This document shows positions 1 to 64,000 of a DNA stretch of 64,000 nucleotides, one piece after another. The translations under genes were made by a program, and so were the position numbers. The notes below the pieces were generated by a model. It had not been told where the DNA came from. It ran no database searches and worked only from the letters and a program-made list of their open reading frames with translations. Origin of the DNA: a virus. The stretch covers positions 1 to 64,000 of IMG/VR virus record IMGVR_UViG_3300030380_005342; one strand, 5' to 3'. Every line of letters starts with the position of its first letter. The first letter of the stretch is position 1.

Positions 1-209
1 CGACAAACTACAAATCCTATGATGAGTTGAAGACTCGTCTGGAAACCGTCCTCGGCGGTTCGCAACCTACCAATACGGCAGAGAACACTTCTGTCGATGA
101 TGTGGTGACATCTGACACCACCAGTGAAGCGGCTCCGCAGAAGAGCGTCGAGCCTGATTCGGAAGAGGATGCTCTTTCCTACTTCCAAAGGTTGTCCGAA
201 GAGGACTAA
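1..209 (+). CDS. gp32: Single-stranded DNA-binding protein gp32, C-terminal fragment (5' end outside window)
   Basis: Frame from nt 3 reads TNYKSYDELKTRLETVLG...EEDALSYFQRLSEED*, the typical KSYDELK..L and acidic DALSYF C-terminus of T4-like gp32. Confidence 0.9.
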   Translation, partial: TNYKSYDELKTRLETVLGGSQPTNTAENTSVDDVVTSDTTSEAAPQKSVEPDSEEDALSYFQRLSEED

Positions 210-233
210 ACATCACGGGTGTGTGATGTGTGC

Positions 234-264
234 AAAGACCCCCGGCTTCGGCTGGGGGTTTTTT
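234..264 (+). terminator. Intrinsic terminator, probably bidirectional, between convergent gp32 and tape-measure-like gene
   Basis: GC-rich stem ACCCCCGGC-TTCG-GCTGGGGGT with C(UUCG)G tetraloop followed by a T-run; reverse strand has TCTTT after the stem. Confidence 0.9.
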
Positions 265-266
265 GT

Positions 267-1730
267 TTAGTTTCTTGGTCCACCCGGAGTGTCGCGTCCG
301 CCTGCCCTATTGTAAGGGTCAACTGTCGGAGCGGGAGTTGGGACATCTCTACCACCGCCTCTACTACCGCTCACTACTCCCTGAGTGGCAAGAGCCTGAG
401 CATTTGCCGCAACTGAATTTGCGATCAAACCATTTGTTTGCGCACTATTCTCAAGCATCGTATCTCTTAGCCCGGTGTTTGAATTTGAAATCAAACTCAA
501 AACTTCATCAAGTTCTTTACTCAAGGTTGCAAAAATATCAGTTGACTCAAGTTCTTGCTCGGATGCCTCTTTGATTGTTTCTCTAGTCGCCTTGCCCTCT
601 CTCAAGGCAAGTCGATCTGCTCTTTTTCTCTCTCGTTCCTCTTTCCTGATTTGGAACTCTCTTTCAAGTTCTGTTGCCCGCGTAAAATCAAAAAGTAAAT
701 AATTTACTGCCTTCCGCACGCTTGTCGCAATCAAATCAAAGAAACCAAAAATTCTTTCAATGTCTAAAAGACCAAAAGTAAAAGATTCTAAAAGACCTCC
801 AACAACCGATGTGAGAAGTCCTCCGATTCCTGCCTGTCCACCAGCCCTAAAGTAGTCAGACAATCCTTGGATGATGCCAAGCACTACTGTGATAGGTATG
901 AAAATTTTTCCCAAGATTCCTGACACTACTTTAAAGAAGGGCATGATTGTTTTAAAGATACCGCCCGCAAAACCAAGAAACTTGAGAACTGGTGTGACAA
1001 TTTTTTGAAGTAAAGACCCCGTGCTGATAGCAAAATTTTTCACGGCAATAAACGAATTAACGAGTATTTCGACACCACGAAGAATTCTTGGAGATTCTGC
1101 AAAAAATAATGTTGCTGCTTGAACTGCTTTAACAATACTCGGTCCTATCGAGGCAAGTTTTGTCCCGGTAAAGAAGGCTTGGGTGCTTCGAGCCAAACCA
1201 GTCAAAATTTTTGGAATCGTAAAAACACTTTGAAACAAACCTCTATTAATAGCAAATAATGTTGTTCCGATGGCTGCAATCTCTTTATCAATTTTGAATC
1301 CTCTTATTAATATGGCAGGAATAGCAGCCAAGCCAAGCACAGATAACACATCAGCCATTCTGTTTGCAAAGGCAATACTAAGAGGGCTGGGAATGGTGTT
1401 TCTTACGAGGTCAATCGCACCCGTAATCCTATCACCAAGTTTATCAAACAAAGTTTTTTCAACGTCTTTTACCTCTTCGGCACGCTCCTCTTCTGCTTCC
1501 AGCAAGTCGCGTGATGAAGTTTTATTTAAAGATACAAGTTCATTTAAATCTGGAACAATGTCAGTAGTAACATTATCTCTAATCTGTAGGATGTTTTCTT
1601 CTTGTGACTGTTCAGCCTGCAAAGCCTCAACAATCTCACGGAATGGGACATCAGCACCACCAGTCGGAACTGGTGATGGACCTGCTATTGGTCTTGGTCC
1701 GATGAAACTGTTATCACTAGGATCTGCCAC
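267..1730 (-). CDS. Putative tail tape-measure / baseplate hub protein (gp29-like)
   Basis: 487 aa, GTG start. Helical N-terminus, long hydrophobic Gly/Ala/Ile/Phe-rich middle, charged coiled coil. Lies directly downstream of gp26/gp51. Confidence 0.6.
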   Translation of the reverse strand: MADPSDNSFIGPRPIAGPSPVPTGGADVPFREIVEALQAEQSQEENILQIRDNVTTDIVPDLNELVSLNKTSSRDLLEAEEERAEEVKDVEKTLFDKLGDRITGAIDLVRNTIPSPLSIAFANRMADVLSVLGLAAIPAILIRGFKIDKEIAAIGTTLFAINRGLFQSVFTIPKILTGLARSTQAFFTGTKLASIGPSIVKAVQAATLFFAESPRILRGVEILVNSFIAVKNFAISTGSLLQKIVTPVLKFLGFAGGIFKTIMPFFKVVSGILGKIFIPITVVLGIIQGLSDYFRAGGQAGIGGLLTSVVGGLLESFTFGLLDIERIFGFFDLIATSVRKAVNYLLFDFTRATELEREFQIRKEERERKRADRLALREGKATRETIKEASEQELESTDIFATLSKELDEVLSLISNSNTGLRDTMLENSAQTNGLIANSVAANAQALATQGVVSGSRGGGRDVPTPAPTVDPYNRAGGRDTPGGPRN

Positions 1731-1896
1731 TTCGCTTAAAACCTTCCTGTTCTTGTTTTAGTTGCTCCATAATCATGTAGAAGTAAGTTGTTTTCTCCCA
1801 AGGGAGTAAATCTTCAATATCACCCAAACTCATATTCATTCTTGTGCAAAGTATGTAGTTTGAACGCATGTGTCCCTCAAGGTTATCATGACACAT
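1717..1896 (-). CDS. gp51: Baseplate hub assembly protein gp51-like (59 aa, below ORF-track cutoff); probably expressed as a frameshift extension of gp26
   Basis: Manual translation MCHDNLEGHMRSNYILCTRMNMSLGDIEDLLPWEKTTYFYMIMEQLKQEQEGFKRSGRS* matches the H..L..Y..N....SL..IE...PWE...Y pattern of marine T4-like gp51. Confidence 0.8.
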   Translation of the reverse strand: MCHDNLEGHMRSNYILCTRMNMSLGDIEDLLPWEKTTYFYMIMEQLKQEQEGFKRSGRS

Positions 1897-1911
1897 GCTT
1901 ACATAAAAAAA
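1866..1911 (-). promoter_or_regulatory. Putative -1 programmed ribosomal frameshift signal (slippery heptamer + stimulatory hairpin)
   Basis: Minus strand: aaT TTT TTT (1911-1905), 6-nt spacer ATGTAA, then GCATGTGTC-15 nt-GACACATGC (1898-1866). The -1 frame is open into gp51. Confidence 0.7.
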
Positions 1912-2603
1912 TTCTCCAGTCCTTTGACAAGTTGATTATTCTTCGCACCACAACTTGCACAGGTATAGTTTACCTCACAAGAGGCAGTTGGTAATTTTTC
2001 AGCATACTGTGTGATTTCAGTGATGTGCTTCATACTCAAAGAATCAACAAAAGCCTTTTGCTCGGAGAATGGCATCTCAGAAAAAGTATAAATTTGATCT
2101 TTCGTAAAAACTTTATCAATAAAAAATGCCACTGAGTTTACATTGTCTTTCTCTGTGAGCGAGGCAGCCTGTCCCATTCTTGACATCTTGATCGGTGTGC
2201 AAGTAACACCAACCTCTTCGTTCAGCATAATCCTTGCCTCACCGATATCTGACTTTTTAGTGGTTTCGCAAACATCATCAAGATTAATTGACACGGGCGA
2301 TTGCTTTCCACAAGATTTACATTTAAGCGAAAGATCAACAGACTCACCCATCGATCTAACTCTCATGCTCAAAAATAGAATTTCAAAATCGTTGTAACTA
2401 ATATCATCAATCTTAGGACCATCAATAATACATTGCTCAACAATCTTTTTTAAGTTATTTACGAGAAGGTTCTGATCCTTTGCCTCTTTGAGCATCATGA
2501 ACATTTTTTCTTCTTTGACTAAGAAGGGTCTATAAGTTACTTTTTGTTTTGAGATTGGTAATTCAATCACATATTCAGGAGTCTTAATTTTTGGTAATTG
2601 CAT
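1899..2603 (-). CDS. gp26: Baseplate hub subunit / assembly chaperone gp26-like
   Basis: MQLPKI.TP.Y..ELP, YRPFLVKEEK, DFEILFL..R.RS.GE, two CxxC motifs, C-terminal GLENFF. Confidence 0.88.
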   Translation of the reverse strand: MQLPKIKTPEYVIELPISKQKVTYRPFLVKEEKMFMMLKEAKDQNLLVNNLKKIVEQCIIDGPKIDDISYNDFEILFLSMRVRSMGESVDLSLKCKSCGKQSPVSINLDDVCETTKKSDIGEARIMLNEEVGVTCTPIKMSRMGQAASLTEKDNVNSVAFFIDKVFTKDQIYTFSEMPFSEQKAFVDSLSMKHITEITQYAEKLPTASCEVNYTCASCGAKNNQLVKGLENFFM

Positions 2604-2617
2604 GATAACCTTTCATA

Positions 2618-3226
2618 TTAAATGTTTGATCTAAAAATAGTCGCTGCTTCCACTGAGTTTAATCTATCCATGCTTCTTGGATTCAAAACAACATCGAACG
2701 ACATAAGCCCTGCACCCTCATCTGAGTCAGCGAAACTTCCATTTGACACCGAACTTAGGATAGCGTTTCTTACCAAGAATCCGTGTCTCGCCCTTTCTTG
2801 ATCATCTAAGCCAATAATCGCCAAGTCACATTCAAGGGTATCACGATATGGAATCTGTCCTGCACTCACCGTACCTGTGGTAAGTTCAAGCCAATCTTGG
2901 AACACTGAATAGAAACGATTGGATGCATCTGAGAGAAGCCTGAGACTCAAAGAGTCACTGATATTAAAACCATAGACATGTTTATACGCATGCGCACTTT
3001 GATCTGAGATATCGGAGGTTAGAGTTGCTAAGGACGGTACTTCAACTGACTGCACCCGAGAGTTGAATTCCCTGTTAAAGTCTCTTCGCAAAAATCCATT
3101 GTTTCTAATCGCAGAGGAAAATGTCATAGGGATAGATTGAAAGGTAACAAAATACTTGTTGCCTCGTTGGTATCCTCGCTTGCTCAACGAAGAGAGAAAA
3201 TTAGTGATTGATAATCCTTCTGCCAT
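2618..3226 (-). CDS. Tail-tube-fold protein (gp54-like baseplate tail tube initiator)
   Basis: N-terminal ...RGNKYFV.F, V.SVEVP, F.DW, LD.Q pattern of gp19/gp54 family; synteny between gp2 and gp26. Confidence 0.6.
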   Translation of the reverse strand: MAEGLSITNFLSSLSKRGYQRGNKYFVTFQSIPMTFSSAIRNNGFLRRDFNREFNSRVQSVEVPSLATLTSDISDQSAHAYKHVYGFNISDSLSLRLLSDASNRFYSVFQDWLELTTGTVSAGQIPYRDTLECDLAIIGLDDQERARHGFLVRNAILSSVSNGSFADSDEGAGLMSFDVVLNPRSMDRLNSVEAATIFRSNI

Positions 3227-3231
3227 ATCTT

Positions 3232-3238
3232 TATTTAG
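3232..3238 (-). promoter_or_regulatory. gp55-type late promoter (CTAAATA), 5 nt upstream of ATG
   Basis: Minus strand CTAAATA-AAGAT-ATG. Confidence 0.6.
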
Positions 3239-3831
3239 TAGTTTCTAAGAAACTTTACTCGGTAATCTTTGTAAACTTCTGAAACACTTGCCCCTCTAAA
3301 CAATTTGTTCATCTTTGCTGATGTCTGACCAAGATACATGTCTATCCAAAGACGGGGAGAAAGTCTTACAACCCGTGAACTAATCCTCGATTTGATATAC
3401 CTTTTAATCGCAGGCTTCATTGCCTCTCCAAGAGCGGTATCTTTTATTTTTTGATAAATTACAACAGTTCTGTCATTAGCATCAATATTTTTATTTGTTG
3501 TCAAATTATTCAAGAAAAAGTCTATAACTTTGACTCTGACTCTGGGTGGTATGTAATACGGATTGATACCGATCATGTCTCCACCCTCCTCTCCAATCAT
3601 GATTGATGCAGGAAAAATATGATGATACTTTAGTCTGCCACCTTTTTCATAACCTTTTGGATTGCTATATCCAAAAACATAACACCTACCAAGTTGTGAA
3701 GGCATCTGTGCTGTTGTTTCAAGAATCAATTGATTTTTGAGATCTTTAATTGATGGAATTTGATTTGAAAACATTGGAACCAAATCTTTGAAAAAATCAA
3801 CGGTGAGCGATAGTTCTGGATTACTTGCCAT
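3235..3831 (-). CDS. gp2: DNA end protector protein gp2
   Basis: G..Y.F.Y..PK, Y...FP, GIN.YYIPP..R, P.IKRY motifs; adjacent to gp4. Confidence 0.75.
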   Translation of the reverse strand: MASNPELSLTVDFFKDLVPMFSNQIPSIKDLKNQLILETTAQMPSQLGRCYVFGYSNPKGYEKGGRLKYHHIFPASIMIGEEGGDMIGINPYYIPPRVRVKVIDFFLNNLTTNKNIDANDRTVVIYQKIKDTALGEAMKPAIKRYIKSRISSRVVRLSPRLWIDMYLGQTSAKMNKLFRGASVSEVYKDYRVKFLRNY

Positions 3832-4258
3832 AGATTTCTTTCTCCGTCATGATTCTGAATGTCCAGCCTTTACGATCACATAGGGCTTGAGCAGCAGCCC
3901 ACTTTGCCTGATTGATGGCGTATGTTTTTGCCTCGTTGAGATAAGTCACTGATTTTCTTTTTCTAGGCTTTGGTGGCTCCGTTTGTTTTTTTGGTTTTAC
4001 TTCAATCATGATTGTTTCAACTTTGCCTTCTTTGTTCTTAAGTTCAACCATAAAGTCTGGATAATATCTGTGACGCTTTCTATCAACAGGTGATAAATAC
4101 GGTATGGCGATCTCTTCTGATGCCCATTTGATTATGTTTGGATTATCATCAAACGTGAGCATACACTTTCTTTCCCATAAGGATCGGTAATTTATTTTTG
4201 TTGGATCACCAACATATTTGTTTGGATTCTTGGGTTTGTATTTACCACGGTAAGCCAT
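3821..4258 (-). CDS. gp4: Head completion nuclease gp4 (TnsA-like)
   Basis: MAYRGKYKPKNPNKYVGDP..I.YRSLWE, W.SEE..IPY.SPVD...HRYYPDF, IEVKP, NQAKW.AA. Confidence 0.95.
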   Translation of the reverse strand: MAYRGKYKPKNPNKYVGDPTKINYRSLWERKCMLTFDDNPNIIKWASEEIAIPYLSPVDRKRHRYYPDFMVELKNKEGKVETIMIEVKPKKQTEPPKPRKRKSVTYLNEAKTYAINQAKWAAAQALCDRKGWTFRIMTEKEIYGK

Positions 4259-4270
4259 ACATATATTTAG
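4257..4270. promoter_or_regulatory. Abutting late promoters in the divergent gp4/gp48 junction (ATACATA on +, CTAAATA on -)
   Basis: ATACATA 4257-4263 (+), CTAAATA 4270-4264 (-); AGGAG Shine-Dalgarno for gp48 follows. Confidence 0.55.
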
Positions 4271-4279
4271 GAGAAAAAA

Positions 4280-6187
4280 ATGGCATTTTTGAATGAGGAA
4301 ACACGCACACTCACTATCGATGGCACAGTCTATGACATTTCAGCCTTTTCGCAAGCGCAGATTCAGCAAGCGATTAATAGTGGGAACATACAGGGTTTCA
4401 TAGCAGAGACAGGATTATCTCCAATCAATCCTCCAGCGGCAAATATATCTCTTGCGGGACCGGCATCAAACGCATTCTTGCAAGAGTATTTCCAAAGATT
4501 TAATAATCCAAATCAGAGTGCAGAATTGCCAGTTCCTAATATTGGCACACCGCTACAACAAGGTGATGTTCCAGATTCAACTTCGGCTAGTAGTAATCGC
4601 TTTGCCGGTCAAGATACCATGGCACAGGCAGAGGCAAAAGCAGATGCCGAGGGTAAAGCACGCGCACGCGCACTCGCTAGAGAGGGTTCTGGAGTCCAGA
4701 CGGAGGTTGGAGAAAAATTAGGCAGTTTCTTAAATGAGGCTGGGAGGCTTGCACTTGAGGCTTCAACTGAGATGGGGTCTGCCAAGTTTAGTGATCGTGG
4801 TGAAATTTTAGGAGAGGAGAATATTGAGAGAGATATGAGATATCCTCTTGATGCTCTTGAAGGTGATTTGTCAAAGATTCCCTCTGTTGTTTCTTTTGAA
4901 TTTTTTAAGAAAGATTTCGAAAACTTACTTGAAAACAACATTATTAATAAAGATAACTTTTTACCTCTTGCCGTTTCAGGAGTTGCTGGTATTGCTAACG
5001 CTTTCTCAGTTGATGCAAGTGAGATGTCGCAAGTTAAATTTAGAAATCAAAGCCTTGTTGAAAATAATTATGCGTATGGTCCCTTGTCTGAAACAGAAAA
5101 AGTTTACACTGTCACACCGGGAGTGGCGGGAGTTGATCCGTATGAAGTCACACCAGATGTGTTTGAAAAATACAAAAGTAATTTTTATTCAACAGAGGGC
5201 TTGCCCGGTGGTAATGCTAATTTATTCGTTGATCCAGTCACGGGTGATGAAGTTGTTGTAAGTCAAAGACAAGTGGACTTAGACACACTTTCAAGATACA
5301 AAGACGTTAGAATTAGTAGAGCCTCTGAGTCAACAAAAGACAGAGTTTTCATGTACGTTCCAACGCAGTTGTCTTTCTCCGACAACATCTCATACGAGGA
5401 TGAAAGTCAAAACTTTTTAAGAAACGCATATGAGGCAGCCGCAGGAAATGTGACAGCAGTGGCACAGGGAATCAAGCAAGGATTTCTTAGTGTGGCATCT
5501 GACAAAATTGGCAGGGCAGTAGAAGACAGAACTGGTATCAACCTAGATTTGTATAATGGTTTGCGAGGACAGTTTGGTGTAGTTTCCAATCCAAAAAATG
5601 AATCAATGTTCTCAGGTATGAATCGTAAAACTTTCACTATGAACTTTACTTTTGCTCCGACCAGCAAGAGAGAGGCTGTGATGATGCAAAATATTATTCA
5701 ATCATTTAGATTTCACTCTGTTCCACAACTTGCACCTAGCACACTAAACTATCTTGCACCCCATGAAGTTGAAATCAAATTTTATCGAACGACTTTACTT
5801 GGTGATGTCACGGCTAAAGATACCTTTGGTAGAGATGGATCAAGTGAGTTCAAAGATGTGACAACTCTCGATAACAGGGATGAGGTTTTAGATAACTTTA
5901 ATCTTGGTCAGTTCAAAGGATTCGCTAAAGATATTCCCGATGAACTACTTGATCTGATCCCTGATGTTGCAAAAGACTTGGTTGGTTTAAAAGATGAGGT
6001 AACCTTAGTAGAGAACACAGAGTTGCCAAAACTCGGTAGGTGTTTCGTCACAGCGATTGACACAAACTACTCACCAAACCCCAAGTCTGCATTCTTTGTC
6101 GATGGCACTCCTGTTCAAGTTAATATGAATGTTTCATTCACACAAGCAATCATGATCAACAAGCAATTCGTCATGCAAGGATTCTAA
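4280..6187 (+). CDS. gp48: Baseplate tail tube cap gp48 with N-terminal extension
   Basis: RYPLD, FMYVP, NP..E.MF.G...TF.MNFTFAP.S..EA....II..FRFH..P, CFVT.I..NY.P, G.PV...M...F. Confidence 0.85.
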   Translation: MAFLNEETRTLTIDGTVYDISAFSQAQIQQAINSGNIQGFIAETGLSPINPPAANISLAGPASNAFLQEYFQRFNNPNQSAELPVPNIGTPLQQGDVPDSTSASSNRFAGQDTMAQAEAKADAEGKARARALAREGSGVQTEVGEKLGSFLNEAGRLALEASTEMGSAKFSDRGEILGEENIERDMRYPLDALEGDLSKIPSVVSFEFFKKDFENLLENNIINKDNFLPLAVSGVAGIANAFSVDASEMSQVKFRNQSLVENNYAYGPLSETEKVYTVTPGVAGVDPYEVTPDVFEKYKSNFYSTEGLPGGNANLFVDPVTGDEVVVSQRQVDLDTLSRYKDVRISRASESTKDRVFMYVPTQLSFSDNISYEDESQNFLRNAYEAAAGNVTAVAQGIKQGFLSVASDKIGRAVEDRTGINLDLYNGLRGQFGVVSNPKNESMFSGMNRKTFTMNFTFAPTSKREAVMMQNIIQSFRFHSVPQLAPSTLNYLAPHEVEIKFYRTTLLGDVTAKDTFGRDGSSEFKDVTTLDNRDEVLDNFNLGQFKGFAKDIPDELLDLIPDVAKDLVGLKDEVTLVENTELPKLGRCFVTAIDTNYSPNPKSAFFVDGTPVQVNMNVSFTQAIMINKQFVMQGF

Positions 6188-6188
6188 A

Positions 6189-7994
6189 ATGTATTTTAAA
6201 AATTTTCCTAATACTGAAACTTTAGTTAAAGATAATATTGTCAACGTAAAAAACATTTTGCGTCAAGCAGTCTTCACAAATGAGTCTATTGAACAAGATC
6301 GTGCGTACACGACATATAAAATGAAAGACTCAGATACCCTTGAGTCAATCGCTCTAGATTTGTATGGACGAGAAGATTTAAGTTGGTTGCTCATGATGTT
6401 TAATGAAATGATTGACCCGATGTATGATTCATCACTCAATACAATTTCAATGGACAACTTCATCAATAAAAAATATGATGGACAATCAATTTTTATTACG
6501 GAGAGAGGTTTTTCTTTTCCATTTAGTGTGACTAATGATGAAATCAAGTCCGGTGATCTTGTGATGCGTAGAGAGGGAGACACAGGCAATGTTTCATATG
6601 ATGAAAACAACTATGCTTTTGTCAAGCATTATGATAAAAATCTTTCAAAAATACAACTCTATGAACAAGTCGGAACTTTTAAGAAGAGTGATGACATTGC
6701 AATAATTCGAACCGACACCGAAATCTTAAATGCTAACATCGCTAGGGTTGATGAAAATGGTCGATCATCATTGCACCACTTTGGATTGGGAGTGACTACA
6801 CCTCACTTAGACCCTCTTGGTACAATTCCTGATACGAATGGCACTCAACTATCTCTTGGTGTTACCAGTTCGACAACTGATGGACTTAAAAATACAACTT
6901 TGTTCAGCGACACGCTTCTTCACAAATATCTCTATGAATCAACAGAGAAAGTGCTTGGTGCAAATGCTTTGTCTGCGTCAACAGGCGATAACAATTCTTG
7001 CTCTTTTGATTTCACAGACTTCTTTGGCGGTGTCTCATCACTAAAGGTCGGAAACACATCAGCGAGTTACACCTTCACTGGTTTAGGGGCAACACAAGGC
7101 AGCATAATTTTTAAATTTAAGCCACTAGAAAATTTTGAGGTTGGTGGGTCAGTCACATATGATGGTTTTCCAAGTGATGGAGTGATTACTAGAAGAGATG
7201 AGTACCACACATCAAACATGAGAAGAGTGCTTTCAACTAAAGATTGGGGGATGTATTCAAATGGCACAAAACTTATGATTGCATCAACTCCTGATAAAGA
7301 TACATTCCCCTCAATCGGTAATACGAAGATTCAAGGAAATGGTTATCTTTTTGGTCCCACCAGCACAACAGGATCACAAGGCACAGTGACGGATGACACA
7401 TACGTTTATGATTTGCAAGATGGAATTTTTTCGACAATCGTGATATCATATGATCAAAATAGTAACATATTGTTTTCTGTTGATGCTAGAAGTCCGGTAG
7501 GAGTGACCGCACTTTATCATGCATCTATTTCAGGAGAATTTATTCGTGATGGAGAAATGGTTTTTGGCAAAAATGCAAACGGAAAAAGTTTAATTGTTTC
7601 CGGTACAATGGAAAATGGTGCTGGCGAGACAATGAATGTTCCTCAATATTCAAGTGGTGTTACTGATGAAAGTTTGCTCTTTTTGGTTGACTCTTTGGGA
7701 TTCTCAAGTGGCACGCTAGATTTGTCTAGTTATGACGCAAGATCAAAACTTTTTGAAAAGTATAGAACAATTGAAATTGGAGACACCGAAGCAGAAGCAT
7801 CAAACACTCAATTGTTCGAATACGCTGAACCAACGTCTTTGATTACGGCTAATACCTCAGTTAATCAATATCGTGTTCTAAATTCTGATTATGAAATTAC
7901 TAAAAACATGACCAGTGGCACACTGAAACTGCCCAACCCTTCAATCGTTTCGCAGGTCGAACTTGAAATGAGGAAACTGTTGAGCGATGTCTGA
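6189..7994 (+). CDS. gp53: Baseplate wedge protein gp53 with large internal insertion
   Basis: MYFKNFP, LysM-like DTLESIA.DLYG...L.WL.MMFN..IDP, LHHF, C-terminal DYE...N.....L..P. Confidence 0.8.
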   Translation: MYFKNFPNTETLVKDNIVNVKNILRQAVFTNESIEQDRAYTTYKMKDSDTLESIALDLYGREDLSWLLMMFNEMIDPMYDSSLNTISMDNFINKKYDGQSIFITERGFSFPFSVTNDEIKSGDLVMRREGDTGNVSYDENNYAFVKHYDKNLSKIQLYEQVGTFKKSDDIAIIRTDTEILNANIARVDENGRSSLHHFGLGVTTPHLDPLGTIPDTNGTQLSLGVTSSTTDGLKNTTLFSDTLLHKYLYESTEKVLGANALSASTGDNNSCSFDFTDFFGGVSSLKVGNTSASYTFTGLGATQGSIIFKFKPLENFEVGGSVTYDGFPSDGVITRRDEYHTSNMRRVLSTKDWGMYSNGTKLMIASTPDKDTFPSIGNTKIQGNGYLFGPTSTTGSQGTVTDDTYVYDLQDGIFSTIVISYDQNSNILFSVDARSPVGVTALYHASISGEFIRDGEMVFGKNANGKSLIVSGTMENGAGETMNVPQYSSGVTDESLLFLVDSLGFSSGTLDLSSYDARSKLFEKYRTIEIGDTEAEASNTQLFEYAEPTSLITANTSVNQYRVLNSDYEITKNMTSGTLKLPNPSIVSQVELEMRKLLSDV

Positions 7995-9504
7995 TACTTC
8001 AAACTTGAATCGTAAATCTTATGAGAAGAAAGATGATGTTGTAATCAACTCAATTTATCTTTACACACCAGACACTCTTATTGAACTGGATAGTGGCGAC
8101 TTCGTAAAAGAATTAATCATTTATGAAAATATGATTGACTGTTTTCAAACTGGTCTTTTAGTTTTGACAGACAATAATAGACTCTCTGAGATAATTGATT
8201 TTACGGAAGCCTGCTATGTGGTTGTAAGTTATAGAACACCCTTGCCAAGACGAATGCAAAATGGTATGGGCGGCTTTGTTGATGAAAAACTTATCGAGAC
8301 ACCAGCCACCGTAGTGTTCAAGGTATACGAAACTGTATCAAAAACAAGAGGAACAAAACAAACGGCACAGTTTGAGGCATTACACCTTGTAAGTCCATCT
8401 TTATTTTTAAATGACATCAGTGTAAAGAGTCAGTCGGTTCGTGGAAATGCAATTGATATTATTAAAAATCTTGCGAGCAATTATTTTTATGACAGGAGTG
8501 GAGGAGACTCAACATCTGGAAAGGCTATGGTCACGACAAGTCTGCCAAACTTTAAGGAAATTTCTCTAGAGAGACTGCCCGCAGACAAAGCGTTGACAAT
8601 GATTGATGATAATTATGACTTCCTAAAGGTCACGGGCAAAACAACTGAAGAGTTAAAAATTGCATTTCCGTTTTCTAGGGCTTTGTATAAAATTAAAGAG
8701 ATCGCACATGATCTTGAAACAAGCAATGGAAAACAAGGCTATGTGTTTTGGGAAACACACACAGGTTTCAAATTAGCCCCCAGACAATATTTGTATGAGC
8801 AAAAACCATTGATGCTTTTAACAAAAAGTCAAGTCGATGCACAATACAATTCGCAATACAACCCCGGACCAATTATGAACATTTACGACATGGATGATTT
8901 CGAAATTGGTGGCTCACATAAAAGATCGATGCAAATCCGAGATGGTGCTTTTCAGTCAACAATGTACGTTTATGATATTACAAATAAGACTTACTATAAA
9001 AGTAACTTTTCATACAATAGGGGATATGTGGGAAATATCAGCGGTAGATACCCTGTCATCAATCCTAACAAAATTTCTCCAAGATTCACTGAGGTGAGTG
9101 ATGGGGTGCATAAAGTTTTTACAAAAGACATAGCCTCGGGTAGATTTAATAAGTCAAGGTTTAGTGGAGAAATTGATGAACGGAACTTCGGACACGCGGA
9201 TGTTCAACAACTGGTTCATAGTGAGAAGGCATTATCCATGGATACTTACATGGAAGTAAACACTTCTGGTATGCATTTTATTGAAGCCGGTAATACTGTG
9301 CAAATTCTTATACCACCTGCGACTGCCTCTCAAGATAATTCTTCCGACAAGCAGTTATCAACCACATACTTGGTTGACTCGGTTACACATGTCATTGACT
9401 TTATTACAAAAAGTCATAGAATGAAACTTGGTTTAAGTAAAAATTTCAAAACAACTGAATCTTCAACAGTTCAGTTACAACCAAGTGAGGGAGTGGGTGC
9501 TTAA
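7987..9504 (+). CDS. Putative baseplate hub protein (gp27-like)
   Basis: IYEN...TG.L.L.D, Y.FWET..GF, G.TV.I..P, LS..YLV..V.H; lies between gp53 and gp5. Confidence 0.6.
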   Translation: MSDTSNLNRKSYEKKDDVVINSIYLYTPDTLIELDSGDFVKELIIYENMIDCFQTGLLVLTDNNRLSEIIDFTEACYVVVSYRTPLPRRMQNGMGGFVDEKLIETPATVVFKVYETVSKTRGTKQTAQFEALHLVSPSLFLNDISVKSQSVRGNAIDIIKNLASNYFYDRSGGDSTSGKAMVTTSLPNFKEISLERLPADKALTMIDDNYDFLKVTGKTTEELKIAFPFSRALYKIKEIAHDLETSNGKQGYVFWETHTGFKLAPRQYLYEQKPLMLLTKSQVDAQYNSQYNPGPIMNIYDMDDFEIGGSHKRSMQIRDGAFQSTMYVYDITNKTYYKSNFSYNRGYVGNISGRYPVINPNKISPRFTEVSDGVHKVFTKDIASGRFNKSRFSGEIDERNFGHADVQQLVHSEKALSMDTYMEVNTSGMHFIEAGNTVQILIPPATASQDNSSDKQLSTTYLVDSVTHVIDFITKSHRMKLGLSKNFKTTESSTVQLQPSEGVGA

Positions 9505-10400
9505 TGTTAAATGAATTTCATTGGTGGCAAGGTGTGGTAGAAGATAGGAACGACCCTAAACAATTGGGTAGAGTACGAGTTCGTTGTCTTGGATATCATA
9601 CAGAAAATAAAGTTGATCTTCCAACACAAGACTTACCTTGGGCGCATCCAGTTCAGCCAATTACATCGGCAGCGATGAATGGTATCGGCACGACACCTCT
9701 TGGGCTTGTTGAAGGCACATGGGTTTTTGGATTTTTCAGAGATGGTGAGAACGCACAACTGCCAGTAATTTTAGGATCAATTGGTGGTGAGAGTGTTCCT
9801 CTGAATGATGATGATAGTGGTTTTAGAGATCCAACCGGAAAGTATCCTTTGAAAGAGGGTCCAAACGTTTTCTCTGATACAAACACTTTAGCGTCAGGTG
9901 ATAGTGGTTTGCCAATTATCAACAGACAACAAAATCTTGATGAGATGGCTCAACATCTTGGGTCGATGTTTACATTTGCATCAATCTCTGAGCCTGCACC
10001 AAGATATGACGCTGAGTATCCATTCAATCATGTAAGGTTCACGGAAAGTGGTCACGTTCAAGAGTTTGATGACACTCCCGGTGCGGAAAGAATACACACT
10101 CAACACAGAAGCGGAACTTTTGAGGAGTTTGGACCTGATGGCGAAAGAGTATTAAAAGTTGTAAATAGAAACTATACAGCGATTCTAGGTGATGACGATG
10201 TTCACATCAAGGGTAATGCAAACGTACAAGTTGATGGTGACACAAGTTTAATTTTAAACGGTAACGTTCGACTAACTGCATCAGATGATTTGTCCATTTC
10301 TGTGCTGGGTGATTTTGATTTGAATGCTTTGGGTAAAATAAATATTACTGGACTAAGCACTTCGATTCGTGGTTTTCCGATCAAGTTGAATAGTGATTAA
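9504..10400 (+). CDS. gp5: Baseplate central spike gp5 (OB fold + beta-helix, no lysozyme domain)
   Basis: WWQGVVEDRNDP..LGRVRVRC.G.H, LPWA, G.WVFGFF.DG..AQ.P, YPFNHV..TESGH..EFDDTPG.ERI. Confidence 0.93.
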   Translation: MLNEFHWWQGVVEDRNDPKQLGRVRVRCLGYHTENKVDLPTQDLPWAHPVQPITSAAMNGIGTTPLGLVEGTWVFGFFRDGENAQLPVILGSIGGESVPLNDDDSGFRDPTGKYPLKEGPNVFSDTNTLASGDSGLPIINRQQNLDEMAQHLGSMFTFASISEPAPRYDAEYPFNHVRFTESGHVQEFDDTPGAERIHTQHRSGTFEEFGPDGERVLKVVNRNYTAILGDDDVHIKGNANVQVDGDTSLILNGNVRLTASDDLSISVLGDFDLNALGKINITGLSTSIRGFPIKLNSD

Positions 10401-10411
10401 GGAGTTTTTGT

Positions 10412-11059
10412 ATGCCTACTTTTCAAAATGTGGTTGATCTTACAGCGAACGGTGAACGCTCCATCAAAATAATTTTAGCGAAAGGCTTTGATTTTTTTGA
10501 ATTCAAAGATGAGCCTGAATATTCTGTTTACACATCCTTTCCAAATAAAACCGCAAGATATCACTTTATCGAAATGATCACACAAGGTGGTCATGGTATC
10601 AATAGACCGATGACAAACGCAGAAATCAACAAAGTTCATCCTGACTTAACAAATGATGAAATAGAAAATCTTCGCTCCTTTTATGAAAGTAACAAAGAAA
10701 GAAGACCCTTCAAATTTAATCTTGAGTCCACCAGACCACTAACAGATCAAAGTGTTTTGGACGAAGCAAATAATATCGAAAATGATTTTGTAAAGTATTT
10801 CAAAACAACTCGACCAATCATCGAGCCAAGCGGCATTACTTTTGAAAACTCAATCAATTCAGGAACAGCGATAACCACTGATAATATTTTAAGTGGTATC
10901 CGTGGGTCAAATCAAACAGACGCAAAATTTGTTGGCAACTTCGTGCCTCCGGTTGCAAACATCGGACAATATTGGTTGAACACTGGCTCGGGAAGATTGT
11001 TTGTTTATCTTTCTGACGGAAGCACAAGCGGAGTGACATCCGCATGGGTGGAAATCTGA
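10412..11059 (+). CDS. Hypothetical virion-associated protein
   Basis: 215 aa with SD AGGAG; C-terminal P...G..W.NT..G.L.VY..DG...WV motif seen in phage fibre proteins. Confidence 0.55.
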   Translation: MPTFQNVVDLTANGERSIKIILAKGFDFFEFKDEPEYSVYTSFPNKTARYHFIEMITQGGHGINRPMTNAEINKVHPDLTNDEIENLRSFYESNKERRPFKFNLESTRPLTDQSVLDEANNIENDFVKYFKTTRPIIEPSGITFENSINSGTAITTDNILSGIRGSNQTDAKFVGNFVPPVANIGQYWLNTGSGRLFVYLSDGSTSGVTSAWVEI

Positions 11060-11343
11060 TGGCTTTATTTGCTGCTACGGTTGATACTAATGTAATCGGC
11101 AAGGAGGGCATTGGTAAAATATTTACTGGTGAACTCTCAGTTTTGATTGAGGGCAAGCCAGCCTCAAGACTTAGTTCAATGGTTTCACCATATCCACCCG
11201 AAAAAGTTATTAGTGAAATAATCACGGGATCACAATCAGTCTTAGTTGGAGGATTAAATATGACAAGAGGTACAGATATTAATAATTTACTCGATAAGGT
11301 GGATAACACCACATGTGCTACTTCGGTTGTGGTGGGACCATGA
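11059..11343 (+). CDS. PAAR-like spike tip protein (gp5.4-like)
   Basis: V.IEGKPASR, I.TGS.SVLVGG, C..SV.VG. TGATG overlap suggests start at 11059 (ORF track 11044). Confidence 0.7.
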   Translation: MALFAATVDTNVIGKEGIGKIFTGELSVLIEGKPASRLSSMVSPYPPEKVISEIITGSQSVLVGGLNMTRGTDINNLLDKVDNTTCATSVVVGP

Positions 11344-12224
11344 GTGCTTTTCCAGAGGGTATCAATATTGCTCCACTCATCAATCAGGATTTTATAGATC
11401 TTTCAGGTTGTGATATTCCGGCACTTCCTATTTCAGACGAGGCTCTTGATATTATCAATAAAGCAATCTCTGGAGAACTTTTTATTAATCCAGTGCAAAA
11501 TGCTTTAAATGCTGTTGGTGCTGAGGTTGGAAAAATCATCACAGAAGTTGATAATGCAGTTGGATCAGTTTTTATGACACTGGATGGAACTCAACTCGGA
11601 ACTCCGATCCCCGGTGTGGATTTATCTTTATTTGGTGGTGAGAATCCAACAGCAGCACAATTTATCACAAGTCTATCAGATCGTGTGACTAATACGGCAA
11701 ACTTCATGCAAGAGCAGAGTGACATTCTTAGTGGTGTTTCTTTAACAAAAGATGGGTTTGACCAAAACGGTGGTGTCTCTGATATGCCCGGCATCTCTGC
11801 CATCCAATCTTTGGCTGCTGGTTTCAATAATACTGTAAATTCATTGTCAAACACTGATGAATTGCTTGACAATTATAGTCAATTTTTTGGTAGTGTCTTG
11901 GGTCCGGGTACAGATCTTACAAATGGTATCAACGCTGCACTTGAGGGTGATTTTAGAACCGCACTTAATCTTCTACCCAGAGACTCTAATGGAAATATTA
12001 ATTTTCTAAACGCCTCGACCCAAAATTTGCAAGATCTGGTTGATGCATATGATAATGTCATGGTGGCAAAAACCGCAGTGGAAGAACTGATCAATAATGA
12101 AAGAGCATTGGTATTGGCTGCGACAGAATATCTTGTCAAAGCAACTTTTGGGTTTTCAATTTTAGCGATGCTTGCCGATCCTTGTTTTGGAAAAATAGTC
12201 GCTGACAAGGTGTTCAATATCTGA
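11340..12224 (+). CDS. Hypothetical protein (helical) in baseplate cluster
   Basis: Long ORF with ATGA overlap to the PAAR stop (ORF track 11313). Confidence 0.6.
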   Translation: MSAFPEGINIAPLINQDFIDLSGCDIPALPISDEALDIINKAISGELFINPVQNALNAVGAEVGKIITEVDNAVGSVFMTLDGTQLGTPIPGVDLSLFGGENPTAAQFITSLSDRVTNTANFMQEQSDILSGVSLTKDGFDQNGGVSDMPGISAIQSLAAGFNNTVNSLSNTDELLDNYSQFFGSVLGPGTDLTNGINAALEGDFRTALNLLPRDSNGNINFLNASTQNLQDLVDAYDNVMVAKTAVEELINNERALVLAATEYLVKATFGFSILAMLADPCFGKIVADKVFNI

Positions 12225-12230
12225 TACATA
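12225..12230 (+). promoter_or_regulatory. Late promoter variant TACATA, 5 nt upstream of gp25 ATG
   Basis: TACATA-CAAAT-ATG, no SD. Confidence 0.5.
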
Positions 12231-12235
12231 CAAAT

Positions 12236-12616
12236 ATGAGTAGGTTTACAGATTTAGACATGGAGTTTGTTCGCAATCCCATAACGGGGGATGTGTCGGT
12301 AAAAACTGACGCACAGGCTGTGATTAGATCCATCAAAAATATTCTTCTTACCTCATCAGGTGAGAAAAAATTCAATCCAGACTTTGGCGGATCAATTCGT
12401 TCTTTACTATTTGACCAAGTTGATCCGATCACAACTGTAAAAATTACCGACTCGATTCGCAGGTCAATCAATTTGTATGAAAATAGAGCAGTTATTCTTG
12501 ATCTACTGGTCTATCCTGATGAAGCAAACAGTCGCTATGGAGTTAAGTTGACATTTAGATTAAAAAATGATCCACGACCAATTACCACCAGTTTCAAATT
12601 AGAGAGGCTTAGATAA
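12236..12616 (+). CDS. gp25: Baseplate wedge / sheath initiator gp25
   Basis: F.DLD..F..NP.TGD, A..RSIKNI.LT..GE..FNPDFG, I..YE.R, LERLR. Confidence 0.95.
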   Translation: MSRFTDLDMEFVRNPITGDVSVKTDAQAVIRSIKNILLTSSGEKKFNPDFGGSIRSLLFDQVDPITTVKITDSIRRSINLYENRAVILDLLVYPDEANSRYGVKLTFRLKNDPRPITTSFKLERLR

Positions 12617-14574
12617 TGCCAGCAAAAAACCTTAGCGTCAACTCAGTAGATTTTGATGTTGTCAGACAAAACATCAAAACATATCTTTCAAATTCAGATA
12701 CGTTCACAGACTACGATTTTGAAGGATCAGCGATGTCAACTCTGATTGACACTTTGGCATACATCACATATTATCAAGGCATCTACAATAACTTTGCAGC
12801 AAACGAAATGTTTCTTGACACTGCGAAAAAAAGAGCGTCCGTGGTTTCTCATGCAAAGGCACTTGGTTACACTCCTAGATCCTACTCAGCACCTACAGCG
12901 TCCGTAAATGTGATTCTTGGATCGACTGCTGGTTACTCAAGCGTTCTTCCTGTTGGTAATATTTTTTCAACAACTGTAAATGGTAGAAATTACAATTTTG
13001 TAAACTTAGAAAGTGCAACTATTTCTCTCACTGCTGATAGTGGAGGAACCACACCTCACATTTCGAATCTCTCCGTCAAAGAGGGTGCTTTAAAAAGTAA
13101 AACTATTGTTGTGCCAAACAATGAAAATTATCAAAAAGTTGAGATTGATGATAAGTTTGTTGACACCACCACCATCAAAGTGACCGTTCAGGAGTCTGCA
13201 ACAGATACAAGTGGTATCACAAATTCTTGGGTGAAGGGTAATGATGCTATCTCTCTGACTGCCGGGAGTCGAGCATATTTTGTCGAGGAGGACTACAACG
13301 GAAACTACTCTGTAAACTTTGGTGACGGAGTTGTTGGTGTTACTCTTGCAGCAGGGAATGTTGTCACAGTTAGTTATCTTAGCACCAGCGGTCCTCTTGC
13401 AAATAACGTTGGCATTTTTGATTCTGATCTTGGAGTCAACTCTTTCAGATTTGCCAGCGGTAATACGGTGGATGTCGTAAGTCATGCATCAGGTGGTGCT
13501 TTACCACAAGGAATTGATAGCATTAGAAGATTAGCACCAAGGTCTTACTCCATGCAAAATAGGGCTGTGACAAGAGAAGATTTTAAAACTTTGATTGAGT
13601 CAAACTTTTCTGGGTTCTCTTCTGTTTTTGTCTACGGTGGTGAAGATGCCTCTCCCCCTCAGTATGGAAGTGTCATCATCTCTTTCAAGCCAGTGGCAAA
13701 CACGATTACAACAACTGATTTCAAAAATAATGTTGTGTCATTCCTCAAAGATAGATGTCCTGTGACGATCAATCCAGTTGTGATTGATCCTGAAATTACA
13801 TACGCTAGATTTAACACTCGCGTGGTTTACGATGTAAACAAAACTACACTTACCTCAAATTCTTTGTCTACTTTAGTGCGAAACACTTTATCTGTTTATG
13901 TTTTAGATAACACAGATGACTATGATACTTTCCTTGCGTCATCTGCAATAGAAAAAGATTTATCAGATAACATTGAATCAATAATCTCAGTAAATACCAA
14001 CATTGAAATGGAGCGAAGAATAACTCCTGTTTCTGATGTAGCACTAGACTACTCAATTGATTTTGCAAATCCAATCTTCCATCCCCATGATGGTCATGAA
14101 ATTGTAGTTAGTAGTGAAGATTTTTTATATCTTGATGGAAGTGAATTCAAAACTGTTAGAATCAGAGATGATGGTTTTGGTAATATTAATCTTTTTGAAA
14201 CTTCAGATTCATCTGATAATTTGGTAACTAATTTTGGAACAGTTGACTACTCAACTGGGGTAATTAGTCTTAACGTTGCACGACTCAACACAGTTGGTGC
14301 TTTAGGCACTATCAAAATTAGGGCTAAGTTTGGCGGAGATGTTTTGACCTCTGTTAGAGATAAAGTTATTGTTTATGATAATACGGATGCATTGGCAAAC
14401 GCTGTTAGCGTTCAGACACTTTCACAGGCTACATCTTACACACCAAGTCAAGTAAGTTCCTCATCGGGAACCAGCACAAGCACATCTTCAACGTCAACCT
14501 CATCAGCAAGCACATCATCATCCACAACTTCTAGTGGTGGTGGCGGAGGCGGTGGCGGTTATGGAGGTTATTGA
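12616..14574 (+). CDS. gp6: Baseplate wedge protein gp6
   Basis: DFD..., F.DYDFEGS....LID.LAY, NE.FLDTA..R.SVVSHAK.LGYTPRS, FGDGV.G, QNRAVT..D, GTVDY.TG. Confidence 0.95.
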   Translation: MPAKNLSVNSVDFDVVRQNIKTYLSNSDTFTDYDFEGSAMSTLIDTLAYITYYQGIYNNFAANEMFLDTAKKRASVVSHAKALGYTPRSYSAPTASVNVILGSTAGYSSVLPVGNIFSTTVNGRNYNFVNLESATISLTADSGGTTPHISNLSVKEGALKSKTIVVPNNENYQKVEIDDKFVDTTTIKVTVQESATDTSGITNSWVKGNDAISLTAGSRAYFVEEDYNGNYSVNFGDGVVGVTLAAGNVVTVSYLSTSGPLANNVGIFDSDLGVNSFRFASGNTVDVVSHASGGALPQGIDSIRRLAPRSYSMQNRAVTREDFKTLIESNFSGFSSVFVYGGEDASPPQYGSVIISFKPVANTITTTDFKNNVVSFLKDRCPVTINPVVIDPEITYARFNTRVVYDVNKTTLTSNSLSTLVRNTLSVYVLDNTDDYDTFLASSAIEKDLSDNIESIISVNTNIEMERRITPVSDVALDYSIDFANPIFHPHDGHEIVVSSEDFLYLDGSEFKTVRIRDDGFGNINLFETSDSSDNLVTNFGTVDYSTGVISLNVARLNTVGALGTIKIRAKFGGDVLTSVRDKVIVYDNTDALANAVSVQTLSQATSYTPSQVSSSSGTSTSTSSTSTSSASTSSSTTSSGGGGGGGGYGGY

Positions 14575-17018
14575 TGTCTAGTGGATTGAGTCTTGAAAAT
14601 GCAGGCATTCTTTTAGGTCTTGTTCAACCACCACCACTACAAGGTGTGGTTGAGGGTGACGGCATCACTCTCTCAGTGGACGAGAGAGTTTCGGTGTTGA
14701 TGAATGATGTGTTGCCAAGTTACATTAGTGAAGAATATCCGCTTTTTATTGAATTTTTAAAGACTTATTTTGAATGGGCTGAGGAGTTTGGAAATCCAAG
14801 AGCCGAGGCTGTTCGGATGGCGACATACATCGACATCGATCAAACTCTTTCAAACTTTCTAGACTTTTTCAAAAGCGAGTATCTTTACGGTTTCAATGAA
14901 GTAACATCTGGGATGTCCACTGAGAAGTTGGTGAAAATTGCAAAGGATTTGTATGGAAGAAAAGGTGACAGTGAGTCGATCAACTTTCTTTTCAAACTTG
15001 TCTTTGGTGTTGAGGCATCGGTATCGTATCCAAAAGATTTACTGTTAACACTCTCAGACTCCAATATTGATATTGAGAGAATACTGAAAACAACCAGAGT
15101 GAGTTTACCCGCAGACTTTGAAGGAGTTATTGGTGGTCGAGTAAGTCAAAAAATTACATCAAGATTTTCTGGAGAGATTTGCTCTGCCTTTATTGATGAT
15201 TTTGATTTAAGTCAAAATAATGGTTTGAAAACTTGCACTATTAAACTTAAAGATATTAGCGGAACGTTCATTCCTAATAAAGAAATAGAATTCTCAAAAG
15301 GCTCCACCACATTTTATGAAACTTGTTTACCATTAATTTCATCTGTGGATGTTGGACTGTCTGGATCTGGACACGCGATCAATGATACCATCTCGATCAC
15401 AGATTCATCAGGCAATTTAGTCGCAACTACTTTTGTCTCCGCAGTCGGACGAAGCGGTGATATTGAAAGCGTTGCTCCGATTGACTCAAGATCTATTTTT
15501 CTGGAAAGAGAAACTTACACTGCGACTATTAATACAAATGGCACTGGCTCCTCACTCGATGTGATTGGTAATAAAGCAGTCTCGCAAGATCGAAAGAAAT
15601 TTTTAAGTGATAAGTCTTTGCTGTCTTCTGAGTCTAGACTGCCCGACAACAACAAATACCAAACCCACTCTTACATTGTTCGGGCAGAAAAACAGTTGTC
15701 TGACTATGCAGATATTCTTAGAAAAGTTTGTCACCCCGCTGGCACTAAATTTTTCTCAGAGCATCTTATCAAGAGAACCTTCAACGCAACAACCTTTGAC
15801 TTTAGACCACCAGAAAGTGACGCTGATTACGAAATTATTGAAACTCTTGAAGGCACAGGTAATTTTCAACGTGGTGACACCATCAACCTGTTGCTGGCAA
15901 ATGGTAATGCGTCTGCCACAGCGGAGGTCGTTCGGTTTACGCCCAGTGGCATCTCTCTTCCAGATCCTTTCACTTTTGGCACAGTTTCTTTGCTTTTTTC
16001 GAGTGGTGTCAGTGCAGCAGCAACAAAGATTAAATCCACAAGAGGATTATTCAACATTAGTGCCACGGCTGGTGCAAAATATAGTTCAATCACAAATGAT
16101 AATCTTGTAGTAAATGCAAAGATTGGTAACTACACTCCAGCCACATTTAACATGACCGCTGACTTTCGTGGTGAAACTTATGGTACAACCTTTGCGGACT
16201 ACTATCCAACCGGATATAACGGACTTACACTTGCATCTCTTGGAACATTTTCATCAGGTTCCGCTGTAACCCATGATCCAAAAACTGCTGGCTTCACACC
16301 CGGAGCGATGGGTAGCATATCCGCTGGCACTTTGAACCCAGAGGCATATGGTTTCACCTTTGATGGTGTGACAGCAGGCACTACCCTTGTAGGTTACACG
16401 GTAGAAAACATTGACCAATTAGTAATGATTGGTGGCACTGACTCTACCACGGCAGATCATTGGAATATTTACAGACATCCAAAAAATCTTGTTAACGGTA
16501 TTACAAGTAGCATTCAAACGCTAAGAAGAATTAGATTCTTTACAGAAACAACGGTGGGTGTGAGCGGATCTCTTACCGCAGGATTCACAATTGGTAATAC
16601 TGTCGTTCAACGCGACACAAACATGACAACTGCAATCGGAACAATCGTTGGTTCAACAATCGCTCAACTTTCCACAATCTCTAGTTCTAATTTATCCAGC
16701 GTTGCGAGTATTGAATCATCTGCAACTGGTGGATTTGGACTTGAACTTAGTTCACCATCAGTAAGTGTCTCTGCACAAGACACCAGTGGTGTCACGTTTA
16801 GTGAGACAATAGCAATTGACGTTATCAGTGGCGAATTTACAAATGAATATAATCAAACTGGTGCAAAAATTAAAATGATTGCACTTGAAAGTGGGGCTGA
16901 GAGATTTATCGCGGGGACTGGCGGCATTAACTTTATTAGTGATACATCGGTGACCACAGACATTGCTATGCAACACATAAATATTCAAGACTTCACAGAT
17001 AACATGAGAACCAAATAA
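14574..17018 (+). CDS. gp7: Baseplate wedge protein gp7-like
   Basis: P.Y..EEYP.F.EFLK.Y.EW, LY..KG...S..FLF...FG, YPK, YQ.HSY, HPAGTKFF; between gp6 and gp8. Confidence 0.8.
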   Translation: MSSGLSLENAGILLGLVQPPPLQGVVEGDGITLSVDERVSVLMNDVLPSYISEEYPLFIEFLKTYFEWAEEFGNPRAEAVRMATYIDIDQTLSNFLDFFKSEYLYGFNEVTSGMSTEKLVKIAKDLYGRKGDSESINFLFKLVFGVEASVSYPKDLLLTLSDSNIDIERILKTTRVSLPADFEGVIGGRVSQKITSRFSGEICSAFIDDFDLSQNNGLKTCTIKLKDISGTFIPNKEIEFSKGSTTFYETCLPLISSVDVGLSGSGHAINDTISITDSSGNLVATTFVSAVGRSGDIESVAPIDSRSIFLERETYTATINTNGTGSSLDVIGNKAVSQDRKKFLSDKSLLSSESRLPDNNKYQTHSYIVRAEKQLSDYADILRKVCHPAGTKFFSEHLIKRTFNATTFDFRPPESDADYEIIETLEGTGNFQRGDTINLLLANGNASATAEVVRFTPSGISLPDPFTFGTVSLLFSSGVSAAATKIKSTRGLFNISATAGAKYSSITNDNLVVNAKIGNYTPATFNMTADFRGETYGTTFADYYPTGYNGLTLASLGTFSSGSAVTHDPKTAGFTPGAMGSISAGTLNPEAYGFTFDGVTAGTTLVGYTVENIDQLVMIGGTDSTTADHWNIYRHPKNLVNGITSSIQTLRRIRFFTETTVGVSGSLTAGFTIGNTVVQRDTNMTTAIGTIVGSTIAQLSTISSSNLSSVASIESSATGGFGLELSSPSVSVSAQDTSGVTFSETIAIDVISGEFTNEYNQTGAKIKMIALESGAERFIAGTGGINFISDTSVTTDIAMQHINIQDFTDNMRTK

Positions 17019-17027
17019 GGAGAGCAA

Positions 17028-18956
17028 ATGGCTACCGTTACAATTGACCAACAATTCAAAACTGATCTGGCAAAAAGATATGTAAAATCTTTTGATGCTT
17101 TCAGAGATGAAAACTCCTTTATTTTTATTGGTAGAGTTCTCGGTGATGCTCAGTCTACAAGAACAGAGCAGAATGATGATGCAACAAGAAAGAATATTTT
17201 GTTTGCAAAATTGATCACCCCCGATGACGTTTCTCTTTTAATTCCTAGAGTCAACTGGACGAGCGGAACTTCATATGATGAATACGACCCGTCCTTAGAT
17301 ATGACTACAAAAAACTATTATGTTTACAATGAGGCAAACTCTAGTGTGTACGTTTGTTTCAAGAAGGGAGAGGGATCTTCCGTAAATATTCCTAATACAA
17401 CTGCACCCGATCCAGAAGTTTTTTCTGATGGATATGAGTGGAGATATATTTTTACGGTCAGTAGTGCAAATCAAAAATTTATTGACGATGATTACATTCC
17501 GATTGAAACATTACCATACTATTCTGGACTTGTCACAGCGTACGGGGAGTCGGCTAAACAAAGTCAATACTTTTCACAATATGCGGCAATCACTGATGCT
17601 TTGAATGGGACGATTAGATCCGTAGGTATCACTGGAACAAACACTGCTGTTTATGGTAAATCAATTCTTTCAAATCCAGATAGAACTTTACTTTCTGCTG
17701 GTAAAACGAGTGCTGTTCTTGGTGGCGGTATTGCAAATGCGTCTGATGATTATTATAACGGCTACGCTGTGCGATTTGTTGACGGAAACGCTATTGGAAT
17801 TGTCGCAGAAATCACAGATTACGTTGGTGCTGATAACCAAATCATTTATGGTTCTATCACAGGTGCTACACCTGATGTTGGTGACAAATATGAAATTTTA
17901 CCTTTAGTAGATTTTACTGGTGATGGTAGTGGTGCGACAGCATATGTTGAAGTGAATACAGATTTTACAGCAAGAGAGGTTGTCGTAACAGATGTTGGTT
18001 CTAACTACTCCAACGTCACAGCAGTAATTGGGACGGCAAAAGATTCTGGAACCGCTCCAACACTCGCACCAAGAATTTTCGATGCTTTAGGAAAAGATCC
18101 CGTAAGTGAGTTGCTCCCTGTTAATGTTAAACTTCGCGTGAAAATTGAGGGTGATGAAAACGCAAATGCAATGATTGGAAATGATTATAATGAAGTTGGT
18201 ATTTGGGGATCACCCTCGGTTGGTATTAGTTACTCAAATACTGGACTGAGTGCAGGTTTTGATAATTTTACTAGCACAGTGGTTGACGTTAAACCTGCAT
18301 CCGGGCAATTGTCAAAAACTTTTGTATCCGATTTTAGTAATGACTTTATTTTCGGTAACACTAACAACTCGTTTGGTCGAGTCATAAGTGTGCGAAGAGA
18401 TGGCGAGTCATCGGGTACGTTAACAATCAAAAATATCAAAGGATGTTCTGGTGGATTTACCACTGACGAAGTAATTCAAAATCTTCAAACAGTTGGATCA
18501 ACTTTAGCATCGCAGGGTGGTAACTTGAAACATGTTCGAACAAGAACTTTAGATAGTTCTTTGACAGTGATCAAGTCTGATTGGAGATGCACACACGAAA
18601 TTGGAATTTCATATAACAATTCCACAGGAAATTCACTTCCTCTTATCGATACTTCTATCACTGGTGCTAGTTTATCCACGGGAACAATTTCGGAAGTTCG
18701 ACTTCACCCATCAGCAGCAAACGGGGCAACAATGTATGTCACTAATGTTCAAAAAGGATTCGGTTCTGGAACCTTATCTTTCACTCCCTCAGAAATTGTG
18801 ACTTGTGGGGGCAATGTTGGTGGAGTCACTGTTCAGAATATTTCTGGACCGGAATTAGATTTAAATTCAGGTAATTTGTTATACATAGATGGTATAACCG
18901 CTGTGTCTCGCAACCAAAGTTCAGACGATGTTGTTGAGTTAGTAATTGAGTTCTAA
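17028..18956 (+). CDS. gp8: Baseplate wedge protein gp8-like
   Basis: FIFIGR, K.I...DV...IPR.NW.SG..YD.Y, VY.C, DGY.W.Y, SG.LLYI, V.LVIEF. Confidence 0.85.
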   Translation: MATVTIDQQFKTDLAKRYVKSFDAFRDENSFIFIGRVLGDAQSTRTEQNDDATRKNILFAKLITPDDVSLLIPRVNWTSGTSYDEYDPSLDMTTKNYYVYNEANSSVYVCFKKGEGSSVNIPNTTAPDPEVFSDGYEWRYIFTVSSANQKFIDDDYIPIETLPYYSGLVTAYGESAKQSQYFSQYAAITDALNGTIRSVGITGTNTAVYGKSILSNPDRTLLSAGKTSAVLGGGIANASDDYYNGYAVRFVDGNAIGIVAEITDYVGADNQIIYGSITGATPDVGDKYEILPLVDFTGDGSGATAYVEVNTDFTAREVVVTDVGSNYSNVTAVIGTAKDSGTAPTLAPRIFDALGKDPVSELLPVNVKLRVKIEGDENANAMIGNDYNEVGIWGSPSVGISYSNTGLSAGFDNFTSTVVDVKPASGQLSKTFVSDFSNDFIFGNTNNSFGRVISVRRDGESSGTLTIKNIKGCSGGFTTDEVIQNLQTVGSTLASQGGNLKHVRTRTLDSSLTVIKSDWRCTHEIGISYNNSTGNSLPLIDTSITGASLSTGTISEVRLHPSAANGATMYVTNVQKGFGSGTLSFTPSEIVTCGGNVGGVTVQNISGPELDLNSGNLLYIDGITAVSRNQSSDDVVELVIEF

Positions 18957-18965
18957 GGAGTAAAC

Positions 18966-21900
18966 ATGAGTATTGGCAAAAATTCAGAAACAAGTGCATT
19001 TGATCCAGAGATCATGGGAAGATCTCCCTATTACGATGACTTTGAACCCCAAAAGAAGTTTGCCAAAATTCTTTTCAAGCCCGGACTGCCAGTTCAGTCG
19101 CGGGAACTCTCACAAGTTCAATCAATTTTACAAAATCAAATTGAAAGATTCGGTAAGCATATTTTTGAAAATGGCTCAGTCATTCTTGGCGGAGAAGTTT
19201 CTGTTTCTTCTACCTCGTTCATTAGACTTGATAATACTAATCTAATTTCTGCTGAAAACTTATCCTCAATCATTGGTCAAAGAATCACAGACGATACTGA
19301 AAGAGATGGTTCAACTACCCTTGCCACAATCATTGGTGCTTTTGACCAACCACTAGCAGCCGATGGATTCACGAACGATCCACACCAAGTTTTGTTTATT
19401 GAATATAATACAAGTGGTGGATTCACCACCTCCCAGCCAGTCTTGTCAACCACCGGAGACAACAATCTTGGCTTGACTTTTGGTATTGCAACTACCACAA
19501 CCACTGATGCCTCAATCGGAACCGCGACAAACTTCGTGACGGTCAATGAGGGTTATTACTTCCTTGACGGTCATTTTGTTTTAAATGATGCTCAACAGTT
19601 TGCAGCATACTCCTCGACTGGTGGTTATAGAAACTTTGTTGAGCCAGATGCATCAATTGGATTTGATATTGTAAAGACAACAGTAAACGCTAACCAAGAT
19701 GCAAGTTTGAATGATCCTGCTTTTGGTTTTAACAATTACAACGCTCCCGGTGCTGATAGATTTGTAATTACTCCCACTCTTGTTCAGAGGGGTTTGACCG
19801 GATCTAATGCTGACGCAGGTGGACTTGTGATTGATGGCACAACATCAGATTATGTTGAACTCGTCAGAGTCAACGGTGGCACGACAGTCAAAAGAGTCAA
19901 GACTGCTGACTATGCTGAGTTGGAAAAAACTCTTGCTCGAAGAACATTTGATGAGTCTGGTAACTACACAGTTAACCCATTTACTTTCGTTTCTAAAGAT
20001 TACTCTGATGTTTTCTCCCCGGATGACGAAACAAAGTTTGTCGGTGTTTTGTCTCCCGGCAAAGCATATGTCAATGGTTATGAGTTTGAGACAATCGCAA
20101 ATAGTAATTTAATTTTTGACAAAGCGAGAGAAACTACAAACATTGACAGACTTGGCATTGACACTCCAGAGGGTTCGTTCTTCGAAATTTTTGATGCCAC
20201 TAATACTAGATTCCACAAATTTGACTCAAACACTGAAACGGTCGCAGATGGTAAACCCTTATCAATTTTCAATTCAGATAATGAATTCATTGGAACATTA
20301 AATGTTCGTATGGTTCGTCCCGGCACGACCTCTACATCAGTCCGTATTTACTTCTTCAACGTTAGAATGCAGACTAACACTAGCACTGGAGAACTTTTCA
20401 AACTTTCTGATGCTAGGTTTATCCAAGATACATCAATTGATAACTTAGAAAATCCATCGTCTACTCCAGTGGTTGATCACACCGTGTTTGGATTTACAGC
20501 GGCAGGTGATGTGTCGATCAAACGGCTTACGAATAATAGACAAATTTTCTCTTTACCAAAGGGTGGACCGATTGAATCAATCGCTGGTGAAGATCATGAT
20601 TCTCTTTTCACAGTGGTGAAAACTTTTGCTGGCACTGCTGATGCGAGTGGAAACTTTGTTGTCACTGGTGGCGGTGATAATGACTTCTTCGAAAGTAACA
20701 TTCTCGCATTTGCCGCAACTGGTAGTGATGCAGCAACCAGAGTGTCAATTGATCTCTCATCCCCAACCAATCCAGATAATGATGCAGGTACGCTTACGCT
20801 TGCAAACTGTGGTAGTGGTGCGAGAGTTGTTGCAACTGTGCCTATGAAATATAAAAGCACAGTGACCGATCAAAATATTCGAAAGAAAACTTTAGTTAGA
20901 GATTCGGAAATCACAGGTGTCACTCTTGCAAACGGTGTTGGGGATTTGGGAGTAGTTGATATTTACGAAATCCTTTCCATCACTCAGGGTGGTGTTGATG
21001 TCACATCTAAATTTGATTTTGATAATGGACAAAAAATTGATCGATATGATTTTGGTAGAGTTATTCTTAAACAAGGTGAGGATGTTGATACGACTGCAAA
21101 CTCCTTAGTTGTCACCTGCAATAAATTTACACATGCATATGGAAGCGGTGGACCGTTTACGAAACAAAGTTATGTTGACTCTGGACTCACAGCAGGACTA
21201 GAGTTCTCACCAGATTTCTTAGATCCTGAGAGCGGTGAAAAAATTAGATTGTTTGATGCTCTCGACTACAGACCTCAAAGATTGAATCGAGCCGGACATT
21301 TTTCATATGGTGATTCAACCGTGTCTGGAACACCAGATATCAAAACATCCACAGTCCCCATGGTGGACGCTGTTGAAAGTCCCTTTGTCTCTTATGAAAC
21401 ATATCTATCCAGAGTTGACAGTGTTATCTTAGGGTCGGATAGAAGTCTTCGTGTGGTGAGTGGAGAAAGTTCTTTTGAACCAGCAGCACCGACTGTCGCA
21501 GAAGATGATCTTGAACTTTATCGTGTTGGCATTCCTGCCTTCACTTTGTCTACTGATGATGTAAATGCATCGTATATCAATAATCAAAGATATACGATGT
21601 CAGATATTGGTAATATTGAGCAGGCTACATTTAGTGATAACGAATTCAATTACAGAACAGCACTACAAAATAGAGCGATTGCATCGGCTGTCGGATTGTT
21701 CCCCGGATCAGAGGCGTTTGACGATGGAGTTTTTGCTGATGATTTGATTGGACACGGCAATAGTGATGTCACTAAGATTCAACATAACGTTTCAATTGAT
21801 CCGATCACAAATACCATCAGACCAGCGTTCACCACTAAGCCAATGGGCGTTTCGTATGACGCGACTCAAAGTGCAAACCTTAGTAGATTTGTTAGTCCTT

Positions 21901-24701
21901 ATGGTGAAATCATAACATCCAGACACACCACTGGTAATATTACATTTGTCTCAAACACTGATATTGATCCCATCACACAAGGAATCACAGTTGATGTGAA
22001 TAGATTCGGGGTCACCGACTACCTCGGTTCTGTAAAACTTGATCCATTCTGTGATCGCTATTGGAGTGACACGCAAAAGGCAAAGGTTATCGTTAATACA
22101 AGTGGCGAAAATAATGCTTGGAAAAAAGGCATCTCCGCCCCCAGTGGTGTTGAGGGTAAAAAGTTTGGCTTTGGCACTCAGTGGAAAGATTGGGAGAGCA
22201 TCTGGTTTGGACGAGAGATTGAAGAAGAAAACATCACTCAACAAAGCGATCCAGACTTTAGAAGTTATGTCGTTGCTCCAAGATCAACATATGTGAGAAG
22301 AAACCTTTCACAAAAAATTACTAGACAACTCGCAAATAAAATTATTGATCTTTCGATTGTACCTTACATGCGTGCGGTAACTATTGACGGAACTGTTGAG
22401 GGCATGCGTCCCAATTCAACAGCGTATCTTTACTTTGACGATGAGTTGACCGGGACAACCACGGGATACAGTGTTGGCACGACTGGTGCATTCACATTTA
22501 GTTTATCAATTCCAACTGACACTTATCTTACAGGTGAAAAAGTTGTTAGAGTGATGGACAACGCTGATAATAACTTAAATCTTGCAACCACCTCTGCTGA
22601 TGCTATCTTCTATGCCACTGGTGCATTGGACACAAATGAGGCTGGAGTCAACACATTCCGTCCTCTGATTAGAAGAAGAGACTCCTCCTCTAGCAACTCA
22701 ACACTCAACGCAGAGTATACTGATCTTGTCGGTAGCGAGTCTGCTCCTGTGTTGAATGCACTCACTCCTGTTTCACAAACTTTTACTGTTGATCAAAGCA
22801 CTTTCCCCGATGGCATGGTTCTGAAAAACATCAAAGTTTTGTTTTCAGAAAAACCAGATGACAGTGGTGGTGTGATTAAATGTGAGATTAGACCTGTTGA
22901 TACATTTGGGTATCCAAGGAGAAATTACTTGATGCCTTGCTCTGAGGTTTACCTTAGACCAGAGGATGTAAATACCTACAATCCCGGTGATACCTTAAAT
23001 GATAAACTGACAACTTTCAATTTCTGTGAAACGGGGACACCCGGAACAGGTTCGCCAATTTATCTTTCGCCCGGAACCTATTCCGTTAGTTTCTCTTCGA
23101 ATGATATTAATTACAAACTTTGGACAGTGAATAAAGTTTTCACTCAAGGAAATGGCGGTGCATTGCAAAGATTGTTCCAACCATCCAACACTGGTCAGGT
23201 CACTGAACTGTTTGATTATAGTTTGAGTCTTGTGATGGAGAGAGCAGCGTTTGAGGAATCAAACTCATTGCTTGACTACAACTTCACTAGCGTCACGGCA
23301 GATCTAGTCTTCAATACGAGTTATGTTGCATCGTCAAAACAATTGATTTCTTCCAATAAACTTGAAGCATCACTTCCCCCCATCGGTGGAGTTGGGTTTG
23401 GTCCGGTCAATGCCACAAGACGTTTTGAAAATCAGTTTGGCACTTCACCAACTAGCGTTCGATTCCGCTGGACTCCAACTGATCGTTCGTCAAATATTAT
23501 CGACACGGCTCAAGTTATGCCGTTGTTGATTTCAAATAAAGTTTCTTTTGTAGATGCAAATGAAGTTACATTAAATACTCTTTCAAATGATAACTTGTCA
23601 TCTTCTATCTCCAGATACTATTCGAAAATTGTCACTCTGCCAGCCCCCGCTGCCAACTTAAATGTTCGAATCAAGGGTAAGTTCCCATCTGGTGTGGTCA
23701 CTAAAGTGTTTGGTAAATTTAAAGGGACTGATTCATCAGGATCTCTTGATCAGCAACCTTACGTTGAACTTGTTAGTCCATCAACTGTGATTTCAACTGT
23801 AAACACGAACGGTGATGTTGAAACTGTTATTAACAACTTTGCTGCACCTATCGCTGATGGTAGTGCCGTTTCGGACACTGGATTGTTTACAGAGTATCAA
23901 CTCAAACTTGTTTTATCAAATAACACAAATAGAAAAGATCTTCCTGAAATTGCTTCCATTGACGCAGTTCCTTTGGGACGTAAATCAGAGGCACAGTTCT
24001 TCCAAACAATTGTGCCTAGTGGTTCTATTTTCCCGTACGCTGGCACTTTCACAGCACCAGAGGGTTTCTTGTTATGTGATGGCACAATTTATAATAAAGA
24101 TGAATTCTTGAATCTTTACAATGCACTTGGTGGAGAAAATAACCCTTACAATACTGACAGCGGTATTGATAGTGCCACACAATTCCAAGTTCCAAACTTA
24201 CAAGGAAGAATGCCGGTTGGTGAAGATAGATCCGTGACACCGAGTGGTGATGCTGGATTTGGTGGTGCTAATAAAGTCTTGGGTAACACTGGTGGTATCA
24301 CTGGGGTTGCAATGCACCAACACACAGGTCTTATCTCTCCAAGGGCTGGTAGGGGAGCGGGTAATGACCCACCCAACCCTGACGGAAGAAGACTTCCCTT
24401 CATAGTTACTTGTGACACGCAAAATTGTATTCAAGATGAAATTCAAGGACTTGAGGGTAGTGACGCAAGATTTAGACCGGACTCTCTTGAACAAACCATC
24501 GATGCATTTGATATTACAGTGCTTCCAACATCTGCTACTGGTGGCAGGGCAACAACAAACTTCCCCGGTACAAATTCCTTCTTGGAACAAGGTGACTTGG
24601 TTACCGGAGCAAAAGGAAACATTGTAGATAATCAACCCACTGCAATCACTCTCGAACAAATGCCTCCGTATGTGGTAACTCGATACATAATTAAGATCTA
24701 A
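18966..24701 (+). CDS. Large VrlC-like (DUF4815-type) baseplate/fibre protein with C-terminal phage tail-collar domain
   Basis: PYYDDF...K.F.KILF.PG.PVQ.REL.Q.QSILQ.Q, APGADR, LARRTFDESGNY, RYTM.DIG. C-terminus P.G.I.PYAG..P.G.LLCDG...F.VPNLQGR..VG...PPY.V..YIIK. Confidence 0.85.
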   Translation: MSIGKNSETSAFDPEIMGRSPYYDDFEPQKKFAKILFKPGLPVQSRELSQVQSILQNQIERFGKHIFENGSVILGGEVSVSSTSFIRLDNTNLISAENLSSIIGQRITDDTERDGSTTLATIIGAFDQPLAADGFTNDPHQVLFIEYNTSGGFTTSQPVLSTTGDNNLGLTFGIATTTTTDASIGTATNFVTVNEGYYFLDGHFVLNDAQQFAAYSSTGGYRNFVEPDASIGFDIVKTTVNANQDASLNDPAFGFNNYNAPGADRFVITPTLVQRGLTGSNADAGGLVIDGTTSDYVELVRVNGGTTVKRVKTADYAELEKTLARRTFDESGNYTVNPFTFVSKDYSDVFSPDDETKFVGVLSPGKAYVNGYEFETIANSNLIFDKARETTNIDRLGIDTPEGSFFEIFDATNTRFHKFDSNTETVADGKPLSIFNSDNEFIGTLNVRMVRPGTTSTSVRIYFFNVRMQTNTSTGELFKLSDARFIQDTSIDNLENPSSTPVVDHTVFGFTAAGDVSIKRLTNNRQIFSLPKGGPIESIAGEDHDSLFTVVKTFAGTADASGNFVVTGGGDNDFFESNILAFAATGSDAATRVSIDLSSPTNPDNDAGTLTLANCGSGARVVATVPMKYKSTVTDQNIRKKTLVRDSEITGVTLANGVGDLGVVDIYEILSITQGGVDVTSKFDFDNGQKIDRYDFGRVILKQGEDVDTTANSLVVTCNKFTHAYGSGGPFTKQSYVDSGLTAGLEFSPDFLDPESGEKIRLFDALDYRPQRLNRAGHFSYGDSTVSGTPDIKTSTVPMVDAVESPFVSYETYLSRVDSVILGSDRSLRVVSGESSFEPAAPTVAEDDLELYRVGIPAFTLSTDDVNASYINNQRYTMSDIGNIEQATFSDNEFNYRTALQNRAIASAVGLFPGSEAFDDGVFADDLIGHGNSDVTKIQHNVSIDPITNTIRPAFTTKPMGVSYDATQSANLSRFVSPYGEIITSRHTTGNITFVSNTDIDPITQGITVDVNRFGVTDYLGSVKLDPFCDRYWSDTQKAKVIVNTSGENNAWKKGISAPSGVEGKKFGFGTQWKDWESIWFGREIEEENITQQSDPDFRSYVVAPRSTYVRRNLSQKITRQLANKIIDLSIVPYMRAVTIDGTVEGMRPNSTAYLYFDDELTGTTTGYSVGTTGAFTFSLSIPTDTYLTGEKVVRVMDNADNNLNLATTSADAIFYATGALDTNEAGVNTFRPLIRRRDSSSSNSTLNAEYTDLVGSESAPVLNALTPVSQTFTVDQSTFPDGMVLKNIKVLFSEKPDDSGGVIKCEIRPVDTFGYPRRNYLMPCSEVYLRPEDVNTYNPGDTLNDKLTTFNFCETGTPGTGSPIYLSPGTYSVSFSSNDINYKLWTVNKVFTQGNGGALQRLFQPSNTGQVTELFDYSLSLVMERAAFEESNSLLDYNFTSVTADLVFNTSYVASSKQLISSNKLEASLPPIGGVGFGPVNATRRFENQFGTSPTSVRFRWTPTDRSSNIIDTAQVMPLLISNKVSFVDANEVTLNTLSNDNLSSSISRYYSKIVTLPAPAANLNVRIKGKFPSGVVTKVFGKFKGTDSSGSLDQQPYVELVSPSTVISTVNTNGDVETVINNFAAPIADGSAVSDTGLFTEYQLKLVLSNNTNRKDLPEIASIDAVPLGRKSEAQFFQTIVPSGSIFPYAGTFTAPEGFLLCDGTIYNKDEFLNLYNALGGENNPYNTDSGIDSATQFQVPNLQGRMPVGEDRSVTPSGDAGFGGANKVLGNTGGITGVAMHQHTGLISPRAGRGAGNDPPNPDGRRLPFIVTCDTQNCIQDEIQGLEGSDARFRPDSLEQTIDAFDITVLPTSATGGRATTNFPGTNSFLEQGDLVTGAKGNIVDNQPTAITLEQMPPYVVTRYIIKI

Positions 24702-24713
24702 CAGGAAACTTAA

Positions 24714-26669
24714 ATGGCTGGAAACGCATTTACAAACCTAAGCACACTTTCACTATCTGACAACTTTAGAAGTTGGTTTGATAAAACTAATGAAATTGTT
24801 GAAACTTTAAACCCTGTTGAAGTTTACGGAGTTACACCCGGAAGTGGTATTACCGTTGCGATTGATGCCTCTGGCATTGCGACAGTGGGTCTATCTTTAC
24901 CCGCATCGGTTCCCGGTAACGCTGGATTTACTGGTAGCATTACATTTAGCAATGAGGTTCGGTTTACAGGAAAAACTGTGGATGTTTCAGGATCTACGGT
25001 TTATGGAAATGTTGTTCGAACTGTCAATGGATCAACCGGAGATGTAACCATTGCTCTTACCGGAGCCAATGATTCAACAAGCACCACTGGTGATATTTTA
25101 ATCAAAACTGGTGGAACGCTTGCAGCGTATACCATGTTCCAAGGTTTCACACTTGACGGAAATAGATCTTTCAGATTCTCTGGATCTGGTGGCATGTTAA
25201 TCGGTGGTTCAGGTGGTATCACCGGAATGAATCACATCGGAACCAAGTTTAGACTTGGTAGCCTTGCTATCGCAGGTGGACTTTCTGGTGCTGGTGATGC
25301 AGGTGTCACCGCTGCCTTCCTTCAATTCTTAAACTTAGGATACACTGGATCGGACAATGCAGAGCGTGGTATGCAAGTTTACTACGGAAGAATCAATAAC
25401 GGCAACACAGATGCTTTAGGGTTAGTGGTCAAGGGTGGTGGCACAAATGGCGACTTTGATTCTGACGGACCAATGCTTGTTGTTGATTCAACAAATAGAA
25501 GATTTGGATTAAATGGAGTCACCTCTGCACAAGGCGGTCTTCATATTAAAACTATCTCTACAAGCACCACAGCAGGAAATGACATCCTGTTAGAAGATAG
25601 TGCAGGAAAAACAATCCCGATCAGAACTGTCATCAATGGTTCAACTACAGAGTATAACGGTAAAGAAGGTATTGTCACATCAACTGGTGCTAGATTCCGT
25701 GGGTTTGCAAATCAAAGCAGACTGCGAACAATCACAAACGCAGTCTATACAAATGTTGGTGTTGAACTTAGACACTCAAGCACTCCCTCTAGTTTCAGTG
25801 TTCTCGGTCAAGAGTCATCTGGTGCTTCTTTATCTCCTGCTCTTGTAGTCAAGGGAGATGGCTCAGTCATCATTGGTGGTGTTAGCGGTGGCGAGTCTGG
25901 CAGCACATTCGGTGCTTTGAATATTGTCAGTGGCGAAATCTTACTGGGTGGAACTCATGGTGTTACGCTTACTGAGAATGGTGGTGTTCAAACAATCTTG
26001 AGTGGTATGTCCGGTGGTGGTATTTCAAACGAATATAAAGTTATTCTTGCACCTACACCAGATGGTGGAACATCGACATCTTTAGTCACGAACATTGAGT
26101 TTGCTGGTAATATTACAGATGACATTGTTTCAGATATTCGAAGAACATCTGCAACAGGGGTAGGTGCAGAGGATGAGTTTGGAGCAAGCATTCCGTTCGT
26201 TGAGCAAACCTTCCTTGAATTCTTTGATTACTCTGGATCTAGCAAACGTCACGCAGTTGGCAACTTTGAAATTGAAGTTACCATGCCTGTTTATGAGTTT
26301 GTTTACGAAAAGGGTAACTTTGCTCTCTCCAGAGATTTCGATGAGCCAGAGCCGATCATCGGGGTCGTTGCTTTTACAGATGATAATAAAACAAATAATA
26401 TTAGTGGAAACATTTCTAGCGGTGCATTCCTAGCAAATCCAAGCAAAGGTGTTGACTATATTATGTTAAAAGATATTCTATCTACAGATCTGCACGGTAA
26501 TGTTTTGCCAAAAACAGATCAAATCAAATTTACTGTGTCTGGAAACTGTGCAGAGCGAGTGAAGTTAGGTATTTTTGCTTCAAGCGTTCATGCTCATCGA
26601 GGACAAAGATGTGGGGCTATCTACAAGAGTCCCGGTTCGTATAAAGCAAGATTCTTTAACGTGGAGTAA
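24714..26669 (+). CDS. Putative tail fibre / virion structural protein
   Basis: N-terminal SDNF..W..KTNE motif, V.TVNG.TGDV fibre repeat, Gly/Thr/Ser-rich beta strands. Confidence 0.65.
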   Translation: MAGNAFTNLSTLSLSDNFRSWFDKTNEIVETLNPVEVYGVTPGSGITVAIDASGIATVGLSLPASVPGNAGFTGSITFSNEVRFTGKTVDVSGSTVYGNVVRTVNGSTGDVTIALTGANDSTSTTGDILIKTGGTLAAYTMFQGFTLDGNRSFRFSGSGGMLIGGSGGITGMNHIGTKFRLGSLAIAGGLSGAGDAGVTAAFLQFLNLGYTGSDNAERGMQVYYGRINNGNTDALGLVVKGGGTNGDFDSDGPMLVVDSTNRRFGLNGVTSAQGGLHIKTISTSTTAGNDILLEDSAGKTIPIRTVINGSTTEYNGKEGIVTSTGARFRGFANQSRLRTITNAVYTNVGVELRHSSTPSSFSVLGQESSGASLSPALVVKGDGSVIIGGVSGGESGSTFGALNIVSGEILLGGTHGVTLTENGGVQTILSGMSGGGISNEYKVILAPTPDGGTSTSLVTNIEFAGNITDDIVSDIRRTSATGVGAEDEFGASIPFVEQTFLEFFDYSGSSKRHAVGNFEIEVTMPVYEFVYEKGNFALSRDFDEPEPIIGVVAFTDDNKTNNISGNISSGAFLANPSKGVDYIMLKDILSTDLHGNVLPKTDQIKFTVSGNCAERVKLGIFASSVHAHRGQRCGAIYKSPGSYKARFFNVE

Positions 26670-26671
26670 AT

Positions 26672-27724
26672 ATGGCAACTTTTGATTCAATCACATATTC
26701 AGGTGACCTTTCGGGTGAATTAGTTCAACTTGTTTTCAACAAGGGAAATTTGATTACAGTGAGAAACACAGGAACTTCCACTGGAGATTATGTCAGTGCT
26801 GGTGGTGAAACTTTTGCATCAACTGATGGCGTATCACAGTTTATCACTAATGCTGGATTCTTAAATTATGTTAATGATGGCAAAAGAGTCTCAACAATCA
26901 AAACAACAGGATCGGGGCTATTCACCCAGATGGGTAGTGGCAATTCAGGAAACGGCTCTGGAGATTTCTTGAACATTCCCGATCCAAGAATCACACATAG
27001 AATTACTTTTGGAAGCACAAACGGTATCGGTGCTTCGGGTTCATCTGGTATCAGTCATGCAGATCAACTTTTGATTACTGACGCTTCTGGCACAACTCTT
27101 CATGCGTACTTTGGCAGATTCTTTGATGGATTCACCACAGGGACTACGGCAGCCATTGAGATTTACGCAGTTGGCTCCACAGGAAACGCATCTGGTAAAA
27201 CTGGATTTGTGGGTCTTACTGCGCCATTCATTTTCAACTCTGCTCAGGGTTCTACCTCTCAGGTGGCTGCGGACGGCATTTCTACACTTAAAAATGTAGG
27301 ATCATTTAGAAACTTTATGTTTGATCAGATCGGAACATCCTTAGATGGTGCGACTCACACAGCAGTCACTTATGGTATCGCAGACAACAAAAGTATAATT
27401 TTTTACAAGGGTGCATACAGCCTTCAAGAACTCGGAACGATTAGTACAATGCTCAGGGCAAATACTCTAGGATCTGCAACAGAGTTGATTCAGAATTATC
27501 ACCTGCCGCTAGTTGGGCAAACAAGTGCCACCAGTGGTTTCATTGGGGTCACCTTTAACGCTGTCACAGGCGGCACAGGAACCACCAATGACTGCTCAGA
27601 GTTTGACAATGCAATAGGAAACTATTTTAAGAAGAGAAATGACATTAAATTGACTGTTGATACAAAATTTAAGGTTTTTGAGGGCTTAGGCTCGATCAAA
27701 GAGATGGTTACAACAACATTCTGA
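26672..27724 (+). CDS. Hypothetical virion structural protein
   Basis: 350 aa, Gly/Thr/Ser-rich, SD GGAG, inside structural operon. Confidence 0.55.
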   Translation: MATFDSITYSGDLSGELVQLVFNKGNLITVRNTGTSTGDYVSAGGETFASTDGVSQFITNAGFLNYVNDGKRVSTIKTTGSGLFTQMGSGNSGNGSGDFLNIPDPRITHRITFGSTNGIGASGSSGISHADQLLITDASGTTLHAYFGRFFDGFTTGTTAAIEIYAVGSTGNASGKTGFVGLTAPFIFNSAQGSTSQVAADGISTLKNVGSFRNFMFDQIGTSLDGATHTAVTYGIADNKSIIFYKGAYSLQELGTISTMLRANTLGSATELIQNYHLPLVGQTSATSGFIGVTFNAVTGGTGTTNDCSEFDNAIGNYFKKRNDIKLTVDTKFKVFEGLGSIKEMVTTTF

Positions 27725-27837
27725 TGTGTCTTAAATATCAAACAATGTGTCATTTTACGCATAGGTCAAATTGTGGCATCTGATTCTGACAAAAAACCCA
27801 AAGGTGACCAGTTGAAGCGTAGGAAGCCTCGCTCTAA

Positions 27838-27843
27838 TACATA
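27838..27843 (+). promoter_or_regulatory. Late promoter variant TACATA upstream of gp13
   Basis: TACATA followed by AAGGAG SD and ATG 27867. Confidence 0.5.
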
Positions 27844-27866
27844 TAAAAGGCAAAGGAGCGAAATAG

Positions 27867-28664
27867 ATGGCAACACCAACATCACGGGAAGAACTAAAAC
27901 AGTATGCTCTAAGAAAACTGGGCGCACCCGTAATCGAGATTAATGTCGATGACGCACAATTAGAAGATGCTCTTGATGATTCGTTGCAAATTTTTAACGA
28001 ATATCACTTTGATGGTGTGCAAAAAGCACTTTTCAAAGTAGAAGTGACCGCTGACGATATCACAAACGGTTATTTAAATACAAATAGTATTGGAAGCACG
28101 CAAGGTCCGGGTGACTCTCCTCAAGTCGAGGGTGGTGATCGGATTGTTTCTGTAAATAAAGTTTTTCAGTTTGCAGAAGGTGGTGCAAGCACGAACATGT
28201 TTAGTGTGAATTATCAGTTAGCCCTAAATGACATTTATGGTATTCGCACTCCCGGCTCCCTGAGTCAATATGCAAATACACAAAGTTACATTCAGATGGT
28301 AAGCGACATGCTTGACCCCGAAAAACAAATTGAATTTAGTAGAGTCACAAATAGGCTTTACTTAAAAATGGATTGGAGCGAAGTTGTAAGTGCTGGCGAC
28401 TTCTTAATGATCGAAGCGTATGTTTCACTCAATCCAGACACATATACAGAAATCTATAATGATATTTTGCTAAAACAATATGTGACTGCCTCCTTCAAGA
28501 AGCAGTGGGCTATGAACTTACTAAAGTATCAAAACATTCGTCTTCCGGGTGGTGTTGAATTCAACGCAGATTCACTTTTGTCCGAGGCAAATTCTGAGAT
28601 GGATAAAATTGAAGAAACTCTTTATGATAAGTACGAACTTCCGCCTGATATTATGATCGGATAA
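27867..28664 (+). CDS. gp13: Neck protein gp13
   Basis: P.SREELK.Y.LR.LG.PVIEINVDD.Q.ED, YHFDG, LK.Y.TA..K.QW..NL.KY...LPGGV, YELPP. Confidence 0.95.
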   Translation: MATPTSREELKQYALRKLGAPVIEINVDDAQLEDALDDSLQIFNEYHFDGVQKALFKVEVTADDITNGYLNTNSIGSTQGPGDSPQVEGGDRIVSVNKVFQFAEGGASTNMFSVNYQLALNDIYGIRTPGSLSQYANTQSYIQMVSDMLDPEKQIEFSRVTNRLYLKMDWSEVVSAGDFLMIEAYVSLNPDTYTEIYNDILLKQYVTASFKKQWAMNLLKYQNIRLPGGVEFNADSLLSEANSEMDKIEETLYDKYELPPDIMIG

Positions 28665-28666
28665 TT

Positions 28667-29557
28667 ATGCCAACTAATCCATACTTCAACAAAACAACAG
28701 TGAAGTCTGAGCAAACGCTTGTTCAAGATCTTGTTGATGAGTCTATTAAGATTCATGGCATCGATATGGTGTACCTGCCCAGAACCCTTGTAAATGTTGA
28801 TGAGATCTTTGGTGAAGACAAATTGCCAAAGTTTGAAAAGGGTAAGTTTCTTGAGATGTATGTTGAAGACTTTGAAGGCTTCGAGGGCGAAGGCGAAACC
28901 ATGACTCAGTTTGGTTTAGAGATCAAAGATAATTTGACGCTCACCGTGTCTAGACGAAGATTCCTAGAGACATTTGCTGCTGAGGACTATCCATATCCGA
29001 GAGAGGGTGACCTTGTTTTCTTTCCATTAAATAATTCACTTTTTGAGATTGATTTTGTTGAGAGAGAATACAATTTCTTTAGTTTTGGAAAAACATTTGC
29101 TTACCAAATCAAGTGTAGTTTGTTCAAGTATTCTGGTGGAGATTTCGAGTCTGGATTTGATCAGATTGACGGGGTTACATCAGCGGCAGTTGACAAGTTA
29201 TTTACAGTTAGTCTTACCGGAGGCAATGCTGGTGCAGGCACAGGAGAATTCACTGACGGTGAGCGTGCGCACTTGTATACGAACCGAGCAGGCAGCGTGA
29301 CGAGTGCTACAGTGGACATCATCGAGTGGGATACCTCAGTGGACATCGCAACCGTGAGGCTCGTAGACGGGACTACAGTGGGTGCTACGGCAATGGTCGG
29401 TGCATCGTCTGGTGCGTCCTACGGAATCAACACCATTGGATTGACGGCAGAATATTTTGTTAAAGATGCCTTTGAAGACAATACAGAACTTGACAGGGAA
29501 GCCAAAGGGTTTCTTGACTTTACAAATACCGACCCATTCTCCGAGGGAGATTTCTAA
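28667..29557 (+). CDS. gp14: Neck protein gp14
   Basis: NPYF, EQ.L..DLV.E.I...G.D..YLPR, FGED, EMY, FG....D, P.EGDL.FFP, DF...DPF.E. Confidence 0.95.
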   Translation: MPTNPYFNKTTVKSEQTLVQDLVDESIKIHGIDMVYLPRTLVNVDEIFGEDKLPKFEKGKFLEMYVEDFEGFEGEGETMTQFGLEIKDNLTLTVSRRRFLETFAAEDYPYPREGDLVFFPLNNSLFEIDFVEREYNFFSFGKTFAYQIKCSLFKYSGGDFESGFDQIDGVTSAAVDKLFTVSLTGGNAGAGTGEFTDGERAHLYTNRAGSVTSATVDIIEWDTSVDIATVRLVDGTTVGATAMVGASSGASYGINTIGLTAEYFVKDAFEDNTELDREAKGFLDFTNTDPFSEGDF

Positions 29558-30404
29558 TGTTTACTACATTTTACAATGAAACAATTCGTAGAACAGTCGT
29601 AGGCTTTGGTAGTCTTTTTGATGATATTTTTGTTCAAAGAAAAAACTCCGCTGGAACTTTACAGAAAAAAATACTCGTTCCAATTACTTACTCTGCGAAA
29701 GAAAAATTCTTTAGAATGCTCAGAGAGTATCCGATCCTTAAGGGTGAGGATAGTGATATTCACATTGGTCAGGTCTTGCCTCGCATGGGATTTTCTGTCA
29801 CGACAATCGACTACGATGGGTCTAGAAAAAGAAATACATTATCTCAAAGATTTTTAGATGGCGATGTCGATTCTGCGTCAGGTAAATTACTCACAAACAA
29901 AACACAGTTTGCTGAGGTTCCGTACAATATTGGATTCAATCTAGCGATTGCTACGCGAACAAATGACGATGCTCTTCAAATCATTGAGCAAATTTTGCCA
30001 TTCTTCACACCAGAGTTTACGATTACAATTAACTACACATCTGAAATGAATACAAAAATTGATGTGCCTATTATTTTAACTGGCGTGACTCCAGAGGTAG
30101 AGTTTGAGGGTGATACGTCAGAGCAGAGATCAGTAATTTATAATTTATCATTCACCGCACAAACTTATCTTTTCTCGCCCATCAAAACAAACAAGATCAT
30201 TCGGGAAACTCAAGTCACCGGATTCTTCTCAAACTTCGATTCCTCTGGTGGCATCAGTGGACCTACAGGTGCAGCCTTCAAGGCTGTGTCGAGTATCACC
30301 GGACCATCTGGTGCAAGCACCAACCCACCTGATGCGACAGTGACAACTGATGTATTTGAATTTGGTGGTAGTGGTGGTTTAAGTATCACTGGAGGTACAT
30401 TAGC

Positions 30405-30408
<4 letters not shown>
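29557..30408 (+). CDS. gp15: Tail terminator / sheath stabilizer gp15
   Basis: FY.E.IR..VV.FG.LF..I, VP..Y..KEKF, LPRM.F, YD..RK, VPYNI, D.LQI.EQILP.F.P. Confidence 0.95.
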
Positions 30409-32484
<2,076 letters not shown>

Positions 32485-32496
32485 TCTAAGAAAGAA

Positions 32497-32502
32497 TAAA
32501 TA
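32497..32502 (+). promoter_or_regulatory. Late promoter TAAATA upstream of gp18
   Basis: ATAAATA, then AAGGAG SD and ATG 32528. Confidence 0.7.
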
Positions 32503-32527
32503 ATAGGCATACTAAGGAGAATCGTCT

Positions 32528-34960
32528 ATGGCATTTCAAGTCAGCCCCGGTGTTCAAGTTAAAGAAATCGATCTTACCTCCATTATCCCTGCTGTTGCCA
32601 CAACGCGGGCTGGTTTTGCTGGAGAATTTGATTGGGGTCCAGCGGAAGTTATTACCACTGTTACTGGTGTCAACTCCCTGAGAGAGAACTTCTCTGACCC
32701 ATCCGATACAAACTACGTCAGTTGGTTCACAGCAGCCAACTTCCTTGCTTATACAAACAACCTTCAAGTTGTTCGTGTTCTTGGATCTGGTGCTAAAAAC
32801 GCTGCTTCAATCGGCACAGGTGTTTTGATTAAGAATAGAGATGACTATGATAGCAAAAGTGCCTCTGATTTAGGTGATAACGTCTGGATCGCAAAATTTG
32901 CTGGTGGTGCTTCTGGTGCAAATGATGGTACTCTTGGTAACTCGATTCAAGTTTCTGCATTCAACAGAACCACAACAAACATTGAGTTGTTTGACTTTAA
33001 CACCTTTGGTGCTATCACTGGTATTGCAACTGCTGGTAGTTCAACTGAATCGGGTAACTACTCCCCACCTGCCGCTGACAAAACATTCTACTTTGCTTCG
33101 AATACTTTAGTTGCTGATGGCTTTACCAAAGGCACAGTTATTGATGTTGCAAATGCTGGAACCACTGGAACAAATGCTGCTGATAATTTATTGATTGAAG
33201 GATTGAACAGCAGACTCGTCACGGGAACCACCGCAGCAGTCGCATTTAGCATGACCGCTGGTCATACGGGAACAGGCTTTACAATCGGTGGAGCATCAAC
33301 CGGAATCACAGGTCTTCGTGTTGTTGGAACCACGACACCGAGTTCAAATATCGCTGGTGGTGCGACTGGTACTCAAGTCAGAATTCATACCGCAGGACAT
33401 AACGGTGCAGCAGTTGAAATTCTTGGCATGATTCGAGGCATCACGGCTGAAGCATCAGCCATGACTTTAGATATTGCGTTTGGTGCAGCGATTGGTGCAA
33501 CATTCTTTGCCGCTGCCGGAGCGACCATTGACATCTTAGGTACGATTGAAGTTGGGTCAACCGCTGCGAATCAAGCAGGCAAAACTGCTGCACAAATCAC
33601 ACCAAGATTTGCAAGTAACTTTACCACCAATCTTCCTGCAACGAGTCAATTTACTTTGCAAAAAGGTGCAACAAACGACTTGCTCAATGTGGCAGTCATT
33701 GACCACGCTGGTGACTGGACAGGTAACACTGGTGAAGTTCTTGAGGTCTTCGATGGTGTCTCGGTGAACCCGAACGCTAAAGATTTTGCTGGAAACTCAA
33801 TCTTCTACAAAAATGTTATTAATGATCAATCCGAATACATCTACTTTGGTGCGAAGCATGTTGATGCAGGATCTACTGCCGGTATGCAACCCGGAGGCAC
33901 AGATAACCTTGGCAACGCAGGTGCATCTTTCGGTGTAGCCGCTGGTAGTGGAACAAACTATCATCTTCTGCCCAAAGCAGCAACCGTACAACTTGGTGGT
34001 GGCACTTCTGGTGCAGCCGTCACGGACTTCATCACCAACGGATTCGATAAGTTCTCAGATACAGAAACAGTTGATGTCAACATTCTCGTTGGCGGTGGTG
34101 TGACAGGTAACAATGCGAAGAGCGTTGCAGAAATCGCACTGAATAGAAAAGATGCGATTGCATTCTTCTCACCACCTCAAGATGCTGTTCTTGACTCCAC
34201 CGGATCTTCACCCCTTTCACAGATTCAAGCAACTGCAAACGCTGTTGCATATCGTAAGGGTCTGAATGGCAATGTCAGTGGTGGTAGCAAAGATTACACT
34301 TCTGGTAACCTTAATATTAATAACTCTTACGCTGTTCTTGATAGTGGTTGGAAATACTGCTTTGACAGATTCAACGATGTTTTCAGATATATTCCACTCA
34401 ATGCTGATACCGCTGGTGTGACCGTTCGAACCGATATTCTCGGTGAGCCTTGGTTCTCTCCTGCTGGATTCAACAGAGGACAGTTGAACGGAGTTGTCAA
34501 ACTCGCTTACAGCCCTGTGAAGAGCCAACGGGATGATCTCTACTCAAGTCAGGTCAACCCTGTTGTATCCTTCCCCGGTCAAGGCACTGTGTTGTTTGGT
34601 GATAAAACAATGCAATCTTCACCGTCTGCTTTTGATAGAATCAATGTTCGAAGATTGTTCATCATTCTTGAGAAAGCAATTTCAACAGCAGCCAAGTTCC
34701 AACTCTTTGAAATCAACGATGCATTCACACGATCACAATTTAGAGGTTTGGTTGAGCCATTCTTGCGAGATGTTCAAGCAAGAAGAGGTATCACGGACTT
34801 CAAGGTTGTGTGTGACGAAAGTAACAACACTTCAAGTGTCATCGATAGAAACGAATTTGTTGCAAGTATTTTTGTCAAGCCAACACGCTCGATCAACTTC
34901 ATCACCCTTAACTTTATTGCCTCTGCGACTGGTGTAAACTTTGACGAGATCGGTGGATAA
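32528..34960 (+). CDS. gp18: Tail sheath protein gp18 with Gly/Thr/Ala-rich insertion
   Basis: SPGVQVKEIDLT, F.WGP, PWFSPAGFNRG, RD.LY...VNPV, GDKT, FDRINVRRLF, FEIND..TR, KP.RSINFI.LNF.A. Confidence 0.98.
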   Translation: MAFQVSPGVQVKEIDLTSIIPAVATTRAGFAGEFDWGPAEVITTVTGVNSLRENFSDPSDTNYVSWFTAANFLAYTNNLQVVRVLGSGAKNAASIGTGVLIKNRDDYDSKSASDLGDNVWIAKFAGGASGANDGTLGNSIQVSAFNRTTTNIELFDFNTFGAITGIATAGSSTESGNYSPPAADKTFYFASNTLVADGFTKGTVIDVANAGTTGTNAADNLLIEGLNSRLVTGTTAAVAFSMTAGHTGTGFTIGGASTGITGLRVVGTTTPSSNIAGGATGTQVRIHTAGHNGAAVEILGMIRGITAEASAMTLDIAFGAAIGATFFAAAGATIDILGTIEVGSTAANQAGKTAAQITPRFASNFTTNLPATSQFTLQKGATNDLLNVAVIDHAGDWTGNTGEVLEVFDGVSVNPNAKDFAGNSIFYKNVINDQSEYIYFGAKHVDAGSTAGMQPGGTDNLGNAGASFGVAAGSGTNYHLLPKAATVQLGGGTSGAAVTDFITNGFDKFSDTETVDVNILVGGGVTGNNAKSVAEIALNRKDAIAFFSPPQDAVLDSTGSSPLSQIQATANAVAYRKGLNGNVSGGSKDYTSGNLNINNSYAVLDSGWKYCFDRFNDVFRYIPLNADTAGVTVRTDILGEPWFSPAGFNRGQLNGVVKLAYSPVKSQRDDLYSSQVNPVVSFPGQGTVLFGDKTMQSSPSAFDRINVRRLFIILEKAISTAAKFQLFEINDAFTRSQFRGLVEPFLRDVQARRGITDFKVVCDESNNTSSVIDRNEFVASIFVKPTRSINFITLNFIASATGVNFDEIGG

Positions 34961-34962
34961 CG

Positions 34963-34970
34963 TATACATA
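34963..34970 (+). promoter_or_regulatory. Late promoter TATACATA upstream of gp19
   Basis: One mismatch to T4 TATAAATA; GAGGAG SD follows. Confidence 0.6.
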
Positions 34971-34987
34971 ACTCAGAGGAGAAATAA

Positions 34988-35548
34988 ATGAACATTGATA
35001 AGTTCAAAAACGCAATCGGTGGTGGAGTTAGACCTTCGCTTTTTAGAGTAAGAGGTAATATCGGCTCGTCCACCAGCCCTGATTCTCTTAGTTTTTTATG
35101 CACAGCATCTTCGCTTCCCGCTTCAAGTCTTGGAACAATCGAAGCACCCTACAGAGGAAGAACTCTTAAACTTCCCGGTTCACGAACCTTTGAAGATTGG
35201 TCAATTACAATCTTAAATGATGAGGGAATGAACCTTAGAACTTTGTTTGAGAAGTGGCTTGATGATTTGAATGGAGCAGTATCAAACGTTGCTGCAAGAG
35301 ATATTAATCTTAGCAATAACATCGACTTCCCAACGTGGGCGGTTGATCAACTTGATAGAAATGGCAGTCCCATTAAATCTTATGAATTACATTATTGTTT
35401 CCCAACCTCAGTCTCCGCAGTTGAACTGTCGGCTGAAGGCGAAGGACTTTCTGACTTTGAAGTGTCCCTTGCATACACCTATCACCTCACTAGCGGTGTG
35501 AATGGTATTCAAGTCGGCACTGCGCCCGCAAGAGGCGACAACTCGTAA
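34988..35548 (+). CDS. gp19: Tail tube protein gp19
   Basis: GGG.RP.LF.V, FLC.A.SLP.S, PYRGR..K.PG.RTFEDW.IT..ND, R..FE.W, QLDR.G, FPT.VS. Confidence 0.96.
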   Translation: MNIDKFKNAIGGGVRPSLFRVRGNIGSSTSPDSLSFLCTASSLPASSLGTIEAPYRGRTLKLPGSRTFEDWSITILNDEGMNLRTLFEKWLDDLNGAVSNVAARDINLSNNIDFPTWAVDQLDRNGSPIKSYELHYCFPTSVSAVELSAEGEGLSDFEVSLAYTYHLTSGVNGIQVGTAPARGDNS

Positions 35549-35557
35549 GGATAGATT

Positions 35558-37084
35558 ATGCCTATTGAACTTTTTGGATTTTCTCTTGGACGTAGCGACA
35601 GGAGAAAAAATGTATCTACACCTGCCACTACCTTTCAGAGTGAAGTAAAAAATTCTAAGTCTTTCGTACCACCCGAAATTGATGATGCATACACCGTTGA
35701 TGCCGGTGGTGTTTTCGGAACTTATGTTGATCTTGATGGTCAACTTCGTAACGAAAATGAATACATTAAAAAATACAGAGAGATGGCTTCCCAACCAGAA
35801 CTTGAGCAGGCGATTGAGGACATTTGCAATGAGGCGATTGTTTACGATGAACAAAGATATCCAATTAATTTGAAACTTGATTTTATCGATCAACCGGAAA
35901 GTGTAAAAAACTCAATCCGAAAAGAGTTTCAAAAAATCTTAAGACTTCTTGACTTCCAAAACAGAGGCTATGAAATCTTTAGACGTTGGTACATTGATGG
36001 CAAGGGCTACTATCACATGGTTGTAGATCCTAAAAATACCAAAAAGGGTATCATAGAAATGCGTCCAATTGACGCTTCCAAAATTAAAAAGATTGCTAAG
36101 GTAGATAAAAAAACTGATCCTAAGACGGGGGCTAAAACAGTTGAATCTATCAAAGAAGTTTATGTCTTTAGAGAAAAACCTGATGATGCAAATGGTTTAG
36201 AGATTGCTCCCGAAGCAGTTGATTACTTTCCTTCAGGACTTTTTGACGCATCAAGAACGAGAGCGATCTCATATATTCACAAAGCAATCAAGCCGTTAAA
36301 TCAACTTCGAATGGTTGAGGATGCGACTGTGATTTACAGACTTGCCCGCGCACCTGAACGAAGAATCTTTTATGTTGATGTTGGTTCTTTGCCTAAAACA
36401 AAAGCGGAGCAATACGTCCGTGAACTCATGAATCGTTATCGCAACAAGTTAGTTTATGATTCGTCAACAGGCGATATCAGAGATGACAAAAAATACATGT
36501 CAATGATGGAGGACTTCTGGTTCCCCCGAAGAGAGGGTGGAAAAGGTACGCAGGTTGACACACTTCAAGGTGGTCAAAACTTGGGCGAGATGGATGATGT
36601 TTTGTATTTTGAAAAGAAACTTTATAGAGCCTTGAATGTGCCTTTGTCTAGAATTGAAACCGATACCGGGTTCAATATGGGTAGGGCATCTGAAATCAGT
36701 AGAGATGAACTTAATTTTCAAAAATTTATTGATCGTCTTCGAAACAAATTCAATGTGATGTTCTTGAATGCTCTTCGTGTTCAACTTGTTCTTACGGGTG
36801 TTATCACCGAGAAGGAGTGGTACTCGATGGTACAGGACATTCGTTTTGAGTATGTTTCCGATTCATACTTCACTGAAAGTAAAGATTACGAGATACTTCA
36901 AGAAAGACTAAATATTCTTAGTTCTATCAATGATTCTATTGGTGAGTATTACTCACGCGAGTGGGTGAGAAAAAATATTCTTCGGCAGAATGAAAAAGAG
37001 ATTAAAGAAGAAGATAGAAAAATTGCTAAAGAACGAGAAGATGGAGTTCTGCCTCCGAAGTCAGCAGAAGGAATGGGGTTCTAA
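35558..37084 (+). CDS. gp20: Portal vertex protein gp20
   Basis: LFGF, I..YR.MA..PE, FRRWY.DG, HKAIKP.NQLRM.EDA.VIYR..RAPERRIFY.DVG, EDFW.PRREGG.GT. Confidence 0.98.
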   Translation: MPIELFGFSLGRSDRRKNVSTPATTFQSEVKNSKSFVPPEIDDAYTVDAGGVFGTYVDLDGQLRNENEYIKKYREMASQPELEQAIEDICNEAIVYDEQRYPINLKLDFIDQPESVKNSIRKEFQKILRLLDFQNRGYEIFRRWYIDGKGYYHMVVDPKNTKKGIIEMRPIDASKIKKIAKVDKKTDPKTGAKTVESIKEVYVFREKPDDANGLEIAPEAVDYFPSGLFDASRTRAISYIHKAIKPLNQLRMVEDATVIYRLARAPERRIFYVDVGSLPKTKAEQYVRELMNRYRNKLVYDSSTGDIRDDKKYMSMMEDFWFPRREGGKGTQVDTLQGGQNLGEMDDVLYFEKKLYRALNVPLSRIETDTGFNMGRASEISRDELNFQKFIDRLRNKFNVMFLNALRVQLVLTGVITEKEWYSMVQDIRFEYVSDSYFTESKDYEILQERLNILSSINDSIGEYYSREWVRKNILRQNEKEIKEEDRKIAKEREDGVLPPKSAEGMGF

Positions 37085-37782
37085 TGTCAGAGTATTCTAC
37101 TGATTCTGAGTTCAAAAAACTTTTAAATAAAAAGTTAAGCGAGCGTGCCTTGCAACTGCTGTCTGTGTATGAAGAGGCTGTTGCAAAGGGTGAAACAGAA
37201 GAAAAAGAGACTGAAGAAAAAGAAGCCGCTGAAACTGAAAAGATTAAGAGTGAGAAAGAAGAGAACAAGGCTGATATCAAAAAGAAAGAAGCAGAGATCA
37301 AGAAGGATGCAGACGATGTTGCACTTGATCCAGAGTTTCAGAAAGAATTCTTTCTTGATACCTTTAACTACAAGGGCAAAGTGATCACACTCAAAAAGGT
37401 TGGCATGGGAGCATCTGCCCCTGTTTCTGCGTATGTGGATGGTAAACGAGCCGATATTTTCCTGACACAAAAACAAGCCCTCGCAGGCATCAAAAAGATT
37501 ATTGATTTAAAGGCAGTCAAAGAACAAACAAATTTAGATTCAATTCATCCAGTCAGTATCAAAAATATTCAAGAGATCGGAACCAAAGGATCTAATCTCA
37601 AACACAGTGATGGAAATATTACATTTTTTAGTTTTGATGATGCATCTAATATTTTGGAAATGTATGAGAATCTAAATAATAGGAACAAAAAACTTTTCCA
37701 AAAAGAACTTGGTGGATCACAAAAGGCAGCCGTTGGCATGATTCACCACTTTCAAGAAATGCTTAAAAGGGATCTAGTATGA
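37084..37782 (+). CDS. Hypothetical prohead core-associated protein (gp67/gp68 position)
   Basis: Glu/Lys-rich 232 aa between portal and protease. Confidence 0.5.
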   Translation: MSEYSTDSEFKKLLNKKLSERALQLLSVYEEAVAKGETEEKETEEKEAAETEKIKSEKEENKADIKKKEAEIKKDADDVALDPEFQKEFFLDTFNYKGKVITLKKVGMGASAPVSAYVDGKRADIFLTQKQALAGIKKIIDLKAVKEQTNLDSIHPVSIKNIQEIGTKGSNLKHSDGNITFFSFDDASNILEMYENLNNRNKKLFQKELGGSQKAAVGMIHHFQEMLKRDLV

Positions 37783-39293
37783 GTAACATGAAAGAAATCA
37801 TCCAAGCCGTAGCAAAACAGCAGTTCAACGCTGCAAATGAAATGATTACACAAAAACTTTCAGAAAAAATTTCTGATGCTCTGATTACTAGAAAAGAGAC
37901 TGTTGGTCGTGAGTTTGCTGCTAGTGTTAATGAAGAAAAACGAGACTATAAAACATTCTTCAATGCTGCCATGAAGAAGTTTAATATCTCTTCCCCCGCT
38001 GATCTTAAATCAGATCAAGAAAAGAAAGAGTTTTTTGAATACATTGATAAAAACTTTAAAGGTGTTGAAGAGGAAGAGCCTGAACCCGGAGATCCCGGTT
38101 ATGTTCCCCCATATGTTCCTCAGTTGATTAGAGATCCTAGAAGACCAATCGCACCATATGAACCAACAAATCCTGTGAGTCCGAAACCCTTACCCATCGA
38201 CCCAGATAATCCTGATGTAATTCCTTACATGCCTATCCCCGGTTTCATCGAAGATCCTTTCACTGATCCAAACAATCCTGATCGAGATCCAACTAGACCT
38301 CTAAGCACTCCTCCAGTTGAAGGTGAGGCATACGGTTCGGAAGAAGAATTGATGGGAGCCTTACAAAAGTTGATGGGCGGTTCAAAAAAAAAAGAGGAAC
38401 TAAGAAAGTTCCAAACCCCCGGACAACAGGATATTGAACAAGGTAAGATGTCCTCTCCTTTTCAATTGAAAGGTTTTAAAGGAAAAGGTCAAGCAATTTT
38501 CACTGACCCCGCTGGTCCCGTAGCCCAAAATCCTGTCGAGCAACCGGGAGATGCTAATCCCTATAAGAGTGGGTCTGCTGAAGTCAGAGATCCCGCACCT
38601 AAAGGTAATCCCCAGACAGTAGGTGATATTGATGTTGAGTCAGATCGCAAGCGAGGTGAATTTGGTTTAGGCACAGGAGCGATTCCAGCACAAAGAAAGA
38701 TCGCAGGAAGCATGACCACCACTGATCTTGATCGCTCTAAGAAAGATTATGATTTAGAGGATGAAGAAGAAATGTTTGGAAGAAGACCTGTGACACCACC
38801 TGAAACACCACGCCCTATGAACCCCGGAGATATTCCTAACAGACCCATCCTCCCCGGACCCGGAAGACCTGATCTAGATCCCCCCCGTAAACCACAACCA
38901 AATCCCGGTGGTCCCAATCGACCCTTCCTTCCCGGTCCCGGTAGACCGGATATTCTTCCAGCACCAGATGATGTAAATCCTTTGCCTTCGCCAGATTTCT
39001 TTGATCCGATGGGTGATCATGATGGCGATGGAAGACCTAACTATATGGACCCGGATCACCCTTACTACAATCCGGGTGCGCCTCAAGTTTATGGTACTGA
39101 AGGGGAGGCGTATGATGATGAGGAGGAAGAGTTGGGTGCAGACGCTATCGGCTCACCAGAAGCAAGGGCAAAAAGACCAGTCGAAGATGATCCAGTATTT
39201 AAAGTTGCAAAAACTTTAGACGCGGATGATGGTCTTGAAACAGATGATCCATTTAGAACCACCATGAAACTTAAGAAAAGAAGGAGAGCGTAA
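37779..39293 (+). CDS. Putative prohead core protein with long Pro-rich, low-complexity extension
   Basis: Short helical N-terminus (gp67-like ...LSEKI.DAL...K), then Pro-rich repeats and a DxDxDGxxNxxD motif; CTAAATA at 37672-37678 upstream. Confidence 0.5.
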   Translation: MSNMKEIIQAVAKQQFNAANEMITQKLSEKISDALITRKETVGREFAASVNEEKRDYKTFFNAAMKKFNISSPADLKSDQEKKEFFEYIDKNFKGVEEEEPEPGDPGYVPPYVPQLIRDPRRPIAPYEPTNPVSPKPLPIDPDNPDVIPYMPIPGFIEDPFTDPNNPDRDPTRPLSTPPVEGEAYGSEEELMGALQKLMGGSKKKEELRKFQTPGQQDIEQGKMSSPFQLKGFKGKGQAIFTDPAGPVAQNPVEQPGDANPYKSGSAEVRDPAPKGNPQTVGDIDVESDRKRGEFGLGTGAIPAQRKIAGSMTTTDLDRSKKDYDLEDEEEMFGRRPVTPPETPRPMNPGDIPNRPILPGPGRPDLDPPRKPQPNPGGPNRPFLPGPGRPDILPAPDDVNPLPSPDFFDPMGDHDGDGRPNYMDPDHPYYNPGAPQVYGTEGEAYDDEEEELGADAIGSPEARAKRPVEDDPVFKVAKTLDADDGLETDDPFRTTMKLKKRRRA

Positions 39294-39949
39294 TGTTACT
39301 CATCACTGAACACACCGAAGATGTTAATCTAATCACCGAAGAGGTTGATGGCGAAAAACAATATCATATTGATGGTGTTTTTATGCAAGCCGAACAAAAG
39401 AATCGTAATGGTCGTGTGTATCCAAACAAGACATTGATGAATGAAGTGGCTCGATACAATAGGGAATATGTAACACCAAGTCGTGCGATGGGTGAACTCG
39501 GACACCCCGATGGTCCCCAACTTAATCTTGAAAGAGTGTCTCACTTAATTAAAGAACTTCGTATCGATGGAAATGATGTCTATGGAAAGGCAAAAATTCT
39601 TGATACTCCATATGGTAAAATTGTAAAAGATCTTATCAAAGAAGGAGTTAAGATCGGTGTCTCATCTAGAGGTATGGGTTCACTTAAACAAAACAAAAAA
39701 GGTATCAATGAAGTACAAGATGATTTTAGTCTTGCCGCTGTTGATATTGTTGCAGATCCATCTGCTCCTGATGCCTATGTTCAGGGCATCATGGAAGGCA
39801 AAGAATGGGTGTGGGAAAACGGTATTCTCACATCCCGTGAAATTGAATCTCACAAAGAAGTGATTTCCAAAACTCCAAAAAGGAACTTAGACGAGGCTAA
39901 ATTGTATTGTTTCGCTGATTTCCTCTCAAAATTACGCAAACATAAATAA
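39293..39949 (+). CDS. gp21: Prohead protease gp21
   Basis: MLLITE, I.GVFMQ...KNRNGRVYP, GELGHP, VSH, GVSSRG.GSL, DIVADPSAP.A.V.GIME..EW. Confidence 0.98.
   Translation: MLLITEHTEDVNLITEEVDGEKQYHIDGVFMQAEQKNRNGRVYPNKTLMNEVARYNREYVTPSRAMGELGHPDGPQLNLERVSHLIKELRIDGNDVYGKAKILDTPYGKIVKDLIKEGVKIGVSSRGMGSLKQNKKGINEVQDDFSLAAVDIVADPSAPDAYVQGIMEGKEWVWENGILTSREIESHKEVISKTPKRNLDEAKLYCFADFLSKLRKHK
39943..39948 (+). promoter_or_regulatory. Late promoter TAAATA upstream of gp22
   Basis: ATAAATA, then AAGGAG SD. Confidence 0.65.
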
Positions 39950-39973
39950 AGAGGAACACTTAAGGAGAGTCCA

Positions 39974-41245
39974 ATGAGTCTTGATAACGCCCTTGAAACC
40001 GCAAGAAAAATTCTTGAAGAAGAAAGTTTTACCGATCCAACTAAACTCACTGCAATGCGGGCTGCCCGAAAAGCAACCGAAAAGTCTGAAAAGATGAAAA
40101 AGCATTCCAGTGGTGGGGAAGGTGAAGAAGTATCTGACGTTCCCGGCATGAAGGGATCTGAGATTAGTGCTGATGGCACAACTCCTAAAGTACCAGAACC
40201 AGTCACAGGTGGCACAGAGCCAGTTGATGATCTTTCCGACATGGAGCCAGAAGAAGAAATGTACGGCTCAGAGGAGGACATGGGAATGGGCATGATGAAA
40301 GCCATGATGAAAAAGAAAATGATGGGTGATGAAGAGGAAATGATGGATGATGATGAAGAAGAAATGATGGATGATGATGAAGAAGAAATGATGAACATGG
40401 ATGACGATAAGAAAAAGAAAATGATGATGATGCTCAAGAAAATGATGAGCGGTGGAGGAATGGGTGCAGGAATGAAAGGTATGTCCGAGGGATCTGATTA
40501 TCTTGGCAAACTTTTCTCTGGCGAAGAACTCTCAGAAGAATTCAAAGATAAAGCATCTACCATTTTCGAGGCTGCCGTTGAAATGAGAGTTGACGATATT
40601 CGTGCTGAACTTCACGAAGAGTTTGCACAAAAAGTTGAACTTCAAGTCGAGTCGATGGCAGAAAAAATGGACGATTATTTGTCTTATGTCGTTGAGAACT
40701 GGATGAAAGAAAATCAAGTTGCCATCGATACAGGTGTTCGTTCTGATGTCACTGAGTCCTTCATGATTGGATTGAAGAAACTCTTTGAAACTCACTACGT
40801 CACAATGCCAGAAGAGTCTTATGATTTGGTCGAGGGTTTAAATAATAAAGTCTTTGACCTAAACTCTCAACTGGACGAACAAATTAAGAAAAATATTTCA
40901 GTTATGAAGCAAATGACACAGGCACAAGCCGAGGCTGTGTATGAATCTCACACCAAGGGCATGACCGAAACTCAAGAGGCTCGAATGCGACAACTCGCAG
41001 AGAAGATTGATTTCGATGATGCTCAAGAATTTGCTGAAAAACTTGATATGTTAAAAGAAAACTTCTTCGGTGTTCATGAAGAAGAAGAAGTTTCAAACAG
41101 AACCCCTCTCGTTGAGGAATTTGCCATCACTGAAGAAGAGGCAGTCGAAGAAGAAAGACCAACTCTCGCTCCAACGATGGAAGCGTATACCAACGCACTC
41201 TCTCGCTCTGCGAAGATCGAAAGAAATAATACCTACTCTAAGTAA
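39974..41245 (+). CDS. gp22: Prohead core scaffold protein gp22
   Basis: LSEEFK.KA.TIFEAAV, D.YL.YVVE.W..EN.VA, ESF..GLK.LF..HY, M..Y..A. Confidence 0.95.
   Translation: MSLDNALETARKILEEESFTDPTKLTAMRAARKATEKSEKMKKHSSGGEGEEVSDVPGMKGSEISADGTTPKVPEPVTGGTEPVDDLSDMEPEEEMYGSEEDMGMGMMKAMMKKKMMGDEEEMMDDDEEEMMDDDEEEMMNMDDDKKKKMMMMLKKMMSGGGMGAGMKGMSEGSDYLGKLFSGEELSEEFKDKASTIFEAAVEMRVDDIRAELHEEFAQKVELQVESMAEKMDDYLSYVVENWMKENQVAIDTGVRSDVTESFMIGLKKLFETHYVTMPEESYDLVEGLNNKVFDLNSQLDEQIKKNISVMKQMTQAQAEAVYESHTKGMTETQEARMRQLAEKIDFDDAQEFAEKLDMLKENFFGVHEEEEVSNRTPLVEEFAITEEEAVEEERPTLAPTMEAYTNALSRSAKIERNNTYSK
40328..40393 (+). repeat. Tandem 24-nt repeat (about 2.75 copies) encoding DEEEMMDD in gp22
   Basis: gatgaaga(g/a)gaaatgatggatgat repeated. 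Confidence 0.85.
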
Positions 41246-41268
41246 GACTACCGAAAGGAAATTCAATA

Positions 41269-42711
41269 ATGTCTACTGAAACTCCATTAGTCGAAGGTCT
41301 GCGTCAGAAGTGGCAACCCGTCATCGAACATGCTGATCTTCCAGATATCCAAGACAGTTATCGCAAGAATGTTACTGCGATTCTGCTTGAAAACCAAGAA
41401 AAGGCTCTCCGCGAAGAAGCAAACGTTTCTGGCGTTGATGCCGTTTTCTCCGATACATCCGGTAACTTTAATAGTGTTTCCGGCTTCAACCCTGTTCTGA
41501 TCTCACTCGTTCGTAGATCTATGCCTAACTTGATCGCCTATGATGTCTGTGGTGTCCAGCCTATGTCTGGTCCTACAGGTCTGATCTTTGCGATGAAGGC
41601 TAAGTTCACCGCCCAAGGCTCTGCTGAAGCACTCTTCAATGAAGCCCCAACTGGATTCGGTGCTACCGTTGGTGGAGCCGCTGGTGCTACACAATCTGGT
41701 GCTGGATTCCCATCTTTCGGTGGAACTGGTGACCCTCTCGGTAACGTGTCTAGATCTGGTTCTACCACAGGTTACTCTGCTGGTCTTGGTTCTACGTCAG
41801 CCACCATTGACGTTGATCCCGGTGCGCCCACTTCATTCTTTGAAGGTAGCAATACCTTCGGTGAAATGGCTTTCTCAATCGACCGTCAATCGGTTGTTGC
41901 GAAAACTCGTGCATTGAAAGCAGAATACACCTCTGAGTTGGCTCAGGATCTTAAGGCTGTTCATGGTCTGGATGCTGAAACAGAATTGGCTAACATTCTC
42001 TCGGCTGAAATCCTTGCTGAAATCAACCGTGAAGTTATCCGCTCCATCTATCGTGGTGCAAAACTCGGCTGTCAGCAACGCGACCTTACTTTCAAGAGTA
42101 GTGGTGCAACAGTTCCTATCGCTGGCGATGCTGTCAATGGCGGTGGTGTCTATGATGTCCAACTCGACTCCGATGGTCGTTGGAGTGCTGAGAAGTTCCG
42201 TGGTCTGATGTTCCAAATCGACCGCGAAGCCAACGTGATTGCTAAAGAAACTCGTAGAGGAAAAGGTAACTTTATTATCTGCACCTCTGACGTTGCTTCG
42301 GCTCTCGCCATGTCTGGTTTCTTGAACTTGACCCCAACACCTAATGTCGATCTTGAAGTCGATGATACTGGCAACACCTTCGCAGGTACGTTGAACGGTA
42401 AGATTAAGGTCTACATTGACCCATACTCCGTGTCTGGTGCTGATTACATCACCGTTGGATATAGAGGCACAAGCCCCTATGACGCTGGTATGTTCTACTG
42501 CCCATACGTTCCTCTGCAAATGGTCAGAGCAGTCAACGAAACCAACTTCCAACCGAAGATTGGCTTCAAGACCCGTTACGGTATGGTAAACAACCCATAC
42601 GTTTCGGATGGCTCTAACTTGTCAGATCCGTTGGCTGCTGCTGCGGCTCGACAGAACCAATACTACCGTATCTTCCGTGTTCTTAACCTTCACGGTAATG
42701 GTACTCCCTAA
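41269..42711 (+). CDS. gp23: Major capsid protein gp23
   Basis: KW.P, TA.LLENQ, PVLISLVRR.MPNLIAYD.CGVQPM.GPTGLIFAM, RALKAEY..ELAQDLKA.HGLDAE.EL.NIL, FYCPYVPLQM, FQPKIGFKTRYG. Confidence 0.99.
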   Translation: MSTETPLVEGLRQKWQPVIEHADLPDIQDSYRKNVTAILLENQEKALREEANVSGVDAVFSDTSGNFNSVSGFNPVLISLVRRSMPNLIAYDVCGVQPMSGPTGLIFAMKAKFTAQGSAEALFNEAPTGFGATVGGAAGATQSGAGFPSFGGTGDPLGNVSRSGSTTGYSAGLGSTSATIDVDPGAPTSFFEGSNTFGEMAFSIDRQSVVAKTRALKAEYTSELAQDLKAVHGLDAETELANILSAEILAEINREVIRSIYRGAKLGCQQRDLTFKSSGATVPIAGDAVNGGGVYDVQLDSDGRWSAEKFRGLMFQIDREANVIAKETRRGKGNFIICTSDVASALAMSGFLNLTPTPNVDLEVDDTGNTFAGTLNGKIKVYIDPYSVSGADYITVGYRGTSPYDAGMFYCPYVPLQMVRAVNETNFQPKIGFKTRYGMVNNPYVSDGSNLSDPLAAAAARQNQYYRIFRVLNLHGNGTP

Positions 42712-42732
42712 GACTTAGAGTAGTTTATGACG

Positions 42733-42765
42733 GGACAAGGGGGGCGAAAGCCCCCCTTGTTCATT
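42733..42765 (+). terminator. Strong hairpin after gp23 (likely terminator or mRNA-stabilising stem)
   Basis: ACAAGGGGGGC-GAAA-GCCCCCCTTGT, 11-bp stem with GNRA loop; weak T-tract. Confidence 0.8.
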
Positions 42766-42768
42766 ACC

Positions 42769-42774
42769 TACATA
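42769..42774 (+). promoter_or_regulatory. Late promoter variant TACATA, 5 nt upstream of gp3 ATG
   Basis: CTACATA-ATTGT-ATG right after the gp23 hairpin, no SD. Confidence 0.55.
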
Positions 42775-42779
42775 ATTGT

Positions 42780-43436
42780 ATGAGCGAATTTGATCAAAAT
42801 CCTTTTTTAGATTTTAAGCAACAGTTTGATTTTTCTGGGGTTACATCAGAGTCCATCTTCACGAAAGGCTTTAACCTTCCGGGTGTGACCTTTGGTGCAG
42901 AGACATCAAATCCAAACAGCAATCCTAGAAAACAACCAACAAATGTAAACTATCTTTATCAAACTTTTTTCAGATTTAGCATTCAAGGTTTTGATAAATT
43001 TAATTACTTTTGTCAGGCGGTGACACTTCCCGGCTTTGGTCCCGGTGATGCAGTAACACAAGCCACACGATTCTCAAATTTAAAAATACCTACCACAAAA
43101 GTAACCTTTGATAATCTCGATGTTACCTTTTTGGTTGATGAAGATATGGCGAATTGGAGAGAGATACAAAACTGGATGAAAACAATTTACTTGATTGAAG
43201 ACCACAAAGGTCTTGAAAAGGAGTTTTCAAATCAGATTCGTGATGGTGAGTTGATTATTTTAAATAGTGCAATGAAAGCAAACCTTCATATTAAATTTAA
43301 AAATATCTTTCCTGTTTCTTTGTCTGGTCTTGAGTTTGATTCGAGTGTGAGTGATCTGACACCATTTACCGCCACTGCTTCCTTCGCGTTTGACACCTAT
43401 GACTTCGTAGATCCTGAATCTGGATTTTCTCTGTGA
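42780..43436 (+). CDS. gp3: Tail tube terminator / completion protein gp3
   Basis: NYL....F.F, YFCQ...LPG, L.VTFLVDEDM.NW.EI..W, F...FP.SL..L.FD; follows gp23. Confidence 0.88.
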   Translation: MSEFDQNPFLDFKQQFDFSGVTSESIFTKGFNLPGVTFGAETSNPNSNPRKQPTNVNYLYQTFFRFSIQGFDKFNYFCQAVTLPGFGPGDAVTQATRFSNLKIPTTKVTFDNLDVTFLVDEDMANWREIQNWMKTIYLIEDHKGLEKEFSNQIRDGELIILNSAMKANLHIKFKNIFPVSLSGLEFDSSVSDLTPFTATASFAFDTYDFVDPESGFSL

Positions 43437-43443
43437 TTCCCTA

Positions 43444-43471
43444 TTGACACGACCTCTTTGCCCATTATAAT
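43444..43471 (+). promoter_or_regulatory. Host sigma70-type promoter for uvsY
   Basis: TTGACA (43444-49), 16 nt, TATAAT (43466-71). Confidence 0.85.
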
Positions 43472-43506
43472 CCGAGTGTCAACGAGAAAAAGGGTAATAA
43501 GATTAC

Positions 43507-43944
43507 ATGATGGATCTAAAAGAACTTAGAGAACAGGTAGAGCGGGATGCTCGTATTAATGACACAGAACTCGATACCGAGAGCCTGCGACTACCTCAAC
43601 TTCACAACAAATATCTCAATTTATATCACGATGCAAAGTTGTGGTATGAGAAAGCCGCAAATGAATACAATCGACTCTACAAGTTGAAGTGGGAATACTA
43701 CACTGGAAAGATCGATGCGGAAACCTTAAAACAAAAAGGATGGGAACCTTTTGACCACAAAATTCTACGCAACGATGTGAGTGTCTACATGAATGGGGAT
43801 GATGATCTCTGCAATCGAAAAGAAAGAATGGCATACATCCAGTCTATTGTAAACTATCTTGATGAGGTCGTGAAAGAGATCACCTTCCGACATACCAAGA
43901 TCAAGAATGCAATCGAGTGGCGTAGATTCTTATCTGGAGGATAA
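43507..43944 (+). CDS. uvsY: Recombination mediator UvsY
   Basis: D..I....LD.ESL..P.LH.KYL, KWEYY.GK, PFD.K.L..D, IKNAIEW..F. Confidence 0.95.
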   Translation: MMDLKELREQVERDARINDTELDTESLRLPQLHNKYLNLYHDAKLWYEKAANEYNRLYKLKWEYYTGKIDAETLKQKGWEPFDHKILRNDVSVYMNGDDDLCNRKERMAYIQSIVNYLDEVVKEITFRHTKIKNAIEWRRFLSGG

Positions 43945-43947
43945 ATA
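43942..43947 (+). promoter_or_regulatory. Late promoter TAAATA upstream of uvsW
   Basis: ATAAATA 7 nt before ATG; uvsW is a late gene in T4. Confidence 0.55.
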
Positions 43948-43954
43948 CTAATGT

Positions 43955-45469
43955 ATGCCAGATTATGTGATCGAGGAGTTAGACTCCTGTAATATCAAAG
44001 TGAAGTGTGAGAGACATCATGCAAAAGAGTTGTCTGATTTCTTCACGTTCAAGGTTCCCGGTCACAAGTTTATGCCCTCCTATCGTGCGAAGAAGTGGGA
44101 CGGGCAAATCAAACTATACAACATGTATTCACAAAAAATCTATGCAGGGCTTGAATCCTATATCATCAAGTTCTGCAAAGATCGTGGCTACACGATTGAG
44201 ACACCAAATCGCACAAAAAAGAAATGGTCAGCAGACCACCTAGAATCGCTTCTGAGCGGTTTGGACATTCAGTTGGGTGGGAAGCCTGTAAAACCACACG
44301 ATCACCAGAAAGAAGCCATCCTACATGGCATGAACACAGAGCGTTGTCTGCTGCTGTCACCCACAGGATCGGGTAAATCTTTGATCATTTATACACTTAT
44401 GAGACATTTCATGAACCTTACTCCCGAGGACAAAAAGGTTCTGGTCATCGTACCCACCGTGGGTCTGGTTTCACAAATGTTTCACGACTTTATCGAGTAT
44501 GGCGGGGAAGGCTGGAACGCCCGAACGCATTGTCACATGCTCTACTCAGGAAAGGAGAAAGCAACTCGCAGTCGAGTTGTGATATCAACATGGCAATCAT
44601 TAGTAAACATGCCCGAAGAATTCTTTCAACAATTTGGGACTGTCTTTGGAGACGAAGCACACCTGTTCAAATCGAAATCATTGAAACAAATCCTCTCCCG
44701 CTTGACCATGTGTCCATATCGTATTGCAACGACCGGGACACTTGACGGACTACTAACACACAAGTTAGTCATCGAAGGTTTGTTTGGTCCGACCAAGAAA
44801 GTCGTGACCACCAAGAAGTTGATGGAACGCAAACTTCTTTCTGACTTGACTATCGATTGTCTGTTGCTATCATATGGAGGAACTGATCGACAGTTCATGC
44901 GTAGAACACAGTATGCAGATGAGATGGAATGGATTGTAACAGACAATCGCAGAAACAAATTTATTTGTGATCTAGCGAAAAATACAAAAGGCAACACTCT
45001 CATACTGTTTCAATTTGTCGAAAAGCACGGAAAGGTTTTGCACGAAATGCTCAAGGATTGTGATCGACCAGTTCATTTTATCTACGGTGGAACAGACGTA
45101 GAACAGCGAGAACAGGCTCGTAAACTGGTCGAACAGACAGATGATTCAATTATCATTGCATCCTACGGAACTTTTTCAACTGGTGTGAACATCAAACGCC
45201 TAAATAATATTGTGTTCGCGTCACCTTCGAAGAGCCGTGTACGGGTGCTACAGAGTATTGGAAGACAACTTAGAAAGTCTGTTCACAAAAGCACCGCACG
45301 CCTCTACGACATAGTTGATGATTTGTCATGGAAAAAATATGACAATCATACACTTCGCCATTTCCATGAGCGAAAGAAAATATATGATACAGAAGGTTTC
45401 GATTATAAGGTCGTAAAGATCCCACTAACAGGAGAGCGAAATGAGCAAAATCCCTTTCAAGGTTCTTAA
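43955..45469 (+). CDS. uvsW: SF2 DNA helicase UvsW
   Basis: FTF.VPG.KFMP.Y....WDG.I.L, SPTGSGKS, GDEAH, TGTL, GTFSTGVNI, LQSIGR.LR. Confidence 0.97.
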   Translation: MPDYVIEELDSCNIKVKCERHHAKELSDFFTFKVPGHKFMPSYRAKKWDGQIKLYNMYSQKIYAGLESYIIKFCKDRGYTIETPNRTKKKWSADHLESLLSGLDIQLGGKPVKPHDHQKEAILHGMNTERCLLLSPTGSGKSLIIYTLMRHFMNLTPEDKKVLVIVPTVGLVSQMFHDFIEYGGEGWNARTHCHMLYSGKEKATRSRVVISTWQSLVNMPEEFFQQFGTVFGDEAHLFKSKSLKQILSRLTMCPYRIATTGTLDGLLTHKLVIEGLFGPTKKVVTTKKLMERKLLSDLTIDCLLLSYGGTDRQFMRRTQYADEMEWIVTDNRRNKFICDLAKNTKGNTLILFQFVEKHGKVLHEMLKDCDRPVHFIYGGTDVEQREQARKLVEQTDDSIIIASYGTFSTGVNIKRLNNIVFASPSKSRVRVLQSIGRQLRKSVHKSTARLYDIVDDLSWKKYDNHTLRHFHERKKIYDTEGFDYKVVKIPLTGERNEQNPFQGS

Positions 45470-46013
45470 ACTAAAAAGCGGTGATGATGTTATTGCAAAA
45501 TTAGTCAAAAATACGAAAGACAAGATTCAACTAGAACGTCCGATGGTTATGAAAATCATGCACTATGTTGAGCCGATGAGCGGGGCAAAAAAAGAAACAG
45601 TAATCCTGTACGACTGGTTGAAAACAACCATTGAAAATAAAATCATGATTGAAAAGGATTTTGTGGTTGGAATTTTCCATCCAGATCCAGATATTCTCAA
45701 AGCATATGAGATTCAAAAAAATATGGATGATCAAGCACAAAAAGGTTTCATTGTTGATAAACTTCCTAAAACAAAAACCAACCCATCACCCGAGAGCGGC
45801 ATGGAAAATATTCTTAGGATGGTAAAGGATAAAATTGATCAGGAGAGAAAAAATATCGAGGAATATTTTGAGGATGGTAACTCCTTTCTTGAAGATATTG
45901 TTGATGATTCGGATGAGGAAGTCACTCTCGTAAATGATGATATTGAAAGAAGAGAAGATTATGGTAACTCATATACAGACTGGTCACCAAATCCAGAAGA
46001 CTACTTGACATAA
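45441..46013 (+). CDS. Conserved hypothetical protein (possible Sm-like N-terminus)
   Basis: KLKSGDDVIA start; uvsW-gp55 position typical of marine T4-like phages. Confidence 0.55.
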   Translation: MSKIPFKVLKLKSGDDVIAKLVKNTKDKIQLERPMVMKIMHYVEPMSGAKKETVILYDWLKTTIENKIMIEKDFVVGIFHPDPDILKAYEIQKNMDDQAQKGFIVDKLPKTKTNPSPESGMENILRMVKDKIDQERKNIEEYFEDGNSFLEDIVDDSDEEVTLVNDDIERREDYGNSYTDWSPNPEDYLT

Positions 46014-46032
46014 TCATAAAATGCAGTAAGGT
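46005..46032 (+). promoter_or_regulatory. sigma70-type promoter for gp55
   Basis: TTGACA (46005-10), 16 nt, TAAGGT (46027-32), 6 nt to ATG. Confidence 0.55.
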
Positions 46033-46038
46033 GTGTGA

Positions 46039-46563
46039 ATGACTAATCACTATGTGGACAACAAAAAGTTTTTTCAGGAAATGACTGACTGGAAAAAAAG
46101 AGTGCGAGATGCAGAGGAGTCTGATGATCCCATTCCACAAGTGACCGAGTATATCGGTGAATGCTTTTTATTAATCGCAGAGAGATTAGCAACACGACCA
46201 AATTTTGTAAATTACCCGTACAAAGAAGAGATGATTGGTGACGCAATCGAAAACTGTTTGGTTGCAGCAAACAACTTTGATCCTGATAAGTCAAGCAATC
46301 CATTCGCATATTTTACGCAGATCACATACTTTGCTTTTTTGCGTAGAATTCAAAGAGAAAAAAAGCAAGACACAATCAAATACAAAATGATGGAGGCTGC
46401 TGATGCGAAAGGTGAACTTGCTTCGATCTTAGATCCAGATGGGAACTCTACAGATCCTTATGCAGACTATCTGAAATTGAATCCTAGTGATGTCGTAAAA
46501 ACAGAAACTACAAAGAAGAAAAAAACAAGAAAGAAAAAAAATAATACTGAGGAATTGTTTTGA
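46039..46563 (+). CDS. gp55: Late transcription sigma factor gp55
   Basis: HYVDNK.F, YIGECF..IA..L..RPNF.NY.Y.EEMI.D.IENC, NFDP.KS.NPFAYFTQI.YFAFLRRI..EKKQ. Confidence 0.97.
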   Translation: MTNHYVDNKKFFQEMTDWKKRVRDAEESDDPIPQVTEYIGECFLLIAERLATRPNFVNYPYKEEMIGDAIENCLVAANNFDPDKSSNPFAYFTQITYFAFLRRIQREKKQDTIKYKMMEAADAKGELASILDPDGNSTDPYADYLKLNPSDVVKTETTKKKKTRKKKNNTEELF

Positions 46564-47609
46564 AAATTGCAATCATCTGTGATACACATTTTGGTGCAAG
46601 AAATGACGGACAAATTTTCCTAGATTACTACTTCAAGTTTTTTGATGACGTATTTTTTCCTGCCTGCAAAGAACGTGGTGTAAAACATATTTTGCACTTA
46701 GGCGATCTCATGGATCGCAGAAAGTTCGTCAACTTCAATACGCTTGCACAGGTTCGTGAGCGTTTCATGGATCGACTTCAAGGTATGGAAGTCCACTGTA
46801 TTGTTGGCAACCACGACACCTACTTTAAAAACACCAACGAAGTCAACTCACCAAAAGAGTTGTTTGGTTCTCGGTATCCAGACTTTCATATCTATGACAC
46901 CCCAGTGGAACTGACCTTCGACAATACAAAGATTGCGATGATTCCGTGGATCAACAAAGGCAACGAACAAAAGTCGATTGACTTTATCAATCAAACAGAC
47001 GCAACCATTCTTGCAGGACATTTTGAACTTGAGGGTTATCAAGTCATGCGTGGAGTGAAGTATACGGATGGTATGAAGTCTGATATGCTACAACGGTTTG
47101 ATAGAGTTTGGTCGGGTCACTTTCACCAAAAGCACGAAGAGAACAATGTGTGTTACTTTGGCACTGCGTATCAAATGACATTTGCAGACCTTTTTGAAAA
47201 GAAAGGTTTTCACATTTACGATACGGAGACAGATGAAATTGAGTTTGTGCCAAATCCCGACAAACTTTTTCATGCTATCCCATACAACGATGATATTGAT
47301 ATTGCATTGATTGATTTCCGACAGTATCAAAAGCGATACGTCAAAGTCTTCGTACACGATAAGAAAGATGCAAAGAAGTTTGATCGACTTATTGAAAAAC
47401 TATATGAAAATCATGCCGAGAGTGTGACCATTCTTGAAAATGAAACACCGACCAGCGAAAAGGTAGAGGTTGACAAAGACGCACTTTCAACCGATACTAT
47501 GACATTGATTAGTTCATATGTTGATGATGTATTCTCTGATGATCCAGAGGAATGTAAAAGACTAAAAGATGTGTTCAAGGAGTTGTTCCTTGAGTCATTT
47601 GATGTGTAG
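46560..47609 (+). CDS. gp47: Recombination endonuclease subunit gp47 (Mre11/SbcD-like)
   Basis: DTHFG.R, HLGD..DRRK, GNHD.Y.KN, GHFE, SGHFH metallophosphoesterase motifs; TTG start. Confidence 0.96.
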   Translation: MKIAIICDTHFGARNDGQIFLDYYFKFFDDVFFPACKERGVKHILHLGDLMDRRKFVNFNTLAQVRERFMDRLQGMEVHCIVGNHDTYFKNTNEVNSPKELFGSRYPDFHIYDTPVELTFDNTKIAMIPWINKGNEQKSIDFINQTDATILAGHFELEGYQVMRGVKYTDGMKSDMLQRFDRVWSGHFHQKHEENNVCYFGTAYQMTFADLFEKKGFHIYDTETDEIEFVPNPDKLFHAIPYNDDIDIALIDFRQYQKRYVKVFVHDKKDAKKFDRLIEKLYENHAESVTILENETPTSEKVEVDKDALSTDTMTLISSYVDDVFSDDPEECKRLKDVFKELFLESFDV

Positions 47610-47617
47610 GAGTTATT

Positions 47618-49291
47618 ATGAAAAACGTATTAGGAATTCATGGAAGCCATGACGCTTCCTTTACCTTCATTGACAAGAATGATAAACTTCGTGTCATTGA
47701 AGTGGAGCGGTTGGTCAAAAAAAGATACGCTGCATTTTCAGTTGAACACGATATTACAAAACGAAGTTTTTCTATTGATGATGATGAAAGAGGTTATGTT
47801 TTAGAATACGTTTCCTCACTTATGAGTGACCCAAATGAAATTGACACAATCGTATATGGTGATCTAAATGCATTAGATCAAGAACGCATCAGTGAGTTTT
47901 TTCCGAATGCGAAGTTTGAGCATTTTCCACACCACGAAGCACATGCGTATTGCGCACACTACCAATCTGGTTTCGATAAATCTATTATCCTTTCTGTTGA
48001 TGGTGGCGGAACAAGACAATGGCTGAAACCAGAATTGCAATCAGAAAATTGTATGAGACAGGTTACATTCACACAAAAATTTCTTGGTGATGAAAAACAC
48101 ATTACAGAATTAGGAAATTACAACATTGATTTTGGAACCATTTACAGTAAGATTGGATGGGTTTGCTCTGATCTCAAAAAAAGAGAAGATGATGATCTCA
48201 CATGGGCAGGAAAAATCATGGGTCTATGTGGGTATGGTAATGTAAGAGAAGAGTGGATTTCTGCCATGAACGATACTTACCTGAATTCATCAAAGATAAC
48301 ACTTGACCCAAAAAATCCTGAGACTATTCGCTTACACCATCTATCGGCACTAAATGAGGTCGTTAGACCAGATGAAAAGTTTAATCTAGACTGTTTATCA
48401 GGACAAGACGCATGGGATTTGGCAGCGACCAGTCAGTTTGTTTTTTCTAGCATGTTGTTCAGTTGGATATATTCAGAAGTAAAAAGATATCCAGATAGAG
48501 ATGTAGTGATGACAGGTGGCTGTGCATTGAATGTTCTTTTCAACCAAGCCCTTTCAGAGTTTTTACATGCTCGTGGCAAAAAACTGTATGTGCCACCCAA
48601 TCCAAATGATTGTGGTTTGTCTTTAGGATATTTCTTATCAAAAACAGATGGGAAGTATCGAGGTGATGATTTTGTGTACGATGGCGTTGAACTCTTAGAC
48701 AAAGATAAACTTGATGAGTATGTAAAAGAAAGAAACGCAAAGAAGGTTGAGATTTCAGAGGTTGTTGATCTTTTAAAAGAGGGCATGATCATCGGTGTCA
48801 TAAACGGTGACTCAGAAATCGGTCCTAGAGCGTTGGGCAATCGTAGTATCATTTGCGATCCATCTTATAAAAACATGAAAGATACACTAAACGCGAAAGT
48901 TAAATTTAGAGAGTGGTATCGACCATTTGCTCCAGTTTGTTTGTTGGAAGATTCATTTAAGTTTTTTCATGATGTATATGAATCAAAGTACATGAGTCTT
49001 GCACCAATGGTCAGAGAGGAATTTAGGGATTCTTTGAGTGCCATCACTCATGTTGATGGAACTTCTAGATTACAAACTGTTTGCGAGGAAACAGGTCATG
49101 AATTTTTCAGAGAGGTTCTTCTTGAGTTGAGACAGAGAGGGGAGATTCCTGTAATCTTAAATACGTCCTTTAACATTAGGGGCAAGCCAATTCTCACGAC
49201 AATTGAGGACGCTCTTTATGTTTTAGACAATACCGAACTTGATTATGTTTTAGTCGAAGGATATCTTTTTAAGAATGATAAAATTTCATAA
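47618..49291 (+). CDS. Carbamoyltransferase (NodU/CmcH/TobZ family)
   Basis: HDAS, HHEAHA, DGGG, GKIMGL..YG, GGCALNV, P.PND.G, EIGPRALGNRSI, KFREWYRPFAP, HVDGT.R.QT, LNTSFN. Confidence 0.95.
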   Translation: MKNVLGIHGSHDASFTFIDKNDKLRVIEVERLVKKRYAAFSVEHDITKRSFSIDDDERGYVLEYVSSLMSDPNEIDTIVYGDLNALDQERISEFFPNAKFEHFPHHEAHAYCAHYQSGFDKSIILSVDGGGTRQWLKPELQSENCMRQVTFTQKFLGDEKHITELGNYNIDFGTIYSKIGWVCSDLKKREDDDLTWAGKIMGLCGYGNVREEWISAMNDTYLNSSKITLDPKNPETIRLHHLSALNEVVRPDEKFNLDCLSGQDAWDLAATSQFVFSSMLFSWIYSEVKRYPDRDVVMTGGCALNVLFNQALSEFLHARGKKLYVPPNPNDCGLSLGYFLSKTDGKYRGDDFVYDGVELLDKDKLDEYVKERNAKKVEISEVVDLLKEGMIIGVINGDSEIGPRALGNRSIICDPSYKNMKDTLNAKVKFREWYRPFAPVCLLEDSFKFFHDVYESKYMSLAPMVREEFRDSLSAITHVDGTSRLQTVCEETGHEFFREVLLELRQRGEIPVILNTSFNIRGKPILTTIEDALYVLDNTELDYVLVEGYLFKNDKIS

Positions 49292-50993
49292 AGTACGTTT
49301 CAAAAACTTTGGGTCTTTCGGCAACAACTTCACCGAGGTTGAACTTGATCGTCACCAAACAAGTCTGATCACTGGTCTGAATGGACACGGCAAGTCTTTT
49401 GCCTTGCTTGATTCAATCACCTTCGCACTGTTCGGTAAACCGTTTCGTAAGATTAACATTCCACAGTTGGTAAACTCACTCAACGAAAAAGAGTGTCTTG
49501 TTGAGGTTGAGTTTTCAGCAGGAGAAGATTCTTATCTGATTCGAAGAGGACTCAAGCCAAAGGTGTTTGAGGTTTTCAAGAACAATGACTTGGTTGACAT
49601 CGCGGCAAAGTCAAAAGACTACCAACGTATGTTGGAGGAGCAAGTCCTTCGCATGAACTACAAGTCTTTCACACAGGTTGTGATTCTCGGCTCGTCTTCG
49701 TTCGTGCCTTTCATGCAGTTGTCGGCAGCGGATCGAAGAACAGTTATTGAAGATATTCTTGACATTCAAGTATTCTCAAACATGAACAGTGTTCTTCGTG
49801 ATAAAACTGCAATGGTAAAAAATGAAATCACCGATATCAACAAAGCACTTCAAATTAACAAAGAACGTGCGACTGGCGTGGTTACGTTGATTGAGTCCTT
49901 GAAGAAAAAAAATAATCAACAAATAGAAACACTTGAAGACGAGATCAACATCAACAAAGCCGAGCAACAGCAGCATGATGATGAACTTGATGTGCTGGAC
50001 AAACAGATTCAAACCCATCTGGAAAGTATCACGGATGAAAGAGATGTGGAATCAAGGATCAAAAAGTATGACAAGGCAAGGGGAAAGATGGAAAGAGAGA
50101 TGAACAATCTCAAAAAGAATCTTTCTTTTTACACTGACAATGAAACCTGTCCAGTGTGTCACTCTGAAATATCAAAAGACAAAAAAGAAAAAGAAATACA
50201 GAAAACATCTAATACGTTAGATGAGTTACAAAAGGCTACGAAAGAACTTGAGAGATATGAACAAAAACAGATTGATCGATCAAATGAAATCGCAGCGACA
50301 CAAGATAATATTCGTCAACTCTCTGATGACAGGATTCGTGTTAACACCTCTAGAAAAAATACCATAAAGTCTGGTCAAAAACTTGAGGCTAAACTTGAAG
50401 AGGCAAAGAAAGCAGACACCACAGATCTCGATGATGCAAAACAAAAACTAGAAATCGCAAAGGCGGATCGTGAGAAAAGCATGGATCGCAAAGACGATCT
50501 GCTCGTCAAGAAAAACACTTACGGCAATGCTGCCGACATGCTCAAGGATACTGGTATCAAGGCAAAGGTAATTAAGTATTATCTTCCTGTGATCAACAGC
50601 CTCATCAACAAGTATCTCAAAGACATGGAGTTTTTTGTTTCGTTCGAACTTGATGAAAACTTCAATGAAACAATCAAAAGTCGGCATCGTGATACCTTCT
50701 CATATATGTCCTTTTCTGAGGGCGAGAAGATGCGTATAGACCTTGCGATTCTTTTGGCATGGAGAGAGGTTTCCAGACTCAAGAACTCGGCAAACACCAA
50801 TCTACTCATTCTAGATGAGGTATTCGATGCGTCCTTAGATGCCATGGGATCAGATGATTTCTTGAAACTTTTGAACAAATTGTCTGAAAAAAATCATATC
50901 TTCGTGATTTCACACAAATCAGACCAACTGGTTGATAAATTTCAGAACCAAATCACCTTCCAGAAGGCAGGCAACTTCTCTAGACTAATCTAA
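49275..50993 (+). CDS. gp46: Recombination ATPase subunit gp46 (Rad50/SbcC-like)
   Basis: KNFGSFG, Walker A GLNGHGKS, CPVC zinc hook, SFSEGEK.RIDLA, LDEVFD, ISH. Confidence 0.97.
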   Translation: MIKFHKVRFKNFGSFGNNFTEVELDRHQTSLITGLNGHGKSFALLDSITFALFGKPFRKINIPQLVNSLNEKECLVEVEFSAGEDSYLIRRGLKPKVFEVFKNNDLVDIAAKSKDYQRMLEEQVLRMNYKSFTQVVILGSSSFVPFMQLSAADRRTVIEDILDIQVFSNMNSVLRDKTAMVKNEITDINKALQINKERATGVVTLIESLKKKNNQQIETLEDEININKAEQQQHDDELDVLDKQIQTHLESITDERDVESRIKKYDKARGKMEREMNNLKKNLSFYTDNETCPVCHSEISKDKKEKEIQKTSNTLDELQKATKELERYEQKQIDRSNEIAATQDNIRQLSDDRIRVNTSRKNTIKSGQKLEAKLEEAKKADTTDLDDAKQKLEIAKADREKSMDRKDDLLVKKNTYGNAADMLKDTGIKAKVIKYYLPVINSLINKYLKDMEFFVSFELDENFNETIKSRHRDTFSYMSFSEGEKMRIDLAILLAWREVSRLKNSANTNLLILDEVFDASLDAMGSDDFLKLLNKLSEKNHIFVISHKSDQLVDKFQNQITFQKAGNFSRLI

Positions 50994-50997
50994 AACC

Positions 50998-51004
50998 CTA
51001 AATA
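50998..51004 (+). promoter_or_regulatory. Late promoter CTAAATA
   Basis: Followed by AGGAG SD and ATG 51023. Confidence 0.65.
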
Positions 51005-51022
51005 TCGTAGCAGGAGATTGCT

Positions 51023-52252
51023 ATGGCAGAATATCAGGGTAAACAAGTCAAACTGGATGATCCTTTTCGTCTTCCAAAAGGATCTAAAAAGAAGTTTGGC
51101 GTATATGTAAAAAATGACAAGGGCAATGTGATCATGGTCAAGTACGGTGATCCTAATTTGTCCATTAAAAGGGATGACCCTGAACGCCTGAAAAACTTTC
51201 GTGCAAGACACAACTGTGACCAAAAGAAGGATAAAACCACTCCGGGTTACTGGTCTTGCAAATTCTGGGAAAAGGGAAAGCCAGTGTCGAAACTATTGAA
51301 GCAAGGTAAAGTCTCTGAAACGTACATCGAATCAGAAGCGATGTATATGAACTTGACTTCACAACAAAAAGGAAGAAAACAAGCCAAAGTTTCTAGCGAG
51401 GGTGTTTTTGGTTACAAGACTGCCGTAGAAGAGGCTAAAAGAATCAAGAAACTATATCCAAAATCTAATGTCTCAATTATGCAGCACGCCAGAAAAGGTA
51501 ATTTTAAGTTTGCTACAGACAGTATCGGTATCCGCAGACTTGAAAAACAAGGATACGAAGTTGTTGAGGTTATTCGTGAGGGGATTGTTTCAGAGGCGGA
51601 ATGGTCACAAAAGTATAAAGATTCTATTGACTGTGACAACCCAAAGGGATTTTCACAAAAGGCTCACTGCGAAGGCAAGAAAAAGAAAGCCGAAGAAGAG
51701 CAAGAGTGCAACTGTGGGTGTGATGATTGCATGAACGAAGATGTGAACGAAGTATACAAAGACTCTGGGCTTGGCGACTGGTTCGGCAAAGGCGGAGGCG
51801 GAGGAAAAGAAAGTGGTGGATGGGATAGGTTCAACTCAGCCGGTGAGCGTATCGGTAAGTGTGGTGACGCAAAAAAAGGTGCAGCCTATTCAGCCTGTCT
51901 CTCAGCAGAGAAAGCCAAACAACTTGGCAAGAAAGGCATCGCAGACTTCGTTCAGAGAAAGCGTGCCGCACAAAAGAAAGCCGGAGACAAAGCCAAAGGT
52001 GGCGAATCTAAAAAAGGACAAAAACCAGTAATGGTAAAAACAGGAGCAAAAGGTTTGGACAAGAAAAACGAATCGTTAATGTCATTTGGAAAGTTTTTAC
52101 GAGAGGGCGAAAATAAACCAAACAATCCTGCTCTCTGGAAGAAAGCCATCGCAAAAGCAAAAGCAAAGTTTGATGTTTATCCATCAGCCTATGCCAACGC
52201 TTGGGCATCAAAGTGGTACAAGGGTAAAGGCGGAACTTGGAGTAAGAAGTAA
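51023..52252 (+). CDS. Modular Lys-rich hypothetical protein, candidate internal head (poly)protein
   Basis: Several small modules recurrent in T4-like phages (KKF.VYVK...V.YGDP...FRARH.C...YWSC; WS.KYK.SIDC.NPKGFSQKAHC; GL.DWF..GW; F.VYPSAYAN.W..K.YK..GG.W) separated by Glu-ending linkers. Confidence 0.6.
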   Translation: MAEYQGKQVKLDDPFRLPKGSKKKFGVYVKNDKGNVIMVKYGDPNLSIKRDDPERLKNFRARHNCDQKKDKTTPGYWSCKFWEKGKPVSKLLKQGKVSETYIESEAMYMNLTSQQKGRKQAKVSSEGVFGYKTAVEEAKRIKKLYPKSNVSIMQHARKGNFKFATDSIGIRRLEKQGYEVVEVIREGIVSEAEWSQKYKDSIDCDNPKGFSQKAHCEGKKKKAEEEQECNCGCDDCMNEDVNEVYKDSGLGDWFGKGGGGGKESGGWDRFNSAGERIGKCGDAKKGAAYSACLSAEKAKQLGKKGIADFVQRKRAAQKKAGDKAKGGESKKGQKPVMVKTGAKGLDKKNESLMSFGKFLREGENKPNNPALWKKAIAKAKAKFDVYPSAYANAWASKWYKGKGGTWSKK

Positions 52253-52260
52253 GGTTACCC

Positions 52261-53580
52261 ATGTTAAAGTTTAGAAAGTTTTACCTATCTGAAATGGCGA
52301 CAAGGGAAATCAGTGTCTCTGAGTTTCCTAATCCCCTTCGTGGAAGAATCAAAAATATCTTTCAAAAGAAAGGTGAAATGGATGGGGCGGACGCTGACGA
52401 TAAAGTAAAAACAAAGTTTAGAGGGTGGGGTGCAAACCAACTGAAACCCTCACAATCTGCAATCTATCTCGGCAAATCACTCGGCATGGCTGTGGGTGGT
52501 GTCAAGGGTGGCAACTTAGGATCTATGGTTTCTGGTGACAATCATATTCTTGACGGACACCATCGTTGGGCTGCTACTCTGCTGGCTGAACCAAAGGCAA
52601 AGATTTTTGGAACCGAGGTTCAACTCGGTATTGGTGATCTAGTCCCTGTGCTTCGCTCCTTGGGTGATGCCTTTGGAAACAAACGTAGAGGTGAACCGGC
52701 TGGCGGTGATGTCAACATTTACAAGGCAACAATCAAAGATGCTTTGGATGCCATCTATCAAGGCAAAAATATGAATCCAAAGTTTTATGATAAAAACAAA
52801 GCAGTGGCTTGGTTAGAAAGTATTGGCGGGGAGCCAGAACTTGAGCGAAGACTGAAATTCATTCAATCTAAAAAACCACCAAGTGGCGCACCTCCTCGTA
52901 ATCAAATGCCTGTCATTGATGCAGACTCAGGAGAGGATAAATTAGCGGCAACTTTATTGCAACGTGGTAGCCTTGATGTTCGTCCCCCATACGCAAAAGT
53001 TGAAGAAGAAATTCAACTGGCAAAAAGAAAATTTATTAAAGTTCCTACAAACCTGCTTGGACGAAATAACGATATTACAAAAGAAATTTTTGGAATCATT
53101 GATAAAACATATAAAAATATTGGCGGATACCCAGACTTTAAAAAACCGACCGACCTTCCAGATAATCACACAGACTGGTATGCAGCAGACATGGACAAAG
53201 ACCCGGACGCTGACATCACTACCTTTGGAAAGTTTAAGGCAGGTAATTTTAAGTTAACTGGTGCTGCGTCTGATGGTTCAGAACCATCCAAAGTGTTTCT
53301 TGTGAATAAACTTGGTAAGTTGATGAACACATCTGGCAACTATGCAGAAGCCAGTGACGCTCTCGCCCATGTTTTAATCACAAGAAAAAAAGTCCCTTTC
53401 GTTGGTGATGAAGAAAGTATTCAAAAACTTCTTCCGGGCAAATCATTTAGATTTGTTGGAGAACACCCAAACGGAAAATACCCCGGCTACAACGGTTGGT
53501 ATGAACGTGATATTGCAGGGAAAAAACACCTTAAGATTATTTTAGGTAATCCTAAAGGAGTTAAGGTACAAAGGGCTTGA
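52261..53580 (+). CDS. Two-domain protein with ParB/Srx-like N-terminal domain
   Basis: LKPSQ..I and ILDGHHRWAA ParB-type motif; N-terminus MLKFRKFYLSE resembles a capsid-targeting sequence. Confidence 0.6.
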   Translation: MLKFRKFYLSEMATREISVSEFPNPLRGRIKNIFQKKGEMDGADADDKVKTKFRGWGANQLKPSQSAIYLGKSLGMAVGGVKGGNLGSMVSGDNHILDGHHRWAATLLAEPKAKIFGTEVQLGIGDLVPVLRSLGDAFGNKRRGEPAGGDVNIYKATIKDALDAIYQGKNMNPKFYDKNKAVAWLESIGGEPELERRLKFIQSKKPPSGAPPRNQMPVIDADSGEDKLAATLLQRGSLDVRPPYAKVEEEIQLAKRKFIKVPTNLLGRNNDITKEIFGIIDKTYKNIGGYPDFKKPTDLPDNHTDWYAADMDKDPDADITTFGKFKAGNFKLTGAASDGSEPSKVFLVNKLGKLMNTSGNYAEASDALAHVLITRKKVPFVGDEESIQKLLPGKSFRFVGEHPNGKYPGYNGWYERDIAGKKHLKIILGNPKGVKVQRA

Positions 53581-53604
53581 CAAGAGGAAATCGAATGGTA
53601 GAGT
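53577..53604 (+). promoter_or_regulatory. sigma70-type promoter with extended -10
   Basis: TTGACA (53577-82), 16 nt, TG-n-TAGAGT (53599-604), 6 nt to ATG. Confidence 0.65.
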
Positions 53605-53610
53605 GTTCCT

Positions 53611-54144
53611 ATGAACATCTTTGCAGTAGACGAACATCCCATTCGTGCCGCTCATCAAATGGTGGACAAGCACGTTGTCAAAATGATTCTAGAAGCAGGT
53701 CAAATGCTGTCCACCTCTCATCGTGTTCTTGACGGTGATGAGTATTACGACCGAACAAAAAACAATAGACGTATCAAGCGTTGGCGACTGAGCGATGAGC
53801 GTGAAGATAAACTTTGGAAAGCATCCTTTGTCGGTCATCCCTGCACGCAGTGGACGATGGAAAGTCGTATGAACTATCGGTGGCACGCGACTCACGCTCT
53901 GGCTCTCTGCCGTGAGTATACACACCGATACGAAAAGGTTCACAACTCACAAGGTTTGATTGAATATCTTTTTAATCGTGAACCTCAAAATATCAAAGAG
54001 GGTAAACTTACAAAGTTTGCCGTTGCAATGCCTGATCAGTATAAGGTAGAATGCTCTGTAGAATCTTACAGAAACTATTACAGAGGAGAAAAGGCTTACT
54101 TTGCAAAATGGAAAAAACGTGAAGTACCCGAATGGTGGCAATGA
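53611..54144 (+). CDS. Pyrimidine-dimer DNA glycosylase (endonuclease V)-like protein
   Basis: MNIF..D..P..AA...DKHVVKM.LE..Q.LST, HPCT.W, EY..RY.K.H, AMP, YR.YY...K..FA.W. Confidence 0.7.
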   Translation: MNIFAVDEHPIRAAHQMVDKHVVKMILEAGQMLSTSHRVLDGDEYYDRTKNNRRIKRWRLSDEREDKLWKASFVGHPCTQWTMESRMNYRWHATHALALCREYTHRYEKVHNSQGLIEYLFNREPQNIKEGKLTKFAVAMPDQYKVECSVESYRNYYRGEKAYFAKWKKREVPEWWQ

Positions 54145-55115
54145 GTAAAAAATTAAATGTATTGATTACAGGTGGAGCGGGCTACATTGGTAGTCACGTT
54201 TCACTCGCGTTCTTAGATGCCGGTCATAGAGTTACAGTGTTTGATCGAAATGAAAAAAACTGTAAGAGCCTCAAAAAAAGTCTAGGCAGACGAAAGAACA
54301 TCAGAATCTATAACTGTGATTTAGGTGACAGCGTTTACCTTGACGGTGTTCTTTCCGAAGGTATCGACACTGTGATTCATTGTGCTGGTCCCAATCAAGT
54401 AAGAGAATCCATAGACTCACCCCTTTCTGTGTATCACGATGTGGTTGGAAAGACACTGACATTGTTGGATGCGATGAGAAAGCATGGCGTGATGTCATTT
54501 GTTTATACCTCAAGTGCAGCAGTATATGGTCGTGTTAAAAATGGTGCGGCACTTGAAACAGCCCACTGTAAACCAATCACACCATACGGAGAATCAAAGT
54601 TGATGATCGAAACGATCATGAACAAATACAGAAGATCTAATCCTAGTTTTTCTTTTGCATCACTTAGAGTTTTCAATGCCGCAGGGAATAATCTATCTGC
54701 TAAGGTAACTCCAAAACAAAATTCAATCATTAGCAAATTAATTAACTCCGCTATGAGTAAAAAAGTTTGTAACATTTATGGGCATGAGCATCAAACATCA
54801 GACGGTTATGCTTGTAGAGATTTTGTTCACATTGATGATGTTGCAAAAGCACATGTTCTTGCCGCTGAAAAAAATGCCTGTGGTATTTTTAATGTAGGTA
54901 ATGGTGTCGAAACAAGTCTGTGGGATTTGATTGCAGATGTTGTTTCAGTTACACAGAAAGAAATTGACATCTCTAAGAATAAACCACATAATGGTGACGT
55001 TGCCTCAATTGTATCTGATTGTAGTAAAATCAAAGAGATAATGAGTTGGGAACCAACATTTACACTTAGAGAGATGATTGAAACATCTCTCAAATCTTAT
55101 AAAAAAGGAGAATAA
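54141..55115 (+). CDS. galE: UDP-glucose 4-epimerase (GalE-like)
   Basis: LITGGAGYIGSH, ES...PL..Y, SSAAVYG, PYG.SK (YxxxK), LR.FNA.G, DG...RDF.H..D.A.AH. ATGA overlap suggests start at 54141. Confidence 0.85.
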   Translation: MSKKLNVLITGGAGYIGSHVSLAFLDAGHRVTVFDRNEKNCKSLKKSLGRRKNIRIYNCDLGDSVYLDGVLSEGIDTVIHCAGPNQVRESIDSPLSVYHDVVGKTLTLLDAMRKHGVMSFVYTSSAAVYGRVKNGAALETAHCKPITPYGESKLMIETIMNKYRRSNPSFSFASLRVFNAAGNNLSAKVTPKQNSIISKLINSAMSKKVCNIYGHEHQTSDGYACRDFVHIDDVAKAHVLAAEKNACGIFNVGNGVETSLWDLIADVVSVTQKEIDISKNKPHNGDVASIVSDCSKIKEIMSWEPTFTLREMIETSLKSYKKGE

Positions 55116-55117
55116 AA

Positions 55118-55738
55118 ATGCCAACAACAACATCCAATCTTTACGGGGATATTCCTGATCCAAATGAAAAACCAAATACCCCCGACAAAATCGAGGACGA
55201 AAAGTTCATTATGAATCCAGAAGACAAAGATCCCACGGCAGCAACGGGTCTTCCAAGCGTAGATGAAGCGTACGAAATGCGAAGACGAATCCTGAACCAA
55301 AGGAATTCACCAACACCTGCCCAAGAAGTTATTGAGGAGAGTGTAAGCAGAGATGAATTGAATAGTCTTGTTAATAATCTTTCCACCGCTGTTCAAAAAC
55401 AATTTCTCAGGGTCATGATGGGACAAAAAATTGAAACAGAATCTATTAGTCAAATTATGAAAGAATCAAATGCTTCGAATGAAGATTTACTAAACTTATT
55501 GGTTGCCTTTGAAAAACCACTTGAACAATTAGTTACGGTTATCAACAACCCCGAGTCAGAGATTGCTAAGAAGTATTCTTTTATGAAAAAAGAGCAGATC
55601 GTTGAGATGGAATCCGTATTGAAATCTCTTGCAAATGATATCAAAGAGAAGTATGATGATGACACGGTGAAAGAAATCGAAGATAAAATTACTGGATGGT
55701 TTACAAAAAGTGATGAAGGAGAAACCACGGAATCTTAA
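55118..55738 (+). CDS. Hypothetical protein
   Basis: 206 aa ORF with strong SD AAGGAG. Confidence 0.6.
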   Translation: MPTTTSNLYGDIPDPNEKPNTPDKIEDEKFIMNPEDKDPTAATGLPSVDEAYEMRRRILNQRNSPTPAQEVIEESVSRDELNSLVNNLSTAVQKQFLRVMMGQKIETESISQIMKESNASNEDLLNLLVAFEKPLEQLVTVINNPESEIAKKYSFMKKEQIVEMESVLKSLANDIKEKYDDDTVKEIEDKITGWFTKSDEGETTES

Positions 55739-55739
55739 A

Positions 55740-55922
55740 ATGAAAAAGAAAAAGCACAATAAAAGAAACAATGATCGCAAGAACTTTGGCGGTCGTGATC
55801 GTGGCGAAAAGTTTAGCAATAAACGATCCATGCGAAACAATGATCAACAAATTATTCGAAACATGGAGAGAGGAAAAATTAACGTGGAAGATTTAGAGGA
55901 CTACTACGATGACCACAGTTAA
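55740..55922 (+). CDS. Small basic hypothetical protein
   Basis: MKKKKHNKR... with acidic tail; fills the gap before gp45 (ORF track start 55710). Confidence 0.5.
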   Translation: MKKKKHNKRNNDRKNFGGRDRGEKFSNKRSMRNNDQQIIRNMERGKINVEDLEDYYDDHS

Positions 55923-55935
55923 AGGAACTAATACA

Positions 55936-56625
55936 ATGAAACTGTCGAAACAAACCTTTGCCATTCTAAAAAGTATGGCAGGCATCAACTCAAATATTCA
56001 TGTGCTTCCGGGCAATGAACTTGTCTGTGTCAACGCAGGCAAGAGCATTATGTTCAATGCAAAAGTTGAAGAAAACTTTGCAACTGAGTTTGCCATCTGG
56101 GATTTGAGTCAGTTTCTCGGAACCTACTCATTGTTCAACGACCCAACGGTGGACTTTGGCAGCACATCACTTCGCATCGAGTCCGGTCGCCAGTCTTGTG
56201 AATACAATTATGCAGACCCACGACTTGTCGAGGGATGCCGACCACCGAGCAAGTTAAATCTTCCAGAGATTAAAGTGACCTTTGACTTGTCGCAGCAAGA
56301 GATCAACGACATTTTGCGTGCGTCTGCCGTGATGCAACTTGCCGATATCATGTTCACGAACGAAGAGAACAAGGTGAAGGTGGTTGTGTTCGATAAGGAA
56401 AAAGCAAACTCAACCAACAAGTATGAGATTGAAGTCACTCCGACCGATATGGAATCAAGTGCATCTTTCAAGATTTACATGAAGTCAGATTTGTTAAAGG
56501 TGCTTCCGGGTGACTATGAATTCAATCTGTGTGAGAAGTTGGCGATCTTGTTGAAGCACAAGGACATTGATGCTAACTATACTCTTGCTGTGACCAATGA
56601 CTCTGTTTACAATGGGATGTTTTGA
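55936..56625 (+). CDS. gp45: Sliding clamp gp45
   Basis: MKLS..T..ILK....IN, A...E.F...FAI.DL..FL, Y.YADP, LK.LPGDY; SD AAGGA supports start at 55936. Confidence 0.95.
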   Translation: MKLSKQTFAILKSMAGINSNIHVLPGNELVCVNAGKSIMFNAKVEENFATEFAIWDLSQFLGTYSLFNDPTVDFGSTSLRIESGRQSCEYNYADPRLVEGCRPPSKLNLPEIKVTFDLSQQEINDILRASAVMQLADIMFTNEENKVKVVVFDKEKANSTNKYEIEVTPTDMESSASFKIYMKSDLLKVLPGDYEFNLCEKLAILLKHKDIDANYTLAVTNDSVYNGMF

Positions 56626-57569
56626 TGCTAACAACTGAACAACACTTATGGGTCGAGAAGTTTCGACCACAATCAATCAAGGATTGTATCCTCCCCGGTG
56701 GCTTGAAAGAAACACTTCAAGCCATTGTGGATTCTGGTGAGATGCACAATCTTTTGTTTTCTGGTGGACCGGGGTGTGGCAAGACCACGGCTGCGATTGC
56801 CATGTGCAAAGAGATGGGTGCAGAGTATATCAAAATTAACTGCTCCGAAGATGGCAACATTGACACGCTGCGAACACGAATTCGTGACTTTGCTACATCT
56901 CAGTCTTTGACTGGTGATAAGAAAGTCGTGATCCTTGATGAGTTTGACTATGCAAATGCAAATAGTTTTCAACCTGCGTTGCGTGGTTTCATCGAAGAGT
57001 TCTCGATCAACTGTCGCTTCGTCTTGACCTGTAACTTCAAGAATCGAATCATCGAGCCGCTGCATTCCCGATGCACATGTGTTGACTTCCGCTTCACGAA
57101 GGAGGAGCAGATGAAGATGGGGTCGCAGTTCTTGAAGCGACTGGAAGGCATCCTGCAAGGCGAGAGCGTCCACTATGACGGTCGTGTGATCGCCAAGTTG
57201 ATCATGCGTCATGCTCCTGACTGGAGGCGTATCCTGAACGAGTGTCAACGTTACTCTGCCTCCGGTGAGATCGATGTCGGCATCTTGACGGAGATCGGTG
57301 ATGTTGGTATTCACTCGCTCATGGATATCTTGAAGAACAAAGACTTCTCCAAGTTGCGTGGTTGGGTGGTTGACAACGGCAGCAACGAGCAAGCACAAAT
57401 CTATCGCAAGATTTATGATTCGTTGGGTGAGAATCTGAAACCACAATCCGTGCCAGCGGTGATTCTGATTCTGGCAAATTATCAATACAAGGCTGCGTTT
57501 GCCGCTGATTCGGAGATCAACATGATGGCGTGCCTTACTGAAATCATGATGGAGGCAGAGTTCAAGTGA
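56625..57569 (+). CDS. gp44: Clamp loader ATPase subunit gp44
   Basis: LWVEKFRP..I.DCILP, G.PG.GKTT, LDEFD, ALRGF.EEF..NCRF.LTCN...II.PLHSRC, PD.RR.LNE.QRY. Confidence 0.97.
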   Translation: MLTTEQHLWVEKFRPQSIKDCILPGGLKETLQAIVDSGEMHNLLFSGGPGCGKTTAAIAMCKEMGAEYIKINCSEDGNIDTLRTRIRDFATSQSLTGDKKVVILDEFDYANANSFQPALRGFIEEFSINCRFVLTCNFKNRIIEPLHSRCTCVDFRFTKEEQMKMGSQFLKRLEGILQGESVHYDGRVIAKLIMRHAPDWRRILNECQRYSASGEIDVGILTEIGDVGIHSLMDILKNKDFSKLRGWVVDNGSNEQAQIYRKIYDSLGENLKPQSVPAVILILANYQYKAAFAADSEINMMACLTEIMMEAEFK

Positions 57570-58423
57570 GTGACATTGGAATTATTGGAAATGGTTTTGT
57601 TGGTGGAGCAGTGGCATATGGTTTCCGTGATCAAAAACCTCTAGTCTACGATATTAATCCAGACGCATCCACTCACAGTTTTGATGATGTTGCAAACTGC
57701 AAGTACCTTTTCATCTGCTTGCCCACACCGATGGTAAGTGAAACTGGAGGCGAGGCAAACACCAGCATCGTTGAGGAATGCTTGGAGAAACTATATCAAA
57801 ACAGAGAGCAAGTAATCATGCTCAAGTCTACCGTTCCGGTTGGCACGACTAAACTGTTGTCTCAGAAGCATCGCCTAAGAAACTTGGTTCATTGTCCTGA
57901 GTTCTTGACCGCTGCAAACGCAAAGTATGACTTTGTAAATGCTGATAGGACTGTGATCGGATCTCCATATCTCAGAGATGGTATTGAAGAAAAATATTCC
58001 GAAATGGCAAAGGAACTATTCTTAAAAGTTTTTCCCGACATCCCCGTTTACACCATGTCATCATGTGAGTCAGAGATGGTAAAGTATACGGCTAACTGTT
58101 TCCTTGCAACCAAGGTTGGTTTCTTCAATATGATTTTTATGCTTGGCGAAAAGATGGGCTTGGACTACAATCGTGTCCTTGAAGGAGTCTTGGCTGATCC
58201 TAGAATTGGCAGATCACACACGGCAGTACCCGGTCCCGATGGAGACTATGGATTCGGTGGCACATGTTTTCCCAAAGATGTAAATGCGATGATTACAACT
58301 TTGCAAAATAATCACATCTCGTCTTACATTTTAGAGTCTGTTTGGAGAGACAATATGAAATACAGAAAAAACTGGGACTGGGCAAATAACACATCAGCAG
58401 TGAGAGCAAATGAAACTCGGTGA
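57566..58423 (+). CDS. UDP-glucose/GDP-mannose dehydrogenase family protein (short form)
   Basis: IIG.GFVG, FIC.PTP, KSTVPVGTT, PEFL, E..KY..N.FLATK, D.RIG, catalytic GFGGTCFPKD; 285 aa. Confidence 0.9.
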   Translation: MSDIGIIGNGFVGGAVAYGFRDQKPLVYDINPDASTHSFDDVANCKYLFICLPTPMVSETGGEANTSIVEECLEKLYQNREQVIMLKSTVPVGTTKLLSQKHRLRNLVHCPEFLTAANAKYDFVNADRTVIGSPYLRDGIEEKYSEMAKELFLKVFPDIPVYTMSSCESEMVKYTANCFLATKVGFFNMIFMLGEKMGLDYNRVLEGVLADPRIGRSHTAVPGPDGDYGFGGTCFPKDVNAMITTLQNNHISSYILESVWRDNMKYRKNWDWANNTSAVRANETR

Positions 58424-58787
58424 TTACCTAAACGCAATCAACTACTCCAAGGATGATCTCTTTGCGGACGAGGAAGCCGCGAAAGGGTATGTTCCATTTA
58501 TTGTGAACCGGAGCCTATCTTACTTTCCTGACACGATCCTACAAGCAAATGACATGAATATTCATGCAGATTTAGGTAAGCAAGAACAGTTTGATTATCT
58601 ACGCCACTCGATCAGAAAGCGTAGACGGTTCAGCAAATGGCTTAAAAAGACAGAGGACAAACGAATCGAGTCCGTAAAAATTTTCTACAATCTGGGTACA
58701 AAAAAAGCCCTTGAGTCCATGAGAGTTTTGTCGGACAGACAGATTGACGAAATCCACGATTATGTTCTAAAAATGCAAGGCTCCTAA
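58410..58787 (+). CDS. gp62: Clamp loader small subunit gp62
   Basis: DYLN.IN..K, Y.PFIVNR.LSYF.D....AN.MN, Q.DY....IRK..RFS.W.K. Confidence 0.95.
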   Translation: MKLGDYLNAINYSKDDLFADEEAAKGYVPFIVNRSLSYFPDTILQANDMNIHADLGKQEQFDYLRHSIRKRRRFSKWLKKTEDKRIESVKIFYNLGTKKALESMRVLSDRQIDEIHDYVLKMQGS

Positions 58788-58813
58788 ATACAATTGTGGG
58801 TTGACCACATTGT
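58784..58813 (+). promoter_or_regulatory. Late promoter CTAAATA plus leader hairpin upstream of regA
   Basis: CTAAATA 58784-90; ACAA(T)TGTGG-GTTGA-CCACATTGT stem 58790-58813 just before GGAG SD. Confidence 0.45.
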
Positions 58814-58822
58814 TATGGAGTT

Positions 58823-59248
58823 ATGATGGAAAAATTAGAATCTATTGTAGAGTCTCTGGTAGAAGTCACGCTCAAAGATCCAGAAGACTTTTTGAAAGTA
58901 AGAGAAACGTTGACCCGTATTGGTGTCTCTTCTCGCGTGGGTAACAAGTTATATCAATCTTGTCATATTCTTCACAAGCGTGGAAAGTATTACATTACGC
59001 ACTTCAAAGAACTTTTTGCACTTGATGGGCTTCCATCTAAAATGACAGAGGAAGATTTCGGCAGAAGAAATACCATTGTTGGTCTATTGACTGAATGGGG
59101 ACTCATTGATATTGTGGATGGAAATAAATGCCAAGAACCTTTAACATCCATGAGAAAAATTAAAATTATTTCTCACAAAAACAGACACGAGTGGGAGTTG
59201 ATACCTAAGTATCACATTGGGAAAAAACCATCTAAAGACGAAGAATAA
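58823..59248 (+). CDS. regA: Translational repressor RegA
   Basis: EV.L..P.DFLKVRETLTRIGV.S, LYQSCHILHK.G.YYI.HFKELFALDG, RRNTI..LL..WGL, W.L.PKY.IG. Confidence 0.98.
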   Translation: MMEKLESIVESLVEVTLKDPEDFLKVRETLTRIGVSSRVGNKLYQSCHILHKRGKYYITHFKELFALDGLPSKMTEEDFGRRNTIVGLLTEWGLIDIVDGNKCQEPLTSMRKIKIISHKNRHEWELIPKYHIGKKPSKDEE

Positions 59249-59265
59249 AATAAAAGGATTATATT

Positions 59266-60171
59266 ATGAAATACCTAGTGACTGGCGGGGCTGGATTTAT
59301 TGGATCTAATATTGTTTCTACTTTGCTTGAGGGTGGACATCAGGTCATAGTGATTGATAACGAATCATCTGATGCACATCACACCTTTTACTGGCAAGAC
59401 CTAGCAGAAAATCATAAGTTAGATATTTGTGATTACGAAAAGATTCTACCTCTTTTTGATGGTGTAGATACAGTGTTTCATTGTGCAGCGGAGGCAAGGA
59501 TTCAACCTGCCATAATTAACCCACTACTCGCAGTCAAAACAAATTCGTATGGCACATGCTCAGTGTTACAAGCAGCCAGAGAAATGGGCGTTCGTAGAGT
59601 TGTTTACTCATCAACCTCTTCGGCTTATGGTTTAGAAAACGTTCCACCAAATGTTGAAACCCAACGAGAGGACTGCCTAAATCCATACTCGGTATCAAAA
59701 GTTTCTGGCGAAAAACTTTGCAAAATGTATTACGATTTGTTTGGTTTAGAAACCATCGTGTTTAGATACTTCAATGTTTATGGTGAGCGTCAGCCTCTCA
59801 AGGGTCAGTATGCTCCTGTCGTTGGATTATTTTTAGAGCAGTGGAAGAAAGGCGAACCCCTTACCATTGTCCCTGACGGAGAACAACGAAGAGACTACAC
59901 TCATGTTTCAGATGTCGTGTTTGCAAACATACTTGCATCAACGGTTCGTAAAAATGCTTGTGGTGAAGTTTACAATGTGGGAACCGGAACAAATTTTTCT
60001 GTAAATGAACTTGCAAAAATGATTTCTGATAATACAATCATGATTGAACCACGACTAGGAGAGGCAAGAGTGACTTTGGCAAACAATAATAAGTTGCGTA
60101 GAGTGATGCGATGGGAGCCAACAGTCAAACTCGAAGAGTGGGTAAAAAATGAAAAGGAGAGAATCAAATGA
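59266..60171 (+). CDS. NAD-dependent nucleotide-sugar epimerase/dehydratase
   Basis: LVTGGAGFIGS, VFH.AA, YSSTSSAYG, PY..SK, RYFNVYG.RQ, DG.Q.RDYTHV.DV. Confidence 0.93.
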   Translation: MKYLVTGGAGFIGSNIVSTLLEGGHQVIVIDNESSDAHHTFYWQDLAENHKLDICDYEKILPLFDGVDTVFHCAAEARIQPAIINPLLAVKTNSYGTCSVLQAAREMGVRRVVYSSTSSAYGLENVPPNVETQREDCLNPYSVSKVSGEKLCKMYYDLFGLETIVFRYFNVYGERQPLKGQYAPVVGLFLEQWKKGEPLTIVPDGEQRRDYTHVSDVVFANILASTVRKNACGEVYNVGTGTNFSVNELAKMISDNTIMIEPRLGEARVTLANNNKLRRVMRWEPTVKLEEWVKNEKERIK

Positions 60172-60863
60172 TCGGTGGCGAAAACGTTGATGAAACAAGA
60201 GTGAATCTACTAGAAACCAGAACTCGATGGATAAACGTATCAAAAGATACTGAAAAGGCATCACAAATGGTTGAACTCCTTGGTGATAAAAATTTTACAA
60301 ACCATGAGAGATTTAATGCACTAACAGAAGATGCAGAGTTTGGGTGGACAAAGGAAAAAAGCCCAGAGTGGTTTGTGACTCACATGTGTGGACTTTCACA
60401 TCGTAAACTTTTGATGGAAACCATTATCAAGGATGACAAACCCGTTCTTATTTTAGAGGATGATGTTGAGATTGAACATCCAACATGGATGGATGAAATC
60501 CCAGTTCCCCGAGATGCAGACGCAGTATATCTTGGCACTTCTCACAGCGACATGAGATACAGGGCAGAGGATCACGGCAATGGTTGGAATAAAATTACGG
60601 GAGTGTTTGGAACACACGCCATCTTACACTTGAATAAAAAGTATGCCTCAGAGATGTGTATCATGATTGAAAGATGCGTTAAAAATAATCATCCATTTGA
60701 TGTTTCATTGGCAAAGGATCTACAAGGGAGATTTAATGTATACGCACCATACTCTCCATTCTTTTATCAAGCAGACTCAAAAAATACCACAAATAAGTAT
60801 GAGGCTATTACAAGACCGCCACTTACTCAACAAAAAAAGTTTACGCTTGGAACATTTAAATAA
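60168..60863 (+). CDS. Glycosyltransferase, family 25-like
   Basis: WIN, RF.A, C.LSH, LILEDD, YLG, THAI motifs. Confidence 0.7.
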   Translation: MIGGENVDETRVNLLETRTRWINVSKDTEKASQMVELLGDKNFTNHERFNALTEDAEFGWTKEKSPEWFVTHMCGLSHRKLLMETIIKDDKPVLILEDDVEIEHPTWMDEIPVPRDADAVYLGTSHSDMRYRAEDHGNGWNKITGVFGTHAILHLNKKYASEMCIMIERCVKNNHPFDVSLAKDLQGRFNVYAPYSPFFYQADSKNTTNKYEAITRPPLTQQKKFTLGTFK

Positions 60864-60865
60864 TC

Positions 60866-61627
60866 ATGCCAGTATCTTTTAATAATCCAACTTGGAGACT
60901 TGGCAACCAAATGTTCCAGTATGCTGCGACACTTGGTGTTGTTGAAAAAATCAATACACATGGTAATTTTGCGATTGATAACACATATCTCTCCGAGTGT
61001 TTTGAACTAGGCTCCTTGAAAAATGCGAGAGTGTTTGCAAACAATCTTTATCAAGAACCTCGTTTTGATTTCTGTGATGATATTTTTAGAATTGATCCCA
61101 ACTTACATACAGATCTACAAGGTTACTTTCAGACTGAAAAATACTTTGACCACTGTAGCGGAAGAGTAAAGGCTGATTTTACTTTTAAAGAAAATATTAG
61201 ACATAAAGTTTCTGAGGATTTACCAGTCGGTGTTCTTTGTTCTCTCCATGTGAGAAGGACAGACTATCTACAACTCGCACATGTCCACACAAATTTGCAA
61301 GTGGATTGGTATGAGAAAGCCTTCGAAAATCAAAAGGAATACTTTGGTGATGAACTTATCCCCGTGATATTTTCTGATGACATTGAGTGGTGTAAAGAAA
61401 ATTTATCACATCTTTCTGACGATACTTTCTTTTCAAATGGTGACACATACTATGATCTTTGCATGATGTCTTTTTGCAACGCTCACATAATTGCAAATAG
61501 TAGTTTTAGTTGGTGGGGTGCTTACCTTGGTGGGGGCAGAACAGTTGCACCAAAAGAATGGTTTGGAGAAAGTAATCCTCACGGGGATTGGAAAGATATT
61601 TACTGCGATGGATGGGTGATCATTTGA
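60866..61627 (+). CDS. Glycosyltransferase family 11 (alpha-1,2-fucosyltransferase-like)
   Basis: RLGNQMFQYA, GYFQ.EKYF, LHVRR.DY, FSDD..WCK, DL..MS.C..HIIANSSFSWWGAYL. Confidence 0.92.
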   Translation: MPVSFNNPTWRLGNQMFQYAATLGVVEKINTHGNFAIDNTYLSECFELGSLKNARVFANNLYQEPRFDFCDDIFRIDPNLHTDLQGYFQTEKYFDHCSGRVKADFTFKENIRHKVSEDLPVGVLCSLHVRRTDYLQLAHVHTNLQVDWYEKAFENQKEYFGDELIPVIFSDDIEWCKENLSHLSDDTFFSNGDTYYDLCMMSFCNAHIIANSSFSWWGAYLGGGRTVAPKEWFGESNPHGDWKDIYCDGWVII

Positions 61628-62442
61628 AAATCGTACAAGCATTTGGATCACCATTTACTCACGATAAAAGTTCGTGCATGGGAAGTGTTCCTACTAATCA
61701 CATTTGGCACTACGGAGCATGCGAGGACTCAGACATCGAAGTTTACTTGGATTATGATGTAGTGGGAGGATTTAAATCTCCATGTGAAAATAAGTTTCTT
61801 TGGCTGAGTGAATCTAAATCTATTGTTCCTCATCAATATGCTTTTGTAAGAATGTGGTATGAAAAGTTTTGCGACTGTTATAAAGCAATATTTACGGCAG
61901 ATCGAGAGTTAGTTAATCTTCATGATAAGTTTATAGAAGCACCCGGAGGATCAAACTATACATGGGTGACTCCAGATAAACGGGGTGTTCATAAAAAGTC
62001 CAAACTTGTTTCTATGATTAGTTCTGGAAAAGTTATGTGTGAAGATCATATTAATCGAAATGCAATCGCAGACAAAATGATTGAGCAAGGTGTTGACATG
62101 TTTGGCAGACTATACACACCTGTTGAAACCAAAGATATGGCACTAAATGATTATATGTTTTCTGTGACCATAGAAAATGTAATCTTATCAAATTATCAAA
62201 CAGAAAAAGTCATCGATTGTTTCGCAACGGGAACTGTTCCAATTTACTTGGGGAATCCATCCATCGGTGAAACCTTTAATCCAGATGGAATTATTTTTTA
62301 CGATGACAACTTTGATCTAAATATGTTGTCGGAAGATTTGTATCAAAAAATGCTTCCGGCTGTGAAAGAAAATTATGAGATATTCTGTAACATGAAAATC
62401 TCTGATGATGTGATTTTTGACAAGATCACAAAACTACTCTAA
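61588..62442 (+). CDS. Glycosyltransferase family 10-like (alpha-1,3-fucosyltransferase motif)
   Basis: Y.FSV.IEN....Y.TEK..DCF..GTVPIY.G; true start may be TTG at 61624. Confidence 0.8.
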   Translation: MERYLLRWMGDHLKIVQAFGSPFTHDKSSCMGSVPTNHIWHYGACEDSDIEVYLDYDVVGGFKSPCENKFLWLSESKSIVPHQYAFVRMWYEKFCDCYKAIFTADRELVNLHDKFIEAPGGSNYTWVTPDKRGVHKKSKLVSMISSGKVMCEDHINRNAIADKMIEQGVDMFGRLYTPVETKDMALNDYMFSVTIENVILSNYQTEKVIDCFATGTVPIYLGNPSIGETFNPDGIIFYDDNFDLNMLSEDLYQKMLPAVKENYEIFCNMKISDDVIFDKITKLL

Positions 62443-62445
62443 ATA
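62439..62445 (+). promoter_or_regulatory. Late promoter CTAAATA upstream of GT2-TPR / collagen-like genes
   Basis: Followed by AGGAG SD and ATG 62463. Confidence 0.65.
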
Positions 62446-62462
62446 GAAGACAGGAGATTATT

Positions 62463-63734
62463 ATGAGCAAAAGACCAAGCGTTACATTATGCATGATCGT
62501 TAAAAATGAAGAACACATCATCCGTGAGTGTCTTGATTCTATGGTGGGAGTTATCGATAGGTACGACATCTCTGATACAGGTTCAACGGATAAAACAAGA
62601 GATGTAATTCGTGAGTGGGGTGAAAAGAATAATATTCCGGGTGAAGTGTACGATATTCCATGGAAAGGATTTGGTAAGTCTAGAACAGATGCGTTTAAAA
62701 ATGCTGAGGGAAAAGCCGATTACGCTTGGGTCATTGACGCAGATGATAAACTTGAAGGTGACTTTAGATATCCCGAAGAATTTGGTGAACACGATAGTTA
62801 TGCTTTAAACATTCATCGTGGTGATTTCAACTGGTGGAGACAACAAATTTTTAAACTCTCAGCAGGTTGGGAGTATGTTGGTGTTCTCCACGAATATGCA
62901 AACGCTAAAGGTCTTCGTGACGCAGGGGGAACACCTACAGCGGGTCGTATTGAACCACATCCGCATTACCATATCGAAGCAAGAACGATGGGCGACAGAA
63001 CCGTTCAGTTCGGTGATGACCAATCTGCAAAATACACCAAGGATGCTGAAACACTTATTGATTGTTTAACGAATCCAGAAAATGAAAACTATGAGCCGGA
63101 TAATCTCAGATATGAGTTTTACGTTGCACAGTCTTACTTTGATGCTCAGAATATTGAAAAGGCATTAGAGTGGTACGAGAAAAGAGCGGTCAAAGGCGGA
63201 TGGGACGAAGAAGTATGGTATTGTGTCTACAGAATTGCAATCTGCAAATGTCTCCTGAAAACAAGTTGGGAAGAGGCACAAGATCATTTCTTACAAGCGT
63301 GGAACATTCGACCTCATCGTGCAGAGCCTTTGTATCAACTTGCAAGAATTCACAGACAAAATGGCAATCCAAGATTAGGTTACTTGTTTGCCAAAACTGC
63401 CATGAATATTCCATTCCCGCAGGGTGATATTTTGTTCTTAGCAAATGACGTTTATGATTGGCAAATTGCTGATGAAGTTGCCTCCTCCGCTTACTATGTT
63501 GGTGACATGGTTGCTGGTCTTGAAGCATCGAATAAACTTTTGGAGGACAAAAAATTTCCAGACAGTGAAAAGGATAGAATTGTAAATAACTTTTCTCAAT
63601 ACGCAAAGTGGCTCGAAGAGCAGAATGCAGCACAACAAAAAATGCAGCAAGAAATTTTAGAAAAACAAGTTGCGGAAAAAATGAAAAGAACAAAAGCACC
63701 AGCACCAAGAAGGAAAAAAAAGGCTAAGAAATAA
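62463..63734 (+). CDS. Glycosyltransferase family 2 with TPR repeats
   Basis: [22 protein letters not shown] (DxD), W.Y.GVLHE; TPR helices FY.AQSY.D....A..WY.KR, A....P.RAE.LY.LA. Confidence 0.9.
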
Positions 63735-64000
63735 TGGCTGAGTTTTCGTTTCCATCTAGTCCAACTTTTGGAACAACGCTTTCAATAGGCTCAAAGGAAT
63801 TCACATGGAATGGATTTGGATTCCAACGAGTTTCGTCTATCGGTCCAACGGGACCAACAGGTGCAACAGGAGCCACTGGTGCAACGGGACCAACGGGTGC
63901 AACAGGGAGTGATGGAGCAACAGGAGCAACAGGAGCCACGGGAACCACTGGGGCTACTGGAACCACCGGAGCCACAGGGACTACAGGAACCACTGGCACT
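63734..64000 (+). CDS. Collagen-like (Gly-X-Thr) fibre protein, N-terminal fragment (runs off window)
   Basis: TAATG overlap with GT2 stop; [13 protein letters not shown]...WNG..F then [36 protein letters not shown]... Confidence 0.88.
63842..64000 (+). repeat. Degenerate 9-nt tandem repeat encoding G-x-T collagen triplets
   Basis: ggN-NcN-acN units continue to the window end. Confidence 0.9.

What the first reader, a model, noticed from the sequence alone, without database searches (positions are those of the whole stretch)
1717..2603. Candidate -1 programmed frameshift fusing gp26 to gp51, like the lambda G/GT tail chaperones
Seen (minus strand): gp26 ends GAG AAT TTT TTT ATG TAA, giving an in-frame slippery heptamer U UUU UUU at 1911-1905. 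A perfect 9-bp hairpin, GCATGTGTC-15 nt-GACACATGC (1898-1866), begins exactly 6 nt later. The -1 frame is open from the slip site (F-F-Y-V-S-M-C-H-D-N-L...) through the whole gp51 ORF, predicting a 234-aa product and a 295-aa fusion. The gp51 ATG lies inside the stem and has no SD. Gene order is tube-fold gene, gp26, gp51, tape-measure-like gene. Established: lambda G/GT and P2 E/E' chaperones use -1 frameshifts in this position, and a heptamer + 5-9 nt spacer + stem is the canonical signal. Inference: gp26 and gp51, usually annotated as two separate genes in marine T4-like phages, may be the T4-superfamily equivalent of that chaperone pair.
Basis: partly seen in the sequence, partly recalled or inferred. 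Interest (0 to 1): 0.85.

Follow-up and report, generated by a model that had tools for sequence, protein, structure and literature searches.

The report
Frameshift joins phage gp26 and gp51
One tail-assembly chaperone gene of this uncultured marine T4-like phage very probably makes a 234-residue and a 295-residue protein because some ribosomes slip back one base on a TTTTTTT run; this trick was already published for T4-like phages in 2022, so this is a new example, not a new mechanism.

Summary
gp26 (2603-1899, minus strand) ends AAT TTT TTT ATG TAA. The 9-bp hairpin starts 6 nt after the heptamer. The -1 frame runs open into gp51, giving a 295-aa fusion.

- In about 170 related loci, gp51 is always in the -1 frame.
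- All but one junction have NNT TTT TTN in register. The one exception uses A_AAT_TTT.
- The codon before Phe-Phe varies in amino acid but always ends in T. The first Phe codon is always TTT.
- 34 of 56 lineages have no start codon ahead of the conserved gp51 motif.
- T4 gp51 is itself a gp26-like domain plus this C-terminal extension, and the fusion aligns with it across the junction.
- Eight T4-type phages with separate genes 26 and 51 lack the heptamer.
- The gp26 N-domain model best matches the HK97 tail assembly chaperone.

The hairpin is kept only in the window's own clade, shows no compensatory changes, and is not enriched family-wide.

This is not new. Vladimirov, Gautam and Davidson (Virology 2022) identified gp26/gp51 as the T4-like tail assembly chaperones, and citing papers report poly-T slip sites from that work. 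This scan has also found the same device repeatedly on other DNA. Public records still annotate two genes.

The parts
1899..2603 (-). gp26 / short tail assembly chaperone form (TAC-N), 234 aa, zero frame, stop TAA at 1901-1899
   Evidence: ORF list. PF12322 T4_baseplate E 1.6e-46, 159 bits against a 24.5-bit cut-off. phrog_150 E 1.2e-47. AF2 model pLDDT 86. The model's N-domain (residues 1-95) best matches 3fgx, 3klu (YqbN) and 2ob9 (HK97 tail assembly chaperone) at Z 6.5-7.3.
1905..1911 (-). Slippery heptamer T_TTT_TTT in X_XXY_YYZ register, (AA)T TTT TTT
   Evidence: Sequence. The same register and motif T_TTT_TTN occur in 84/84 loci, in 82/83 further unique junctions and in 5 isolates. The motif is absent from 8 two-gene T4-type gp26 genes.
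1866..1898 (-). Hairpin: 9-bp stem GCATGTGTC / GACACATGC with a 15-nt loop, 6 nt after the heptamer. Possible clade-specific stimulator.
   Evidence: Fold centroid -13.5 kcal/mol. The core GCATGTG..CACATGC is kept in L002, L165 and L166, without compensatory change. Downstream structure is not enriched across the family.
1717..1905 (-). -1 frame extension read after the slip: 62 codons, YVSMCHDNLEGHMR...GRS, then TAG at 1719-1717. This is the C-terminal domain of the long form (TAC-NC, 295 aa).
   Evidence: Translation and fusion length. Aligns with T4 gp51 residues about 195-249. phrog_634 E 7e-13.
1717..1896 (-). The ORF usually annotated as gp51 (59 aa from ATG 1896). Probably not a separate gene.
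   Evidence: ORF list. It matches only positions 60-112 of the 121-position phrog_634 profile. 34 of 56 lineages have no start codon at this position.
1936..1938 (-). TAA in the -1 frame, bounding the region where a shift could occur (1935-1899)
   Evidence: Read directly from the sequence.
2618..3226 (-). Upstream tail-tube-like gene (202 aa)
   Evidence: phrog_45 tail tube E 1e-10. The same position in phiM12 is annotated gp19.2 tail tube monomer.
267..1730 (-). Downstream 487-aa ORF, probably the tape measure protein (GTG start at 1730)
   Evidence: No Pfam, PHROG or NCBIfam hit. No BLASTP similarity to T4 gp29 or the S-SM1 counterpart. Atlas feature hit at 0.92 to a PF25671 T4_Tape_measure cluster, a lead only. 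In L166 the same protein starts MASPNDPNFVGPRP right after gp51.

Best explanation
Genes 'gp26' and 'gp51' of this marine T4-like phage are one recoded gene for the tail (tape-measure/hub) assembly chaperone.

Most ribosomes read AAT TTT TTT ATG and stop at TAA, giving the 234-aa short form. A minority slip back one base, with both Phe-tRNAs on U_UUU_UUU. They then read YVSMCHDN... for 62 more codons, giving a 295-aa long form.

The long form has the architecture of T4 gp51 and the short form that of T4 gp26. By analogy with lambda G/GT, the shared N-domain coats the tape measure protein and the extra C-domain recruits the tube or hub.

Shown here: the anatomy of the site, the strict nucleotide-level conservation of the slip site and frame, and homology of the fusion to T4 gp51.

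Inferred, not shown: that ribosomes really shift, at what rate, that the hairpin helps, and what the chaperone does biochemically.
For: 1. Frame. gp51 homology lies in the -1 frame in 83/83 diverse IMG/VR loci and in 85/85 loci of a second, partly overlapping batch. It is also in the -1 frame in S-SM1, S-CAM22, phiM12, Melnitz-3, pf16 and vB_VmeM-32. No locus has an intervening stop.

2. Slip site.
- NNT TTT TTY/A is present in 84/84 loci.
- The codon before Phe-Phe encodes N, S, D, A, G or H but always ends in T. The first Phe codon is always TTT, while the second is TTT or TTC.
- Over 58 clusters at 60% amino-acid identity, P(all NNT given the amino acids) = 5e-14 and P(first Phe always TTT) = 3e-10 against usage elsewhere in the same genes. 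These figures treat the clusters as independent.
- The only junction without a T-run (L146) has A_AAT_TTT in the same register, with the -1 frame open.

3. No independent start. 34 of 56 lineages have no ATG, GTG or TTG in the -1 frame before the conserved L-S-H-D-S-L motif, and 44 of 56 have no ATG.

4. Homology to T4.
- T4 gp51 matches PF12322 over residues 1-201 (E 3.9e-52) and phrog_634 over residues 147-246.
- The window's fusion aligns with T4 gp51 across the junction. T4 gp26 ends ...GLKEFFELL.

5. Natural control. Eight Straboviridae with separate, divergently oriented genes 26 and 51 have no slippery heptamer. Their tails read GAG TTC TTT and similar.

6. Copy number. The 74-kb record holds only one PF12322 gene.

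7. Fold. The top four of 48,161 chains for the N-domain are 3fgx, 3klu (YqbN), 2ob9 (HK97 tail assembly chaperone) and 5ir0, at Z 6.2-7.3. The next match is at Z 4.3.

8. Literature. PMC10885494 and PMC12846349 cite Vladimirov et al. 2022 for T4-like chaperone genes and their poly-T slip sites.
Against: - There is no direct evidence of shifting. No RNA run holds the sequence, and there are no proteomic or ribosome-profiling data.
- In this window an ATG lies 2 nt after the gp26 stop, so termination-reinitiation could also yield a free 59-aa peptide.
- The hairpin is not a family feature and shows no covariation.
- The structural match to known chaperones is moderate: Z below 8, rmsd about 4.3 A.
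- The record is only about 40% complete, so a second, long paralogue elsewhere cannot be strictly excluded.
- An extra U added by RNA polymerase on the T7 run would give the same protein.
Confidence: 0.86

Rival explanations
1. gp51 is a separate 59-aa protein. It would be made by termination-reinitiation or translational coupling at ATG 1896, 2 nt after the gp26 stop, and no fusion would be made.
For: The ATG at 1896-1894 follows TAA 1901-1899 closely. The Met is kept in the window's clade as S-M-C-H. All public records checked annotate two CDS.
Against: - 34 of 56 lineages have no start codon before the conserved motif.
- Conserved residues begin directly at the slip site.
- The NNT and TTT constraints have no explanation under this model.
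- T4 gp51 carries this segment fused to a gp26-like domain.
- There is no Shine-Dalgarno sequence at working distance.

Reinitiation could still occur alongside the shift in this clade.
Confidence: 0.06
2. The fusion is made from edited mRNA. RNA polymerase would stutter on the T7 run and add one U, so that ordinary translation yields the same 295-aa protein.
For: A homopolymer of 7 T is present. One extra U gives exactly the same protein sequence as a -1 ribosomal slip; this follows from the sequence.
Against: - 57 of 83 unique junctions have only six T followed by C. One has AAATTTT with no long run, yet all keep the exact X_XXY_YYZ codon register, which matters only for tRNA re-pairing.
- From general knowledge, efficient bacterial transcriptional slippage usually needs runs of about 9 or more.
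- DNA contigs from four other studies show no length variation at the run.
Confidence: 0.06
3. Coincidence. Phe-Phe is conserved for protein reasons, and the neighbouring ORF happens to lie in the -1 frame.
For: Phe-Phe is also conserved in T4 gp26, which cannot be fused. T7 runs are common in the window, with 33 present.
Against: - The synonymous-site constraints give P of 5e-14 and 3e-10.
- The frame relation is -1 in every locus examined (83/83 and 85/85).
- The heptamer is lost in exactly the lineages that have two genes.
Confidence: 0.01

Closest known systems
[quoted passage not shown]
   Same: Same protein family (gp26/gp51), and the same reading as short and long chaperone forms. Citing papers report from that work both the poly-T slippery sequences in 'TAC-N genes of T4-like phages' (PMC12846349) and the two-gene alternative in 'some T4-like phages' (PMC10885494).
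   Different: I could not read the paper itself because it is not held, so I do not know which lineages it covered. The window's gp26 is at most 33% identical to that of any sequenced isolate. It belongs to an uncultured marine clade with its own hairpin and an S-M-C-H...G-H-M-R junction peptide.
Lambda gpG/gpGT and the conserved -1 frameshift of tail assembly chaperone genes (Levin et al. 1993; Xu, Hendrix and Duda 2004; cited from my own knowledge and as listed in PMC12859696)
   Same: - Two overlapping ORFs lie between the tube gene and the tape measure gene.
- The slip occurs on an X_XXY_YYZ heptamer a few codons before the stop of the first ORF.
- The long form equals the short form plus a C-terminal domain.
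- The N-domain fold resembles the HK97 chaperone.
   Different: - The heptamer is U_UUU_UUU, not G_GGA_AAG.
- The short form is larger (234 aa, against about 140 aa for gpG from memory) and carries two CxxC zinc-ribbon-like motifs.
- There is no detectable sequence similarity to Phage_TAC Pfam families.
Phage T4 gp26 (208 aa) and gp51 (249 aa)
   Same: Both match PF12322. T4 gp51 equals a gp26-like domain plus an extension homologous to the window's gp51. The window's fusion aligns with T4 gp51 across the junction.
   Different: T4 encodes the two forms as separate genes on opposite strands, with no slippery heptamer (GAG TTC TTT). The window has one gene plus a -1 extension.
Poly-U slip sites: HIV-1 gag-pol U_UUU_UUA and T7 gene 10 G_GUU_UUC (my own knowledge; T7 is also named in PMC12846349)
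   Same: Tandem slippage of Phe-type tRNAs on a U-rich heptamer, followed by a downstream stem after a short spacer.
   Different: Unrelated genes and hosts. Here the stem is present only in some lineages.

Membership tests
Tail assembly chaperone -1 frameshift pair (lambda G/GT type) | Two overlapping ORFs located between the tail tube gene and the tape measure gene | tested here: met
   A tube-like ORF (phrog_45, E 1e-10) lies upstream. The downstream 487-aa ORF is tape-measure-like by position and by an Atlas lead only. phiM12 has the same order, with annotated tube and tape-measure-like genes.
Tail assembly chaperone -1 frameshift pair (lambda G/GT type) | [quoted passage not shown] | tested here: met
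   T_TTT_TTT at 1911-1905, one codon before the stop. It is conserved in 84/84 loci and 82/83 further junctions.
Tail assembly chaperone -1 frameshift pair (lambda G/GT type) | Second ORF in the -1 frame, open from the slip site, conserved in frame across relatives, and often without its own start | tested here: met
   -1 frame in 83/83 and 85/85 loci. No stops. 34 of 56 lineages have no start codon.
Tail assembly chaperone -1 frameshift pair (lambda G/GT type) | Chaperone fold of the shared N-terminal domain | tested here: met
   VIA-align against 48,161 chains gives 3fgx Z 7.3, 3klu (YqbN) Z 6.7, 2ob9 (HK97 tail assembly chaperone) Z 6.5 (rmsd 4.3 A, 82 residues) and 5ir0 Z 6.2. The next row is at Z 4.3. 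The strength is moderate. Foldseek found nothing at E <= 0.001.
Tail assembly chaperone -1 frameshift pair (lambda G/GT type) | Downstream stimulatory RNA structure | tested here: inconclusive
   The 9-bp stem after a 6-nt spacer is present and kept in the window's clade. It shows no compensatory changes, and structure is not enriched across 57 lineages relative to control positions. A stem is not required in all known chaperone frameshift sites.
Tail assembly chaperone -1 frameshift pair (lambda G/GT type) | Both products made in vivo at a fixed ratio, and both required for tail assembly | not testable with these tools
   No RNA holder was listed. The phage is uncultured.
T4 gp26/gp51 family (PF12322 plus the phrog_634 extension) | PF12322 T4_baseplate domain above Pfam's gathering score | tested here: met
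   159.2 bits against a 24.5-bit cut-off, covering profile positions 2-218 of 219.
T4 gp26/gp51 family (PF12322 plus the phrog_634 extension) | C-terminal extension homologous to the C-terminus of T4 gp51 | tested here: met
   phrog_634 E 7e-13 for the window, and the same family matches T4 gp51 residues 147-246. The two align across the junction.
T4 gp26/gp51 family (PF12322 plus the phrog_634 extension) | T4-type organisation: two separate paralogous genes | tested here: not met
   There is a single PF12322 gene in the 74-kb record. The window has the one-gene, frameshift organisation. The record is about 40% complete.

The most novel reading that the evidence does not exclude
In this particular marine clade the site may yield three products rather than two: gp26, the gp26-51 fusion, and a free 59-aa gp51 peptide.

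The clade-specific ATG sits 2 nt after the stop and inside the 5' arm of a clade-specific hairpin. Ribosomes terminating there would melt the stem and could reinitiate. The stem would then tune both the frameshift rate and reinitiation, setting a lineage-specific ratio of chaperone forms.
Probability: 0.12. Interest if true: 0.4.

Novelty: new member of a known kind. Interest (0 to 1): 0.3.

Why it matters
It confirms that a deep-branching, uncultured marine T4-like lineage uses the same chaperone frameshift as cyanophage, rhizobiophage and pseudomonad T4-like phages. The T4 two-gene arrangement therefore looks like the exception. Which arrangement came first was not tested.

The practical value is for annotation. 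Every public record I checked lists gp26 and a short 'gp51' or 'hypothetical protein' as two genes, sometimes starting gp51 at an internal ATG. A joined -1 CDS would be more accurate.

The T_TTT_TTY rule, the one A_AAT_TTT exception and the loss of the heptamer in two-gene phages together give a clean natural data set for studying poly-U frameshift sites. It is not a new mechanism.

Tried and rejected
A scan of viral contigs with P0009 found nothing.
- The Vladimirov 2022 paper is not held, so only citing papers could be read.
- No RNA holder was listed for the stretch. Contigs of four other DNA runs matched the window at every position they covered across the junction; one change, at 1943, lies outside it. 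They added nothing.
- Foldseek against the PDB gave no match at E <= 0.001. A sequence profile against the PDB gave nothing.
- No Phage_TAC Pfam family appeared, even at E up to 10.
- The 487-aa downstream ORF has no Pfam, PHROG or NCBIfam hit and no BLASTP similarity to T4 gp29 or the S-SM1 counterpart.
- I considered that the conserved E-G-L codons (GAR GGN) upstream act as an internal Shine-Dalgarno-like stimulator. This cannot be separated from amino-acid conservation, because T4 gp26 keeps G-L without a frameshift, so I dropped it.
- The fusion protein could not be folded, because it cannot be given by reference.
Full report
**What is in the sequence**

On the minus strand, the ORF 2603..1899 (234 aa) ends GAG AAT TTT TTT ATG TAA.
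- The seven T at 1911-1905 lie in the canonical X_XXY_YYZ register.
- After a 6-nt spacer that contains the stop codon, a perfect 9-bp stem (1898-1890 pairing with 1874-1866, 15-nt loop) follows.
- The -1 frame has a TAA at 1938-1936. It is then open through the slip site to TAG 1719-1717.
- A slip therefore gives 233 + 62 = 295 residues with the junction ...GLENFF/YVSMCHDNLEGHMR.
- The ATG of the annotated 59-aa ORF (1896) lies in the 5' arm of the stem, and no Shine-Dalgarno sequence sits at a working distance.

Taken alone the sequence is not compelling. T7 runs occur 33 times in the window, against 61 expected. The hairpin is only z -1.28 against dinucleotide shuffles.

**Identity of the genes**

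- The 234-aa protein is a full-length PF12322 (T4_baseplate, the gp26 family) member, E 1.6e-46.
- The 59-aa ORF matches phrog_634 'baseplate hub assembly catalyst' (gp51), but only positions 60-112 of a 121-position profile.
- The gene upstream is tail-tube-like (phrog_45), preceded by gp2-like and gp4-like genes.
- The 487-aa ORF downstream has no family hit. It has a glycine-rich hydrophobic centre and an Atlas lead to T4_Tape_measure clusters.
- Sinorhizobium phage phiM12 has the same order, annotated gp2, gp19.2 tube, gp26, gp51, a hypothetical protein, then a tape-measure-like gene.

**The key homology**

T4 gp51 (249 aa) itself matches PF12322 over residues 1-201 (E 3.9e-52) and phrog_634 over residues 147-246. 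So T4 gp51 is a gp26-like domain plus the segment that marine phages encode as a short 'gp51'.
- The window's fusion aligns with T4 gp51 across the junction, for example NMSLGDIEDLLPWEKTTY against NYSLNSISKMIPAERGF.
- T4 gp26 stops at ...GLKEFFELL, exactly where the window's gp26 stops.
- In T4 the two genes lie on opposite strands, so they are separate paralogues.
- Sullivan et al. 2010 had already noted that cyanophage gp51 is only about 20% of the usual length (PMC3037559).

**Comparative test**

I fetched 80 diverse IMG/VR loci whose gp26 is 28-35% identical to the window's, plus near relatives and isolates.
- Frame: a gp51 profile finds its match in the -1 frame in 83 of 83 loci; one further locus was truncated. 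A second, partly overlapping batch gave 85 of 85.
- Heptamer: every gp26 tail reads NNT TTT TTY, with TTA once.
- Preceding codon: it encodes N, S, D, A, G or H but always ends in T.
- Phe codons: the first is always TTT, while the second is TTT or TTC.
- Statistics: measured against codon usage elsewhere in the same genes and reduced to 58 clusters at 60% identity, and treating those clusters as independent, the chance values are 5e-14 and 3e-10.
- Exception: among 83 further unique junctions, the only one without the T-run (L146) has A_AAT_TTT in the same register, with the -1 frame open into gp51.
- Stops and starts: no locus has a stop between the slip site and gp51. In 34 of 56 lineages there is no ATG, GTG or TTG before the conserved L-S-H-D-S-L motif. 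Conservation starts right at the slip.

**Natural control**

Eight Straboviridae with separate genes 26 and 51 were checked: T4, Melville, KPV15, QL01, phiR1-RT, Kimel, RB49 and Aes012.
- None has a slippery heptamer.
- Where Phe-Phe is kept it is coded TTC TTT after GAG or GAA.
- The Straboviridae vibriophage vB_VmeM-32 has the one-gene layout. It has GAT TTT TTT and an unannotated -1 extension.

**Hairpin**

The stem core GCATGTG..CACATGC is kept in relatives with 57-96% identical gp26 (L002, L165, L166). There is no compensatory change, and it overlaps conserved codons. Some other lineages have strong stems at the same place with different sequences, for example L052, L080 and L060. Many have none, and across 57 lineages downstream structure is no more frequent than at control positions. 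The stem may stimulate the shift in this clade, but that remains untested.

**Fold**

An AF2 model of gp26 (pLDDT 86) has no Foldseek match. The wide VIA search puts 3fgx, 3klu (YqbN), 2ob9 (HK97 tail assembly chaperone) and 5ir0 on top for residues 1-95, at Z 6.2-7.3. The next row is at Z 4.3. This is moderate support for a chaperone fold.

**Mechanism and rivals**

The best reading is a programmed -1 ribosomal frameshift that gives a short and a long chaperone form.
- Reinitiation at ATG 1896 cannot explain the family-wide pattern, but it could add a third product in this clade.
- Transcriptional slippage would give the same protein. It does not explain the strict codon register, the six-T sites or the A_AAT_TTT site.
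- No expression data could be obtained.

**Novelty**

The PRFect paper (PMC10885494) and the phage Adele paper (PMC12846349) cite Vladimirov, Gautam and Davidson 2022. They cite it for the identification of the T4-like chaperone genes, for poly-T slip sites in their short-form genes, and for the two-gene alternative in some T4-like phages. Kimel's record already names gp26 and gp51 'tape measure protein assembly chaperone'. I could not read the 2022 paper itself. Earlier notes of this scan report the same device on many other genomes; one of them says no published report exists, which my literature search contradicts. The window is therefore a new, divergent member of a known kind. Its value is mainly for annotation, since all public records checked still list two genes.

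Noticed in passing
L146:2193-2240: This is the only junction without a T-run. gp26 ends TTA AAT TTT ACC GGT GGG TGA, which gives A_AAT_TTT in the same register. The -1 frame reads KFYRWVMAYNNLENYY... into a normal gp51 domain. It is a natural swap of one slippery heptamer for another.
   Followed up: partly
L187:1960-2200 (Vibrio phage vB_VmeM-32, KU160494.1): gp26 (252 aa) ends GAT TTT TTT CTA TAA. A gp51-like -1 extension (...ELTPMDLTIYKQLYLHELRKK...) lies in a stretch with no annotated gene.
   Followed up: partly
L168:1911-2099 (S-CAM22) and L170:1896-2093 (Melnitz-3): Public annotation starts 'gp51' at an internal ATG about 50 nt after the gp26 stop. This cuts off some 17 conserved codons (FFRIALLHTNLRSYY...). 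The product is labelled 'hypothetical protein' in S-CAM22.
   Followed up: partly
L181:480-1237 (Klebsiella phage KPV15, KY000080.1): The position of gene 51 is annotated as two short 'baseplate protein' CDS (480-803 and 875-1237). This may be a sequencing error or a broken gene 51.
   Followed up: no
window 1711-1730: The gp51 frame ends in three consecutive stops, TAG TGA TAA (1719-1711). The tape-measure-like ORF starts at GTG 1730 and overlaps the last gp51 codons. In L166 the same protein starts with ATG (MASPNDPNFVGPRP) directly after gp51.
   Followed up: partly
window 3821-4258: The gp4-like head completion protein (phrog_218, E 2e-58) also matches Pfam PF08722 TnsA-like endonuclease N-terminal domain (E 3.7e-25).
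   Followed up: no
window, whole: T7 runs are under-represented: 33 found against 61 +/- 10.5 expected from dinucleotide shuffles. All but two lie on the minus strand, which appears from the stretch examined to be the main coding strand.
   Followed up: no
window 1600-2700: Near-identical DNA occurs in marine metagenomes of 12 studies and in one cave metagenome, so the phage is widespread.
   Followed up: no

Follow-up and report, generated by a model that had tools for sequence, protein, structure and literature searches.

Introduction

SgtA of Clostridioides difficile glycosylates short linear BclA3 collagen-repeat peptides with beta-O-GlcNAc on Thr, accepts Ser in vitro, and is encoded directly upstream of a Thr-rich GPT-collagen surface-protein gene (PMC7157674). 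Because SgtA acts on short linear peptides, a triple helix is not needed, which would allow isolated G-x-T triplets to serve as substrates. GmaR of Listeria monocytogenes, a flagellin O-GlcNAc transferase (PMC9638930; PDB 22ao), has an N-terminal glycosyltransferase (GT) domain and, after it, TPRs presumed to bind its protein substrate, and modifies several Ser/Thr residues in the cytoplasm, on the exposed surface of a polymerizing structural protein. SunS and ThuS (PDB 7msn, 7msk) combine a GT-A domain with a helical TPR-like domain and take peptide acceptors. BclA, from the exosporium of Bacillus anthracis/cereus, is an O-glycosylated collagen-like filament with Thr at the Y position (PMC8968730). 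Among phages, mycobacteriophages encode glycosyltransferases that decorate their own capsid and tail proteins, with the glycans on the C-terminal tails of capsid and tail-tube subunits (Freeman et al., 2023, as summarized in PMC12619734).

Here we analyze a 64,000-nucleotide stretch (hereafter the window) of a 74-kb contig from an uncultured marine T4-like myovirus. It encodes a glycosyltransferase, GT2-TPR, that resembles SgtA, judged by architecture (a soluble GT-A domain, then TPRs) and gene neighborhood (the enzyme and collagen genes stand in the same order). SgtA differs in being bacterial, in its length (358 aa vs 423 aa here) and in having one known substrate protein; proteome-wide sequon enrichment is not reported for it, and it takes Ser in vitro whereas the window phage is enriched in the Thr form only. 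GmaR is the closest PDB sequence match of GT2-TPR, over the GT domain (E 1.2e-12), but it is a 637-aa protein with an additional anti-repressor domain, and has no known G-x-T preference and no collagen partner. SunS/ThuS give the best whole-length fold match (top Foldseek hits, E 2e-14, about 400 aligned columns), but are S-glycosyltransferases that target Cys of a bacteriocin precursor (ThuS also Ser/Thr). The collagen-like protein is arranged like BclA, in the order N-terminal domain, collagen region, C-terminal domain, although BclA belongs to spores rather than virions. From the mycobacteriophages as summarized in that source, whose virion glycosylation is experimentally proven, the window phage, known from sequence alone, differs in having a dispersed triplet on many exterior proteins and another type of enzyme; its tail tube shows no G-x-T enrichment.

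Results

The 26 proteins of the virion module (12,226 aa) contain 153 G-x-T triplets where 95.1 are expected (z 6.5), and G-x-T ranks first among 1252 residue pairs (gaps of 0–3), a comparison in which the pair was not preselected. An earlier note on this DNA had described G-x-T/S as dense in outer virion proteins, and every motif it listed for gp18, gp7, gp8, gp53, gp14, gp15, gp3, gp23 and both fibre-like proteins is present; its count of at least 15 in gp18 was conservative (Table 1). The triplet is also as rare as the note judged it to be in terminase, portal, scaffold and replication proteins, the non-structural proteins of the window being flat (26 vs 25.7 expected). The excess of G-x-T survives correction for composition, but G-x-S is not enriched in the virion module (102 vs 95.8, z 0.7), and "G-x-T/S" therefore overstates the pattern.

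The initial count was made by eye and the extended motifs described below were defined post hoc, either of which could point to an artefact of composition, repeats, mis-called ORFs or a nucleotide motif. We tested and rejected this explanation, which we regard as extremely improbable: z remains 5.8–6.3 after local shuffling (windows of 10–50 aa), a first-order Markov model predicts 96.5 triplets in the virion module against the 153 seen, and the excess lies in isolated sites (151 vs 93, z 6.7), only 2 sites being in tandem. Codon usage at G-x-T sites is the same as elsewhere, with no nucleotide motif, and blastp among the virion proteins found neither paralogy nor internal repeats. The top rank of a pair that was not preselected, and replication in six further genomes with six negative controls, also argue against an artefact.

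Per-protein z values are 3.0–4.5 for the gp53-like, gp7-like, sheath and both fibre-like proteins and 2.7 for the capsid protein; a 1911-aa protein (18966–24701) is not enriched (19 vs 16.6).

Table 1. Features of the window, with G-x-T counts (seen vs expected) and, where compared, counts in orthologues (seen/expected).
Feature	Position	Strand	Evidence	G-x-T	Orthologues
gp53-like baseplate wedge protein, long C-terminal extension	6189..7994	+		11 vs 4.9	
gp7-like baseplate wedge protein	14571..17018	+	PHROG and Pfam	17 vs 7.9, z 3.5	18/8.1, 17/8.5, 15/8.7
gp8-like baseplate wedge protein	17028..18956	+	phrog_438	10 vs 5.8	
Gly-rich fibre-like protein	24714..26669	+	no family match found	20 vs 9.7, z 4.0	15/7.3, 16/9.1, 17/9.4, 12/6.7
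Gly/Thr-rich fibre-like protein	26672..27724	+		14 vs 6.9, z 3.1	11/5.2, 11/4.7, 15/5.6
gp14-like neck protein	28667..29557	+	phrog_460	6 vs 2.8	7/2.6, 6/2.1, 7/2.3, 4/2.5
gp15-like tail sheath stabiliser	29557..30408	+	phrog_227	4 vs 2.9	6/2.1, 6/2.2, 8/2.0, 4/2.0
Tail sheath (gp18-like)	32528..34960	+		21 vs 8.9, z 4.5	
Major capsid protein (gp23-like)	41269..42711	+		8 vs 3.4	
Sugar-building part of glycan island	57566..62442	+	Pfam and NCBIfam matches		
GT2-TPR glycosyltransferase, 423 aa	62463..63734	+	Pfam PF00535, 46.9 bits		
(G-x-T)n collagen-like fibre gene, start	63734..64000	+	Pfam Collagen, 64.5 bits; PHROG tail-fibre families		

When proteins were classed by their homology to T4, a step taken with the per-protein values already in view, exterior-type proteins (sheath, capsid, neck, gp7/gp8/gp53-like and fibres) hold 111 triplets vs 52.9 expected (z 8.7) and interior-type proteins show no excess (17 vs 19.6). 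Pfam Phage_gp53 covers residues 5–83 only of the gp53-like protein, and the sites at 201–531 fall within the C-terminal extension. Sheath and capsid sites cluster where alignment to solved T4 structures fails. Sheath residues 96–483, unalignable to solved gp18 structures, hold 17 sites, and a clade-specific insertion (about residues 150–360; Gly 20%, Thr 16%) holds 13; T4 gp18 has a single G-x-T against 4.7 expected. In the capsid protein, 5 sites fall in residues 120–190, a Gly/Ser/Thr-rich segment unaligned to T4 gp23. The sheath sites coincide with AlphaFold confidence below 50.

The middle residue favors V, A and I, with [A/T/S]-G-[V/A/I]-T-[G/A/F]-[G/A] as the favored form; extended motifs were defined after inspection of the data. 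G-x-T-x-[GA] occurs at 2.9 times expectation (z 8.3, local shuffle), a context that resembles one collagen unit. K, E and D are scarcer around the sites, which is not so for G-x-T sites of phages lacking a detected GT2-TPR. The extended motif G-x-[TS]-[GA] is depleted in non-virion proteins of the window (2 vs 9.3), a depletion not reproduced in the relatives G006 or G033. Between orthologues, individual positions turn over and density is maintained. Among close relatives, conservation is 0.77 for the Thr of G-x-T, 0.59–0.70 for flanking residues and 0.61–0.71 for Thr in A-x-T, S-x-T and G-x-x-T, a modest excess (Fisher p 0.045 and 0.16 in two pairs).

The note's proposed comparison across relatives came out as it had anticipated. 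The excess is present in all seven T4-like phages with a GT2-TPR homologue: the window, G001–G004 (rank 1 in each; z 4.5, 3.6, 6.0 and 5.0), G006 (rank 2, z 4.4) and G033 (z 3.6). It is absent from all six in which none was detected (z -1.0 to 1.9), namely T4, Melnitz, HTVC008M, S-SSM4 and the metagenomic contigs G007 and G009, one of them a fragment. In a blind survey, G006 stood out for its high G-x-T score at a time when its GT2-TPR gene had yet to be found; for many G006 proteins, several enriched ones among them, the window has no detectable homologue. GT2-TPR is retained in all large clade contigs examined. The seven positive phages are monophyletic (support 89–92/97–99), so the co-occurrence counts as a single evolutionary event, and the clade may simply have inherited enzyme and enrichment as separate traits.

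One possible, though to us less convincing, explanation builds on this: the enzyme would modify the collagen-like fibre only, and the dispersed triplets would be a structural habit of the clade's Gly/Thr/Ala-rich outer insertions, inherited alongside the enzyme without any link between them. Such a habit could be, for example, a Gly turn leading into a beta-strand whose V/A/I is buried and whose Thr points outward, and the residues favored at x do fit an inward-pointing strand position; a fold-defining motif, however, should not turn over at steady density as these sites do. Many sites lie inside clade-specific insertions of odd composition, but z is still about 6 once local shuffles remove the composition effect, and no comparable excess is seen in the outer domains of relatives lacking a detected GT2-TPR. 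Restriction to a single clade speaks for shared inheritance of a structural feature; the enriched proteins are nonetheless without detectable homology to one another, as are several enriched G006 proteins to anything in the window.

The glycan island lies between the clamp-loader and DNA-polymerase genes, and its location downstream of the clamp-loader gene is conserved in about 80 related loci. Its sugar-building part encodes a UDP-glucose 6-dehydrogenase-like protein, two small ORFs, an NAD epimerase/dehydratase, a weakly matching GT25-like protein, and GT11 and GT10 proteins. A GT-A+TPR glycosyltransferase, predicted to be soluble, is the constant core of the island, and in most relatives a Thr-rich (G-x-T)n collagen-like fibre gene comes after it. 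GT2-TPR comprises a GT-A domain (about residues 1–175) and a helical TPR-like domain (178–410), with an invariant DxD motif (D92-A-D94) in the former; its model is confidently folded and soluble (pLDDT 91), with no predicted membrane segment. By sequence and modeled fold it belongs to the protein/peptide-directed GT-A+TPR group, and by analogy we propose it as a protein O-glycosyltransferase. Membership in the glycocin family (NCBIfam TIGR04195) was rejected (24 bits vs a cut-off of 350), and there is no glycocin gene near GT2-TPR. The GT2-TPR ATG is preceded, at 17 nt, by a late-promoter-like element of the TAAATA type, and similar ones precede the sheath and scaffold genes. The collagen-like gene that the note had placed after GT2-TPR is confirmed: it starts with an ATG that overlaps the stop codon of GT2-TPR, and in the 74-kb contig it spans 63734–64567 and encodes 277 aa with about 45 G-x-T triplets.

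Thr-rich collagen ORFs occur within 10 kb of full-length GT2-TPR homologues at 18 of 35 viral loci, against 2 of 45 loci with GT2-core-only homologues (Fisher p 2e-6) and 1 of 80 control loci (p 2e-10). Bacteria and unrelated viruses show this linkage repeatedly, and it is also present in the Acidobacteria jumbo phage Tunturi_5. It bears on the suggestion that the island, GT2-TPR included, modifies a non-virion target (such as glycans of the host envelope, or some other protein of phage or host) and that the collagen gene is a mere neighbor. The island does sit among replication genes, outside the structural block, PHROGs assigns the enzyme family to its category 'moron, auxiliary metabolic gene and host takeover', and the usual acceptors of GT10 and GT11 families are oligosaccharides. 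We nevertheless consider a non-virion target unlikely, given the repeated linkage to collagen fibres, the soluble model without a membrane segment, the late-promoter-like element, and the nearest characterized relatives, all of which act on proteins or peptides.

Virion-wide enrichment is missing from two jumbo phages that do combine the enzyme with G-x-T collagens, Tunturi_5 and the 356-kb G023. The enzyme alone therefore does not drive dispersed sites, and these phages favor the view that the dispersed triplets are a structural habit of the clade. G-x-T could also mark some other process, such as a different Thr modification or docking of the collagen-like fibre or a decoration protein, which would likewise yield a virion-restricted, position-independent enrichment. 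Nothing specific favors this and we think it very unlikely: the 74-kb contig yielded no candidate for such an enzyme or binding partner, and the triplet is also that of the collagen repeat, a known target of the adjacent enzyme's analogue (PMC7157674).

Discussion

The enrichment, its distribution over proteins and clades, the family and fold of the enzyme, and the enzyme–collagen linkage are direct observations. That G-x-T is a glycosylation sequon on the virion is, on the sequence evidence, plausible, with a probability of about 0.5. The note's fuller proposal, that a phage glycosyltransferase recognizes G-x-T/S and that the virion surface has accumulated acceptor sites, gains from the exterior-confined enrichment, the enzyme's group and the collagen linkage. 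It loses in that Ser is outside the signal, that the enrichment is seen in one clade only, and that two jumbo phages have no dispersed excess.

If G-x-T is such a sequon, we infer that GT2-TPR would O-glycosylate its Thr in the cytoplasm late in infection, with the collagen-like fibre as first substrate, as BclA3 is for SgtA. The GT25-like, GT11 and GT10 proteins may lengthen the glycan, supplied by the nucleotide-sugar enzymes of the island. Because such enzymes accept short linear peptides, modification would extend to isolated triplets where other virion proteins are flexible, uncharged and surface-exposed, and selection would have roughly doubled the triplets on sheath, capsid, neck, baseplate periphery and fibres. 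Because G-x-T is about twofold enriched on outer proteins and the clade as a whole has an enzyme of collagen-glycosylating type, the phage particle is probably sugar-coated. If the proposed mechanism is true, its outcome would be a glycan coat on the virion.

Virion proteins of the window phage carry a threonine-specific G-x-T excess

The 64-kb window forms the start of a 74-kb viral contig from an uncultured T4-like myovirus. The capsid protein of this phage shares ~55% identity with its counterparts in Methylophilales phage Melnitz, Pelagibacter phage HTVC008M and the cyanomyoviruses. An earlier note had proposed that the triplet G-x-T/S, recurring on outer virion proteins, is a sequon for phage-encoded glycosylation, and all of the motif strings it quoted are present. 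To quantify the triplet, we called ORFs and compared the G-x-T and G-x-S counts of each protein with 500 shuffles of the same protein. For a pooled test across the 26 proteins of the virion module, each of the 20x20 residue pairs was scored at every gap from 0 to 3, which gave 1252 testable pairs. G-x-T ranked first among these pairs, with 153 occurrences against 95.1 expected (z 6.5). The pattern thus survived correction for composition with respect to threonine but not serine, as G-x-S was flat in the same pool (102 versus 95.8). G-T, G-x-x-T, G-x-x-x-T and T-x-G were also flat, and the 30 non-structural proteins had no excess of G-x-T (26 versus 25.7), in agreement with the note's impression that the triplet is rare in terminase, portal, scaffold and replication proteins.

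Trivial causes of this excess were ruled out by a series of controls. Local and dipeptide composition do not account for it, as it was kept after shuffling within windows of 10–50 residues (z 5.8–6.3) and against a first-order Markov expectation of 96.5. The use of Gly and Thr codons is the same at G-x-T sites as elsewhere, excluding a nucleotide motif, and tandem mini-collagen runs are excluded by the presence of only two tandem sites, the isolated sites alone numbering 151 versus 93 (z 6.7). Neither paralogy nor internal repeats were found among the virion proteins by blastp. We also rejected N-glycosylation of the HMW1C type, because N-x-T is not enriched in the virion module (55 versus 65.6).

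After G-x-T, the dipeptide Ser-Gly is the most over-represented pair in the virion module (143 versus 95, z 5.4). Melnitz (z 6.9) and HTVC008M (z 6.7), in which the glycosyltransferase GT2-TPR described below was not detected, have this pair in equal strength, indicating a general feature of such marine T4-like structural proteins that is unrelated to the enzyme.

G-x-T sites are concentrated in exterior proteins

We grouped virion proteins as exterior or interior by their T4 counterparts. The exterior or peripheral set (sheath, capsid, gp14, gp15, gp7-like, gp8-like, an extended gp53-like protein and two fibre-like proteins) holds 111 G-x-T versus 52.9 expected (z 8.7), and the interior or core set (tube, tube cap, hub, gp25, gp6, portal, core, protease, scaffold, gp3 and gp13) holds 17 versus 19.6; because the split was made with the per-protein numbers already known, this comparison is descriptive only.

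In the sheath, 17 of 21 sites fall within residues 96–483. From the alignment of both flanks (residues 5–95 and 484–809) with gp18-type sheath structures, the unaligned middle is equivalent to residues ~96–332 of T4 gp18, which form its outward-facing domains. Thirteen of the sites lie in an insertion at residues ~150–360 that is 20% Gly and 16% Thr, and that is present in the clade described below but mostly absent from other marine T4-like sheaths. An AlphaFold model of the sheath, built from a 33-sequence alignment, had pLDDT <50 across residues 157–352, where these 13 sites lie; the insertion could form an outer domain that is either disordered or novel. In the capsid protein, five of eight sites are in residues 120–190, a segment rich in Gly, Ser and Thr that is unaligned with T4 gp23.

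One exception among the large baseplate and fibre proteins is a 1911-aa protein with DUF4815 and phage tail collar domains (phrog_358), which is conserved in the clade and has no G-x-T excess either here (19 versus 16.6) or in relatives.

GT2-TPR has the build of an SgtA/GmaR-like glycosyltransferase and lies in a variable glycan island

The enzyme GT2-TPR matches Pfam Glycos_transf_2 (PF00535) at residues 9–100 with 46.9 bits (cut-off 23.3) and has weak Pfam TPR matches at residues 192–276. The DxD motif (D92-A-D94), D38..D43 and the D-T-G-S-T-D loop are invariant in 23 homologues of 23–75% identity. In an AlphaFold model (pLDDT 91), strands and helices alternate through residues 1–175, corresponding to a GT-A domain, and an all-helical repeat domain follows at 178–410. 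The Pfam score, DxD and GT-A fold place the enzyme in GT2 (GT-A fold, inverting), and its order of GT-A then TPR with no membrane segment is the SgtA/GmaR-like build. Among solved structures, its best sequence match is GmaR, a Listeria flagellin O-GlcNAc transferase that likewise has an N-terminal GT domain followed by TPRs (PMC9638930). The best whole-length fold matches of the model were ThuS and SunS, two glycosyltransferases that act on peptides (E 2e-14), with TPR proteins also among the matches. GT2-TPR scored only 24.3 bits against TIGR04195 (cut-off 350), indicating that it is not a member of the SunS family of glycocin S-glycosyltransferases and has only the fold in common with them; no glycocin precursor gene was seen nearby. 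Genomes of Clostridium, Paenibacillus and Bacillus encode homologues of ~25–28% identity over ~330 residues, none of them identified as SgtA. IMG/VR holds many close homologues of the enzyme, and over 120 protein clusters share at least 49% identity with it.

By analogy, the closest functional counterpart of GT2-TPR is C. difficile SgtA, which consists of a GT-A domain and four TPRs and is encoded immediately upstream of bclA3 (PMC7157674). The collagen region of BclA3 is built from GPT repeats, and in short synthetic peptides of this region SgtA modifies Thr with beta-O-GlcNAc (PMC7157674). The phage enzyme resembles SgtA both in build and in adjoining a gene for a Gly-x-Thr collagen.

GT2-TPR lies in an island of glycan genes between the clamp-loader and DNA polymerase genes (see table), a region that is hypervariable among relatives. 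Near-constant parts of the island are p125, p141, the GT25-like gene and GT2-TPR, and the parts that vary between relatives are GT10, GT11, the epimerases, DegT, the Fcl-like gene and UDP-glucose dehydrogenase. A homologue of the 154-aa protein (phrog_1084) adjoins GT2-TPR in nearly all relatives, often between it and the collagen gene, and these homologues are rich in G-x-T (6 versus 1.7 in G033 and 4 versus 1.6 in G006, two distant relatives); this protein is a possible second constant partner of GT2-TPR.

The earlier note had also given GT2-TPR a late promoter. The T4 late promoter TATAAATA is absent anywhere in the window, and CTAAATA is not over-represented there (8 versus ~11 expected). 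What the gene does have in common with the sheath and scaffold genes is a loose TAAATA-type element ~17–25 nt 5' of the ATG, so a late promoter is something we infer rather than observe.

Positions of the virion module, glycan island and associated features (window coordinates unless marked contig)
Feature	Position	Strand	Details
T4-type virion module	4280-43436	+	baseplate, fibres, neck, terminase, sheath, tube, portal, prohead core, protease, scaffold, capsid, gp3
1911-aa protein	18966-24701		phrog_358
TAAATA-type element, sheath gene	32490-32500		ATAAATA
Sheath insertion	~32975-33610		residues ~150-360
TAAATA-type element, scaffold gene	39945-39955		ATAAATA
Hypervariable region	56622-64000, contig to 72147		loci L224-L303
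Clamp-loader gene	56622-57569		left border of glycan island
Glycan island, order 1			UDP-glucose dehydrogenase-like gene, two small ORFs, epimerase/dehydratase
Glycan island, order 2			weak GT25-like gene, GT11, GT10
TAAATA-type element, GT2-TPR gene	62439-62445		CTAAATA
Glycan island, order 3	62463-63734	+	GT2 enzyme with TPRs (GT2-TPR)
Glycan island, order 4	63734-64567		277-aa collagen-like protein, ~45 G-x-T triplets
Glycan island, order 5			387-aa protein, 154-aa protein, Fcl-like reductase, DegT-family enzyme
154-aa protein	65749-66213 (contig)		phrog_1084; L205:3749-4213
DNA polymerase gene	69649-72147 (contig)		right border of glycan island

The enzyme is recurrently linked to Gly-x-Thr collagens

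The ATG of the collagen gene overlaps the stop codon of GT2-TPR. Its product matches Pfam Collagen (PF01391; 64.5 bits, cut-off 27.2) as well as PHROG tail-fibre families, and nearly all of its ~45 Gly-X-Y triplets are G-x-T, giving the BclA-like dominance of Thr at Y. In bacterial collagens Thr is the commonest residue at Y, and BclA is glycosylated (PMC8968730). A Thr-rich collagen-like ORF lies directly downstream of the enzyme in 12 of 14 close relatives. We then searched 80 viral loci with GT2 homologues for such an ORF within 10 kb. It was present at 18 of the 35 loci where the match reached the TPR part, versus 2 of the 45 where only the core matched (p 2e-6) and 1 of 80 portal control loci (p 2e-10). 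The Acidobacteria jumbo phage Tunturi_5 has an enzyme of 35% identity and, 4 kb away, a gene for a 1469-aa tail fibre that contains eight interrupted (G-x-T)n runs (79 versus 30, z 10), and period-9 Gly-Gly-Thr or Gly-Ala-Thr repeats occur beside bacterial homologues of the enzyme in Mycobacterium asiaticum and a Paenibacillus. This recurrent linkage suggests that the Thr of G-x-T is the likely acceptor of the enzyme family.

The Tunturi_5 fibre (gp29, L188:16810-21219) alternates its eight runs with repeated ~100-aa globular modules of the W..Y..GD.V...G..Y type, and adjoins four paralogous 280-aa proteins and the GT2-TPR gene. On M. asiaticum contig NZ_LZMH01000003.1 (L309), a full-length homologue of 37% identity (3791-4951) directly follows ~3.6 kb of period-9 repeats (2-3631) with units such as GGC-GGC-ACC. 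The units read Gly-Gly-Thr if translated in that frame and would then suggest a Gly/Thr-rich, PGRS-like protein that accompanies the enzyme in a bacterial genome.

G-x-T enrichment marks a single enzyme-bearing clade

The G-x-T excess is real, Thr-specific, restricted to exterior virion proteins and common to a deep clade that in all cases has the SgtA-like GT-A+TPR enzyme with a (G-x-T)n fibre gene alongside. In the virion modules of four large GT2-TPR-carrying contigs (G001–G004), G-x-T ranked first of ~1100–1350 pairs (z 4.5, 3.6, 6.0 and 5.0) and G-x-S was flat. Together with the window phage, this makes five genomes in which it ranked first; it ranked second in G006 (z 4.4) and seventh in G033. 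Many baseplate and fibre proteins of G006 have no detectable homologue in the window, and just downstream of its enzyme, separated by one small ORF, is a 2513-aa protein with 77 G-x-T versus 38. G033 is a still more distant clade member with an enzyme only 39% identical, and has 60 versus 38 in its virion proteins (z 3.6) and 18 versus 17.6 in the remainder.

T4 virion proteins have no G-x-T excess (49 versus 56, z -1.0; sheath 1 site versus 4.7), and the triplet is not enriched in those of Melnitz (z -0.7), HTVC008M (z 1.9), S-SSM4 (z 1.9), the complete 177-kb metagenomic phage G009 (z 0.6) or the 72-kb fragment G007 (z 1.2). No GT2-TPR homologue was found in T4, Melnitz, HTVC008M, S-SSM4 or G009, or in the part of a genome that the fragment G007 represents. 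A portal-anchored IMG/VR survey of 80 loci among the matches listed, mostly short contigs, served as a rough background only; across the sheath, neck and capsid proteins of these loci, the pooled O/E was 1.28, with a few outliers. We sought the enzyme in 14 records from the survey matches listed and found it only in G006, which is the only high-G-x-T outlier on a long contig among those matches.

The virion proteins of G007, an unrelated T4-like contig, have extreme excesses of A-N, N-x-A and Y-x-x-x-N (C1:1-40000, L183+L184; z 11–16), presumably from a repeated fibre motif. The contig encodes a 612-aa (G-x-T)n collagen protein, yet has no general G-x-T excess.

The co-occurrence of enrichment and enzyme that the earlier note anticipated was therefore seen, in seven of seven positive phages and none of six without detected enzyme, all positives lying in a single clade. 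In a tree of portal and capsid proteins, this clade had support of 92/99, or 89/97 with G033 added, so the split represents one evolutionary event rather than thirteen data points. The glycan island follows the clamp-loader gene in ~80 loci, with GT2-TPR in every large contig, and no clade member that had lost GT2-TPR was found among ~80 clamp-loader loci and four further large contigs. This monophyly favors the main rival explanation, that the G-x-T excess is a structural habit of the clade unrelated to the enzyme. So do the jumbo phages Tunturi_5 and G023 (356 kb), which carry the enzyme and collagens but whose other large proteins have no G-x-T enrichment; dispersed sites therefore do not arise from the enzyme-collagen pair alone, and the pattern across the whole virion is confined to the T4-like clade. 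We consider this rival a serious explanation, though a less probable one than an acceptor triplet read by the enzyme.

Turnover and conservation of the triplet suggest selection, and its sites have an extended context

When orthologues of 25–50% identity were aligned, most G-x-T columns were unique to one sequence (27 of 41 were singletons in the sheath), and the excess was nonetheless kept in each orthologue. Among the close relatives G001, G002 and G003, conservation at G-x-T was 0.85 for Gly and 0.77 for Thr, versus 0.59 for x and 0.60–0.70 for the flanks, while Thr in A-x-T, S-x-T, G-x-x-T and T-x-G was at local background (0.61–0.71). The effect on Thr was modest, if consistent (Fisher p 0.045 and 0.16).

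A pool of 540 sites, drawn from five clade members, had the context [A/T/S]-[A/T/S]-G-[V/A/I]-T-[G/F/A]-[A/G], and positions -2, -1 and +3 were depleted of K, E and D. This context is absent around the G-x-T sites of enzyme-negative phages. Under local shuffling, the strongest extended motif was G-x-T-x-[GA] (O/E 2.9, z 8.3), followed by G-[VAI]-T (O/E 2.1, z 5.7) and G-x-T-[GA] (O/E 2.0, z 4.5), all defined after inspection of the data. This context is reminiscent of a single unit of the neighboring collagen repeat. G-x-[TS]-[GA] was depleted in the non-virion proteins of this phage (window 267-4258, 30405-32484 and 43507-62442, contig 66850-74023), with 2 versus 9.3 and no shuffle as low. 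This depletion was not reproduced in G006 (4 versus 3.4) or G033 (4 versus 4.6), and the motif was slightly enriched in enzyme-negative phages (22 versus 12.6). Any avoidance of the motif by cytoplasmic proteins that should stay unmodified, as a sequon might show, was thus confined to the window phage.

Discussion

The best explanation for these observations, to which we assign a probability of about one half, is that G-x-T is the acceptor triplet of GT2-TPR and that the clade has spread this triplet over the virion surface. The broader model, which we put forward tentatively and at slightly less than even odds, is that a deep, abundant marine and aquatic T4-like clade coats the outside of its virion with phage-made O-glycans through a minimal Gly-x-Thr(-x-Gly/Ala) sequon that a single SgtA-like GT-A+TPR enzyme would recognize. 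The coat would cover capsid, sheath, neck, baseplate rim and fibres, and the sequon would have passed from the collagen-like fibre onto unrelated structural proteins, where selection would hold it.

Known glycosylation sequons include N-x-S/T and the Bacteroidetes D-S/T-A/I/L/V/M/T motif. These are the model for G-x-T, which is over-represented relative to composition on a candidate class of substrates, the exterior virion proteins. Glycosylation of mycobacteriophage virions is documented on the C-terminal tails of capsid and tail-tube subunits, in work cited in PMC12619734. Here, in contrast, the capsid sites are internal (residues 101–368) and the tail tube has 1 site versus 1.1 expected, so the layout is different, if glycosylation in this clade is real. 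Neither a G-x-T sequon nor glycosylation of T4-like virions is reported in the literature we searched; within it, virion glycosylation by a phage enzyme is shown experimentally only for mycobacteriophages, and no phage sequon is described.

If true, our model would represent the first sequon-based whole-particle glycosylation system described in bacteriophage, as far as the literature searched extends. If the G-x-T reading is right, the acceptor specificity of SgtA/GmaR-like GT-A+TPR enzymes, which is poorly understood, would be defined, and glycosylated virions would be recognizable from sequence alone. It would also mean that a T4-like phage group frequent in ocean metagenomes bears a sugar coat, with possible effects on adsorption, particle stickiness and decay, grazing and host recognition.
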